Assembly: GCA_038087875.1 (NCBI GenBank)
Contig: CM075994.1
Location: 7,938,001 to 8,002,000, forward strand
From: Malacoraja senta
Lineage: Eukaryota
Direction: 5' to 3'
DNA: 64,000 nt
Position 1 is the stretch's first letter, and each line of letters begins with the position of its first letter. Below the pieces are notes generated by a model, which was not told the origin of the DNA, did not search any database, and was given only the letters and a program-made list of their open reading frames with translations. The position numbers and the translations under genes are program-made. Below, piece by piece: positions 1 to 64,000 of the stretch.

Positions 1-132
1 GTTGGTGAGACCTTCCATTCCAGGAACACACACAACAAGCTGGAGTAACTCGGCGGGTCAGGCAGCATGTCTGGAGAGAAGGAATAGCGTGAAGGAAGGT
101 CTCCGCCCAGAAACGTCACCTATTCCCCCTCC

Positions 133-330
133 ATCGACTCTTTTAAGTCAAGACTAAAGACTTATCTATACTCCCAAGCCTTTCCTGACGTCCTCTGAGT
201 GAGGGCTACATGTATATATGTATGTAGTTTGTTTTGTTTGTGCTATTCTTATAACAAATGTAAAGCACTTTGGCCAACGAGAGTTGTTTTTTAAATGTGC
301 CATATAAATAAATGTGACTTGACTTGACTT
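133..330 (+). mobile_element. L2-like LINE 3' tail
   Basis: tttaagtcaagactaaagac...tgtaaagcactttgg...ataaataaa(tgact)n. Confidence 0.55.
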
Positions 331-467
331 CTTTTTCTTCGGAGACTCTGCCTGATCGGCCGAGTTGCTCCAGCTTCACCTCTACCCCCCCATACCTGAC
401 GCCTGACCTGATAACAATTCATTCTACAGTGATCAGTGCATTTCATTGCTCCGTGTTAATCTCAAAC

Positions 468-559
468 CTTCTTTGATGGTCAGGACATTTTCATCTCCGA
501 TGCAGACCGCAATGATTTCCCGATCGGACGACAACTGCCCCTCCAGCCCTTTGGGGAGT
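468..559 (-). CDS. Same gene, coding exon 8 (I-LPKGLEGQLSSDREIIAVCIGDENVLTIKE); gene probably continues left of the window
   Basis: Acceptor cttgtgttttccag|, phase 2 in; candidate donor AAG|gtttga at 467; alternatively reads on to TGA at 433-435 as a last exon. Confidence 0.65.
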
Positions 560-919
560 CTGGAAAACACAAGCAGGAAAACAATAGACAATAGACAATA
601 GGTGCAGGAGTCAGCACCACCATTCAATGTGATCATGGCTGATCATCCCCAATCAGTACCCCGTTCCCGCCTTCTCCCCATATCCCCTTTAAGAGCACCA
701 TCTAACTCTCTCTTGAAAGCATCCAGAGAATCGGCCTCCACTGCCTTCTGAGGCAGAGAATTCCAGACACAATGACGTCTATTTTTCTCCACATTGTAGG
801 TTTAGTGTTTAGTATATTTTAGAGATAGAGCGCAGAAACAGGCCCTTCGGCCTACCGAGTCCGTGCCGACCAGCGATCAATCCCCGCACACTAACACACA
901 CTATGGACACCGGGGGTGT

Positions 920-2345
920 CCATGCCCAGACCCTAACGATGTACCAGACCCTAACGACCCTAATCAGCTCCAGACCCAGACTCCAACGTCCATCAGACCC
1001 TATCCCCGATACTCTAATGACCCCAAGAATCTAACTACCCCAAGAGTCCACGACCCCAACAAACACCAAGAGACTCGAACGATCCCGGGACCCCAACAAC
1101 CCCAATGCTCTTAATGATCCTAATAATCGCAAGAATCTAACTACCCTGAGACTCCAAGAGCCCAAGACTAACGACCCCTAAGAGACTCTAATGACCCCCA
1201 GATCCTAACGACCCCTGACCCTAATGACCCAGAGACGCTAACGACCCTAGACCCTAACGACCCAGAGACCCTAATAACCCCCAGACCCTAACGACCCCGG
1301 CACTAACGACACTAGACCCTAACGACCCACAGACCCTAGACCCTAACGACCCCCAGACACCAATGACCCAGACCCTAACGACCCCCAGACCCTAAAGACC
1401 CCGGCACCAACGAACCCGGCACTAACGAACCCGGCACTAACGACCCTAGACCCCAGACACTCTAACGACCCCAGACCCTAACGACCCCCAGACCCTAATG
1501 ACCCCAGACCCTAAAGAACCCGGCACTAACGAACCCGGCACTAACGAACCCGGCACTAACGAACCCGGCACGAGCGACCCTAGACCCCAGTGACCCAGAG
1601 ACCCTAACGACCCCAGACCCTAACAACCCCAGACCCTATCGACCTGACTCTTTACGACCCCAGACCCTAACGACCCAGAGACACTAATGACCCCCAGACC
1701 CTAACGACCCAGAGACCCTAACGACCCCAGACCCTAACGACCCCAGACCCTAACGACCCCAGACCCTAACGACCCCAGACCCTAACGACCCCAGACCCTA
1801 ACGACCCCCAGACCCTAACGACCCCCAGACCCTAACGACCCCAGACCCAAGCGACCCAGAGACCCTAACAACCCCAGACCAAAACGACTGAGACCCTAGC
1901 GAACCCAGAGACCCCAGACCCTAACAACCCAGAGACCCTAATGACCCCAGACCCTAACGACCGAGACCCTAGCGAACCCAGAGACCCCAGACCCTAGCAA
2001 CCCAGAGACCCTAACGACCGAGACTCTAGCGAACCCACGACTCTAAAGACCCCAAGCCCGACAGCACAACCATGACCCAAAGGCTCTGTGACCTTGACCC
2101 CCAAGACTCCACGACATTGACACCAGGCTCCGTGACCTTGACCCCAGGCACCATTACCTTGATCCCAGGCACCGTGACCTTGACCCCAGGCTCCGTGACC
2201 TTGACCCCGGGCACCGTGTCATTGACCCCGGGCACCGTGTCCTTGACCCCGGGCACCGTGTCCTTGACCCCAGGCACCGTGTCATTGACCCCAGGCACCG
2301 TGACCGTGACCCCCAAGACTCCACGACCCAGTACGACTCGCACAA
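920..2345. repeat. GACCC-rich minisatellite (16-19 bp gaccctaacgacccca units, then 21-bp gaccccaggcaccgtgacctt units)
   Basis: Visible tandem periodicity. Confidence 0.95.
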
Positions 2346-2430
2346 ACCCCCGTGAAAAAAGCAAAAGCCTGCAAAACAACAGACTGGTGCAAGAGAATTG
2401 GAGCGGATGCAGTGAGTCAGCGTTACTCAC

Positions 2431-2673
2431 ATCCTCGATGAGCTCATGGACTCCGTCTCTTTATGCTTTGGATCAGAGCCTCTGCTGCTCCACCCACAGG
2501 GCTCCAGCTTGCAGTTCCCGCCGCCCAGCTCCCATCCCTCCGGCGTGGCTCGTCGGGCCTCGTGGTTGATCAACGCCACCGGCCTGGGTCTCCTGTGCCT
2601 CGCGTTGCCCCCGTACTGGGAGTCCGTGCCACTGAAGAAGTCAGCCTCGGCCTCATCCCCAAAGCTGTCCATG
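2431..2673 (-). CDS. Same gene, coding exon 7 (S-MDSFGDEAEADFFSGTDSQYGGNARHRRPRP...KETESMSSSR-I)
   Basis: Acceptor ccttgccttccag|, donor AT|gtgagt; 243 nt, phase 2/2, open. Confidence 0.8.
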
Positions 2674-5597
2674 CTGGAAGGCAAGGTCACATGTTATCCC
2701 AGTAGAATTAGGCCATTCGGCCCATCAGGTCCACTCCTCCATTCAATCGTGGCTGATCTCTGCCTCCTAATCCCCTTCTCCTGCCTTCTCCCCGTAACCC
2801 TTAACACGATACGATACGATCGAACTTTATTGATCCCAGGAGGGAAATTGATCGGCCAACAGTCATAAAAACACAAAATACATGAAACATGAAATTAAAG
2901 TGACAAGTGGAAAAGAATGGGGATGTGCAAAGATTGGGGACACCCGTTCTAATCAAGAATCTATCTATCTCTGCCTTAAAAATATCCACTGACTTGGCCA
3001 CCTCTATGGCAATGAGTTCCACAGAATCACCACCCTCTGACTAAAGAAATTCCTCCTCAAGAGAGCATTGCATTCAGGAACAGAGGCTCCAACGGACTAT
3101 CCTTGATCGGACTTTGCTGGCTTTACCATGCACTAAATGTTATTCCCTTATCATGTATCCGTACACTGTAAACGGCTTGATTGTAATCATGTATAGTCTT
3201 TCTACTGACTGGTTAGCATGCAACAAAAGCTTTTCACTGCGCCTCGGTACACGTGACAATAAACTAAACTGAACATATGTGCAAACAAGAAACTGCAGAT
3301 GCTGGAATCTAGCATAGCGGGTAGAGTCGCTGCCTCCCAGTGCCAGAGACCTGGGTTCCATTCTGACTACGGGTGCTGTCTGTGCGGAGTTTGTACGTTC
3401 TCCCCATCACCTGCATGGGTTCTCCCCGGGTGCTCCGGTTTCCTCCCCCACTCCTAAGATGCACAGGTTTGTAGGCAACTGGCTTCGGTAAAGATTGTAA
3501 ATTGTCTGTAGTATGTACGATAGCGTGCGGGGATCGCTGGTCAGCGCGGACTCGGTGGGCCGAAGGGCCTATTTCTCCAAACACGCTGCATCTCGAAACT
3601 AAACAAAATGCTGGAGTAACTCGGCGGGTCAGGCAGCATCTCTGAAAGACAGGGATGGGGGACGTTTCGGATTGAGACCCTTCTACACCAAACTTGTTAA
3701 TATATTCGTAGGGTCTCGACCTGAAACGATACCCATTCCTTCTCTCCAGAGATGCTGCCTGCCCCGCTGAGTTACTCCAGCATTTTGTGTCTATCTTCAA
3801 TATATTGGTTTGCCTACTCTGCTTCCCGTTATAAATTCTCCTGCTTCTGAATTCCTTATACATCTTCCCTCACCTTTTCCTTGCGACATAATTCAGATGT
3901 TTCAGAGTCGGCGTACTCATTCCTTGCAAGGCTAATCTTGTATTCCATATTTAATAATAATAATAATAATACATTTTATTTATGGGCGCCTTTCAAGAGT
4001 CTCAAGCACACCTTACAAAATTTAACAAATAGTGTAGAAACATGTAAGCGGAATGAAATAAATAGTAAAGACATCACCAGTACACAAATTAAAGACAGAA
4101 TTCAACCCGAAAACAAAAAATCAAAAACACAATATGGAAGAGAGAGCAGCGGCTGCTAAAACGCGCCAGCGTCCACTCTCCCCTCCGGCAGCCATCTTGG
4201 ACACAGAAAAAAATATAATTTACATACAAAAATCATCCCCCCACAATGATTACCACTGTGGGGGAAGGCACAATGTCCAGTCCCCATCCCCAGTTCTCCC
4301 AAAGTCAGGCCTTTTGAGGCCTCCACAGTTGCCTCTACGGAGGCCCGATGTTCCTGGCCGTTCTCGCCGGGTGCAGTTGCCCCGACGTCGGGAGTCCTCA
4401 CAGCGGCTGGGACGGCCAATTCCCTACCGGAGTCCGTTCCACTTACTCTCTTAATCAATCTCTTGAATCATAGAACATGGAACAGTACATCAAAGGAACA
4501 GGCTGTGCCACCACAATGTCCGTGCCCGACATGAAGCCAAGACTAACTGATCTCCTCTGCCTGCACGTGATCCTCCATTCCTTGCATATCCATGTGCCTA
4601 TCTAAAAGCCTCTTAAACCCCACTATCCCATCTGCCTCCACCACCAACCCCTGGCAGCGCGTTCCAGGTCCCCACTAACCTTTGTGTGAAAGTAAGCTCT
4701 CCCGTGTTACTCAGCTGGACACAAAAATGCCGGAGTAACTCAGCGGGTCAGGTAGCATATCTGGAGAACGTTGATAGACGTTCTCAGACTCAAAGCTTTT
4801 ATATCAGTGTAAGTAAGTGGGGTGGCACGGTGGCGCAGCGGTAGAGTTGCTGCCTCACAGCGCCGGAGACCCGGGTTCCATCCCGACTACGGGTGCTGTC
4901 TGCACGGATTCTGGGCGTTCTCTCCGTGGGTTTTCCCTGAGATTTTTGGTTTCCTCCCACGCTCCAATGACGCACCAAGTTTGTAGGCTAATTGGCTTGG
5001 TAAAAATGTGAAAATGTCACCAGTGTGCGTCGGGTAGTGTTAATGTGCGGGGATCGCTGGTCGCTGCCTGGTCGACTTGATGGGCCCGTTTCCGCACTGT
5101 ATCTCTAAACTAATTAAAGCAAACTAAAACTTGCCCTGCACATTTTTAAACTTAACACATCTTCTTTATACTTTGCTCCTTTCCCCTTAGAGCTATGCCC
5201 ACTAGTCTTTGATATTTCCATCCTGCGAATGCTGTACGACTCCACTAATCACCTCCAGTAGGCACCTGGAGAAAACCCACGCAGGTCACGGGGAGAACAT
5301 ACAAACTCCGTACAGACAGCACCCGTAGTTGGGATCGAACTCGGGTCTCCGACGCTGTGAGGCAGCAACTTTAGTTTAGTTTAGAGATACAGCGTGAAAA
5401 CAGGCCCTTCAGCCCACCGGGTCCGTGCCGACCAGCGATCCCCACACACTAAAGGGCCTGTCGCACTTTCCCGAGTTACTCACGAATTCTCCCGAGTTTT
5501 CCCCTCGACTCAAACTCGGAGATGCCAGCCGTAGGTACTCGGGGCTATTATTTATACTCGTGGACATTTTTCAACATGCTGAAAAAACGTCCCGAAT

Positions 5598-6559
5598 GTC
5601 CTCATTCCTCAGGGTTCCCCTCCTCCACCATAGATGAGGCTCGCACCAGGAACTCTGCCATACCCCGCAACACTGCTCTCCCTCCCCATCCCCCCACTCA
5701 CAACAAGGGCAGAGTCCCCCTAGTCCTCACCTTTCACCCCACCAGCCGTCACATACAACAAGTGATCCTCCGTCAGTTTCGCCACCTCCAACGTGACCCC
5801 ACCACTCGCCACATCTTCCCATCTCCCCCCATGTCTGCCTTCCGCAAAGACCGCTCCCTCCGTAACTCCCTTGTCAATTCTTCCCTTCCCTTCCGTACCA
5901 CCCCCTCCCCGGGTACTGTCCCTTGCAACCGCAAGAGATGCAACACTTGTCCCTTCACCTCCCCCCTCGACTCCATTCAAGGACCCTAGCAGTCGTTCCA
6001 GGTGCGACAGAGGTTCACCTGCATCTCCTCCAACCTCATCTATTGCATCCGCTGCTCTAGATGCCAGCTGATCTACATCAGTGAGACCAAGCGGAGGCTT
6101 GGCGATCGTTTCGCCGAACACCTCCGGTCGGTCCGCAATAACCTACCTGACCACCCGGTGGCTCAGCACTTCAACTCCCCCTCCCATTCCGTATCTGACC
6201 TCTCTGTCCTGGGTCTCCTCCATGGCCAACACCGGAAATTGGAGGAAATGCACCTCATATTCCGCTTGGGCAGTCTACATCCTGGGGGCATGAACATTGA
6301 ATTCTCTAGATTTTGCTAGCCCTTGCTGTCCCCTCCCCTTCATCAGCCCTCTGGTTGTCTCCTCCCATCCCTCAGCCCTCGGGCTCCTCCTCCGCCTTTT
6401 TTCCTTTCTTCTCCCCACCCCCTATCAGTCTGAAGAAGGGTTTCGGCCCGAAACGTTGCCTATTTCCTTCGCTCCATAGATGCTGCTGCACCCGCTGAGT
6501 TTCTCCAGCATTTGTGTGTACCTTCGATTATCCAGCATCTGCAGTTCCTTCTTTAACAC
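5598..6559 (+). mobile_element. Penelope-like 3' fragment (GIY-YIG) nested in a MITE
   Basis: Same GIY-YIG peptide; ~11-bp duplication acg(t/c)cccgaat at 5587-5597 and 6560-6570. Confidence 0.9.
6428..6459 (+). ncRNA. Minimal type I hammerhead-ribozyme-like motif in a Penelope 3' end
   Basis: gt-CTGAAGA-a-GGGTTTCGGCCC-GAAAC-GTT-gc. Confidence 0.6.
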
Positions 6560-7083
6560 ACGCCCCGAATTACCTGATGCCCCGAGTACCTACGGCTGGC
6601 ATTACGAGCCGCTACAAAATATCTATGGCCTCCTACGGACATTCCCCGAGTTTGAATCAAGGGGAGAACCTGGTAGAATTCGTGAGTAACTCGGGAAAGG
6701 GGCTTAACACTACCCTACACACACTAGTCTAGGGACAATTTTTACATTTACCGAGCCAATTTACCTACAAACCTGGACGTCTTTGGAGTGTGGGAAGAAA
6801 TCAAAGATCTCGGAGAAAACACACGCGTGTCACAGGGAAAACGTGCAAACTCCGTACAGACAGCACCAGTAGTCAGGATCGAACCCGGGTCTCCGGCTCT
6901 GCGTTCGCTGTAAGGCAGCAACTCTACCGCTGCACCACCCTCGAAATGAATGCGAACATTGCATTTGCCTTCCTCACTGCCGAATCAACCTGCTGCCCGA
7001 CCCGCTGAGTTCCTCTTCCCTGTTGCGTTTTGACCAACAGACAGACAGACGCCGGGGGGTCAGACCCGCGAGAAGCTCAGTAC

Positions 7084-7165
7084 CTGCTGGGGTGAGAGAG
7101 GGTGACGGTTGATTCGGATCCTGCTGACAGTGACAGAGACGTGTAGCTGTCCAAGTCGTCTTGGT
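7084..7165 (-). CDS. Same gene, coding exon 6 (D-QDDLDSYTSLSLSAGSESTVTLSHPS-S)
   Basis: Long polypyrimidine acceptor ctctcccttctccccag|, donor CAG|gtactg; 82 nt, phase 1 in / 2 out. Confidence 0.75.
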
Positions 7166-9149
7166 CTGGGGAGAAGGGAGAGCAGAGAAAAAAAACCACG
7201 TGAAAACCATCACCGCCTCAAGGGTTGTGTCAAGGGTCAAACAAGACAATTTCAGCTACAGTGCAAAAACGGAGTCATCAGATGAATTAGCAGCACTGCA
7301 TTAGAAACATGGAAAATAGGTGCAGGAGTTGCCCATTCGGCCCTTCGAGCCAACACTGCCATTCAATATGATCATGGCTGATCATCCACAATCAGTACCC
7401 CGTTCTTGCTTTCTCCCCATATCCCTTGATTCCGTTAGCCCTAAGAGCTAAATCTAACTCTCTCTTGAAAACATCCAGTCAATTGGACTCCGCTGCCTTC
7501 TGTGGCAGAGAATTCCACAGATTCACAACTCTCTGTGTGAAAACGTTTTTTTCCTCATCTCAGTCCTAAATGGCCGACCCCTTATTCTTAAACTGTGGCC
7601 CCTGGTTCTGGACTCCCCCCCAACATGGGGAACATGTTTCCTGCATCTAGCCTGGCCAATCCCTGAAGAATTCTGTACGTTTCTATAAGACCCCCTCTCA
7701 TACTTCCAAATTCCAGTGAATTTGTCGTCTTGGAGCCTAGGAAGCCGACGGGCAGAAAATGGATCCCTGGTGAGTTTGGAGTTTAGTTTGGTTTAGAATC
7801 ATGCTGCGTGCTCTGCCGTATGCTCGGGGTTTGCGAGTGCGTACAGGGATACGTGAGTGTATGTGCCTTGTCTAGCAGTGCAATAATCAAACTCTGTTGT
7901 CTGAATCCAGCGGTTTATCGAACACAACATCAAGACTTGCTGGCACTGAAACGCTCCTGAAGCATCGTCACACTCAAGGTCGGAAGAAGGGCCTCGACCC
8001 AAAACGTCGCCTAATCCTTCTCTTCAGAGATGCTGCCCGAGTCTGTGGTGAATCTGTGGAATTCACTGCCACAGACAGCTGTGGAGGCCAAGTCAGTGGG
8101 TATTTTTTAAGACAGAGATAGATCAGTACAGGTGTCAGGGGTTATGGGGAGAAGGCAGGAGAATGGGGTTGAGAGGGAGAGATAGATCAGCCATGGTTGA
8201 ATGGCGGAGTGGACTTGATGGGCAGAATGGCCCAATTCTGCTCCTATCACTTATGAACGGGGGCAGGTTGGGCTGGTGCAGAAGGGGCATGTTGGTCAAA
8301 CCCGCTGCGTTACTCCAGCTTTTACTGCATATCATCGACTTTTTTATACTACACTTATCTACATTCCCTTTCTTATGTCAACCAGGGCTCTCCCGCCTGG
8401 CGCCGTGACTCGCGGATGGCCAGTGAATACACAAGGTAAAGGAGTTCACATTTTCCATGCTGTGTTGCTACTAAAGATGGGAGTCGCTCCATTTTACCTT
8501 ATAAGTAGCTTAAAGGGGATGAGGAGGATTTTTTTTCGTCAGAGGGTGGTGAATCTGTGGAATTCATTGCCACAGACGGCTGTGGAAGCCAAGTCAGTGG
8601 ATATTTTTAAGGCAGAGATTGGTAGGTTCTTGATTAGTACGGGCGTCAGGGGTTATGGGGAGAAGGAAGGAGAATGGGGTTAGGAGGGAGAGATAGATCA
8701 GCCGTGATTGAATGGTGGAGTTGACTTGATGGGCCGAATGGCCTAATTCTGCTGCTATCACTCATGGATTTATGAACGGGGCCAGGTGCCACTGGCGCAG
8801 GCGGGGCATGTTGGTCAAACCCGCTGGGTTTTGTGTGCTGGAGAGAACAAATGGGCGACGTTTCAGGTCGAGGTTGTAGTGTTTTAATAGCCTGATGGCC
8901 ATAGGGAAGTAGCTGTTCCTGAAACTGGACATTACAGTTTTCAGGCTCCTGTAACATACTTCCCGATGGCAGGGAGTGGGATGAGAGAGTGGCCAGGATG
9001 GTGTGTGTCTCTGATGATGTTGGCTGCCTTTTTGAGGCAGCGACTCCTGTAGATCCCTTCGATGGTGGGGAGGCCAGAGCCCGTGATGGACTGGGCAGTG
9101 TCCACAACTTTGGGCAGACTTCTTTGCTCCCCCGGGCGTTCGAGTTGCC

Positions 9150-9850
9150 AAGATAAGACACAAAAAGCTGGAGTAACTCAGCGGGACAGGCAGCATCTCT
9201 GAAGAGAAGGAGGGAAGCAAAAAGAGTGACTTTTCGGGTTCAGACCCTCCTTCAGACTGATGTCAGCGGACAGGGAGATAATAGATAAGGAAGTGTCAGG
9301 TGTGAAAATAGGACAAAGGGAATGGAGATCAAGGAACATGTAGAATAGATCATTGTTAGCTGGGAGAAAGTAACAACAAAACAAACAGAGATGAAATGTA
9401 GAACTGGGAAGGGGGAGGGGATGGAGAGAGAGAGGGAAAGCAAGGGCTACTTGAAGTTAGAGAGGTCAATGTTCATACTGCTGGGGTGTAAGCTGCCCAA
9501 GCAAAATATGAGGTGCTGTTCCTCCAATTAGCGCTGGGCCTCACTCTGACAGTGGAGGAGGCCCAGGACAGAAAGGTCAGTGTGGGAATGGGAGGGGGAG
9601 TTAAAGTGTTTGGCAACCGGGAGATCAGGTAGGTTTAGGCGGACTGAGCGGAGGTGTTCAGCGGAACGATCGCCGAGCCTGCGCTTGGTCTCGCCGATGG
9701 CAGAGTCCACACCTGGAACAGCGGATACAGTAGATGAGGTTGGAGGAGGTGCAAGTGAACCTCTGCCTCACCTGGAACGACTGTTGTGGTTCTTGGACGG
9801 AGTCGAGGGGAGAGGTGTAGGGACAGGTGTTGCATCTCCTGCGGTTGCAG
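9150..9850 (-). mobile_element. Penelope-like 3' fragment
   Basis: CNRRRCNTC, RFTCTSSNLIYCIRCSRC, GETKRRLGDR. Confidence 0.85.
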
Positions 9851-10257
9851 GATGTTTCCACTGGTGGGAGAGTCGAGGACCAGAGGTCACAGCCCCAGAA
9901 ATAAAGGGCGCTCTTTTAGAAAGGCGAGGAGGAACTTCTTTAGTCCGAGGGAAGTGAATCTGTGGAACTCATTGCCACAGAGGACTGGAGGCCAAGTCAG
10001 TGGATATTTTTAAGGCAGAGATAGACAAATTCTTGATTAGAACACACGTCAAGGGTTCTGGGGAGAAGGCAGGAGAATGAGATTAGGAGGGAGAGATCAG
10101 CCATGATTGAATGGCGGAGTGGACTTGATGGGCCGAATGGCCTAATTCTGCTCCTGGAAGTTGTGAACTTGTGAATTTGCATCCTCTGGTATCTCGTCTT
10201 TTGTTCCTCCCCGATACCGACTGACGTAAAATCTGTAACCCGTCAGGAATAACAAAC

Positions 10258-10355
10258 CTGGGACTGAATCGCAAATGAAATCAGTTCTCTCGTCCGCACC
10301 ATCTTCTAGGAAGGCACAACTTGGCCCAGGCAGATCCATTTGATTTTCTATAAAC
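10258..10355 (-). CDS. Same gene, coding exon 5 (V-FIENQMDLPGPSCAFLEDGADERTDFICDSVP-D)
   Basis: Acceptor ttcttgccttttctag|G, donor CAG|gtttgt; 98 nt, phase 2 in / 1 out. Confidence 0.75.
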
Positions 10356-10835
10356 CTAGAAAAGGCAAGAAATTCAGGTCAACGTTCAAACCTACGACAG
10401 GTAGTGAGGTCGCACAGTCACACAGCACGGACACAGGCCCTTCGGCCCAACTTGCCGGCACAGACCTTCAAGCCCCATCTACACTAGTCCCACCTGCCCG
10501 CGTTTGGCCCGTATGCCTCCAAACCTTGGAGTAACAATGTACAGATACAGGATAAATGGAGTGTGCGGGAAGGAACTGCAGATGCTGGTTTACACTGAAG
10601 ACGGACTCACAATGCTGGAGTAACTCAGCGGGACAGGAATCATCTCTGGAGAGAAGGAATGGGTGACGTTTCGGGTCGAGACCCTTTTTCAGACTGGTAA
10701 CGTTTTCACCTGAAACGTCACCCACTCCTTATCTCCAGAGATGCTTCCTGTCCCGCTGAGTTACTCCAGCATTTGCCAATCTTTTATTCCTTGTTCTTTA
10801 TCTCTCCACATCATCGTCTATATCATCCACATCAT

Positions 10836-11256
10836 AGGGTGCAAAAGTACTTTAAAAAAAAAAAAAAAATTGAGGTCAGGTAAGGGGGGATGATAGTTGA
10901 AGAGTTGGTATGTCCTATTTACGTAATACTCAAAAAAAAAAAAAAAAAAACTTTTTTTTTTCCTCTCTTTCTCTTTTTTTTCCTAGGGCCTATCTCTTAA
11001 CTCTTTTTTTTTTGTTTTTAATTTCGCTCTTATAGGGTCTTCGTCCTTTTTTGTTGTTACATTTTCTACACTTTTCTACACTTTCACTTTTTCCTTCACT
11101 TTCTTCTTTCTTTCAATCTTTTCCTTTTCCAGTGTAAAACAAAAAAAAATAAAGGGAGTACATTAATTGTAAGAAGATACAAATGACGAGTATTAATGTA
11201 TGTGGTTGTAATGTAATGTACTTCTAATAAATAAAAATTAAAAAAATATATATATA
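10836..11256 (+). mobile_element. Retroposed AT-rich 3' fragment (L1/Tx1-like) with TSD
   Basis: 17-bp direct repeat tatatcatccacatcat at 10819-10835 and 11257-11273; AATAAA and A-rich tail. Confidence 0.6.
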
Positions 11257-11689
11257 TATATCATCCACATCATCCCTTATCCCAGAACCAGTCTGAAGAA
11301 GGATCTCGACCCGAAACATCACCCATTCCTTCTCTCCAGAGATGCTGCCTGAGTTACTCCAGCGTTTAGTGTCCATCCTCGATTTAAACCAGCATCTGCA
11401 GTTCTTTCCTACACATTCCCTGTAAACCTTTCCCACCCGTTCAAAAGTCTTTTAAATATTGGAACAAGGTGCTGGAGGACACAAAGTGCTGGAGTAACTC
11501 AGTGGGTCAGACAGTGTCTCTGGAGAAAAAGGATGGGTGATGTTTCGGATGGAAAGTACTGACTCTGACAGTAGAGTGCAGGAGGGTAAAGGGTTGGAGA
11601 CGAGAAATGGCTTGGACCAGCCAGCCGCTACTTTCAGTCTGAAGAAGGGTCGTCAGATTCCAATCCGGGACTCTGGCACTGAGGCAAGT

Positions 11690-14195
11690 CAAGTCAAGAG
11701 AGTTTATTGTCAAGTGTCCCAGGCAGGACAATGAAATTCTTGCTTGCTGCAGCACAACAGGATATTGTAGGCATAAATACAGATCAGATCAGTGTGTCCA
11801 TATACCATAGAATATATATACACACACACACATCAATAAGCAGATAAAGTGCAATAGGCTGTTATAGTTCAGAGTTTGTTTGAAGTTGTGTTTAATAGTC
11901 TGATGGCTGTGGGGAAGGAGCTGTTCCTGAACCTGGATGTTGCAGATTTCAGACTCCTGTACCTTCTACCTGATGGTAGCGGAGAGATGAGTGTGTGGCC
12001 AGGATGGTGTGGGTCCTTGATGATGCTGCCAGCCTTTTTGAGGCAGCGACTGCTGTTATCCACTTTGGTGGCAAAAACAGGAAAGCAGACTATTATCTAA
12101 ATGGTGGCCGATTAGGAAAAGGGGAGATGCAACGAGACCTGGGTGTCATGGTACACCAGTCATTGAAAGTAGGCATGCAGGTGCAGCAGGCAGTGAAGAA
12201 AGCGAATGGTATGTTAGCTTTCATAGCAAAAGGATTTGAGTATAGGAGCAGGGAGGTTCTACTGCAGTTGTACAGGATCTTGGTGAGATCACACCTGGAG
12301 TATTGCATACAGTTTTGGTCTCCAAATCTGAGGAAGGACATTATAGCCATAGAGGGAGTGCAGAGAAGGTTCACCAGATTGATTCCTGGGATGTCAGGAC
12401 TTTCATACGAAGAAAGACTGGATAGACTCGGCTTATACTCGCTAGAATTTAGGAGATTAAGAGGGAATCTTATAGAAACTTACAAAATTCTTATGGGGTT
12501 GGACAGGCTAGATGCAGGAAGATTGTTCCCGATGTTGGGGAAGTCCAGGACAAGGGGTCACAGCTTAAGGATAAGGGGGAAATCCTTTAAGACCGAGATG
12601 AGAAAAAACGTTTTCACACGGAGAGTGCTGAATCTCTGGAACTCTCTGCCACAGAGGGTAGTTGAGGCCAGTTCATTGGCTATATTTAAGAGGGAGTTAG
12701 ATGTGGCCCTTGTGGCTAAAGGGATCAGGGGGTATGGAGAGAAGGCAGGTACAGGGTACTGAGTTGGATGATCAGCCATGATCATATTGAATGGCGGTGC
12801 AGGCTCGAAGGGCCGAATGGCCTACTCCTGCACCTATTTTCTATGTATCTCTGTATCCCCTCGATGGTGGGGAGGTCAGAGCCGATGATGGACTGGGCAG
12901 TGGTCACAACGTTTTGCAGCCTATTCCGCTCCTGGACATTCAGGTTGCCGAACCAAGCCACGATGCAACCGGTCAGCATGCTCTCTGCTGTGCACCTGTA
13001 GAAGTTCGAGTGAGTCCTCCTTGACATACCGACTCTCCGTAAACTTCTCAGGAAGTAGAGGCGCTGATGTGCTTTCTTTATGATTGCATCCGTGTTCTGG
13101 GGCCAGGAGAGATCTTCGTAAATATGCACGCCCAGGAATTTGAAGTCCTTGACCCTTTCCACCATCGACCCGTTGATATAAACGGGACTGTGGGTCCCCA
13201 TCCAACCCCTTCCAAAGTCCAAAAATCAGTTCCTTGGTTTTGCTGGTGTTGAGAGCCAGGTTATTGTGCTGGCACCATTTGGTCAATCGGTCGATCTCAC
13301 TTCTATACTCTGACTCATCCCCATCAGTGATACGTCCCACAACAGTGGTGTCATCAGCGAACTTGATGATGGAGTTCACACTATTTCCGGCTACGCAGTC
13401 ATGAGTATAGAGTGAGTACAGCAGGGAGCTGAGCACGCAGCCTTGAGGTGCTCCCGTGCTGATTGTTATCGAGGATGACACATATCCACCAATACGAACA
13501 GACAGTGGTCTGTGAATGAGGAAGTCGAAGATCCAATTGCAGAGGGATGCGCAGAGACCCAGTTCTGAGAGCTTGGTAACCAGCTTGGAGGGGATGATGG
13601 TATTAATTGCCGAGCTGTAGTCAATGAATAACAGCCTGACATATGAGTTTTTGTTGTCCAAGTGGTCCAGTGCGGAGTGGAGAGCCAGTGAGATTGCATC
13701 CACCGTTGATCTGTTGTGGCGGTAAGCGAACTGCAGTGGGTCCAGTTTCTTGTCGAGATAGGAGTTGATTTGCGCCATGATCAACCTCTCAAAGCACTTC
13801 ATCACCACAGGCGTTAGTGCCTCAGGTCGATAGTCATTGAGGCACGTCACCTTGCTCTTCTTGGGCACTGGCATAATTGATGCCCTTTTGAAGCAGGTGG
13901 GAACCTCAGACCTCAGAAGTGAGAGGTTGAAAATGTCCGTAAAAACTCCAGCCAGTTGGTCCGCACAGGTTTTTAGAACACGACCGGGTATACCATCGGG
14001 TCCAGGCGCTTTCCGAGGGTTCACCCCTCTGAAGGATCTTCTGACGTCGGCCTCTGTGACTGTGACCGAAATGCCATCATGGCGAATGGGGGCTCGAGAA
14101 GGCACATCAGTGTTCACCCTATCAAAGCGTGCGTAAAACGCATTGAGCTCGTCAGGGAGTGATGCTAGGCTGACATTTGAGCTGCCTCCTGAGAG
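11690..14195 (-). mobile_element. Rex1/Babar LINE 3' half, interrupted by a CR1 fragment
   Basis: RT ORF 12921-14117 ([27 protein letters not shown]), C-terminal [11 protein letters not shown], (CTTGA)n tail near 11690. Confidence 0.9.
12056..12853 (+). mobile_element. 5'-truncated CR1 nested in Rex1
   Basis: IHFGGKN...RSHLEYCIQFWSP...TRGHSLRI...VNLWNSLP; CR1 3' tail. Confidence 0.9.
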
Positions 14196-14220
14196 AGTTC
14201 AGCAACTCTACCGAAGTGTG

Positions 14221-15665
14221 CGATAAAGCTGAATTATGTTAAAAATATAAGAAAAGCTTACAGCTATATTTAGTCTCAAATCAGGCTTTTCTCCAGTAGA
14301 ATAATACAGAAAGGCAAGTTAAGTTGCCTCAGGTTTCGGGGTATTGAGATAATGAATACTATAACATTTGTCTCCCAAGTGACGAGAGAGGAAGCAGAGA
14401 AGAAGCTATGATAAGCTATGATATGTAAAATGCCTTGTACCAAATGTCCGATGTTTACGAGGGAGGAGGTGATGAGAGAGGAACCAGGGAAGTGGAAAGA
14501 TAAGATGCCATAAACCAAATGGCCTATGTTTATGAGGGACCAAGTGACAGAGAGGAAGCAGCGAAAGAGCTAGGGTGATCTCTTTGAAGATAAAATGACC
14601 TAAAACAAATGGCCAATGTTTTTAGTATATCTTGTACCATGTAAACAAAAGGCCTTTGATGTGATGCATTCTGTGGAAACCTTTTCCTGTACCTCTGACC
14701 ATGACTAATGTCTGTGGAATGTGCTAAGGGGACAAAAAAAAACTATTTAAGACAATGTAATTCTGTTGGTACACAAAAATGCTGGAGAAACTCAGCGGGT
14801 GCAGCAGCATCTATGGAGCGAAGGAAATAGGCAACGTTTCGGGCCGAAACCCTTCTTCAGACTGATAGGGGGTGGGGAGAAGAAAGGAAAAAAGGAAAAG
14901 GCGGAGGAGGAGCCCGAGGGCTGCGGGAGGGGAGGAGACAACCAGATGGCTGATGAAGGGGAGGGGACAGCCAGGGCTAGCAGAATTGGGAGAATTCAAT
15001 GTTCAGGCCACCAGGATGTAGACTGCCCAAGCGGAATATGAGGTGCATTTCCTCCAATTTACGGTGTTGCTCGCTGTGGCCATGGAGGAGACCCAGGACA
15101 GAGAGGTCAGATACGGAATGGGAGGGGGAGTTGAAGTGCTGATCCACCGGGAGTTCAGGTTGGTTATTGCGGACCGACCGGAGGTGTTCGGCGAAACGAT
15201 CGCCAAGCCTCCGCTTGGTCTCACCGATGTAGATCAGCTGGCATCTAGAGCAGCGAATGCAATAGATGAGGTTGGAGGAGATGCAGGTGAACCTCTGTCG
15301 CACCTGGAACGACTGCTTGGGTCCTTGAATGGAGTGGAGGGGGGAGGTGAAGGGACAAGTGTTGCATCTCTTGCGGTTGCAAGGGAAAGTACCAGGGGAG
15401 GGGGTGGTATGGGAGGGAAGGGAAGAATTGACAAGGGAGTTACGGAGGGAGCGGTCTTTGCGGAAGGCAGACAATGTAATTCTGTTGTTCAGAGAAGGGG
15501 ACCGAGGACAGTCGAGTGTCTACATTGGTCACTTAGCTGGAATTCTCGCTCCCTTCCATCGGCCGATGTTAAGTAAAGTTTTGAACTGGTCTACCAAACG
15601 TTTTTGTGTGTTGTCTGTTTATTAAGAAGCGAACCTGTTTAGTTGTTATAAAAGTAACTTTTTCA
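14221..15665 (+). mobile_element. Probable solo LTR split by a Penelope insertion
   Basis: Imperfect terminal inverted ends (cgataaagc... / ...actttttca), flanking TGTG duplication, internal ~80-bp repeats, TATTTAA and AGTAAA. Confidence 0.5.
14769..15470 (-). mobile_element. Penelope-like (Neptune-type) 3' fragment with GIY-YIG endonuclease
   Basis: CNRKRCNTC linker, NLIYCIRCSRCQLIYIGETKRRLGDRFAEH; duplication agacaatgtaattctgttg at 14750-14768 and 15469-15487. Confidence 0.9.
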
Positions 15666-16354
15666 TGTGCTCCGCCATTCAATCATGGCTGCATCTCGAA
15701 ACTAAACTGAAGTTTTTGTCTTTAGTTTTAGAGATAAAGCGCGGAAACAGGCTCGCCGAGTCCGCGCCAACCAGCGATCCCCGCACATTAACACTATCCC
15801 ACACACACCAGGGACAATTTACATTTACACCAAGCCAATTGACCCACAAACCAGCACGTCTTGGAGTGTGGGAGGAAACCGGAGATCCCGGAGGAAACCC
15901 ACGCAGGTCACGGGGAGAACGTACAGACAAGTACCTGGGGTCAGGATCGAACCCGGGTCTCTGGCGCTGTGAGGCAGCAACTCTACCACTGCGCCACCGT
16001 GCTGCCCTTTATCTCCAGAGATGCTGCCTGGCCCGCTGAGTTACTCCAGCATTTTATGTCTATCCCTATGACATAGGAGCTAAATTAGGCCATTCAGCCC
16101 ATCGAGTCTGCAGCCCCGTTTGGTCACGGCTGCATCGCTAAACTAAGTTTTTAGTCGTAGGGCTACAGTGCCGAAACAGGCCCTTCGGCCCACTGAGTCC
16201 GCGCCGACCAGCGATCCCCGCACACTAACACCGTCCTAGACTAGGGACAATTTACACATATCCGTAGTCAGGATCGAACCTTGGTCTCTGGCTCTGTGAG
16301 GCAGTAACACTACCACTGCACCATCGTTCAGCCCTTTATCTCCAGAGATGCTGC

Positions 16355-17020
16355 ATGACCCTCCCCGGGTACTTTCCCCTGCAACCGCAGGAGATGCAAC
16401 ACCTGTCCCATCACCTCCCCCCTCGACTCCATCCAAGGGCCCCAAGCAGTCTTTCCAGGTGAGGCAGAGGTTCACCTGCACCTCCTCCAACCTCATCTAC
16501 TGCATCCGCTGTTCCAGGTGTCAACTTATCTACATCGGCGAGACCAAGCGCAGGCTTAACCTACCTGATCTCCCGGTGGCTCAGCACTTCAACTCCCCCT
16601 CCCATTCCCACACTGACCTTTCTGCCCTGGGCCTCCTCCACTGTCAGAGTGAGGCCCAGCGCTAATTGGAGGAACAGGACCTCATATTTTGCTTGGGTAG
16701 TTTACACCCCAGCGGTATGAACATTGACTTCTCTAGCTTCACATAGCCCTTGCTTTCCCTCTCTCTCTCCATCCCCTCCCCCTTCCCAGTTCTCCCACTA
16801 GTCTTACTGTCTCCGACTACATTCTATCTTTGTCCCGCCCCCCTCCTCTGACATCAGTCTGAAGAAGGGTCTCGACCCAAAACGTCACCCATTCCTTCTC
16901 TCCACAGATGCTGCCTCACCCGCTGAATTACTCCAGCATTTTGAGTCTACCTTTGATTTTAACCAGCATCTGCAGTTCTTTCTTCCACATGCTGCATGAC
17001 CCGCTGAGTTCCTCCAGCAT
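16355..17020 (+). mobile_element. Penelope-like 3' fragment
   Basis: QRFTCTSSNLIYCIRCSRCQLIYIGETKRR plus the 3' tail. Confidence 0.85.
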
Positions 17021-17184
17021 TTTATGTCCATCGTTACTATCCTATATACGCTAGGGACAATTTACAGTCGACATCATGGGCATGGGACCAGGTTAGGCTA
17101 GTCTAGTCCGCGCTGCCATTCGATCGTGGCTGCACCTCTAAACTCAACTAAAGTGGGAAGGGGAGAGAAGGTGGAGTTACTTAC

Positions 17185-17433
17185 ACGTCCAGTAGGACTT
17201 TGGCCATTTCCTCGTCGGTCTTCAGGTCGAGACGGGCTTTCAGACATCTCCATCGCTCCTGCTGCTCTCCGATGAAGATCTCGGCCCTCCAGGGTCTCCC
17301 GCCGCCAGGGTCAACCGCCGCCAACGGCAGCCTCGCCAGCCGCACCCGCTCGCCCTCCTGCCCGCGGTGACCACCTTCGCACGCCACCATGGCGGGTGCG
17401 TGCCGACTGCCGCTGGCACCGTGCCTGGTATTT
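17185..17433 (-). CDS. Same gene, coding exon 4 (R-NTRHGASGSRHAPAMVACEGG...EIFIGEQQERWRCLKARLDLKTDEEMAKVLLD-V); motif copy 2
   Basis: Acceptor tgtccgctcttgcag|, canonical donor GT|gtaagt; 249 nt, phase 2/2; C-terminal part aligns with exon 1. Confidence 0.8.
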
Positions 17434-17639
17434 CTGCAAGAGCGGACAGCACAGCTCGTTTTCTTACGGGAATGAAAAATCCTTTTATTCCATGAGTCAC
17501 GTGGATCGGCGCGTCACCAACAACCCTCGCCAACTTCTACAGGAGCGCCGCGGAAAGCGTGTTGCCGGGATATATCGCAGCTGGGAACGGCTCCATCCAA
17601 GACCGCAAGAAATTGCAGGGTTGTGGATCGTCGTATATG

Positions 17640-19190
17640 TATCGTTGTACAGGGCCCTAGTGAGACCACACCTGGAGTATTGTGTGCAGTTTTGGTCCCC
17701 TAATTTGAGGAAGGACCTTCTTGCTATTGAGGGAGTGCAGCGTAGGTTTACAAGGTTAATTCCTGGGATGGCGGGACTGACATATGCTGAGAGAATGGAG
17801 CGGCTGGGCTTGTATACTCTGGAGTTTAGAAGGATGAGAGGATATCTTATTGAAACATATAAGATTAAGGGTTTGGACACACTAGAGGTAGGAAACATGT
17901 TCCCGATGTTGGGGGAGTCCAGAACCAGGGGCCACAGTTTAAGAATAAGGGGTAAGCCATTTAGAACAGAGACGAGGAAACACTTTTTCTCAGAGAGTTG
18001 TGAGTCTGTGGAATTCTCTGCCTCAGAGGGCGGTGGAGGCCAGTTCTCTGGATGCTTTCAAGAGAGAGCTAGATAGGGCTCTTAAAGATAGCGGAGTCAG
18101 GGGATATGGGGAGAAGGCAGGAACGGGGTACTGATTGGGGATGATCAGCCATGATCGCATTGAATGGCGGTGCTGGCTCGAAGGGCCGAATGGCCTACTC
18201 CTGCACCTATTGTCTATTGTCAGTCCCGCCATCCCGGGAATTAACCTGGTGAACCGACGCTGCACTCCCTCAACAGCAGGGCCTTGGTGAGACCGCACCT
18301 GGAGTGTTGTGTACAGTTTTGGTCTCCTAATTTGAGGAAGATCATTTGTGCTATGGGACTGGCATATGATGAAAGAATGGATCGACTGGACTTATATTCA
18401 CTGGAATTTAGAAGGATCGGAGGGGATCTTACAGAAACACAGAAAATTCTTCAGGGATTGCACAGGCTAGATGCAGGAAATATGGTCCCGATCTTGGGGG
18501 AGTCCAGAGCCAGGGGTCACACAGTTTAAGAATAAGGGGTAGGCCTTACTCATAAGGAGTAAGAGTTATTTAGAAACATAGAAAACAGGTGCCTGAGTAG
18601 GCCATTCGGCCCTTCTTGCCAGCACCACCATTCAATATGCTCAGGGCTGATCATCTAAGATCAGTACCCCATTCCTGCTTTTTCCCCATATTCCTTCAGC
18701 CCCAAGAGCTAAATCTAACTCTCTCTTGAAAACATCCAGTGAATTGGCCTCCACTGCCTGTGGCAGAAAATTCCACAGATTCACAACTCTCTAGGTGAAA
18801 AAGCTTTTCCTCATCTCAGTCCCAAATGGCCTACCCCTTATTCTTAAACTGTGACCCCTGGTTCTGGACTCCCCCAACATCAGGAACATTTTTCCAGCAT
18901 TTAGCCTGTCCAATTTTATATGTTTCTATAAGACTCCCTCTCATCCTTCTAAATTCCAGTGATTATAAGCCCAGTTGACACATTCTTTCATCATATGCCA
19001 GTCCCGCCATCCCGGGAATTAACCTGGTGAACCTACGCTGCACTCCCTCAATAGCACGAATGTCCTTCCTCAAATTAGGAGACCAGAACTGCACACAATA
19101 CTCCAGGTGCGGTCTCATCAGGACTCTGCTATTGAGGGAGTGCAGCGTAGGTTCACCTGGTTAATTCCTGGGATGGCGTGACTCACATAT
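17640..19190. mobile_element. Cluster of CR1 3' fragments in both orientations
   Basis: RPHLEYCVQFWSP, QRRFTRLIPGM and TRGHSLRI peptides on both strands. Confidence 0.85.
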
Positions 19191-19759
19191 GACGATCCAC
19201 AACTCTCTGCAGTTTCTTGCGGCCTTGGATGGATCCGTTCCCGAACCGTGCTGTGATGCATCCTGATAACATGCTTTCCATGGCGCATCCGTCGAAGTTG
19301 GTGAGAGTTGTTGGGGACATGCCAAACTTAGTTTAGTTTAGTTTAGAGATACAGCGCGGAAACAGGCCCTTCGTCCCACTGGGTCAGTGCCGACCAGCGA
19401 TCCCCGCATATTAACACTACCCTACACCCACTAGGGACAATTTTTACATTTACACCAAGCCAATTAACCTACAGACCTGTACGTCTTTGGAGTGTGGGAG
19501 GAAACCGAAGATCTCGGAGAAAACCCACGCAGGTCATGGGGAGAACGTACAGACTCCGTACAGACAGCGCCCGTAGTCGGAATCGAACACGGGTCTCCAG
19601 CGCTGCATTTGCTGTAAGGCGGGAACTCTACCGCTGCGCCACCGTGACCGCCCTAAGCTTTCTAAGGAAGTAGAGGCGGTGGTGGAGTCCATTTTACCAA
19701 GCCGATTAACCTGCAACCCGGTATATCTTTGTAGCCTGCTGTTAAACGTGGCACAGTAC

Positions 19760-19901
19760 CTGCCTGATCGCGACCTCCTGCCCTTGGGCTTCGTGTCGTC
19801 GGGGCGACTTTTCTGCCACGGTGGAGGTCGGGCAACGAGCCTTCGCATTTTGCCCGCAGTTGGCGTGGGCCAGAAGGGGCTGGCGTCGTGGACAGAGTCA
19901 C
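19760..19901 (-). CDS. Same gene, coding exon 3 (G-DSVHDASPFWPTPTAGKMRRLVARPPPWQKSRPDDTKPKGRRSRSG-R)
   Basis: Acceptor tgtccttgtcttgaag|, donor CAG|gtactg; 142 nt, phase 1 in / 2 out, open and compatible with both neighbours. Confidence 0.7.
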
Positions 19902-19964
19902 CTTCAAGACAAGGACAGACAGCAAACCATCAGGCATCATCCGCAATCCACTGGGCGCAATTTT

Positions 19965-20505
19965 CCATAGACAATTGGTGCAGGAGTAGGCCATTCGGCT
20001 CTTCGAGCCAACACCATGGGTGATCATGGCTGATCATCCCCAATCAGTACCCCGTTCCCTTCTCCCCATATCCCTTGACTCTGCTATCTTTAAGAGCTCT
20101 ATCTAACTCTCTCGAAAGCATCCAGAGAATTGGCCTCCACTGCCTTCTGAGGCAGAGAATTCCACAGATTCACAACTCTCTGGATGAAAACGTTTTCCTC
20201 ATCTCCGTACTAAATGGCCTACCCCTTATTCTTAAACTGTGGCCCCTGGTTCTGGATTCCCCCAACACCGAGAACATGTTTCCTGCCTCTAGTGTGTCCA
20301 ATCCCTTAATAATTTTATATGTTTCTATAAGATTCCCTCTCATCCTTCTAAATTCCAGTGTATACAAGCCCAATTGCTCCATTCTTTCAACATGTGACAG
20401 TCCCGCCATCCCGGGAATTAACCTTGTGAATCTACGCTGCACTCCCTCAATAGCAAGAATGTCCTTCCTCATATTTGGAGACCAAAATGGGACACAATAC
20501 TCCAG
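19965..20505 (-). mobile_element. CR1 3' fragment
   Basis: HLEYCVPFWSP...TRGHSLRIRG. Confidence 0.85.
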
Positions 20506-20599
20506 GTGACTTTCGTCAATTGAAATGAAAAATGTCACGGGCGCAGCGGTAGAGCTGCTGCCTTGCAGCTCCAGAGATCCGGGTTCGATCCGGACCACG

Positions 20600-21452
20600 G
20601 GAGGAACCCGTGTAGGTGGGGCAAGTTAGTCTGCATGGGCAAGTTAGGCCGAAGGGCTTGTTTCCCCACTGTAAAGTCTGAAGGATACAAGTCAAACACG
20701 GGCAGGTAGGACCAGTGCACGGCATGAGCAAGTTGGGCCGAAGGGCCTGTTTCCATGCTCTAGAGCCTAAATTATATGGGTCAAACATGGGCAGGTGGGA
20801 CTAGTGTAGGTGGGGCACCTTAGTAGGCATGGGCAAGTTGGGTTGAATGCCCTGTTTCCACGCTGTAAACTCTAAAGTCTAAAGGATATGGGTCATACTC
20901 AGGCAGGTGGGACCAGTGCAGGTGAGGCAAGTTGGTCGGAATGGACAGGTTGGGCCGAAGGGCCTGTTTCCATGCCGTAACCTCTACAATGTAATGGATA
21001 TGGGTCAAACGCGGGCAGATGGAAGATGTGCATGTAGGTCGGCATGGACAAGTAGGGCCGAAGGGCAGGCTTCCACACTGTAAAATCTAAAGCATGGGTA
21101 GGTGGGACTCATGTAGGTGGGGCATGTAGGTCGGCATGGGCAAGTAGGGCCGAAGGGCAGGCTTCCACACTGTAAAATCTAAAGCATGGGTAGGTGGGAC
21201 TCATGTAGGTGGGGCATGTAGGTCGGCATGGGCAAGTAGGGCCGAAGGGCAGGCTTCCACACAGTAAAATCTAAAGCATGGGTAGGTGGGACTCATGTAG
21301 GTGGGACATGTAGGTCGGCATGGGCAAGTCGGGCCGAAGGGCAGGTTTCCACGCTGTAAAGTCTAAAGCATGAGTAGGTGGGACTCATGTAGGTTGGGCA
21401 TGTAGGTCGGCTTGGGCAAGTTGGGCCGAAGGGCCTGTTTGTACGCTGTAAC
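20600..21452 (+). repeat. Minisatellite derived from the CR1 3' tail (~90-bp units)
   Basis: Repeated ggtgggact..tgtaggtggggcatgt.ggtcggcatgggcaagt.gggccgaagggc. Confidence 0.85.
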
Positions 21453-21574
21453 CTCTGAAGCAACTGAAGGTGACAGAGTCGACGTTGGCGGAGGTTGGGT
21501 TCGTAGCGGAGGAGGTTGACCGGCTCGGCGCCCAGTCCCGCTGGGACGGTTCCCACGCTCGCCGCGGAGCCCAC

Positions 21575-21675
21575 CTCCCCCGTGCGTTGCGCGGGTCACC
21601 GCTACGGCCTCAGTGGAGGGGTCGTCCAGCTCAGTCTGGCCGGGACGGGCATGGCACATGTGGACCTTCACAAAC
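21575..21675 (-). CDS. Same gene, coding exon 2 (V-FVKVHMCHARPGQTELDDPSTEAVAVTRATHGG-G)
   Basis: Acceptor ctttctgttgcag|G; phase 2 in; donor GGAG|gtgggc gives phase 1 out (donor position less certain); unique GC-rich island among repeats. Confidence 0.65.
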
Positions 21676-21744
21676 CTGCAACAGAAAGATGCAATGATGA
21701 AGAAAGCACATCCACCCTTCCACTTCCCGAGAAGAGTGCGCAGA

Positions 21745-22960
21745 CTCATAGAGTGATACAGTGTTGAAACAGGCCCTTTGGCCCAACTTGCCCACACCGG
21801 CCAACATGTCCCATTTACACTAGTTCCACCTGCCTGTGCTTGGTCCATATCCCTCCAAACCTGTCCTATCCATGTACCTGTCTAACTGTTTCTTAAACAT
21901 TGGATAGTCCCAGCTCCTCTGGCAGCTCGTTCCATACACCCATCACTCTTTGTGTGAAAAAGTTACCCCTCAGATTCCTATTAAATCTTTTCCCTTCACC
22001 TTGAACCTATGTCCTCTAGTCCTCGATTCCCCTAGTCTGGGCAAGAGGCTCTGTGCATCTACCCGATCTATTCCTCTCATGATTTTAAACACCTCAATAA
22101 GATCACCCCTCATCCTCCTGCGCTCCAAGGAATAGAGTCGCAGCCTGTCCTCTTGTCTCTCCCTCCCGCCCTTCCTACGCACCCCCTTTCCTGAACCCCT
22201 CATGCTACCTCCCTCCCCTCTCTTCTTCCCTTCCATTCCTCTCCTCCACCACACACTGTTCTCCCTTCCCCCTCTACCCCTTCCCCCCTCCATTCCCCTC
22301 CTGCCCTCCCTCCCTGCCTCCCTCCCTGCCTCCCCTCCAACTCCAGAGGAGTTGAGTTTAGGAGCAAGGAGGTCCTACTGCAGTTGTACAGAGCCCTGGT
22401 GAGACCACACCTGGAGTATTGTGTGTAGTTTTGGTCTCCTTGTTTGAGGGACATTCTTGTTATTGAGGGAGTGCAGCGTAGGTTCACCAGGTTAATTCCC
22501 GGGATGGCGGGACTGTCATATGATGAAAGAATGGATCGACTGGGCTTGTATTCACTGGAATTTAGAAGGATGAGAGGTGATCTTATAGAAACATATTAAA
22601 TTCTTAAGGGATTGGACTGGCTAGATGCAGGAAACATGTTCTCCATGTTGGGAGCGTCCAGAACCAGGGGTCACACAGTTTAAGAATAAGGGGTCGGCCA
22701 TTTAGGACCGAGATGAGGAAAAAAAAATTCACCCAGAGAGTTTAATCTGTGGAATTCTCTGCCACAGAAGGCAGTGGAGGCCAATTCACTGGGATGTTTT
22801 CAAGAGAGTTAGATTTAGCTCTTTGGGCTAACAGAATCAAGGGATATGGGGAGAAAGCAGGAACGGGATACTGGTTCTGGATGATCAGCCATTGGATGGC
22901 GGTGCTGGCTCAAAGGGCTGAATGGCCTCCTCCTGCACCTGTTGTCTATTGTCTATGTTT
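21745..22960. mobile_element. Two CR1 3' fragments (- then +)
   Basis: CR1 ORF2 C-terminal peptides and 3' tails. Confidence 0.8.
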
Positions 22961-22964
22961 CTGT

Positions 22965-24550
22965 TTCACTGTTCCCACTCTCCCTCCTCGCCTCCCCTCC
23001 CCTACTCTCCCTCATCCCTGTAAACAATTTCCCCTCCCTCTGACCCTTGCTCTATCACTCTCCTCCATCCTACCCCCTCGTTTCCTCCCCTCCCTCTCCT
23101 CACTCGCTGTCTCCCTCCACCCTCCCTACCCCTACAACACTCCCCCCTTCCCTCTCCCACTCCATCCCTCCCAACCCTGCAACACGCTCTCCCCTCCATT
23201 CCCCTCCTCCAACACCCACTATCCCTCCTCCCCTCCCCTCTGTCCCTCCTTTCCTCCAACAGCCTCCTCCATCTACCCCCTTCTTCCTCCCCTCCTTTCC
23301 CCTCCCAACACCCACTTTCCCTCCTCCCCTCCATACCCTCTGTCCCTCCTTTCCTCCAACACCCTCCTCCATCTCCCCCCCTGTCCCTCCTCTTCTTCCT
23401 CCTCCCTCGCCCCATCCAACACTCACTGTCCCTGCTCCCTCCCCCTCCAAACACCCACTATCCTCCCTCCTCCTATTACCCCTCCCTCCACCTCTCTCCC
23501 CTCCCCCCCCCTCTCCACCCCACCCTCCCTCCCTCCTCCCCCCTCCCTCCTCCCCTCCTCTCTTCCTCCTCCTCCACTCTCCTTCCATCACCCTCTCTTC
23601 CTCCCTCCTCCACTCTCCCACTCTCCTCTCTTCCACTCCCTCTCTTCTCCCTCACTCCTCTCTCCTCCCTCACTCCTCCCTCCTCCACCCTCCCTCCTCC
23701 ACTCTCCCGCCTCCACTCTCCCTCCTCCACTCTCCCTCCTCCACCCTCCCTCCTCCACCCTCCCTCTCCCTCCTCCACTCTCCCTCCCTCTCCCTCCTCC
23801 ACTCTCCCTCCTCCACTCTCCCCCCTCCCTCCTCCACTCTCCTCTCTTCAACTCTCCTCTCCTCCACTCTCCCTCTCTTCCTCCCTCCTCTCTTCCACTC
23901 TCCCTCCTCCACCCTCCACCCTCCCTCTCCCTCCAATCTCCTCCACCCTCCACCCTCCCTCCTCCACCCTCCCTCCTCCACCCTCCTCCACTCTCCCTCC
24001 TCCACTCTCCACCCTCCCCTCACCCTCCTCCACTCACCCTCCCTCCTGCACTCTCCCACCTCCACTCTCACTCTGCCTCCTCCACTCTCACTCTCCCACC
24101 TCCACTCTCCCTCCTCCACCCTCCCTCCTCCACTCTCCTCTCTTCAACTCTCCCTCCTCCACCCTCCCTCCTCCACCCTCCCTCCTCCACTCTCCTCTCT
24201 TCAACTCTCCCTCCTCCACCCTCCCTCCTCCACCCTCCCTCCTCCACTCTCCTCTCTTCAACTCTCCCTCCTCCACCCTCCCTCTTCCACTCTCCCTCCT
24301 CCACTCTCCCTCTCCCTCCTCCACCCTCCCTCCTCCACCTCTGTCCCTCCACCCTCCACTCACCCTCCCTCCTCCACTCACCCTCCCCTCTCCACTCTCC
24401 CTCCTCCACTCTCCTCCACCCTCACTCTCCTCCTCCCCTCCACACTCCTCCCTCTCCACTCTCCCACACTCTTCTCCTCCTCCCCCTCCACTCACCCTCT
24501 CTTCCTCCTCCTCCACCCTCCCTCCCCTCTCCTCTCCCCTCCCCCCTCTC
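22965..24550. repeat. 1.6-kb C/T-rich low-complexity tract in intron 1
   Basis: Nearly pure C/T with ctccactctccctc units. Confidence 0.95.
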
Positions 24551-24554
24551 TCAC

Positions 24555-24667
24555 ACGTCGAGCAGGGTGCGGGCCAGCGCCTCGTCGCTCTGCAGCCGCA
24601 GCTGCCTCTTCACTCGGTCCCAGCGGTGGATCTGCTGGCCCAGGGTGACGGCCCCACAGCCCGCCAT
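24555..24667 (-). CDS. Uncharacterised spliced gene, coding exon 1 (MAGCGAVTLGQQIHRWDRVKRQLRLQSDEALARTLLD-V); motif copy 1
   Basis: ATG in AAGATGGCG context inside a CpG-rich island; 113 nt ending GAC GT|gtgaga (phase-2 donor); an in-frame upstream ATG at 24694 is an alternative start. Confidence 0.75.
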
Positions 24668-25010
24668 CTTCCGCTCTCTGCCAGCACCCAACATGGCCGC
24701 CCGCTCCTCACTGCGGGATGAGACGCCGCCCCTTTGCCAGCACTCAAGATGGCCGCCCCGCTCCTCCCAGTGGCGGAGACGCGGCCTCTTGCCAGCACTC
24801 AAGATGGCCGCTCCGCTCTATGATCTTTGCTCTCTGCGATTAGACGCCGTCTCTGCCAGCACCGAAGATGCCGCCCTCCCTTCAGCAGACGGTGTTTATG
24901 CCAGTGCCAAAGATGGCCGACGCCTCATTTGGAGGGTTCAAATGATCACAGCCCTCGCGGAATAATGGTTCACGGTCCGCCTGCTTCAAAGATGGCGGGG
25001 CATCTCAGCC
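24555..25010 (-). promoter_or_regulatory. CpG-island promoter with tandem YY1-type (AAGATGGC.G) motif array
   Basis: High CpG density; about 7 AA[G/C]ATGGC-type motifs, five of them in 45-64 bp repeats starting TGCCAG at 24679, 24735, 24790, 24854, 24899. Confidence 0.65.
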
Positions 25011-25182
25011 CAGCTTGGAATGTTTTGGTTGATAAAGGTTTCCAAAAGATAAAGAGCTGAAGATCCCTTTATGCAAGGGGGATGATTGCAAAGTGATTCA
25101 CCTCTGAGCAAAAGAAAAGCAGAGTATTTTGCTCAATTGTAATTGTAATTAATGTTATTAGCCAAGTATATAAACATACAAA

Positions 25183-25727
25183 TGTGAGGAATGGGTTAAT
25201 AGGTATAGTTGATTTAGACAAGAACCCATTGTCTAGTAGGGAGTATAGTAGGGAGTATAGAATGGAGAATAAGGGGAGTAAAGGACAAGTACAAATGGTG
25301 ACTTTCAAGGATGAGAACAGAGAAGATAGCAACAGCCCAGCATAGAACTAGGGTAAAGGTCAGAAGAAACACTCAGTGCGCATGGGCAATGAACTTACAT
25401 GAATATGTACACACACCCACTATGACAAGATGTCTCATTTAAATGCACATGCGATGCATGATATCGGAGGTGTCTTTGACGTCGGGTGGACGTTCCAGGA
25501 CGTTCTCGTGGGAATGTGGGCTTTATGTTATGATTGGAAGAAGCACAATGGGGAGGGATGAGGGTGTGACAATGATACCCATTAAATGTATAAAGATGGA
25601 AGTCATCCCGATCCTCGGTGTGTCTTGACAGGGGAGACACCCAACTCTGCAGACTTGCTAATAAATAAACTTGTTTCTCTACATTCTCTACGCATCGTGA
25701 GTGTTCTTTCACAACTTGCGCCTGACA
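25183..25727 (+). repeat. ERV 5' LTR (545 bp)
   Basis: TGTGAGG...CCTGACA; TATAAA near 25589; AATAAA near 25660; identical to the 3' LTR except 1 indel and 1 substitution. Confidence 0.95.
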
Positions 25728-25730
25728 GCT

Positions 25731-25748
25731 TGGGTGCTCGTCCGGGAT
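25731..25748 (+). promoter_or_regulatory. Primer binding site, tRNA-Pro type
   Basis: TGGGTGCTCGTCCGGGAT, one mismatch from the MLV-type Pro PBS TGGGGGCTCGTCCGGGAT, 3 nt after the LTR. Confidence 0.9.
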
Positions 25749-26136
25749 CCCCACTCCCGGCCAGCTGGCGACAGTATACGGAAGAAGGGACGGTGCACCC
25801 CGTTGATTTCAACGGTCCCAGACCCCTAGATTGTCGTCAGCGGTTTGAGCGAGTGATATCCAGGACCAGAGATTAGAGAAACAAGTGGGAGTTCCGATCC
25901 GGAGGAAGATCGGGGGGAAATTCGCGAAGGAGCCAAATCGAGTGATTCTTGTGCACAAGACCCGGGTAAGAAAACTGACAATTAAGTACTACTCGGGCGA
26001 TTAAATAAGACCTTGTGGATACCGCCCTGAAGAATTCAGGGGGTCTGTACGGGCAAGGCAGAAAAGGCGGGAAAATAGATCTGGGGTAAACAGATCGGGG
26101 GGTAAACAGATCGGGGGGGAAATTCCGATCGGGAGG

Positions 26137-27720
26137 ATGGGCAATGAAAACGGAAAGCCCACAAGGGAGGGGAAGGGCGGTAAGCCCGACCCCAGCATTC
26201 TGCCTGATAGTCCGTTGGGGCGAATGCTGAGCCTCTGGGGGCAGAGAAATACCCAGGGAATTGGAGGACAAAAATGATTGAGCCTCTGGGGGCAGGGAAA
26301 TACCCAGGGAATTGGAAGACAAAAATGATTTGATTCTGTTATATTGAGTTTTAATACATGTAAAAGATGTTGCATTTATTGAAGTAAGAATGGAACGAAT
26401 GTGATTTGTGTGTAAAAACCGGTTTGGAATGAAAGAGGAAGTTTATATATGTGATAATTATTTTGTTTATTGTATAAGAGTAAGTAAGTAAGTTTTATTA
26501 AAATCAAAAATGTTCACTGTAGGTGGGTGTATGTTCCTTTAAATAAATCAGGTCATGGTGAAAGATGACGAACAGCTGTAAGATAACGATTAATTGTGAA
26601 ACCAGCTTTTGGTTTTTCTGATGTTCTTTTAGATTTCTAGTCAGTAAAGATAATTTGGAAAATTGTTACTAGTGCTAGGAATTGGACATTTAAAATAGTG
26701 GTGAATATGGATTGAAATAATTGGAAATAAGTTAATTGGTAAACATTCAAGTTTAGAAAGAAAGGAGAGAGAGGCAGTTAGAAGATAACAGAAGTAGAAA
26801 AACGACAGGCGTGAAAGTAATAAAGCAGGAGGAGTCAGTGGAAGATTTTTGCAAGGAGGCTAGAATATTTGAGAAGCAAGAAATTGAGTTTAGAATTAGA
26901 AAGAAGGCATACCAGAAAGGATTAAAGTTGGAAGCATTGGGATAAAGTGATGAGACTGCTTTAAAGAGAAAAGAGAAGGACAGACACAGATTATCCCTTG
27001 GGGCATCCATAAACTGAAAGGGCTAAAAAAAATACCTCACCCTATATCCCTGATGGGGGAGGAAATGGATTAGGGCTTTGGAGGAGGAGAACGTGGGACG
27101 ATTATTGATCATGGAAGATTTGAAGGCACTGTTGGTAAAAGTGATAGGAACCACTAAAGTGACAGAACTGAAGATGGATGGTATAAACTGATGCGAACAA
27201 TGTAACAAGCAATGGCATACTGTTTGACACAGTCAGGCAGAGGGTATGGCAGACCCTCAGACAATGTTACCCACTTAAGAGGAACCCCAAGGAACAAGGG
27301 GAGATACAGAAGGAAAGGCAAATAGCCTATCTGGAAAACCAGCTGAAAAGGTGGAGAGTTGATTGATGAACATTATATTATGAACTACTGTGGTGGATGT
27401 CATTCTTCTTAAAGTCCAAGCAGATTCAGCGAACAGTTGGTCTCTGTGGTCGAGAAATATCGCAAAGATAGGAAAAAGACTTGCAAACCAGCAGGAGCAG
27501 TTGTTGTCAATAAACAATGGACCTAAGTGAGTCCTTTGACGGAACCAAGCAGGGCCAGAGAATTACATGCCAATAATGAATGTCTTTGGGGTACGTTTCC
27601 TCAAAAAGTCCTATCAGGAGTGAAATTAATCTGGATATAAGCCCTAACAGGACTGGGGTCCCCAAGAGAGAAAGGGATTTAAAGGAGGATTTGTTGGTAT
27701 TGTTCCATAAGTAACAAGCG
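26137..27720 (+). pseudogene. gag: Decayed gag
   Basis: Starts MGNENGKPTREGKGGKPDPSILPDSPLGRMLSLWG (MG start and a matrix-like PDSPLG motif), then a ~50-bp tandem duplication, stops and frameshifts; 3' limit approximate. Confidence 0.7.
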
Positions 27721-27839
27721 ATGTAAGAGAGAGAGAGAGAGAGAGAGAGATTAAAAAAAAAAAAAATACTTCAGAATGTAGGACAGAGTATGATAACCTC
27801 GGGAAAAGGCAGGATATAGTTCAGACTAGATTAGGTATA

Positions 27840-28330
27840 AGCCCTGTAGTGTCGTTTATGATGAATAAGGTAATTAAGAGGTTTGGTAGACCTACAGAAA
27901 TCAGCTTTGACAACGGATTGTTTTCATTTAGGGAGTAGCTAAGGTGGCGATAGAGACCCTTAGAGTAAAATACACATTTGGGTATGTAACACCTGCAGTC
28001 ACAGGCATGGTGGAAAGAATAAATGGAACATTGAAGGTTAATATAAATAAGATTTGTTTAATTACAAAGTTGAATTGGATCGATGCCCGGCCATTGGCAC
28101 TGAAGAGATGTTGCATGCCAACTAACCGAGCAGGTGGCACAATGGGGAGGTCCCTACAAGAGACCGAATTTGGAACAGTTAAAGACAGAATTTTAAAAGT
28201 ATATGAAACAGTTAATTATGATATACAAGTCTATTTATGAACAGGAAAAGTAAAAGCTGTTGGAGGTGGACCAGGAGGAAGGACCCTTTAAACCTGAAGA
28301 CAAGGTGTATGTATGAGTTTTTTAAACTAC
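27840..28330 (+). pseudogene. pol: Decayed integrase core/C-terminal remnant
   Basis: FGRPTEISFDNG...GMVERINGTLK..I.K....TKLNWIDA.PLAL matches the retroviral integrase core; no RT/RNase H remnant recognisable upstream. Confidence 0.75.
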
Positions 28331-28554
28331 CGACCGATGTTCAGGTAGAAGGTTGATATACCTGGTACCAATTCAATAATTACATGAGGGCTGTCCCGCA
28401 GGTATGAATAGATAATAGCCCTGAGGTAAGTGAACAGGAGGACAAGAGAAAAGAGTAGAGTTTGAACAAGAACGTTGTTTGACATCAGTGGTGGGCAAAA
28501 TAATGGAAAGCATACTTAAGACAATATATAAGAATAGGGTAGGATTAGGAAGAT

Positions 28555-29425
28555 TTAGCATGGGTTTGTGATTGTGATGTTTGACTAATCTTGAATTTTT
28601 TGAAAAGGTTATTAGGGAAATTGATGAGGGTAAAGTGATGGATGTTGTCTAGATGAACTTCAGTAAGGCCTTTGACAAGGTTCAATAAGGAAATAAGGTT
28701 GGTTAAGAAGGGTTAGTAAGGAATAGCAAGATGGATTAAAAAGTGGCTGTATGGGAGATGTCAGAGAGCAATGGTGGATGGATGTTTGTCAGGTTGGAGG
28801 TCAGTGACTAGAGGGGTACCTCGGGGATGTGTGTTGGGTCCACTGTTGTTTGTCATGTGAATCAATAATCTGGATGTTGGTGTGGTAAAATAGATTAATA
28901 CGTATGTAGATGATACTAAGATAGGTGGTGTTGTGAATAATGAAGTAGATTTTAAAAAGTGTACAGAGAGATTTAGGTCATTTGGAAGAATGGGTTGAAA
29001 CATGACAGATGGGTTTAATGTTGATAAGTATGAGATGATACATCTTGGCAGGACAAATCAAAATTGAATGTACATGGTAAATGATTGTGAATTGAGGAAT
29101 GAAGTTGAACAGGCGGATCTAGGAATAACTGTGCATGGTTCCCTGAAGGTGGAATTTCATGAAGATAGGATGGTAAAGAAAGATTTTGGTGTGTTGGCCT
29201 TTATAAATCAGAGCATTGTGTATAGAAGTTGGGTTGTAATGTTAAATTGTACAAGGTATTGGTGAGGTCAATTGTGGAGTATGGTGTATAATTTTGGTAG
29301 GCATAATTATAGGAAAAGGTCAACAAAATAGAGAGAGTACAGAGGAGATCAATTAGAATGTTGACTGGGTTTCAGCAACTAAGACACAGAGAAAGGTTGA
29401 ACAAGTTAGGTCTTTATTATTTAGG
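28555..29425 (+). mobile_element. CR1 RT fragment embedded in the ERV interior, AT-drifted
   Basis: Traces of EFFEKV.REIDEGK.MDVV...FSKAFDKV, VTRGVPRGCVLGPLLFV, YVDDTKIGG; many stops. Confidence 0.85.
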
Positions 29426-29429
29426 AACG

Positions 29430-29817
29430 ATAGAAGGGGTCCCAACAAATACAAGGGAATGATGTATTCCTAAGGAACTATTTACTGGCAGTATCTCGTT
29501 CTATTACAGAATTAAGAACCAAGGGGCTGCTGGCACAGAGTCCCCATCTCGACTTTCCAATCCATTCTGTGAAAGCGGGGGACTGGAATCTTGTAACATC
29601 ATGGAAGGAAGAAAAGCTGCAACCTAAGTGGACTGGACCCTACCTGGTGTTACTAATCACCGAGACAGCAGTACGAACAAAAGAAAAAGGGTGGACACAC
29701 GCAAGCCGATTTAAGGGTCCTGTGGAGGCCCCATCAAACAATATCAGCCCGTGGACTGTGCGCAAAGGAGAGGAACCGTTGACTTTAATATTTAACAAGA
29801 ATCCGCGGGAAAAATGA
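29430..29817 (+). pseudogene. pol: Integrase C-terminal domain (well preserved)
   Basis: ..IHSVKAGDW...WKEEKLQPKWTGPYLVLLITETAVRTKEKGWTHASRFK; its stop overlaps the env ATG (ATGA 29814-29817). Confidence 0.85.
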
Positions 29818-31019
29818 AGATTTCATGTTGGTGGGTCGTGTGTTGGGTGGTTACCCAACTATGTAAGCATACAGAGTGTTCAAATGCAGGAAAGTGGAAG
29901 GATGTGCAGATAGAACAGGGAGAATGAGTCTAAGGATTTGAAGATAATGATAGTAGCAGGAGAAACAGAATTAAGGCAATTATATGAGATGGGAATACCT
30001 ACAGGAGGGAAGGGAGCCAACACCTGGCTTGCCTGGATGATGTACACGGCCAGGAGTATGCAACACACCAATTGCTACGCCTGTGCCGGAGCTAAGCCTC
30101 AGCTGGTTCCAGAACCATTTCCCTTGAATTGGGATAGGACACCTGGGGCTATGCCATGTATACTACAGCTATTCACGAATCCCATCCTACCAAAGGATGC
30201 GACCTGCCAGAGTTATCATTACCTATTCCCGGCTAGCAACAACAATACAAAGGCCGAAGGACAGACCCACGACCTCCTCCATTTAGAACTCCCCTTGGGG
30301 AGGAGGGATTTGAGTGCTATACCAGATATAACCCAGATGGACAGGAAATGGGGAAGGTGCTGAACTGCAATCAGACGTATAACATAACGGCTGAGGAACA
30401 GGGGCCACTGTTCAAAAGCTCCTGGCTGAGAAAGCAGATAGTCAGTAGAGCCGATGTCTGGTGGTGGTGCGGGGAGAATACCCTGTGGCCCCGGTTACCA
30501 GGGTCATGGACGGGAACCTGTACCCTCACACAACTGATGATGCCCTTCACCATAGCAGTAGAACATGCTGTAGAACTCAATGAAGGAAGCCGACGACAGA
30601 AGAGAGGGCCGAAGGACAGCCCCTTCGACACACACATATATATAGATGCGATAGGGGTGCCAAGAGGGGTACCCGATGAATTCAAAGCCAGAAACCAGAT
30701 AGCTGCGGGCTTTGAGTCCATACTCTTCTGGTGGTCCACACTTAATAAAAATGTGGACTGGATCAACTACCTATACTACAATCAACAACGCTTTATAAAT
30801 TACACTCGAGATGCGGTTGAAGGATTAGCGGAACAACTGACAGATACCAGCCTAATGGCCTGGCAAAATCGCATGGCCTTAGACATGCTACTGGCTGAGA
30901 AGGGAGGGGTGTGTGTAATGTTTGGGGAACAATGTTGCACCTTCATCCCCAACAACACTGCTCCTGATGGGTCAGTGTCGAGAGCCCTAGCAGGTCTCAC
31001 CTCCCTGTCTATCGAATGA
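29814..31019 (+). pseudogene. env: Gamma-type envelope, frameshifted in SU and lacking the TM anchor
   Basis: Signal-like MKISCWWVVCWVV; CYAC (CxxC); furin site RRQKR; YIDAIGVPRGVPDEFKARNQIAAGFES; ISD WQNRMALDMLLAEKGG; CX6CC (CVMFGEQCC); stop after LTSLSIE. Confidence 0.9.
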
Positions 31020-31098
31020 GAGGAAGATAGGAAGAGGCGAAGATTCTGCTGCTAGCATTAGAGAAGGGGCAGATAGTCTAAATCAAAGGTTGCGTAGC

Positions 31099-31116
31099 AA
31101 AAGAAAAAGTGTGGAT
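31099..31116 (+). promoter_or_regulatory. Polypurine tract
   Basis: AAAAGAAAAAGTGTGGAT immediately before the 3' LTR. Confidence 0.75.
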
Positions 31117-31662
31117 TGTGAGGAATGGGTTAATAGGTATAGTTGATTTAGACAAGAACCCATTGTCTAGTAGGGAGTATAGTAGGGAGTATAGAATGGA
31201 GAATAAGGGGAGTAAAGGACAAGTACAAATGGTGACTTTTCAAGGATGAGAACAGAGAAGATAGCAACAGCCCAGCATAGAACTAGGGTAAAGGTCAGAA
31301 GAAACACTCAGTGCGCATGGGCAATGAACTTACATGAATATGTACACACACCCACTATGACAAGATGTCTCATTTAAATGCACATGCGATGCATGATATG
31401 GGAGGTGTCTTTGACGTCGGGTGGACGTTCCAGGACGTTCTCGTGGGAATGTGGGCTTTATGTTATGATTGGAAGAAGCACAATGGGGAGGGATGAGGGT
31501 GTGACAATGATACCCATTAAATGTATAAAGATGGAAGTCATCCCGATCCTCGGTGTGTCTTGACAGGGGAGACACCCAACTCTGCAGACTTGCTAATAAA
31601 TAAACTTGTTTCTCTACATTCTCTACGCATCGTGAGTGTTCTTTCACAACTTGCGCCTGACA
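31117..31662 (+). repeat. ERV 3' LTR (546 bp)
   Basis: Direct repeat of 25183-25727. Confidence 0.95.
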
Positions 31663-32607
31663 CAAAGAATTTGGGATTTCAGAAGACAAGGAACTGCAGA
31701 TGCTGGGATCTTGAGCAAAACACAAAGTGCTGGAGTAACTCAGTGCGCCAGGCAGCATCTGTGGAGAACAGGGATGGATGAACTCGTTGGAGACCCTCCG
31801 GCTATATTTAATCGCACTTTACTGGCTTCATCTTGCACTGGACGTTATTCCCTTTTCATGAAGACAGACGCAAAATTCTGGAGTAACTCAGTGGGTCAGG
31901 CAGCATCTCTGGAGAGAAGGAATGGGTGACGTTTCAGGTGAAAACCAGTCTGAAAAAGGGTCTCGACCGGAAACGTCACCCATTCCTTCTCTCCAGAGAT
32001 GCTGCCTGACCCACTGAGTTACTCCAGCACTCTGTGTCTATCTTCGGTGTAAACCAGCATCTGCAGTTCCTTCGTACACACTCCCTTTAACTTGTACTTG
32101 TACACTGTGGTTTGCTCGATTGTAATCATGTATTGTCTTTCCACTGATTGGTTAGCACGCAACAAAAGCTTTTCACTGTACCTCGGTACATGTGACAATA
32201 TACTAACCTGAATAACATTTGACAAACCGATCAGTCTGAAGAAGGGTCCCAACACAAAATGTTTTTTTGCAGCTTACATAATGTTGACTTTGTTTAGTTT
32301 AGAGATACAGCGTGGAAACAGGCCTGCACCATGTTCGCGCCATCCAGCGATCCCTGCACGCTAACACTATCCTACACACCCTAGGGACAATTTACATTTA
32401 CACCAAGCCAATAAACCGGCAAACCTGTACATTTTTGGAGTGTGGGAGGAAACCGAAGATCTTGGAGGCCATTATATATACACACACTTAACTTTTTTTT
32501 CACTCTCGTTTATTATATTGTTAACAGTGTAATATGTTTACATATTCTGTTGTGCTGCAGCAAGTAATAATTTCATCATTCTATCAGGATCACATGATAA
32601 TAGAACA

Positions 32608-35600
32608 ATCTTCCTGCATCTAGCCTGTCCAACCCCTTAAGAATTTTGTACGTTTCTATAAGATCCCCCCTCAATCTTCTAAATTCTAGCGAGTACAAAC
32701 CGAGTCTATCCAGTCTTTCTTCATATGAAAGTCCTGACATCCCAGGAATCAGTCTGGTGAACCTTCTCTGTACTCCCTCTATGGCAAGAATGTCTTTCCT
32801 CAGATTAGGAGACCAAGACTGTACGCAATACTCCCGGTGTGGTCTCACCAAGACCCTGTACAACTGCAGTAGAACCTCCCTGCTCCTATACTCAAATCCT
32901 TTTGCTATGAATGCTAACATACCATTCGCCTTCTTCACTGCCTGCTGCACCTGCATGCCTACTTTTAATGACTGGTGTACCATGACACCCAGGTCTCGTT
33001 GCATCTCCCCTTATCCTAATCGGCCACCATTCAGATAATAGTCTACTTTCCTGTTTTTGCCACCAAAGTGGATAACCTCACATTTATCCACATTATACTG
33101 CATCTGCCATGCATTTGCCCACTCACCCAACCTATCCAAGTCACCTTGCAGTCTCCTAGCATCCTCCTCACAGATAACACTGCCCCCCAGCTTCGCGTCA
33201 TCCGCAAACTTGGAGATGTTGCATTCAATTCCCTCGTCCAAATCATGAATATATATCGTAAATAGCTGGGGTCCCAGCACTGAGCCTTGCGGTACCCCAC
33301 TAGTCACTGCCTGCCATTGTGAAAAGGACCCGGTTACTCCTACTCTTTGCTTCCTGTCTGCCAGCCAGTTCTCTATCCACATCAATACTGAACCCCCAAT
33401 ACCATGTGCTTTAAGTTTGTATACTAATCTCTTATGTGGGACCTTGTCGAAAGCCTTCTGAAAGTCCAGATATAACACATCCACTGGTTCTCCCTTATCC
33501 ACTACTAGTTACATCCACGAAAAATTCTATAAGATTCATCAGACATGATTTACCTTTCATAAATCCATGCTGACTTTGTCCAATGATTTCACCACTTTCC
33601 AAATGTGCTGCTATCCCATCTTTAATAACTGATTCTAGCAGTTTCCCCACTACCGACGTTAGACTAATTGGTCTGTAATTCCCCGTTTTCTCTCTCCCTC
33701 CCTTTTTAAAAAGTGGGGTTCCATTAGCTACCCTCCAATCCTCAGGAACTACTCCAGAATCTAAAGAGTTTTGAAAAATTATCACTAATGCATCCACTAT
33801 TTCTGGGGCTACTTCCTTAAGTACTCTGGGATGCAGCCTATCTGGCCCTGGGGATTTATTGGCCTTTAATCCATTCAATTTACCTGACACCACTTCCCGG
33901 CTAACCTGGATTTCACTCAGTTCCTCCATCTCATTTGACCCCCAGTCCCCTGCTATTTCCGGCAGATTATTTATGTCTTCCTTAGTGAAGACAGAACCAA
34001 AGTAGTTATTCAATTGGTCTGCCACGTCCTTGTTCCCCATGATCAATTCACCTGTTTCTGACTGCAAGGGACCTACATTTGTTTTAACTAATCTTTTTCT
34101 CTTCACATATCTATAAAAGCTTTTGCAGTCAGTTTTTATGTTCCCTGCCAGTTTTCTTTCATAATCTATTTTCCCTTTCCTAATTAAGCCCTTTGTCCTC
34201 CTCGGCTGGACTCTGAATTTCTCCCAGTCCTCTGGTAGGCTGGTTTTTCTGGCTAATTTGTACGCTTCATCTTTTGTTTTGATACTAGCCCTGATTTCCC
34301 TTGTTATCCATGGATGCACTACCTTCCCCGATTTATTTTTTTGCCAAACTGGGATGAACAATTGTTGTAGTTCACCCATGCAGTCTTTAAATGCCTTCCA
34401 TTGCATATCTACCGTCAACCCATTAAGAATCAATTGCCAGTCAATCTTGGCCAATTCACTTCTCATACCCTCAAAGTTACCTTTCTTTAAGTTCAGGACC
34501 CTTGTTTCTGAATTAACAATGTCACTCTCCATCCTAATGAAGAACTCAACCATATTATGGTCACTCTTGCCCAAGGGGCCACGCACAACAAGACTGCTAA
34601 CTAACCCTTCCTCATTACTCAATACCCAATCTAGAATAGCCTGCTCTCTCGTTGGTTCCTCTACATGTTGGTTTAGAAAACTATCCCGCATACATTCCAA
34701 GAAATCCTCTTCCTATGCACCCTTGCCAATTTGATTCACCCAATCTATATGTTTTACCTTTGTTGCACGCATCTCTAATTTCCTGTTTGATGCCATCCCC
34801 AACTCCACTACTACTGTTAGGTGGCCGGTACACAACTCCACTAGCATTTTCTGCCCCTTAGTGTTTCGCAGCTCTACCCATATTGATTCCACATCCTCCA
34901 AGCTAATGTCCTTCCTTTCTATTGCGTTAATCTGCTCTCTAACCAGCAACGCTACCCCACCTCCTTTCCCTTTCTGTCTATCCCTTCTGAATATTGAATA
35001 TCCCTGGATGTTCAGCTCCCAGCCTTGGTTAACCTGGAGCCATGTCTCCGTGATCCCAACTATATCATAGTCATTAATAGCTATCAGCACATTCAACTCA
35101 TCCACCTTATTACAAATGCTCCTTGCATTGAGACACAAAGCCTTCAGGCTTGTTTTTACAACGCTCTTACCCCTTATACAATTATGTTGAGAAGTGGCCC
35201 TTTTTGATTTTTGCCCTGGATTTGTCTGCCTGCCACTTTTACTTTTCACCTTGCTACCTATTGCTTCTACCCTCATTTTACACCCCTCTGTCTCTACGCT
35301 CACACATTTAAGAAACCCTTTCCCTTTAACTCCATCCTCAACTATCCCATTCGACACCCCACCCCCCTTATTCAGTTTAAAACCACCCGTGTAGCAGTGG
35401 CAAACCTGCCTGCCAGAATGCTGGTCCCCACCTGTTCTGTTAAGATGCAATCCGTCCCTTTTGTACAGTTCCCTTTTACTCCAAAACAGATCCCAGTGAT
35501 CTAAGAATCTAAATCCCTGCCCCGTGCACCAGTTCCTCAGCCACACATTCAGGTCCCGTATCTCCCTGTTCCTGCTCTCGCCAGCACGAGGAACTGGAAG

Positions 35601-36700
35601 CAAACCGGAGATAACAACCCTGGAGGTCCTGCTTTTCAGCATTTTTTCCGAGCTCTCTAAAGTCACGATGCAGAATATTCATCCTCTTCTTTCCGACATT
35701 GTTTGTGCCGACATGCACTACCACTTCCGGCTGTTCACCTTCGCCCTTGAGGATTTTCTGCACTCTGTCCATGACATCCTGGATCCTGGCACCAGGAAGG
35801 CAGCACACCATCCTCGAATCCGTCTGTTGCCGCAGAAACCCCTGTCCGTACCTCTCACAATGGAGTCTCCCACTACAATGGCGTTGCCTGACTTTGGCCT
35901 TTAGGTTTTGGCTCAACAGCCCTATTCGCATCGCAAGCCAGTCTGCTGCTCAGTGTTAAAACATCTTCCGTCCCCGACAGCTTCTAAGTGGGTGAACCTG
36001 TTCACAAGAGGTACAACACCTGGGGACGTTTGCATTCCATGCTTCCCTCCCTTTCTCACTGTCTCCCACCTTCTCTCTTCCAGTACCTTAGGTGTAACAA
36101 TCTTACTGTAGGACTTGTCGAGGAAAGACTCCGTTTCTCAGACAAACCTGAGGTCATCCACTTGCTTCTCCAGTTCCCCAACACGGTCCTTCAGGAGCTG
36201 TACCTGGATGCACTTGTCACATTTGTAGCAGCCAGAGGCACCAGCAGTGTCCTTGACCTCCCACATACTGCAAGCATCACACTGAATCAGCTTGCCTGAC
36301 ATCTCCTTCTTTCGTCTCTCCCTCTGCAGTGTTTTGCGTAGCCTCTTCGCCGAAGACTCTCGAGCCAAAGACTCACACTTTTCTCACAGGGCACTTCCCT
36401 CACTGCCGCTCCCTAAGAGCAGTCTTGCTTATATTGACTGATAAATTGCCTAATTTACCAATTTACAATCCAAATTCCTCAGTTTTCAACTGTTTTCCCG
36501 CTTTGACTCACTTCTCTCCTCCCTTTTGGGCTAGAGCCAATCAGTGTTTTCTCTTGCTAATCTTCTCCTGCTGTTGCTTCCAAATCTACAGCAGCTCTGA
36601 GTAAAGTCTGCCTGCGCTTTGCCTCTCCTTTTCAACTGTTTTCCCCCCTCTGACTCACTTCTCTCCTCCCTCTTGTGCTCTAATTCTGCTCCCATTGCAT
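32608..36700 (-). mobile_element. Near full-length CR1 LINE (ORF1 Zn-finger/coiled coil/esterase; ORF2 APE + RT), frameshifted, 3' end missing
   Basis: ORF1 MSGKLIQCDACSMWE..CYKCDKC..LKDRVGELEKQVDDLR, CCLPGARI, VVVHVGTN, DGLHLN; ORF2 LNARSI, GITETWL, SDHN, PGPD, YRPISL, DFQKAFDKV, GVPQGSVLGP, FADD. Confidence 0.95.
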
Positions 36701-36809
36701 CTGACTCAATTGCTTCTGAAATGCATAGACTATTATTGTTATTACTGCACTATTGTTGACCCTTAACTCCATGGAGTCTCGAACATGGGCTAACTCTGCC
36801 CCCATCACT

Positions 36810-37397
36810 CCTGAGAAGATTACGGAGAGTCGGTATGTCAAGGAGGAGTCTCTTGAACTTCTACAGGTGCACAGTAGAGAGCATGCTGACCGGTTGCATC
36901 GTGGCTTGGTTCGGCAACTTGAGTGCCCAAGAGCAGAGAAGACTGCAAAAAGTAGTAAACACTGCCCAGTACATCATCAACTCTGACCTCCCTTCCATCG
37001 AGAGGATCTATCGCAGTCGAGCCTCAAAAAGGCTGGCAGCATCATCAGGGACCCACACCATCCTGGCCACACACTCATCTCCCCGCTACCTTCAGGTATA
37101 AGGTACAGGAGCCTGAAGACTGCAACGTCCAGGTTCAGAAATAGCTGCTTCCCCACAGCCTGATGGCTGTTAAACTCAACTGAAACAAATTTCTGAACAT
37201 TAATAGACCATTATCTATTTATTTGCACTTTACCTGCTTATTTATTGATGTGTGTATATATTTATATAATGGTATATGCACACGCTGATCTGTTCTGTAT
37301 TTATGCCTACTATGTTCTGTTGTGCTGAAGCATAGCAAGAATTTCATTGTCCTATCTGGGACACATGACAATAAACTCTCTTGAATCTTGACTTGAC
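36810..37397 (+). mobile_element. Rex1/Babar 3' fragment
   Basis: [21 protein letters not shown]; (CTTGA)n tail. Confidence 0.85.
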
Positions 37398-37559
37398 TCA
37401 ATTGCCTCTAAAATGTTTATCTGCGATGCGGTGCACTTTATTTTCACGGTTTGGGAGAGCGCGTAGAGTTTGCCACCAGTCTGGGGTGTTGGGTGAGGTT
37501 TTAAAACCTCTGGGAGGGGGTGAGTTTGGGATTTAAGAGCAAATAATGTGGGTGTTGGG

Positions 37560-38420
37560 GTGAAATTCATAATATTTTGAAATCGATCAACCAACACAGA
37601 GAAAAAGCTCATGATAAATGGCACAGAAATAGAAAGAGTATCTGAAATAAAATTTCTTGGCGTATTAATTGACAACAAATTAACTTGGAAATCTCACATA
37701 AATTATATTAAAGCCAAAATATCCAAATCAATTGCAATACTGAATAAAGCCAGAGATCTATTAAATCAAGCCTCCCTGTATATGTTGTACTGCTCCCTCA
37801 TACTCCCATACATGATCTACTGTGTGGAGGTATGGGGAAACACATACAAAACAAATACACATCCAATCTTCATCCTCCAAAAAAGAGCAATACGAATTAT
37901 ACATAAAACCACCTACAGACAATCAACAAAACAATTATTTATCAGACTATAAACATTAAAATTTCAAGATCTGACAGATTATAAAACTATCCAAATTATG
38001 TTCAAAGCAGAAAATCAGCAATTGCCTTGTAATATCCAGGGGTTGTTCCAACGGAGAGAAAGCAAACACAACCTGAGAGGAACCTATATATTCGAAAAAC
38101 CGGCAATAAGAACTAATGCAAAACTCCATTGTGTTACAGGCAAAAGGTGTTAGTCTCTGGAATAACTGCCATGATGAGCTGAAAAAATGTAAGACTCTAT
38201 TCAAACTAAAAACACTCTTCAGAAACAAAAGATTGAATTGTTATGAGCTGGACAGTGATTTTCTTTTCTGTTTGGTTATTTCTTGTTTGTGGACAGTTCA
38301 ACAGATTTTGGGTCCATTTGTTCCCATTATTTTGTTTCTCCATGAAAATGTATAGAAAATAAGAGGGGGGTAGGACCAGAAAGGTTTTCGAACTTCTTCT
38401 TACCCCTTTTGAACATGAAC
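37560..38420 (+). mobile_element. L2-group (Crack/Daphne-like) LINE 3' fragment
   Basis: INGTEIERVSEIKFLGVLIDNKLTWKSHI...LILPYMIYCVEVWGNT...LQKRAIRII; AT-rich, unlike the CR1 copies. Confidence 0.75.
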
Positions 38421-38431
38421 GATATTATTTG

Positions 38432-38930
38432 TATAGGGAGGTTTCACGGCAGTCGGGTCACGACCCATGACCCGTACTGTTGCTACGCCATGCCAAATGG
38501 ATTACAGGCGATGAACTGCAGGTAGGCACTGACCATTTTGTTTCCAGCGTAGCGGGCCTGTTAAAAACCCGCCGAAATGGTCAATTTTTGCGCTGTAAAT
38601 AATTATGGAAATCGGGATAAGCGTGAGAGACATTTAGCCAACTTCAGAATTCCACAAGTGAGGAGAAATGACGGTAGTTAGAAGCGAGAGCTGGAGGGAC
38701 AACAACAGCCAAAGTGCTTGGTGAACATTGGCCGTTTGCTCACTGCATTTCATCAACTAAGGCTTTATTTGTGTTTTTTCTTGATTCCTTTGTCATCTAA
38801 AAAGTTTCAGAAGGGATAAATCTGGCTGTAAAATTTTTAAATCGCCCCTGGTTCTCAAGAGGGTTTTTACATACAAAAATAAAACGCCTCTGAAGCAAAA
38901 TTTACAGCCAGATTTATCACTTCTGAGACT
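38432..38930. mobile_element. Possible non-autonomous DNA transposon cut by the gap
   Basis: Abrupt compositional start (atagggagg); internal inverted repeat ~38808-38836 / ~38896-38926; family not identifiable. Confidence 0.3.
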
Positions 38931-39130
38931 NNNNNNNNNNNNNNNNNNNNNNNNNNNNNNNNNNNNNNNNNNNNNNNNNNNNNNNNNNNNNNNNNNNNNN
39001 NNNNNNNNNNNNNNNNNNNNNNNNNNNNNNNNNNNNNNNNNNNNNNNNNNNNNNNNNNNNNNNNNNNNNNNNNNNNNNNNNNNNNNNNNNNNNNNNNNNN
39101 NNNNNNNNNNNNNNNNNNNNNNNNNNNNNN
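38931..39130. other. Assembly gap (200 N)
   Basis: Run of n. Confidence 1.
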
Positions 39131-39256
39131 GACCAACCTCCCGTGAATCCAACTCCACCCCCGGGACGGAGCCAGCCTTCCCGATGAGTTTGTTGATCCT
39201 GTTGGATGCTGGAGTAACTCAGCGGGACGGGCAGCGTCTCTGGAGAGAAGGAATGG

Positions 39257-39288
39257 GTGACGTTTCGGGTCGAGACCCTTCTTCAGAC
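39257..39288 (-). ncRNA. Minimal type I hammerhead-ribozyme-like motif (consensus copy)
   Basis: gt-CTGAAGA-a-GGGTC tc GACCC-GAAAC-GTC-ac on the minus strand; similar copies near 14832, 47837, 51656 (-) and 61683 (+). Confidence 0.6.
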
Positions 39289-39464
39289 TGAGCGTTGGGG
39301 GAGAGGGAGACACAGAGATAAGGAAGAGTAAGGTGTGAAAATGACAGATCAAAGCATAAGGTAATGTAGAATGGTTCATTGTTAGCTGAGGGGAAGGTGA
39401 GAAGGAGGCGGACATTCACAACCTATTGCAGTGTTCCAACCTTTTAACGAGCCTTGCTGGCATC

Positions 39465-39995
39465 TAGGGTTGCCAACTTCCTCACTCCCAAATAAGGGAC
39501 AAAAGGCCAAAATACGGGACAAATACCCGACGGCAATTCGTTGAGCGACTCGGCCGTGTCTGGGTGAATGATGAGTTGGCCCGGGTGCTGGACTACACAC
39601 AAAGCCCAGCCGGCGGGGCCAGCTGAGGAGTTTTGTCCCGAGGGCCGCGGGCAAAGTCCGGCACCCCATCCAACTCACGAACCGATGATCGGCCATGAGA
39701 AGGAGGGGTGGTGGTGTCGGCGGTAAGCGAAGGTCCGAAGGTCGGACAGCTGGCCGGGCTGCCGACCGACGGGGCCACGGGCGAGGTGCTGCTGCTGCTG
39801 CTGCTGCTGCTGCACTCCATGGGCTTCACTACGTCGGGACGGGTGAGGCGGGGCCGGACGCGGCGCTCCGACCCGACAGTCCCCTCGACCCGAGTAGTAG
39901 CAGTCAAATACGGGACAAGGGCGGTCCCATACGGGACAAACCAATTTAGCCCAATATACGGGATGTCCCGGCTAATACGGGACAGTTGGCAACAC
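39465..39995. mobile_element. Non-autonomous hAT-like (Blackjack-type) element
   Basis: TAGGGTTGCCAACT...AGTTGGCAAC ends with repeated subterminal (A)CGGGAC(A) motifs. Confidence 0.6.
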
Positions 39996-40252
39996 GGAGA
40001 ATAGCCGCGCTGGTCAGAGCTCCCTGCATGGTTTCTTGTTCCAAGTCCCCAGACACAACGGCTGCAGCTTCACAAGAAGTCATTGACTCTTTTTGTTTTG
40101 GAAAGGAAGAGCTCCCTGCCTGCCTGCCTGCCTCCGCTTCCCTTTCCGGGAGCTCCGAGCCTCACTTTCCATGGGAAAACACTTCCACACCACTCCTGGC
40201 AATCCACGTTCCCAAACTGTGCCAGAGACCCGGGTTCCATCCTGAGCTCGAG

Positions 40253-40272
40253 TGGTGTGTGAGTGTGTGTGT

Positions 40273-40303
<31 letters not shown>

Positions 40304-40324
40304 AGTGAGTGTCTGTGTGAGTGA

Positions 40325-40377
<53 letters not shown>

Positions 40378-40461
40378 TGTGAGTGTGAGTGTGTGTGAGT
40401 GTGTGTGTGTGTGAGTGTGTGAGTGTGTGAGTGAGTGTGTGTGAGTGTGTGTGTGTGTGAC

Positions 40462-40501
<40 letters not shown>

Positions 40502-40543
40502 TGAGTGTCTGTGTGAGTGAGTGTATGTGTGTGTGTGTGTGTG

Positions 40544-40575
<32 letters not shown>

Positions 40576-40648
40576 AGTGTGTGTGTGTGAGTGTGAGTGT
40601 GAGTGTGAGTGTGTGAGTGTGTGTGTGTGTGTGAGTGTGTGTGAGTGT

Positions 40649-40685
<37 letters not shown>

Positions 40686-40702
40686 TGAGTGTGTGTGAGT
40701 GA

Positions 40703-40733
<31 letters not shown>

Positions 40734-40736
40734 AGT

Positions 40737-40770
<34 letters not shown>

Positions 40771-40875
40771 GTGTGAGTGTGAGTGTGAGTGTGTGTGAGT
40801 GTGTGTGTGTGTGAGTGTGTGAGTGTGTGAGTGTGTGTGTGTGTGAGTGAGTGTGTGTGACTGTGTGTGTGTGAC

Positions 40876-40927
<52 letters not shown>

Positions 40928-40969
40928 TGAGTGTCTGTGTGAGTGAGTGTATGTGTGTGTGTGTGTGTG

Positions 40970-41017
<48 letters not shown>

Positions 41018-41158
41018 TGTGTGTGTATGTGTGTGTGTGAGAGTGTGTGTGTGTGTGAGTGTGTGTGTGTGTGTGTGTGTGAGTGTGTGTGTGTGAGTGT
41101 GTGTGTGTGTGAGTGTGAGTGTGAGTGTGAGTGTGTGAGTGTGTGTGTGTGTGAGTGT

Positions 41159-41205
<47 letters not shown>

Positions 41206-41216
41206 AGTGTGTGTGT

Positions 41217-41253
<37 letters not shown>

Positions 41254-41291
41254 AGTGTGTGTGTGGTGTGTGTGTGTGTATGTGTGTGTGT

Positions 41292-41324
<33 letters not shown>

Positions 41325-41441
41325 AGAGTGTGTGTGTGTGTGGGTGTGTGTGTGTGTGTGTGTGTGAGTGTGTGTGTGTGTGAGTGTGTGTGCTGTGTGA
41401 GTGTGAGTGTGAGTGTGTGTGTGTGTGTGTGTGGTGAGTGT

Positions 41442-41472
<31 letters not shown>

Positions 41473-41575
41473 CGTGCGTGCGTGCGTGTGCGTGCGTGCG
41501 TGCGTGCGTGTGTGTGTGTTGTGTGTGTGTGTGTGTGTGTGCGTGTGGGTGTGTGTGAGTGTGTGTGTGTCTGTG
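40253..41575. repeat. 1.3-kb (TG)n/(TGAG) microsatellite inside a SINE
   Basis: SINE head at ~40220-40252; SINE body resumes at 41576 (ggagtttgcaagttctccc). Confidence 0.95.
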
Positions 41576-42117
41576 TGGAGTTTGCAAGTTCTCCCTGTGA
41601 CTGTGCGGGTTTCCTCCTCCGGGTGCTCCGGTTCCTAAGATCCCCAAAGACGTGCGGGTTTGCGGGTTAATCGGCCCCTCTGTAAATTGCCCCCTGGTGT
41701 GTAGGGAGTGGATGAGAAAGTGGGATAACGTGGAACTAGTGTGTGCGTGGATCGCTGGTCGGCACGGGCTCGGTGGGCTGAAGGGCCTGTTTCCGCGCTG
41801 CATCTCTAAGCTAAACCTTCCCTTATATATACACACACACACACACAGTCAGCTCTCGTGATTCTAAATACCTTAATAAAATTCCTTCCCCTTCTGAATG
41901 TAAACAGCCCCAGAGCCAACCAAATCTTACAAAGCAAAAATCTGCTGCTCTCGCCAAAGTCCCTGCAGAATCATCCCTGAGCTCTTTAAATTCCCAGCAT
42001 GTCTCATTATATACTGTGAGTGCATGCAGCAACCAAGAATATGACTTTAGTTTCGAGATACATGGCGGAAGCAGGCCCTGCGGCCCACCTAGCGATCCCC
42101 GCACCCTAACCTGGACT

Positions 42118-45100
42118 GAGTGGACGTGGAGAGGATGTTTCCACTTGCGAGAGAGTCTAGGACAAGAGGCCACAGGCTCAGAATAAAAGGACGTTCCTTC
42201 CAGAAGGAGACGAGGAGGAATTTCTTTCGTCACAGGGTGGTGAATCTGTGGAATTCATTGCCACAGAAGGCCGTGGAGGCCAAGTCAGTGGATAATTTTT
42301 AAAGGCAGAGATTATGGGGAGAAGGCAGGAGAATGGGGTTAGGAGGGAGAGATAGATCAGCCATGATTGAATGGCGGAGTAGGCATGATGGGCCGAGTGG
42401 CCGAATTCTGCTCCTATCGCTTAGGAACATGAACTTGCACTATCCTACACACACCAGGGATAATTTACAATTTTACACCAAGCCAATTAACCTGCAAACC
42501 TGCACGTCTTCGGAGTGTGGGAGGAAACCGGAGCACCCGGAGAAAACCCACGCAGGTCACGGGGAGAAGGTGCAAACTCCGTACAGACAGCACCCATGGT
42601 CAGTATCGAACCTGGGTCTCTGGCGCTGTGAGGCAGCAACTCTACCGCTGCTCCGCCCGTGACGTCCACAACATTCCTGTTAGTTTTATCTCTATCTTCT
42701 GTCTGGAGTTCACTATCTGATGGGAGTTGTCTAATTGCTTCCTTTTAAATAATTAGGTTGATATAAATGATGAAAACCGCACATGGAGTACAGATTTGGT
42801 CTCCTAATTTGAGGACGGACATTCTTGCTGTTGAGGCAGTGCAGCGTAGGTTCACCAGGTTAATTCTCGGGATGGTGGGACGATGAAACAATGGGTCGAC
42901 TGGGCATGTATTCACTGGAATTTAGAAGGAAGAGAGGGGATCTTGTAGAAACATATTCAATTCTTAAGGGATTGGACAGGCTAGATGCAGGAAAAATGTT
43001 CCCGATGTTGGGGTAGGCCATTTAGGACGGAGATGAGGAAAAATCTTTTTCACCCAGAGAGTTGTGAATCTGTGGAATTCTCTGCCACAGAACACAGTGG
43101 AGGCCAATTCACTGGATGTTTTCAAGAGAGTTAACGGAACCAAGGGATATGGGGAGAAAACAGGAACGGGGTACTGATTGTGGATGATCAGCCATGATCA
43201 TATTGAATGGTGGCGTTGGCTCGAAGGGCCGAATGGCCGAGTCCTGCACCTATTTTCTATGTTTCTATAAAAATTGGGAGGTCATGTTGCAGTTTGTACT
43301 GTACAAGACGTTGGTGAGGCCGCATTCAGTTCTGGGCACCATGTTATAGGACAGATGTTGTCAAGCTGGAAAGGTTCAGAGAAGATTCACAAGGATGTTG
43401 CCAGGACTAGAGAGTGTGAGCTATAGGGAGAGGTTGAGTAGGCTGGGTCTTTATACCTAGGAGCGCAGGAGGATGAGGGGAGATCTTATAGAGATGTATA
43501 AAATAATGAGAGGAATAGATCGGGTAGACGCACGGAGTCTCTAGCCCAGAGTAGGGGAATCGAGGACCAGAGGACACAGGACATAGAGTGCAGCGTAGGT
43601 TCACCAGGTTAATACCTGGGAAGGCGGGACTGTCATATCCTGAGAGAATGGAGCAGCTGGGCTTGTACACTCCGGAGTTTAGAAGGATGAGAGGGGATCA
43701 TTTTGAAACCAGAGGACACAGGTTCAAGGTGAAGGGGAAAAGATTTAATAGGAATCTGAGGGGTAACTTTTTCCCACACAAAGGGGTGGTGGGTGTATGG
43801 AACGAGCTGCCAGAGGAGGTAGTTGAGGCTGGGACTATCCCAACATTTAAGAAACAGTTAGACAGGTGCATGGATGGGACAGGTTTGGAGGGATATGGAC
43901 CAAGCGCCGGCGGGTGGGACTAGTGTAGATGGGACATGTTGGCCGGTGCGGGAAGTTGGGCCGATGGGCCTGTTTCCACGCTGTATCACTCTAGGATTCT
44001 AACTGCTCACGGTTCCCACTTCCGCTCCCTCTCTCTCTGACTGCTCAGGTCCCTGGAGAAGGAGCCCTGGACCACTGTGCAGGCCCTGCCTCACCGCGGT
44101 TAATAAGAGCGGAGATTCTATATATATGGAACTATCTGCCTAGGTCACCTGATTCGTTAGCCCGAGTAAACTCGACACACCCCGGCAATGCAAGCCCAAT
44201 GCGTGCGCAGGAAGGAACTGCAGATGCTGGTTGACACCCAAGGTAGGTACAAAGTGCTGGAGTAACTCAGCGGGACAGGCAGCATGGGTGACTAGCACTG
44301 AGGAGCACGACCTTGTCTGAAGAAGGGTCTCGACCCGAAACCTTCCCACCCATTCCTTCTCTCCAGAGACTCTGCCTGTCCCGCTGAGTTGCTCCGGCAT
44401 TTTTGTGGCTGTCTTTCATACAAAGCAAAGCTGGACAAAATAAATCTAACACCATCCACATTGTCAGCGACGGGAGCAGAATGAGGCCATTCGGCCCATC
44501 AAGCCTCCTCCGCCATTCAATCGTGACCGACCTCTCCCTCCCAACCCCATTCTCCTGCCTTCTCCCCGTAACCCCTGACACCCGCACTAATCAAGAATCT
44601 ATTGGACGCCTTCTTAAAAATTGCCGGCTGCCCTCCTTACCGATGACTGGAGGTTTTCGGGAGAATGGCCATCAAAATGAATTGGTTCTGGTTCATGCCA
44701 AAGAGATAGAATTGATGCTGGTTCATGCCAAAGAGATAGAATGGCACTTGATGGGCCGAATGGTCCAAAAGATTAACTGGATAGGTGGTGTTTCGGGTTG
44801 GGACCTTTTCAACAGGGTCCCGACCAGAAACGTCACCTATCCTTGTTCTCCAGAGATGCTGCCTGACCCGCTGATTACTCCAGCACTTTGTGTCTAGCAC
44901 AGATATTGAGGATATAGACAATAGACAATAGGTGCAGGAGGAGGCCATTCGGCCCTTCGAGCCAGCACCGCCATTCAATGTGATCATGGCTGATCATCCC
45001 CAATCAGTACCCCGTTCCTGCCTTCTCCCCATATCCCCTGACTCCGCCATCTTTAAGAGCCCTATCTAGCTCTCTCTCGAAAGTATCCAGAGAACCTGCC

Positions 45101-47130
45101 TCCACCGCCCCCTGAGGCAGAGAATTCCACAGACTCACCACTCTCTGTGAGAAAAAGTGTTTCCTCGTCTCCGTTCTAAATGGCTTACTCCTTATTCTTA
45201 AACTGTGGCCCCTGGTTCTGGACTCCCCCAACATCGGGAACATGTTTCCTGCCTCTAGCGTGTCCAAACCCATAACAATCTTATATGTTTCATGGGCCAA
45301 ATGCGGGCAGGCTGAATTAACAGCCGAATGGCCTACTTCTGCACCTATTGTCTATTGTCTATAGTGCAGATGGGACAGAGGACATAGGTTTAAGATGAGG
45401 TGGGGGGGGGGGGGCGGGGAAGATTTCATAGGAACCTGAGGGGTAACTTTTCCACATAAAGGGTGGTGGGTGTATGGAACGAGCTGCAGAGGAGGTAGTT
45501 AAGGCTGGGACTGTCGCTTTAAGAAAAATTTAGACAGGTGCAGGGATAGGTCAGGTGTGAAACATAGAAAATCGGTGCAGGAGTAGGCCAGTAGGCCATT
45601 CGGCCCTTCGAGCCAGCACCGCCAGCCAATATGATCATGGCTGATCATCCAGAATCAGTACCCCGTTCCTGCCTTCTCCCCATATCCCTTGATTCCGTTA
45701 GCCCCAAGAGCTAAATCTAACTCTCTCTTGAATACATTCAGTGAATCGGCCTCCACTGCCTTCTGTGGCAGAGAATTCCACAGATTCACAACTCTCTGGG
45801 TGAAAAGGTTTTTCCTCATCTCAGTCCAAAATGGCCGACCCCTTATTCTTGGGGATGTGGGCCAAACGCGGGCAGGTGCGACAGGCCAAGCTGGGACATG
45901 TTGGCCGGTGTGCGCAAGTTGGGCCGAAGGGCCTGTTTCAGAGCGGTAAGACTCTGAGAGTCCATGACAACATCACCACGGCAACAGCGAGACAAAAGCT
46001 CCCTGCTGCAGTAGTTGCTGAGTAAACAATGTTGTGGTCAAAGTAATCCGATCAGCGGTTCGTGAACACAGTCCACTCTCGCCTTTAGTTTCCGCGCCTG
46101 TATTGTGCATGGGACCCGTGCTCATAAGGGATAGGTGCTGATTTGGCCATTCGGCCCTTCAAAAATGGATCGACTGGGCTTGTATTCACTGGAATTTAGA
46201 AAGATGAGAGGGGATCTTATAGAAACAGTCAAGGGCCTGTCCCACTGTACGAGCTAATTCAAGAGCTCTCCCGAGTTAAAAAAAAAATCAAACTCGTGGT
46301 AAGTACGTAGAATGTACGTAGCGGGTACGTTGGAGCTCGGTGACGTCTCTTAGCGGCTCATAACACTAACAGGTACTCGGGAAACGCAGTCAGCTCATGA
46401 AGCTTTTTCAACATGTTGAAAAATGTCCACGAGAGCCCCGAGTACCTACGAGCGGCCATTACCGTAATTCTCCGAATTCGAATCAGGGGAAACGCAGGAG
46501 AACTCTTGAATTAGCTTGTACAGTGGGACAGCCCCCTTTAAAATTCTTAAGCGATTGGACCCGCTGGATGCAGAAAAAATGTTCCCGATGTTGGGGGAGT
46601 CCAGATCCAGGGGTCACACAGTTTAAGAACAAGGGGTAGGCCATTTAGGACTGAGATGAAGAGAAACTTTTTCACCCGGAGAGATGTGAATCTGTGGAAT
46701 TCTCCGCCACGGAAGGCAGTGGAGGCCAATTCACTGGATGTTTTCAAGAGAGAGTTAGATTTAGCTCTTAGGGCTAACGGAATCAAGGGATATGGGGAGA
46801 AAGCAGGAACGGGATACTGAATGTGGATGATCGGCCGTGATCATATTGAATGGCGGTGCTGGCTCGAAGGGCCGAAGGGCTGAATGGCCTACTCCTGTGT
46901 TTCTATGTTTCTATCCCGCGATTCAATCATGGCTGATCTATCTCTCCCTCCCAACCCCATTCTCCCCATAACCCCTGACACCCGTACTAATCAAGAATCT
47001 ATCTATCTAAATACCTTAAATATATCCACTGACTTGGCCTCCACAGCCTTCTGTGGCAATGAATCCCACAGATTCACCACCCTCTGGCTAAAGAAATTCC
47101 TCCTCATCTCCTTCATAAAGGTACATCATA
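42118..47130. mobile_element. Mosaic of CR1 3' fragments, SINEs and Penelope tails
   Basis: Repeated TRGH, VVNLWNSLP, GYGEKAG peptides and CR1 tails on both strands. Confidence 0.8.
46212..46537. mobile_element. Harbinger-like MITE inserted in a CR1 fragment
   Basis: TIRs gggcctgtcccactgtacgagctaattcaagag / ctcttgaattagcttgtacagtgggacagccc. Confidence 0.7.
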
Positions 47131-48029
47131 ACCTCTGACACCCGCAAACCCAACCTGTCTAATCCTTCGGCCCACCTAGTCTGAACCTACAAACCTGCAC
47201 GTCTTTGGAGTCAATAGACAATAGGTGCAGGAGTAGGCCATTCGGCCCTTCGAGCCAGCACCGCCACTCAATGTGATCATGGCTGATCATCCCCAATCAG
47301 TACCCCGTTCCTGCCTTCTCCCCATATCCCCTGACTCCGCTATTGTTAAGAGCCCTATCTAGCTCTCTCTTGAAAGCATCCAGAGAACCTGAGGCAGAGA
47401 GTTCCACAGAGAATTCCACAGACTCGCCACTCTCTGTGAGAAAAAGGGTTTCCTCGTCCCCCCCGAGTGCGGGAGGAGACTGGACATTTCGGAGTAAACC
47501 CCGCGCAGGCCGCGGGGAGAGCGTGCAAACTCCGTGCAGGCAGCACCCGAGGTCGGGATGGAACCCGGGTCTCCGGCGCTGGGTGGCAGGGACTCTACCG
47601 CTGCTCCACTGTGCCAGGTCACGTTGGACAGCCGTGGGCAGAGTTATTTGGACACAGTGACGTGTGTCCACCGCACCTGTCGGTCAGTTGACATTGATTG
47701 TCACCGCACCCCTGTTCCCATTCCGGCTTCCTCCACCCCAAGATCACACCAATCGCTGTCCGCAGTCCGACAATTACCGCCGCTGGTTTAGTTTGGTCAG
47801 CGGGACAGGCAGCATCTCCGGAGAGAAGGGATGGGCGACGTTTCAGGTCGAGACCCTTCTTCAGACTGAAAGTAGAGAAGCACTGGAAACGACCCGAAAC
47901 GTCACCCATTCCTTTTTCTCCAGAGATGTTGCCTGTCCCGCTGAGTTACTCCAGCACTTTGTGTCTTTCTACGGTATAAACCAGCATCTGCAGTTCCTTC
48001 CTACATAATCCAGCTCAATTATCTGCATG

Positions 48030-48330
48030 CGGCACGGTGGTGCAGCGGCAGAGTTGCTGCCTTACAGCGAATGCAGCGCCAGAGACCCTGGTTCGATCCC
48101 GGCTACGGGTGCTGTCTGTACGGAGTTTGTACGTTCTCCCCGTGGGTTTTATCCAAGATCTCTGGTTTCCTCCCACACTCCAAAGACGTGCAGGTTAATT
48201 GGCTGGGTATGAGTGTAAATTGTCCCTAGTGTGTGTAGGATAGTGTTAGTGTGCGGGGATTGCTGGTCGGCACGGACCCGGTGGGCCGAAGGGTCTGTTT
48301 CCGCGCTGTATCTCTAAACTAAACTAAACT
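48030..48330 (+). mobile_element. tRNA-derived V-SINE (HE1-like), representative full copy; others near 3310, 4823, 15710, 19328, 42430, 49610, 52430, 56515, 61905, 63530
   Basis: A box tggtgcagcgg, B box ggttcgatcc, V-core ggagtttgtacgttctcccc...ggtttcctcccacactccaaagac, CR1-like tail, (CTAAA)n. Confidence 0.85.
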
Positions 48331-50339
48331 ACCTCCTCCGCTAGTATTTTTCGTTTCTACTACATAGAAGCAAAGTTTCCTGTGTGATACAGTGTGGAAA
48401 CAGGCCCTTCGGCCCAACTTTCCCACACCAACCAACATGTCCCAGCTACACTAGTCCCACCTTGGTCCATATCCCTCCAAACCTGTCCTATCCATGTACC
48501 TGTCCAACTGTTTCTTAAGCGTTGGGATAGTCCCAGCCTCAACTACCTCCTCTGGCAGCTTGTTCCATACACCCACCACCCTTTGTGTGGAAAAAGTTAC
48601 CCCTCAGATTCCTATTAAATCTTTTCCCCTTCACCTTGAACCCATGTCCTCTGGTCCTCGATTCCCCTACTCTGGGCAAGGGACTCTACTCTGTGCGTCG
48701 AAACCCATCTTCAGACAGATACTATCTGAGACTATCTGGGACTATCCCAACGTTTAAGAAACAGTTAGACAGGTACATGGATAGGACAGGTTTGGAGGGA
48801 TATGGGCCAAACGCGGGCAGGTGGGACTAGTGTAGCTGGGACATGTTGGCCGGTGCGGGCAAGTTGGGCTGAAGGGCCTGTTTCCACACTGTATCACTCT
48901 GTGACTCTGTGACTCTATGACATTCCAGTTACGGTCTATATCCCACATCATGGAGCGAAATATGAGGTGCTGTTCCTCCAATTAGCGCTGGGCCTCACTC
49001 TGACAGTGGAGGAGGCCCAGGACAGGAAGGTCGGTGTGGGAACGGGAGGGGGAGTTAAAGTGTTTGGCAACCTGGAGATCAGGTAGGTTTAGGCGGACTG
49101 AGCGGAGGTGTTCAGCGGAACGATCGCCGAGCCTGCGCTTGGTCTCACCGGAATCCACACCTGGAGCAGCGTTCCTAACCTGCTTGGGGGGGGCCTACAA
49201 CTGAATCGCGCGCGTGTACCAGAGGACATAGGTTGAAGGTGAGAGGGCAAGATTCAACACAAACCTGACCAGCAACGTCTCCACACAGAGGGTGGTGGGT
49301 GTACGGAACGAGCTGCCAGAGGAGGGAGTTGAGGCTGGGGCTATTGCAACCGGGAGATTGCTTCGGCCTAGGTAGACTGAGCGGAGGTGTTCAGCAAAAC
49401 TAAAATCTTGCTTTGTCAGCCATATTAGCTCAGGCTTTAAGCCACTTATATTAAGACTTCACGTGTTCAGTAGTAAGGTAGTAATAATCCAACAAGCTGT
49501 ACAGAAGCTACATATTATTATTATGCCAATTATTCCTTTATCAGTTCTCCTCTGTATAAGATTGGACTGAATTTCGAGCACAATTAAGAATCCTACAGCA
49601 TCTATGTACCCGGGCGGAGCAGCGGTAGAGTTGGTGCCTCACAGCGTCAGAGACACGGGTTCCATCCTGACTACGGGTGCTGTCTGTACGGAGTTTGTAC
49701 CTTCTCCCCGTGGGTTTTCTCCGAGATCTTTGGTTTCCTCCCACACTCCAAAGACGTGCAGGTTTGTAGGTTAATTGGCTCGGTATAAGTGTGAATTGTC
49801 CCCAGTGTGTGTAGGATAGTGTGAGTGTGCGGGGATCGATCGCTGGTCGGCGCGGACTCTAAACTAAACGTTAGTGAGGCTGCATTTAGAGTATTGTGTC
49901 GAGTTTCGGCCACCGTGTAAGACGAAAGATGTCGTCAAACCGGAAAAGGTGCAGGGGTTTACGAGGATGTTGCCAGGACTCGAGGGCCTTAGTTAGAGGG
50001 AGAGGTTGAGCAGGCTGGGACTCTATTCCTTGGAGCGCAGGAGGATGAGGGGTGATCTTGCAGAGGTGTATAAAATCATGAGAGGATTAGATCGGGTAGA
50101 CGCAGAGAGTCTCTTGCCCAGAGTAGGTGAATCCAGGACCAGAGGACACAGGTTCAAGGTGAAGGGGGAAAAGATTTAATAGGAATCTGAGGGGTAACTT
50201 TTTCACACAAAGGGTGGTGGGTGTATGGAATAAGCTGCCAGAGGAGGTAGTTGAGGCTGGGACTATCCCAACGTTTAAGAAACAGTTAGACAGGTACATG
50301 GATAGGACAGGTTTGGAGGGATATGGAGCAAATGCGGGC

Positions 50340-51004
50340 AGGTGGGACTAGTGTAGCTGGGACATTGTTGACCGGTGTGGGCAAGTTGGGCTGAATCCAC
50401 AATGTATCACTCTATGACTAGTGTAGCTGGGACATTGTTGGCCGGTGTGGGCAAGTTGGGCCTGTTTCCAGGCTGTATCACTCTATGACTAGTGTAGCTG
50501 GGACATTGTTGGCCGGTGTGGGCAAGTTGGGCCTGTTTCCAGGCTGTATCACTTTATGACTAGTGTAGCTGGGACATTGTTGGCCGGTGTGGGCAAGTTG
50601 GGCCTGTTTCCAGGCTGTATCACTCTATGACTAGTGTAGCTGGGACATTGTTGGCCGGTATGGGCAAGTTGGGCCTGTTTCCAGGCTGTATCACTCTATG
50701 ATTAGTGTAGCTGGGACATTGTTGGCCGGTGTGGGCAAGTTGGGCCTGTTTCCAGGCTGTATCACTCTATGACTAGTGTAGCTGGGACATTGTTGGCCGG
50801 TATGGGCAAGTTGGGCAAGTTGGGCCTGTTTCCAGGCTGTATCACTCTATGACTAGTGTAGCTGGGACATTGTTGGCCGGTGTGGGCAAGTTGGGCAAGT
50901 TGCGCCTGTTTCCAGGCTGTATCACTCTAGGACTAGTGTAGCTGGGACATTGTTGGCTGGTGTGGGCAGGTTGGGCAAGTTGGGCCTGTTTCCAGGCTGT
51001 ATCA
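50340..51004 (+). repeat. Minisatellite derived from the CR1 3' tail (~71-81 bp units)
   Basis: Repeated gactagtgtagctgggacattgttggccggtgtgggcaagttgggcctgtttccaggctgtatcactctat. Confidence 0.95.
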
Positions 51005-51775
51005 CGAAACTTAGACTAAAATAAACTAAAAAGAGTGATTGAAGTTAAACTGGCTGCAGTCCAACGCCCTGACAAATGAAATGGAGAGGTATTTGGATTT
51101 GAAACTCCATCCCCCTATTCAGAGACTCTTGATTAATCTCTCTCTGTGTTTTGACAATCAGCAAAATAGTGGCCACTTTGTGTCTATACAAAGGATATCC
51201 TGTTTTCTTTTGTTTTCCCGAAACTCAGGTCAAGGTCATTGGAAAAAACAAATTGTATAGGAAGGAACTGCAGATGCCGGTTTTAAACCGAAGATGAGAC
51301 GCAAAATGCTGGAGTAACTCAGCGGGACAGGCAGCGTCTCTGGAGAGAAGGGATGGGTGACGTTTTGGGTCGAGACCCTTCTTCAGATTCGACCCGAAAC
51401 GTCACCCATTCCGTCTCTCCAGAGATGCTGCCTGTCCCGCTGAGTTACTCCAGCTTTTTGTGTCTCACCTTCGGAAAAAAACGAAGTTGGGAGTCTGAGT
51501 GGGAGGGGGGTGGGGCGGAAGGAGAAGGAAACAAGGGGGGGATGTTGGCGTAAGGGCTTGTGGACAGGGCTGCAAGGATTCCTACACAAGGTAGACACAG
51601 AGTGCTGGAGTAACTCAGCTGGACAGGCAGGCGTCTCTGGAGAACATGGATGGGTGACGTTTCGGGTCGGGACCCTTCTTCAGACTGACAATAGGAGTTT
51701 TGTTTAGACACACAGCGTGCAAACAGGCCCTTCGGCCCTCCGAGTCCATGCCGACCAGCGTCCCCTCCACACTGA

Positions 51776-52330
51776 AGGGGCTGTCCCACTTTCGCGACCT
51801 AATTCACAACCTCTGACTCATACTCGCAGCAGGGTTGTCACGAGGTCGTAGGTAGGTTGTAGGTAGGTTGTAGGTAGGTCGTAGCAGGCCGTGATGCTAG
51901 TCGTAGGTACTCGTGGCATCAAGTAGGTCGGGGCGTTTTTCTAGCCTGATGAAAAATGTCCACGAGTAAAAAAGGTCGTGAATTAGGTTGTGAAAGCAGG
52001 GCAGGCCCTTAAATGGCCCTGTCCCACTATACGAGTTTACCCAAGAGCTCTCCCGAGTTTAAAAAAAAAATCAAACTCGTGGTAAGCACGTAGAATGTAC
52101 GTAGCGGGTACGTCGGAGCTCGTGGACGTCTCTTAGCGGCTCGTAACGCTAACGGCAGGTACTCGGGAAACGCGGGTAAGCTCGGGAAGTTGTTCTCAAC
52201 ATGTTGAAAAATGTCCACGAGAGCCCCCCGAGTACCCACGAGTGGCCACTACCGTAATTCTCCGAGTTCGAATCAGGGGGGAATCTCGGGAGAACTCTTG
52301 AATCAGCTCGTACAGTGGGACAGGCCCCCT
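51776..52330. mobile_element. Two adjacent Harbinger-like MITEs inside a SINE
   Basis: gggctgtcccactttcgcgacctaattcac...gtgaattaggttgtgaaagcagggcaggccc, then ggccctgtcccact...agtgggacaggccc, separated by TTAAAT. Confidence 0.7.
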
Positions 52331-53026
52331 TTTACACTACCCTGCACACACTAGGGACAAGTTACAATCTTTACCGAAGCCAATCAACAACCTGCAAGCC
52401 ACGCACGTCTTTGGAGCGTGCGTGGCTTGCATCTTAGTTTAGTTTAGAGATACACATACAGCGCAGCAACAGGCCCTTCGGCCCACCGAGTCCGTGCCGA
52501 CCAGCGATCCCTGCACATTAACACCATCCTACACACTAGGGACAAATTACACATTTTTAAAACTGAAGCCAAGCGAACCTAGAAACCTGCACGTCTTTGT
52601 AGTGCGAGAGGAAACCGGAGCACCCGGAGGAAACCCACGCAGGTCACGGGGAGAACGTGCAAACTCCGTGCAGGCAGCGCCCGTGGTCAGGATCGAACCC
52701 GGGGTCTCTGGCGCTGTGAGGCAGCAACTCTACCACTGCGCCACCGTGCCGTACTTGAGTTTGACTTGATTGTATTTACGTATCGTACCATCTGATCAGA
52801 TTGGGTAACAGACCGAACAAAGCTCCCCCCTGTATCTCGGTGCACCTGACAATAATGAACCCAAACCTATTGAGTTCCTCGCAAAGGAAGTTGCAAAGGA
52901 AGCTCTTGTTCATCAGATGAAGCCCTCTCCTTACTCCTAGCCTTGCCGAAGATTCACTTCAGCATAGACAAGGAACAGAGGATATTACTCTTTCATATTA
53001 CAGAGTCATTGACCAAAATTACATTG

Positions 53027-53820
53027 CATTGACCAAATGGTGCCAGCACAACAACCTGGCCCTCAACACCAGCAAAACCAAGGAACTGATTGTGGACTTT
53101 GGAAAGGGGTAGGATAGGGGACCCACAGTCCCGTCTATATCAACGGGACGATGGTGGAAAGGGTCAAGAACTTCAAATTCCTGGGCGTGCATGTTTCCGA
53201 AGATCTCTCCTGGTCCCAGCACACTGACGCAATTATAAAGAGAGCACATCAGCGCCTCTACTTCCTGAGAAGATTACGGAGAGTCGGTTTGTCAAGGAGG
53301 ACTCTCTCGAACTTCTACAGGTGCACAGTAGAGAGCATGCTCACCGGTTGCATCGTGGCTTGGTTCGGCAACTTGAGCGTCCAGGAGCGGAAAAGACGCT
53401 GAAAGTTGTGACCACTGCCCAGTCCATCATCGGCTCTGACCTCCCCACCATCGAAGGGATCTATCGCAGTCGCTGCCTCAAAAAGGCAGCCAACATCATC
53501 AAGGACCCACACCATCCTGGCCACACACTCATCTCTCTGTTGCCATCGGGCAGAAGGTACAGGAGCCTGAAATCTGTTACATCCAGGTTCAGGAATAGCT
53601 GCTTCCCCACAGCCATCAGGCTATTAAACTCGGCAACAAACAGACTCTGAACAAGAACAGCCTATTGCACTTTATCTGCTTATTGATGTGTATATTGAAC
53701 TGAACTGTTCTGTATTTTTGCTTACAATAGTCTGTTGTGTTGCAGCAAAGCAAGAATTTCATTGTCCTATCTGGGACACATGACAATAAACTCTCTTGAC
53801 TTGACTTGACTTGACTTGAT
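53027..53820 (+). mobile_element. Rex1/Babar 3' fragment
   Basis: VERVKNFKFLGVH...[11 protein letters not shown]...; (CTTGA)n tail. Confidence 0.9.
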
Positions 53821-55009
53821 AGTCATAGACTGATACAGCGTGGAAACAGGCCCTTCGGCCCAACTCGCCCAAACCGGCCAACATGTCCCAGCTACACGAG
53901 TCCCACCTGCCTGCGTTTGGCCCATATTCCTCCAAACCTGTCCTATCCATGTACCTGTCTAACTGTTTCTTAAACGTTGGGATAGTCCCAGCCTCAACTA
54001 CCTCCTCTGGCAGCTTGTTCCATACACCCACCACCCTTTGTGTGAAAAAGTTACCCCTCAGATTCCTATTAAATCTTTTCCCCTTCACCTTGAACCGGCT
54101 AGATGCAGGATGGGGTTGGACAGGCTAGATGCAGGAAGATTGTTCCCGATGTTGGGGAAGTCCAGGACAAGGGGTCACAGCTGAAGGATAAGGGGGAAAT
54201 CCTTTAAAACCGAGATGAGGAAAAACTTTTTCACACAGAGAGTGGTGAATCTCTGGAACTCTCTGCCACAGAGGGTAGTTGAGGCCAGTTCATTGGCTAT
54301 ATTTAAGAGGGAGTTAGATGTGGCCCTTGTGGGCTAAAGGGATCAGGGGGTATGGAGAGAAGGCAGGTACGGGATACTGAGTTGGATGATCAGCCATGAT
54401 CATATTGAATGGCGGTGCAGGCTCGAAGGGCCGAATGGCCTACTCCTGCACCTATTTTCTATGTATCTATGTATCTATGAACCTGTGTCCTCTGGTTCTC
54501 GATTCCCCTACTCTGGGCAAGGGACTCTGTGCGTCTACCCGATCTATTCCTCTCATGATTTTATGCACATCTCTGGAGAAAATAAATAGGTGACATTTCG
54601 GTTCGAGACCCTTCGTCAGATTGAGAGACAGGGGAAAGGGGAACGAGGGATATCAAGGGTACTTAGGAGAAAAGAAAGGATATGCAGAAAGCAGTGATAA
54701 TCAAGGGTCTCGACCCGAAACGTCACCCATTCCTTCTCTCCAGAGATGCTGCCTGTCCCGCTGAGTTACTCCAGCGCTTTGTGTTTATCTTCGGTTTCAA
54801 CCAGCATCTGCGGTTCCTCCCTTAACTAAACTAAACTACTTTGTGAACTAGGAATTTACAAATAAAAGCTTATTTTTTAAGGAACAAAATGTGCGAAATC
54901 TTATCGATTGGCGTGCCCGCATCTAAGCTTCACCACGATAACATTACACCATCGCACAACCATTGACTGACGCGAGATTGAAGATTAAAAAGCCGTTACA
55001 AACAACAGT

Positions 55010-55620
55010 CCTAGAGTGATACAGCGTGGAAACAGGCCCTTCGACCCAACTTGCCCACACCGGCCAACATGTCCCAGCTACACTAGTCATAGAGTGATAC
55101 AGTGTGGAAACAGCCCAACTTGCCCAACTTGCCCACACCGGCCAACATGTCCCAGCTACACTAGTCATAGAGTGATACAGTGTGGAAACAGGCCCAACTT
55201 GTCCAACTTGCCCACACCGGCCAACATGTCCCAGCTACACTAGTCATAGAGTGATACAGTGTGGAAACAGGCCCAACTTGTCCAACTTGCCCACACCGGC
55301 CAACATGTCCCAGCTACACTAGTCATAGAGTGATACAGCCTGGAAACAGGCCCAACTTGCCCAACTTGCCCACACCGGCCAACATGTCCCAGCTACACTA
55401 GTCATAGAGTGATACAGCGTGAAAACAGGCCCAACTTGCCCAACTTGCCCACACCGGCCAACATGTCCCAGCTACACTAGTCATAGAGTGATACAGCGTG
55501 AAAACAGGCCCAACTTGCCCAAACCGGCCAACATGTCCCATCTACACTAGTCATAGAGTGATACAGTGTGGAAACAGGCCCAACTTGCCCACAACAGCCA
55601 ACATGTCCCAGCTACACTAG
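55010..55620 (-). repeat. Same CR1-tail minisatellite, opposite orientation
   Basis: Repeated ctagtcatagagtgatacag..ggaaacaggcccaacttgcccacaccggccaacatgtcccagctaca. Confidence 0.95.
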
Positions 55621-57859
55621 TCCCACTTGCCGGCGCTTGGCCCATATCCCTCCAAACCTGTCCTATCCATGTACCTGTCCAACTGTTTCTTAAACGTTGG
55701 GATAGTCCCAGCCTCAACTGCCTCCTCTGGCAGCTTGTTCCATACACCCACCACCCTCTGTGTGAAAAAGTTACCCCTCAGATTCCCATTAAATCTTTCC
55801 CCCTTCACCTTAAACCTATGTCCTCTGGTCCTCGATTCCCCCACTCTGGGCAAGAGACTCTGTGCGTCTACCCGATCTATTCCTCTCATGATTTTGTACA
55901 CCTCTGCAAGATCTCCCCTCATCCTCCCGCGCTCCAAGAAAATAGAGACACAGCCTGCTCAACCTCTCCCTGTAGCTCACACCCTCCAGTCCTGGCAACA
56001 TCCTCGGAACTCTTCTCTGCACCTTGTCCAGGTTGACATCTTTCCCATAATGCTGTGCCCAGCACTGAACGCAATACTCCAAATGAGGCCTCACCAACGT
56101 CTTATCCAACTGCAACTTTGCAATAATATGAGGAAACGTCCATTTCTGGACTTCCCCTTTGAGAGCAGAGTGGCTTAACACATTGAGCTTATATACTGCT
56201 TGACAGATTAGTTCTGCATTAGTAATACACGGCGTATGCAGTGTAAAAATAAGTGGCCTAGTGCATTGGCCACTGCAGCTGACAAGGCAACATTTCTGGT
56301 TAAGCTTTTTTTAGTTTGGAGACACAGTGCGGAAACAGGCCCTTCGTCCCCCCCCCCCCCCCCCCCGAGTCCAGCGATCGTCCATTCACACACCAGGTCT
56401 ACATTATCCCAATTTCTCATCCACACGAGGGGGCAATGTACAGAGGGGGCCGATTAATCTACAAACCCGCACGTCCCTTTTGGGAGAGGAAATAAAGCAA
56501 AGCACAAATAAAGGCAGCACGGTGTCGCAGCGGTAGAGTTGCTGCCTCACAGCGCCAGAGGCCCAGGTTCCATTCTGACCACGGGTGCTGTCTGTGCGGA
56601 GTTTGCGCGTTCTCCGGGTGCTCCGGTTTCCTCCCGCACTCCAAAGACGCGCGGGTTTGTAGGTTAATTGCCGCCGGTAAAACGGTCAAATTGACCCCCC
56701 CCCCCAACCCAGTGTGTGCGCAGGATACTGCTAGTGTACGGGGGGGGGGGGGGTCGCTGGTCGGCGCGGACCCGGTGGGCCGAAGGGCCTCTTTCCGCGC
56801 TGTATCTCTAAACTGAACAAAACTAAAGCATTTTGGGTTTCTAAGCTGGATTTACAGAGTCACAGAGTAATATAGAAACAGGCCTGAAACGTCACCTATC
56901 CCCCTTCTCAAAAGATGCTGCCTGACCCGCTGAGTTCCTGGGCATCTGCTGGCTAGAGTATCAGAAGGGCATGTTTCCGTGCTGTATCTCTAAACCAAAC
57001 TAAAACTGGATTTGCATCAACTCATTTCACTATGTGCCATCTGATAGACACTTCCTGCAGGTGCATTCGAGTGGCTGAATCATTTGTTGTCAAAATAGGC
57101 CATTCGGCCCAGCGTGCTAAAGCTAATCCACAGACCATGGACATCAAATGCTGGGGTAACTCAGCGGGACAGGCAGCATCTCTGGGAGAGAATGGCCCAT
57201 CCTTCTCTCCGGAGACGGTCTCCCAATTTGAGGAAGGACGTCCTTGCTATTGAGGGAGTGCAGCGTAGGTTCACCAAGTTAATTCCCGGGTCTGACATGT
57301 GATGAAAGAATGGGTCGACTGGGCTTGTATTCACTGGAATTTAGAAGGATGAGAGGGCATCTTATAGAAACGTATACAATCCGTAAGGGATTGGACAGGT
57401 TTGGAGCGATATGGGCCAAACGCAGGCAGGTAGATGGCGCATGTTGGCCGATGTGGGCAAGTTGGGCCGAAGGACCCGGTTCCACGCTATATCGCTCTAT
57501 GACTCTATAACTCGTTAAGTGCATTGTCATATGCACCAGGGCAACGAGTTTAATTCGGAGCACCGGGGAAATCCCACGCAGGTCACGGGGAGAACGTACA
57601 AACTCCGTACAGACAGCACCCGTGGCCGGGATCGAACCCGGGTCCCTGGCGCTGTAAGGCAGCAACTCTACCGCTGGGCCAGTGAATTTTTCATTGTACC
57701 CGTGAGGTGCAGGTCCCAATGAAAATCTTACTCGCAGCAGCAACTGGGAATACACTTAAATGATACAAGGCGGTGGAACAGAATACTGCACTAACACATG
57801 ACCTTAGATCACTAGACCATGCAGAAACTGGGGACATCAACACAGAACAGTGGGGGGGG

Positions 57860-58430
57860 TGGTCAGTATGGGGGAGGGGGAGAGAGTGGGGGGAGAGAGG
57901 GGGGGAGACAGGGGAGAGAGAGAGAGACAGGGGGAGAGAGAGAGACAGGGAGAGAGAGAGAGACAGGGGGGAGAGAGAGACAGGGGGAGAGTGAGAGACA
58001 GGGGAGAGAGAGAGACAGGGGAGAGAGAGAGAGACAGGGAGAGAGAGAGACAGGGGGAGAGAGAGAGACAGGGAGAGAGAGAGAGACAGGGGGAGAGAGA
58101 GAGGCAGGGGAGAGAGAGAGAGACAGGGGGAGAGAGAGAGACAGGGGAGAGAGAGACAGGGGAGAGAGAGAGACAGGAGGAGAGAGAGAGAGAGACAGGG
58201 GAGAGAGAGGAGAGAGGGGGGAGAGAGAGAGAGACAGGGAAGAGGGAGAGACAGGGGAGAGAGAGACAGGGGAGAGAGAGAGACAGAGGAGAGAGAGAGA
58301 GAGACAGGGGAGAGAGAGAGAGACAGGGGAGAGAGAGAGAGAGAGACAGGGGGAGAGAGAGGAGAGAGGGGGGAGAGAGAGAGAGCAGGGAAGAGGGAGA
58401 GAGACAGGGAGACACAGGGAGAGAGGGGGG
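57860..58430. repeat. GA-rich low-complexity tract
   Basis: (GA)n-CAGGGG units. Confidence 0.95.
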
Positions 58431-58446
58431 AAGGTGTTTCACTCAC

Positions 58447-58563
58447 CGTGGGGGTCTCCAGGTCGGGGTCCCGTGGTCTGTAGGCGCTCAGCACCACTCC
58501 GGCCTCTCCTGACACCTCCAGCTTCACCCCGTCCAGCATGTGGCGAACTGACCGGCCCAGCAT
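58447..58563 (-). CDS. Probable first coding exon of a second gene (MLGRSVRHMLDGVKLEVSGEAGVVLSAYRPRDPDLETPT)
   Basis: Unique GC-rich island between low-complexity tracts; ATGs at 58563 and 58539; strong donor ACG|gtgagt (phase 0); no downstream exon found in the window. Confidence 0.5.
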
Positions 58564-58667
58564 CAGGGTCCCTCCTGCACACTGCACCTGGACTACTCAC
58601 TCCCCCCACCCACACCCCACGACCCACCCCTCACTCACTCACTCCCCTTGGGCTGCCAGTCCCCTCT

Positions 58668-58942
58668 GCAGAGAGGGGGTGACGGTGGGGGGCAGAGAGG
58701 GGGGTGAGGGTGGGGGGCAGAGAGGGGGTGAGGGTGGGGGGCAGAGAGGGGGTGAGGGTGAGGGGGCAGAGAGGGGGTGAGGGTGGGGGGGCAGAGAGGG
58801 GGTGAGGGTGAGGGGGGCAGAGAGGGGGTGAGGGTGGGGGGGCAGAGAGGGGGTGAGGGTGGGGGGGGCAGAGAGGGGGTGAGGGTGGGGGGGGGGGCAG
58901 AGAGGGGGTGAGGGTGGGGGGGGGGGGGCAGAGAGGGGGAGG
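58668..58942. repeat. G-rich ~25-bp minisatellite (gcagagagggggtgagggtggggg)
   Basis: About 10 tandem units. Confidence 0.95.
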
Positions 58943-59039
58943 GGTCTCACACGCCCTCTACCCTCGTCCCACCGACCCCCACACCCACATTAGTCCCTCA
59001 CCACACCCGTTCCGTAACGGGACGTCCCGGGGACGAGAC

Positions 59040-60000
59040 AGAGAGAGAGGGAGAGAGGGAGAGGGGAGGGAGAGTGGGAGAGAGAGAGGGAGAGAGGGAA
59101 GGAGAGAGGGAAGGAGAGAGGGAAGGAGCGAGGGGGAGAGAGAGGGAGAGAGAGAGGGAAGGAGAGAGGGAGAGGGGGAGAGAGAGAGGGAGAGAAGGAG
59201 AGAGGGAAGGAGAGGGAGAGAGGAGAGGGAGAGAGAGGGGGAGAGAGAGAGGGAGAGAGGGAAGGAGAGAGGAAGGAGAGGGGAGAGAGGAGAGGAGGAG
59301 GGAAGGAGAGGGGGGGGGAGAGAGTGGGAGAGGAGAGGGAGAGAGGAGAGGGGGAGAGTGGGAGAGGGCGGCCGGGCAGCGGGTCGAAGAGAGCAGGCAG
59401 GCAGGGGGTCTCGGGTCCGCAGCAGCTGCAGCAGCAGCAGCAGATCAGCGGCGCTGCGGGGACACGGGCCGGGGGGAAGCTGCCTTAGTGGGAGGAGAGA
59501 GGGAGGAGACAGGGAGGAGAGAGGGAGGAGAATGAGAGGGAAAGAGAGAGGGGGGGAGGGTTGAAGGAGAGGGAGGGTGTGAGGGGAGAGGTGGAGAGAG
59601 GGATGAGTTGGGTGAGGGAGAGGGAGAGAGGGAGAGGGAGAGGGAGGAGTTGGGAGAGGGTGAGAGGGAGAGGGAGAGGGAGAGAGAGGGAGAGAGGGAG
59701 AGGGAGAGAGGGAGAGGGAGAGGGAGGAGTTGGGAGAGGGTGAGAGGGAGAGAGGGAGAGGGAGAGGGAGAGAGAGAGGGAGGAGTTGGGAGAGGGTGAG
59801 AGGGAGGAGGGAGGGAGAGGGAGAGGGAGAGAGGGGAGTGGGAGAGGGAGAGGGAGGAGTTGGGAGAGGGAGAGGGGGGAGTTGGGAGAGGGAGAGGGGG
59901 AGAGGGAGAGGGAGAGAGAGAGGGAGAGAGAGAGGTGGAGAGAATGAGGGGTAGGGGAGAGAGAGGGATGAGTTGGGAGAGGAGGAGAGGGGGAGAGGGG
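59040..60000. repeat. Purine-rich tracts flanking a small CpG-rich island (59365-59485)
   Basis: GA-only runs; the island contains (CAG)n and many CpGs. Confidence 0.85.
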
Positions 60001-61129
60001 TTTTGTGTGTGGCAGGGTCTGTAGTATTTGTCAATGAACCAGCAGCCTGTTCACACCAACTGTATCACACAGATAGACACACACACACACACACCATGAG
60101 AGGAATAGATCGGGTAGATGCACAGAGTCCCTTGCCCAGAGTAGGGGAATCGAGGACCAGAGGACACAGGTTCAAGGTGAAGGGGGAAAGATTTAATAGG
60201 AATCTGAGGGGTAACTTTTCAGGGCGGTGGGTGTATGGAACAAGGTTTAGCCCTCCAAACCTGTCCTATCCATGTACATGTCTAACTGTTTCTTAAATGA
60301 TGGGATAGTCCCAACCTCAACTACCTCCTCTGGCAGCTTGTTCCATACACCCACCACCCTCTGTGTGAAAAATGTTACCCCTCAGATTCCTATTAAATCT
60401 TTTCCCCTTCACCTTGAACCTATGTCCTCTGATCCTCGATTCCCCTTACTCTGGGCAAGGTGTCCACCCGATCTATTCCTCTCATGATTTTATACACCTC
60501 TGCAAGATCACCCCCTCATCCTCCTGCGCTCGAAGGAATAGAGACCCAGCCTGCTCAACCTCTCCCTGTAGCTCACACCCTCGAGTCCTGGCAACATGCT
60601 GAAGAATCTTCGCTGCATTCTTTCCCGCTTAACGACATCCTTCCTACAGCACGGTGACCAAGAACACACACACACACACACACACACAGAGGGGTGGGGC
60701 TGGAGTTGCCGCAGGGGATGCATACAATTATTCACAGTGACTGCACAAAATGTGAGGCAGATGCAAACGATGCATTTAGTTCCGAAAACAAAGTTAAACT
60801 TAGCCTCCTCCACTGTCAGAGTGAGGCCCAGCGCTAATTGGAGGAACAGCACCTCATATTTCACTTTAACTCCCCCTCCCCTTCCCACACTGAACACCTC
60901 CGCTCAGTCTACCCAGGCCGAAGCAATCTCCCGGTTGCAATAGCCCCAGCCTCAACTCCCTCCTCTGGCAGCTCGTTCCGTACACCCACCACCCTCTGTG
61001 TGGAGACGTTGCTGGTCAGGTTTGTGTTGAACCTTGCCCTCTCACCTTTAACCTATGTCCTCTGGTACACGCGTGCGATTCAGTTGTCGGCCCCCCCCAA
61101 GCAGGTTGGGAACGCTGCTCCAGGTGTGG

Positions 61130-61815
61130 ACTCCTCTACATCGGCGAGACCAAGCGCAGGCTCGGCGATCGTTCCGCTGAACACCTCCGCTCAGTCCGTC
61201 TAAACCTACCTGATCTCCCGGTTGCCAAACACTTCAACTCCCCCTCCCATTCCCACACTGACCTTTCTGTCCTGGGCCTCCTCCACTGTCAGAGTGGGAC
61301 CCAGCACTAATAGGAGGAACAGCACCTCATATTTCGCTTGGGCAGCTCACACCCCAGCGGTATGAACATTGACCTCTCTAACTTCAAGTAACCCTTGCTT
61401 TCCCTCTCTCTCCATCCCCTCCCCCCTTCCCAGTTCTCCCACCAGTCTGACTGCCCACGTTCTCCACCCGAAACGTCACCCATTCCTTCGCTTCACAGAT
61501 GCTGCCTCAGCCGCTGAGTTTCTCCAGCATTTTTGTCTACATTTTATCTCAGTTTGCTTTGTTGTCACCTTCTGCCAGCTGACAATCGTCTATTCTACAT
61601 TCTCCCGGATCCCCATCCCCTTTGTCCTGTTTTCACACCTTACACTTGCTTATCTATGTATCTCCCTCTCCCCTGACTCTCAGTCTGAAGAAGGGTCTCG
61701 ACCTGAAACGTCACCCATTCCTTCTCTCCAGAGATGCTGCCTGTCCCACTGAGTTACTCCAGCATTTTGTACCTATCTTCGATTTAAACCGGCATCTGCA
61801 GTTCCTTCCTACACA
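61130..61815 (+). mobile_element. Penelope-like 3' fragment
   Basis: YIGETKRRLGDRSAEHLRSV and 3' tail with hammerhead-like motif. Confidence 0.8.
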
Positions 61816-62296
61816 TGTTATCTGAATGATAACATACTTGGCTAATAAAGTATGATTATGATTATGAAAGGGAGGGTTACAGAGAACCTGGGTGTCTCTG
61901 TAGCCAGCACGGTGGCTACAGCGGTAGAGTTGCTGCCTCACAGCGCCGGAGACCCCGGTTCGATCCTGACCACGGGTGCTGTCTGTACGGAGTTTGTACC
62001 TTCTCCCCGTGACCCGCGTGGGTTTCCCCCGGGTGACTCTACTTTAAACTTCAGAGATACAGTGCAGAAAATGGCGCTACAGCCACCGTGCCATCCTCTG
62101 GTGCTCCGGTTTCCACCCACATCCCAAAGACCTGCGGGTTTATAGGTTAATTGGCTTCAGTAAATTGTCCCTAGTGTGTGTAGGATAGAACTAGTGCACA
62201 GGGATCGCTGATCGGTTTTATAATGGTCCTGGCAAGATGTCAAGCATCAGGCTCTAGAAACAGCAGATGCCAAACACACAATCTGCAAACGCTAGC

Positions 62297-63435
62297 ATTG
62301 ATTTCAAGAGGGCTTGTATACAAAAACAGGGATGTAACGCTGGGGCTCTATAAGGCGTTGGTCAGGCCCCATTTGGAATATTGTGAGCAGTTTTGGGCCC
62401 CGTATCTGAGGAAGGATGTGCTGGCTCTGGAGAGGGTCCAGAGGAGAATGATCCCAGGAATGAGTGGGTTAACATAGAAACATAGAAACATAGACATTAG
62501 GTGCAGGAGTAGGCCATTTGGCCCTTCGAGCCTGCACCGCCATTTGATATGATCATGGCTGATCATCCAACTCAGTATCCCATCCCTGTCTTCTCTCCAT
62601 ACCCCCTGATCCCTTTAGCCACAAGGGCCACATCTAACTCCCTCTTAAATATAGCCAATGAACTGGCCTCAACTACCCTCTGTGGCAGAGAGTTCCAGAG
62701 ATTCACCACTCTCTGTGTGAAAGAAGTTCTTCTCATCTCGGTTTTAAAGGATTTCCCCCTTATCCTTAAGCTGTGACCCCTTGTCCTGGACTTCCCCAAC
62801 ATCGGGAACAATCTTCCTGCATCTAGCCTGTCCAACCCCTTAAGAATTTTGTAAGTTTCTATAAGATCCCCTCTCAATCTCCTAAATTCTAGCGAGTATA
62901 AACCAAGTCTATCCCGTCTTTCTTCATAAGACAGTCCTGACATCCCAGGAATCAGTCTGGTGAACCTTCTCTGCACTCCCTCTATGGCAATAATGTCCTT
63001 CCTCATGATGGGCGTTTGTCGGCACTGGGCCTGTACTCGCTGGAGTTTAGAAGGACGAGGGGGGGACCTCATTGAAACGTACAGAATAGTGAAAGGCCTG
63101 GATAGAGTGGATGTGGAGAGGATGTTTCCACTAGTGGGAGAGTCTAGGACCAGAGGGCACAGCCTCAGAATTAAAGGACGTTCCTTTAGGAAGGAGATGG
63201 GGAGGAATTTCTTCAGTCAGAGGGTGGTGAATCTGTGGAATTCTTTGCCACAGAAGGCTGTGGAGGCCAAGTCAGTGGATATTTTTAAGGCAGAGATAGA
63301 TAGATTCTTGATTAGTACGGGTGTCAGGGGTTATGGGGAGAAGGCAGGAGAATGGGGTTGAGAGGGAAAGATAGATCAGCCATGATTGAATGGCGGAGTA
63401 GACTTGATGGGCCGAATGGCCTAATCCTGCTCCGA
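62297..63435. mobile_element. Three CR1 3' fragments
   Basis: RPHLEYCEQFWAP (+), 62473-63005 (-), 63020-63435 (+). Confidence 0.85.
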
Positions 63436-64000
63436 GAACTAATGAAGTAAGTGAACTAAATGTTTTTTCCTTTATCCTGTATCTGTTCACTTTGGACAGC
63501 TTGATTTGTGTATGTATATTATGTATTGTCTAGTTTAGAGATACAGCGCAGAAACAGGCCCTTCGGCCCCACCGAGTACACGCTGACCAGCGATCGATCC
63601 CCGCACACTAACTCTATCCTACACTAGGGACAATTTTGACATTTATACCCAAAGCCAATCAACCTACAAACCTGCACGTCTTTGGAGTGTGGGAGGAAAC
63701 TGAACTTCTCAGAGAAAACCCACGCAGGTCACGGGGAGAACGTGCAAACTCCGTACAGACAGCACCCGTAGTTGGGATTGAACCCGGGTCTCCAGCGCTG
63801 TGAGGCAGCAACTCTACCGCTGCGTCACCGTGCCATGTATAGTAATTCCATGTCATATACGGAAATATAGTCATATATAGTCTTCCCGCCGACTGGTTAG
63901 AACGCAACAAAAAAAGCTTTTAACTGTTCCTTGGTACACGTGACAATATACTAAACTAAATTAATATAGATTTCCCTAACTTCAAGTAACCCCGGCATTT

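What the first reader, a model, noticed from the sequence alone, without database searches (positions are those of the whole stretch)
468..24667. Hidden 8-exon gene built from a duplicated exon cassette with two copies of a short helical motif
Seen: eight unique islands join with GT-AG sites in one frame (exit phases 2,1,2,2,1,2,2,1; about 373 aa). Exon 1 ends LGQQIHRWDRVKRQLRLQSDEALARTLLD-V|F and exon 4 ends IGEQQERWRCLKARLDLKTDEEMAKVLLD-V|F, with the intron at the same point in the Val codon. Each is followed by a ~100-nt phase 2-1 exon (101 and 98 nt) and then a phase 1-2 exon with the same CAG|gtactg donor, which implies an ancient 3-exon internal duplication. From memory, the motif resembles the poorly characterised N-terminal segment of ZNF692/ZNF653-type C2H2 proteins and many fish zinc-finger proteins (IG...RW..L...L...D..LA..LLD). 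Inference: this may be a chondrichthyan transcription-regulator family with a tandem effector or dimerisation module, with any DNA-binding domain lying left of the window.
Basis: partly seen in the sequence, partly recalled or inferred. Interest (0 to 1): 0.8.

Follow-up and report, generated by a model that had tools for sequence, protein, structure and literature searches.

The report
Triple ribbon-helix-helix-like shark and ray gene
This is a real spliced gene shared by sharks, rays and skates, built from a repeated three-exon block; its relatives carry three copies of a small module predicted to fold like a bacterial ribbon-helix-helix DNA-binding dimer and no zinc fingers, so it likely works as a pairing adaptor that modulates other gene regulators.

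Summary
Eight minus-strand exons join GT-AG into 373 open codons with the stated phases. The Amblyraja RefSeq model joins exons 2-8 identically (308/330 identical). One sequencing-run contig holds exons 4 and 7 exactly 429 nt apart, the length of exons 4-6.

Orthologues occur in 16 shark, ray and skate species, all 'uncharacterized'. Exon 4 is a skippable cassette in two sharks, not a separate paralogue.

The motif's nearest predicted structures are ZNF692 clusters (TM 0.78-0.80) and bacterial NikA/MobC-type proteins. 18 of 50 solved-structure hits are ribbon-helix-helix (RHH) type, but only at Z 2.6-3.7. There is no sequence-level link to RHH families and the dimer could not be modelled.

Best reading: a zinc-finger-less, multivalent RHH-like dimerisation adaptor whose valency is set by splicing. 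Only the skippable copy usually keeps a basic strand (11 of 16 species; not this one).

The parts
24661..24998 (.). CpG-rich promoter / 5' region with six AASATGGCSG sites (YY1-like, label recalled); one overlaps the start ATG; partly a 56-bp tandem repeat at 24674-24818
   Evidence: 6 of the 7 window matches lie here, 0.33 expected, 0 of 100 shuffles reach 7; CpG o/e 0.79, GC 0.64
24555..24667 (-). Exon 1 coding part: start ATG (an in-frame upstream ATG lies at 24694) and motif copy 1 (about 24649-24555)
   Evidence: orthologues also begin M-A and join LLD-A-F into exon 2
21575..21675 (-). Exon 2 (phase 2-1); completes helix 2 of copy 1; paralogue of exon 5
19760..19901 (-). Exon 3 (phase 1-2); disordered, ends in a conserved basic stretch (NLS-like, inferred)
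   Evidence: basic end matched in 16 of 17 models
17185..17433 (-). Exon 4 (phase 2-2, symmetric); carries motif copy 2 (about 17279-17185); cassette exon skipped in some isoforms of relatives
10258..10355 (-). Exon 5 (phase 2-1); completes helix 2 of copy 2
   Evidence: its length is implied by the contig offset
7084..7165 (-). Exon 6 (phase 1-2); conserved acidic Ser/Thr-rich repeat, paralogue of exon 9 (left of the window)
   Evidence: (z 10.6)
2431..2673 (-). Exon 7 (phase 2-2, 243 nt); sits where a motif exon would be in the third block but has no motif
468..559 (-). Exon 8 (phase 2-1); hydrophobic strand in acidic context, and the start of a psi-K-x-E SUMO-type site completed by exon 9. 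Exons 9-11, with motif copy 3, are expected left of the window
   Evidence: site present in 14 of 14 models that reach it; no further exon found inside the window by tblastn

Best explanation
This is a spliced shark, ray and skate gene made of a repeated three-exon block, whose relatives carry three copies of a module predicted to be a ribbon-helix-helix (RHH)-like half-domain on long linkers predicted to be disordered and have no zinc finger, so it likely acts as a nuclear multivalent pairing adaptor that would modulate other regulators bearing the same module. Shown: exons, frame, orthologues, three copies, no C2H2, and exon-4-skipping gene models in two sharks. Predicted: strand-turn-helix-helix fold shared with ZNF692 clusters and bacterial RHH proteins; disordered linkers. 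Inferred: an RHH half cannot stand alone, so each copy pairs with another copy or with the like module of a ZNF692-type zinc-finger protein. With three copies one is always left free to bind another chain (bridging, oligomer or sink); skipping exon 4 leaves two that could close on each other. Copies 1 and 3 lack the basic strand residue, and this species has Glu there in copy 2, so pairing is more likely than direct DNA reading here. Conserved NLS-like, SUMO-type and acidic Ser/Thr motifs would supply nuclear import and cofactor contacts.
For: Gene. Family and architecture: (three copies in full-length Carcharodon, Cetorhinus, Mustelus, S. torazame, Mobula, Hemitrygon, Hypanus models). Splicing: Cetorhinus X1/X2 and S. 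torazame X1/X2 differ only by the 88 residues of exon 4, 0 other mismatches; 4 of 4 Narcine models lack it. Fold: AlphaFold2 gives an extended segment plus two helices, pLDDT 87-91 over residues 21-45. Two core positions of the segment are hydrophobic in 22 of 22 rows, one residue apart, before an invariant Gly. Atlas structure neighbours are 4 chordate clusters (2 named ZNF692, TM 0.80 and 0.78 over 47 residues) and 4 bacterial clusters (NikA-like, MobC, mixed, DUF5388; TM 0.58-0.69). 18 of 50 rows from the full-length orthologue model are RHH or RHH-like (most labels recalled). RHH domains work as dimers with one strand per monomer (PMC6514445, passages). Linkers have pLDDT under 50. Basic residue before the strand: copy 2 11 of 16, copy 1 0 of 10, copy 3 0 of 13; psi-K-x-E in 14 of 14.
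Against: All fold scores are weak: Z 2.6-3.7, none of 5 or more, rmsd 2.5-9.5 A for the RHH rows; 6 of the same 50 rows are bHLH proteins and the top row is unrelated. The single-motif model gave 18 LuxR-type HTH rows against 4 RHH-type rows of 45, all Z under 3. The Atlas warns that TM over 0.5 means little for short stretches and named no family for the aligned part. There is no profile similarity to a NikA/MobA alignment (probability 0.06%). Neither AlphaFold2 model shows a strand, and the full-length model (pTM 0.18) shows no paired copies. No partner, localisation or binding was tested. Exon-4 skipping was not seen in reads of this lineage (joint tables were swamped by repeats).
Confidence: 0.5

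Rival explanations
1. It is a stand-alone sequence-specific DNA-binding factor: motif copies pair within one chain or between chains into RHH dimers whose ribbon reads the major groove, and including exon 4 (the basic copy) switches DNA binding on.
For: RHH-type neighbours. Copy 2 has 4-6 Lys/Arg in the 16 residues ending at the Gly in 7 of 7 models and R/K before the strand in 11 of 16 species. An unnamed relative, P0026, has a basic segment and R-I-Y-I-G at this place. Plant TCP factors are a eukaryotic precedent for RHH-like DNA binding (10.1101/2022.11.22.517060, passages).
Against: Copies 1 and 3 have no basic residue there, copy 3 has Asp at the central outward position in 13 of 13, and this window and Amblyraja have Glu in copy 2. 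Narcine models lack copy 2 altogether. In ZNF692 and in the ZSWIM3_N proteins the motif accompanies a separate DNA-binding domain.
Confidence: 0.2
2. The motif is a two-helix docking element (in the manner of a KRAB- or SCAN-like effector, or an HLH-like dimer) rather than an RHH; the protein is a disordered scaffold that recruits several copies of one co-repressor or chromatin factor.
For: No strand in either model; HTH and bHLH rows; no sequence link to RHH profiles. ZNF692's N-terminal region is reported to mediate a protein interaction with NPM1 through an Arg-rich motif (PMC10956046, passages).
Against: The alternating hydrophobic pattern plus invariant Gly before helix 1 fits a ribbon; two different structure searches returned RHH-type families. 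An RHH strand is not expected to form in a monomer model.
Confidence: 0.22
3. Exons 1-3 and exons 4 onward are two tandem paralogous genes, or the join is a chance assembly of open islands.
For: The exon 4 region is CpG-island-like (o/e 1.05) and holds an in-frame ATG; several RefSeq models, including Amblyraja's, lack exon 1. The E1-E2, E2-E3 and E3-E4 junctions were not shown in reads (one search covered only 2400-20200).
Against: Single gene models in 8 species hold copies 1, 2 and 3 in one chain. Amblyraja joins E2-E8 at the same points. The exon-4 ATG is not present in the non-skate orthologues. The run contig has 373 nt before exon 4, against 356 for exons 1-3 (compatible, not shown).
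Confidence: 0.03

Closest known systems
ZNF692
   Same: The motif's Atlas model superposes on ZNF692-named clusters over all 47 residues, TM 0.80 and 0.78 (predicted against predicted; the position within ZNF692 is not given, N-terminal is recalled). Both have a long disordered middle (PMC10956046, passages).
   Different: ZNF692 has C-terminal C2H2 fingers (PF00096 in 100% of that cluster) and, as recalled, one copy of the module; this family has three copies and no finger. No ZNF692 protein came up in the sequence searches.
Prokaryotic ribbon-helix-helix (MetJ/Arc) proteins: NikR, NikA/MobC, MazE, ParD, TacA, KacA, PcfF
   Same: Predicted order of extended segment, helix, short turn, helix over about 40 residues; repeated though weak structural hits.
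   Different: No detectable sequence similarity; three copies in one long eukaryotic chain; two of three copies lack a basic strand residue. Tandem RHH in one chain is recalled for TraY and VirC2, but with two copies and short linkers.
Plant TCP transcription factors (RHH-like fold, PDB 5ZKT)
   Same: Eukaryotic precedent for an RHH-like dimer; 5zkt appears in both structure lists (Z 2.1 and 3.3).
   Different: TCP is a single DNA-binding domain per chain and plant-specific; no sequence link was found.
Unnamed ZSWIM3_N proteins with two motif copies (P0006, P0008-P0012, P0016)
   Same: Two clear copies of the same motif, 41-50% mean identity to the shark copies.
   Different: They carry an N-terminal PF21599 ZSWIM3_N domain (E 1e-8 to 1e-17 in 6 of 6 scanned), with weak FAR1 matches; their two copies form their own groups, so their duplication looks independent (weakly resolved tree). 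Organism not given.

Membership tests
Elasmobranch uncharacterized family (e.g. Amblyraja LOC116969771, Carcharodon LOC121291627, Mobula LOC134346714) | Collinear similarity over all exons and the same junctions | tested here: met
   308 of 330 identical to Amblyraja over E2-E8; every exon aligns to Mobula and Carcharodon, 29-81% identity
ZNF692/ZFP91-type C2H2 proteins | C-terminal array of C2H2 zinc fingers | tested here: not met
   0 C2H2 patterns in 27 of 27 orthologue models; no zf-C2H2 Pfam match. The window's own exons 9-11 are outside it, so this rests on orthologues
ZNF692/ZFP91-type C2H2 proteins | Shared small non-finger module | tested here: inconclusive
   Structural match of predicted models only, TM 0.78-0.80 over 47 residues; no ZNF692 or ZNF653 sequence was available for a profile test
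Ribbon-helix-helix superfamily | Strand-helix-helix topology of about 40 residues with alternating hydrophobic strand | tested here: inconclusive
   Two helices and the pattern are present; RHH rows are enriched at Z 2.6-3.7 but HTH rows dominate; no strand assigned in the models
Ribbon-helix-helix superfamily | Intertwined dimer forming a two-stranded antiparallel sheet | not tested
Ribbon-helix-helix superfamily | Polar or basic outward strand residues reading the major groove | tested here: inconclusive
   Basic residue in copy 2 of 11 of 16 species, in no copy 1 or 3; Glu in this window. Which positions face DNA is inferred from the pattern
Ribbon-helix-helix superfamily | Profile similarity to known RHH families | tested here: inconclusive
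   None found: hhalign to an 11-row NikA/MobA alignment 0.06%; no RHH Pfam among 22 members at E up to 10. Only one RHH family was profiled and the domain is short
Ribbon-helix-helix superfamily | Sequence-specific DNA binding | not testable with these tools
   Needs EMSA, SELEX or ChIP

The most novel reading that the evidence does not exclude
The motif is a true animal ribbon-helix-helix domain, widespread beside C2H2 and transposase-type DNA-binding domains, and this shark/ray gene is a stand-alone triple-RHH regulator in which one skippable exon switches it between a closed, non-binding pair and an open form that binds DNA or captures ZNF692-type factors, an RHH counterpart of the Id/bHLH network.
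Probability: 0.25. Interest if true: 0.75.

Novelty: new variant of a known kind. Interest (0 to 1): 0.5.

Why it matters
RHH domains are described as a bacterial regulator family (PMC6514445), with plant TCP factors as a eukaryotic case (Plant-TFClass preprint). An RHH-like module repeated three times in a conserved vertebrate gene with no other folded domain isolates the module's function: what this protein does must largely be done by the module. That makes the role of the matching region in ZNF692-type proteins directly testable and predicts a heterodimer network among such factors. The gene is also a clean case of domain number set by exon-block duplication and splicing. If the fold call fails, it remains an uncharacterised lineage-restricted scaffold of modest interest.

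Tried and rejected
No genome is held for the window, so exons 9-11 could not be read in this species.

Family scans: Pfam on the 8 exon peptides gave 0 matches; Pfam and PHROGs on 22 motif rows gave only scattered weak matches, best E 0.035, none in more than 2 members. PDB sequence search gave best E 0.3 and 0.16.

Structure: Foldseek against PDB and viral models gave nothing under E 2.5. The Atlas feature searches gave three unnamed chordate clusters at 0.87-0.90 and no usable named hit.

Prokaryotic relatives: tblastn of copy 2 on plasmids gave 7 hits at E 5-9, treated as chance; a viral-contig scan could not be run on the alignment; hhalign to R64 NikA gave 0.9% and to the NikA profile 0.06%.

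Reads: no RNA holder is listed on record. In one search, repeats swamped the joint and loose-end tables (11,486 joints not shown), so there are no read-level junction counts; only table 8 was usable, and the informative run is labelled 'RNA? (probably DNA)'.

Tree: the motif tree has 42 columns, 8 of 38 branches well supported and possible long-branch joins; Narcine copy 1 was missed by the pattern. It supports grouping by position but not an order of duplication. A period-3 phase run has a simulated chance of 0.5%, but with recalled phase frequencies and chosen after the fact, so it carries little weight.

Literature: ten searches listed no paper on this gene or on an RHH fold in ZNF692-type proteins; the library lacks most subscription journals. 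Earlier-findings look-ups returned nothing relevant.

Rejected: C2H2 domain beyond exon 8; exon 4 as a separate gene; chance assembly.
Full report
Observation. The gene lies on the minus strand. Joining the eight islands at GT-AG sites gives 1120 nt and 373 codons without a stop, with exit phases 2,1,2,2,1,2,2,1. Within-window repeats cover 72% of the gene span but 0-4% of each exon. The exon 1 and exon 4 motifs share 14 of 32 residues (z 12.3), the only significant protein pair among the 28 window exon pairs; the intron falls in the same Val codon in both.

Independent support. The one hit of copy 2 was Amblyraja radiata XP_032872444.1 (partial), which joins exons 2-8 at the same points, 308 of 330 residues identical; the window is therefore probably a skate (inference). 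In one search, laid on 2400-20200 only, one 1894-nt contig of run X1 holds exon 4 at record positions 374-624 and exon 7 at 803-1042. The 429-nt offset equals exons 4+5+6 exactly, so this is a spliced form. The run is labelled 'RNA? (probably DNA)', it comes from a relative (20 differences in 491 letters), and exons 5 and 6 were not listed themselves. Repeats swamped the joint tables, so no junction was counted in reads.

Family. An exhaustive phmmer gave 12 proteins at E up to 0.001 and a motif-profile search 21 (limited to 8000 candidates). With cluster look-ups these cover 16 shark, ray and skate species, all named uncharacterized or hypothetical. No chimaera, bony fish or tetrapod protein appeared among the named hits, but the searches are not sensitive enough to show absence. 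Full-length models from 8 species hold three motif copies (N-terminal, middle, C-terminal) and end about 25 residues after the third. None of 27 models has a C2H2 pattern, and Pfam finds nothing significant in the 15 scanned.

Duplication. In Mobula and Carcharodon the exon-equivalent blocks match as E1/E4/E10 (p 0.0005), E6/E9 (p 0.0005) and E2/E5 (p 0.001), with weaker E2/E11 in both and E3/E6 in Carcharodon only; block limits are approximate and p values uncorrected for 55 pairs. E4, E7 and E10 are all 80-88 residues. The gene reads as four blocks, (1,2,3)(4,5,6)(7,8,9)(10,11), the third lacking the motif; that E7 once had it is inferred from size and phase only. Copies are more alike within a position across species (66-77%) than between positions (50-54%), so the duplications predate the shark/ray split; the tree is too weak to order them.

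Splicing. Exon 4 is phase 2-2. Cetorhinus X1/X2 and S. torazame X1/X2 differ only by its 88 residues, and 4 of 4 Narcine models lack it. These are gene models, not reads seen here. They make exon 4 a cassette inside one gene rather than the start of a paralogue, although its CpG-rich setting (o/e 1.05) leaves an internal promoter open.

Fold. AlphaFold2 on a 13-row alignment gave an extended segment and two helices (mean pLDDT 77). In 22 of 22 rows two hydrophobic positions one residue apart precede an invariant Gly, and R, W, L, D, E, A, L are invariant. The Atlas structure search on Amblyraja residues 122-168 returned 8 rows: 4 chordate clusters, 2 named ZNF692 (TM 0.80, 0.78), and 4 bacterial clusters (NikA-like, MobC, mixed, DUF5388; TM 0.58-0.69), all under the bar for naming a family. 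Searching solved chains with the full-length Mobula model, 18 of the 50 rows shown are RHH or RHH-like (NikR three times, MazE three times, ParD2, TacA twice, KacA, MatP, Reg576, YiiF, VapB12, CdbA, Rv0298, 1y9b, TCP; most labels recalled), mostly on copy 3, at Z 2.6-3.7; 6 rows are bHLH.

Against the fold call. The single-motif model gave 18 LuxR-type HTH rows and 4 RHH-type rows of 45, all Z under 3. Foldseek, Pfam, PHROGs, PDB-sequence and hhalign tests were blank. No model shows a strand, and the full-length model (pTM 0.18) shows three separate helix pairs in low-confidence chain. The dimer could not be modelled. I put the RHH-like fold at about 0.65-0.7.

Mechanism. RHH domains bind DNA through a sheet made of one strand from each monomer (PMC6514445, passages), so each copy would need a partner. 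The residue before the first strand hydrophobe is Arg/Lys in copy 2 of 11 of 16 species but in 0 of 10 copies 1 and 0 of 13 copies 3; in this window and Amblyraja it is Glu. The same motif occurs twice behind a ZSWIM3_N domain in unnamed proteins, and beside C2H2 fingers if the ZNF692 match is real, which suggests a pairing module normally attached to a separate DNA-binding domain. A chain made only of such modules would most simply act as adaptor, bridge or sink, with splicing changing an odd number of copies into an even one. A psi-K-x-E site at the E8/E9 junction (14 of 14 models reaching it), a basic end of exon 3 (16 of 17) and the twice-repeated acidic Ser/Thr block fit a nuclear regulator; these readings are inferred from recalled consensus motifs. 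Six YY1-like sites within 340 bp of the start (0.33 expected in the window) suggest a broadly active promoter; the YY1 label is recalled.

Comparison and novelty. It works like a dimerisation-only relative of ZNF692-type factors but fails membership (no fingers); RHH membership is inconclusive. Ten literature searches listed nothing on this gene or on an RHH fold in ZNF692-type proteins. I have an unverified recollection that an RHH-like dimerisation domain in this group of human zinc-finger proteins has been reported; if so, the fold is known and the novelty is the finger-less triple, splice-variable architecture. Papers seen: passages of PMC6514445, PMC10956046, PMC1702500, PMC5415576 and 10.1101/2022.11.22.517060; all others as search listings only. 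No supplements were opened.

Verdict. A real, conserved, uncharacterised gene; a new variant of a known kind; interest 0.5.

Noticed in passing
window 25183-31662: LTR-bounded provirus-like element about 200 bp beyond the gene's promoter region: LTRs 25183-25727 and 31117-31662 are 99.6% identical over 546 nt (young insertion); an open stretch at 30237-31016 (+) matches PF00429 TLV_coat (E 1e-12); no other + strand open stretch of 180 codons or more lies inside it.
   Followed up: partly
window 24661-24998: Six YY1-like AASATGGCSG sites, five on + and one on - overlapping the start codon, partly from a 56-bp tandem repeat; a seventh lies alone at 45044-45053.
   Followed up: partly
proteins P0006, P0008-P0012, P0016, P0035 (unnamed ENA records): A separate family with an N-terminal ZSWIM3_N (FAR1-like) domain plus two copies of the same motif; three members list the same longest-contig length (2,993,978), which hints at a local gene cluster.
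   Followed up: partly
proteins P0026, P0034 (unnamed Logan records): Short proteins with an AT-hook-like basic start, a basic segment and one motif copy (E 0.01 to the profile); possibly the fuller form of the module.
   Followed up: no
window 33498-35678 (-): Two long open stretches with weak endonuclease, GDSL-like and reverse-transcriptase Pfam matches: a LINE-type element, single-copy in the window.
   Followed up: partly
window 24555-24667 (-): Exon 1 is much shorter than in orthologues (38 residues against about 63-70 in Mobula and Carcharodon): the segment before copy 1, Arg-rich in sharks, is missing unless the upstream ATG at 24694 is used.
   Followed up: partly
window 1013-2313, 20633-21434, 23189-24554; N gap 38931-39130: Intronic satellites (16-bp, 21-bp and 89-112-bp units, and a long GA-rich tract) and one 200-base assembly gap.
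   Followed up: no
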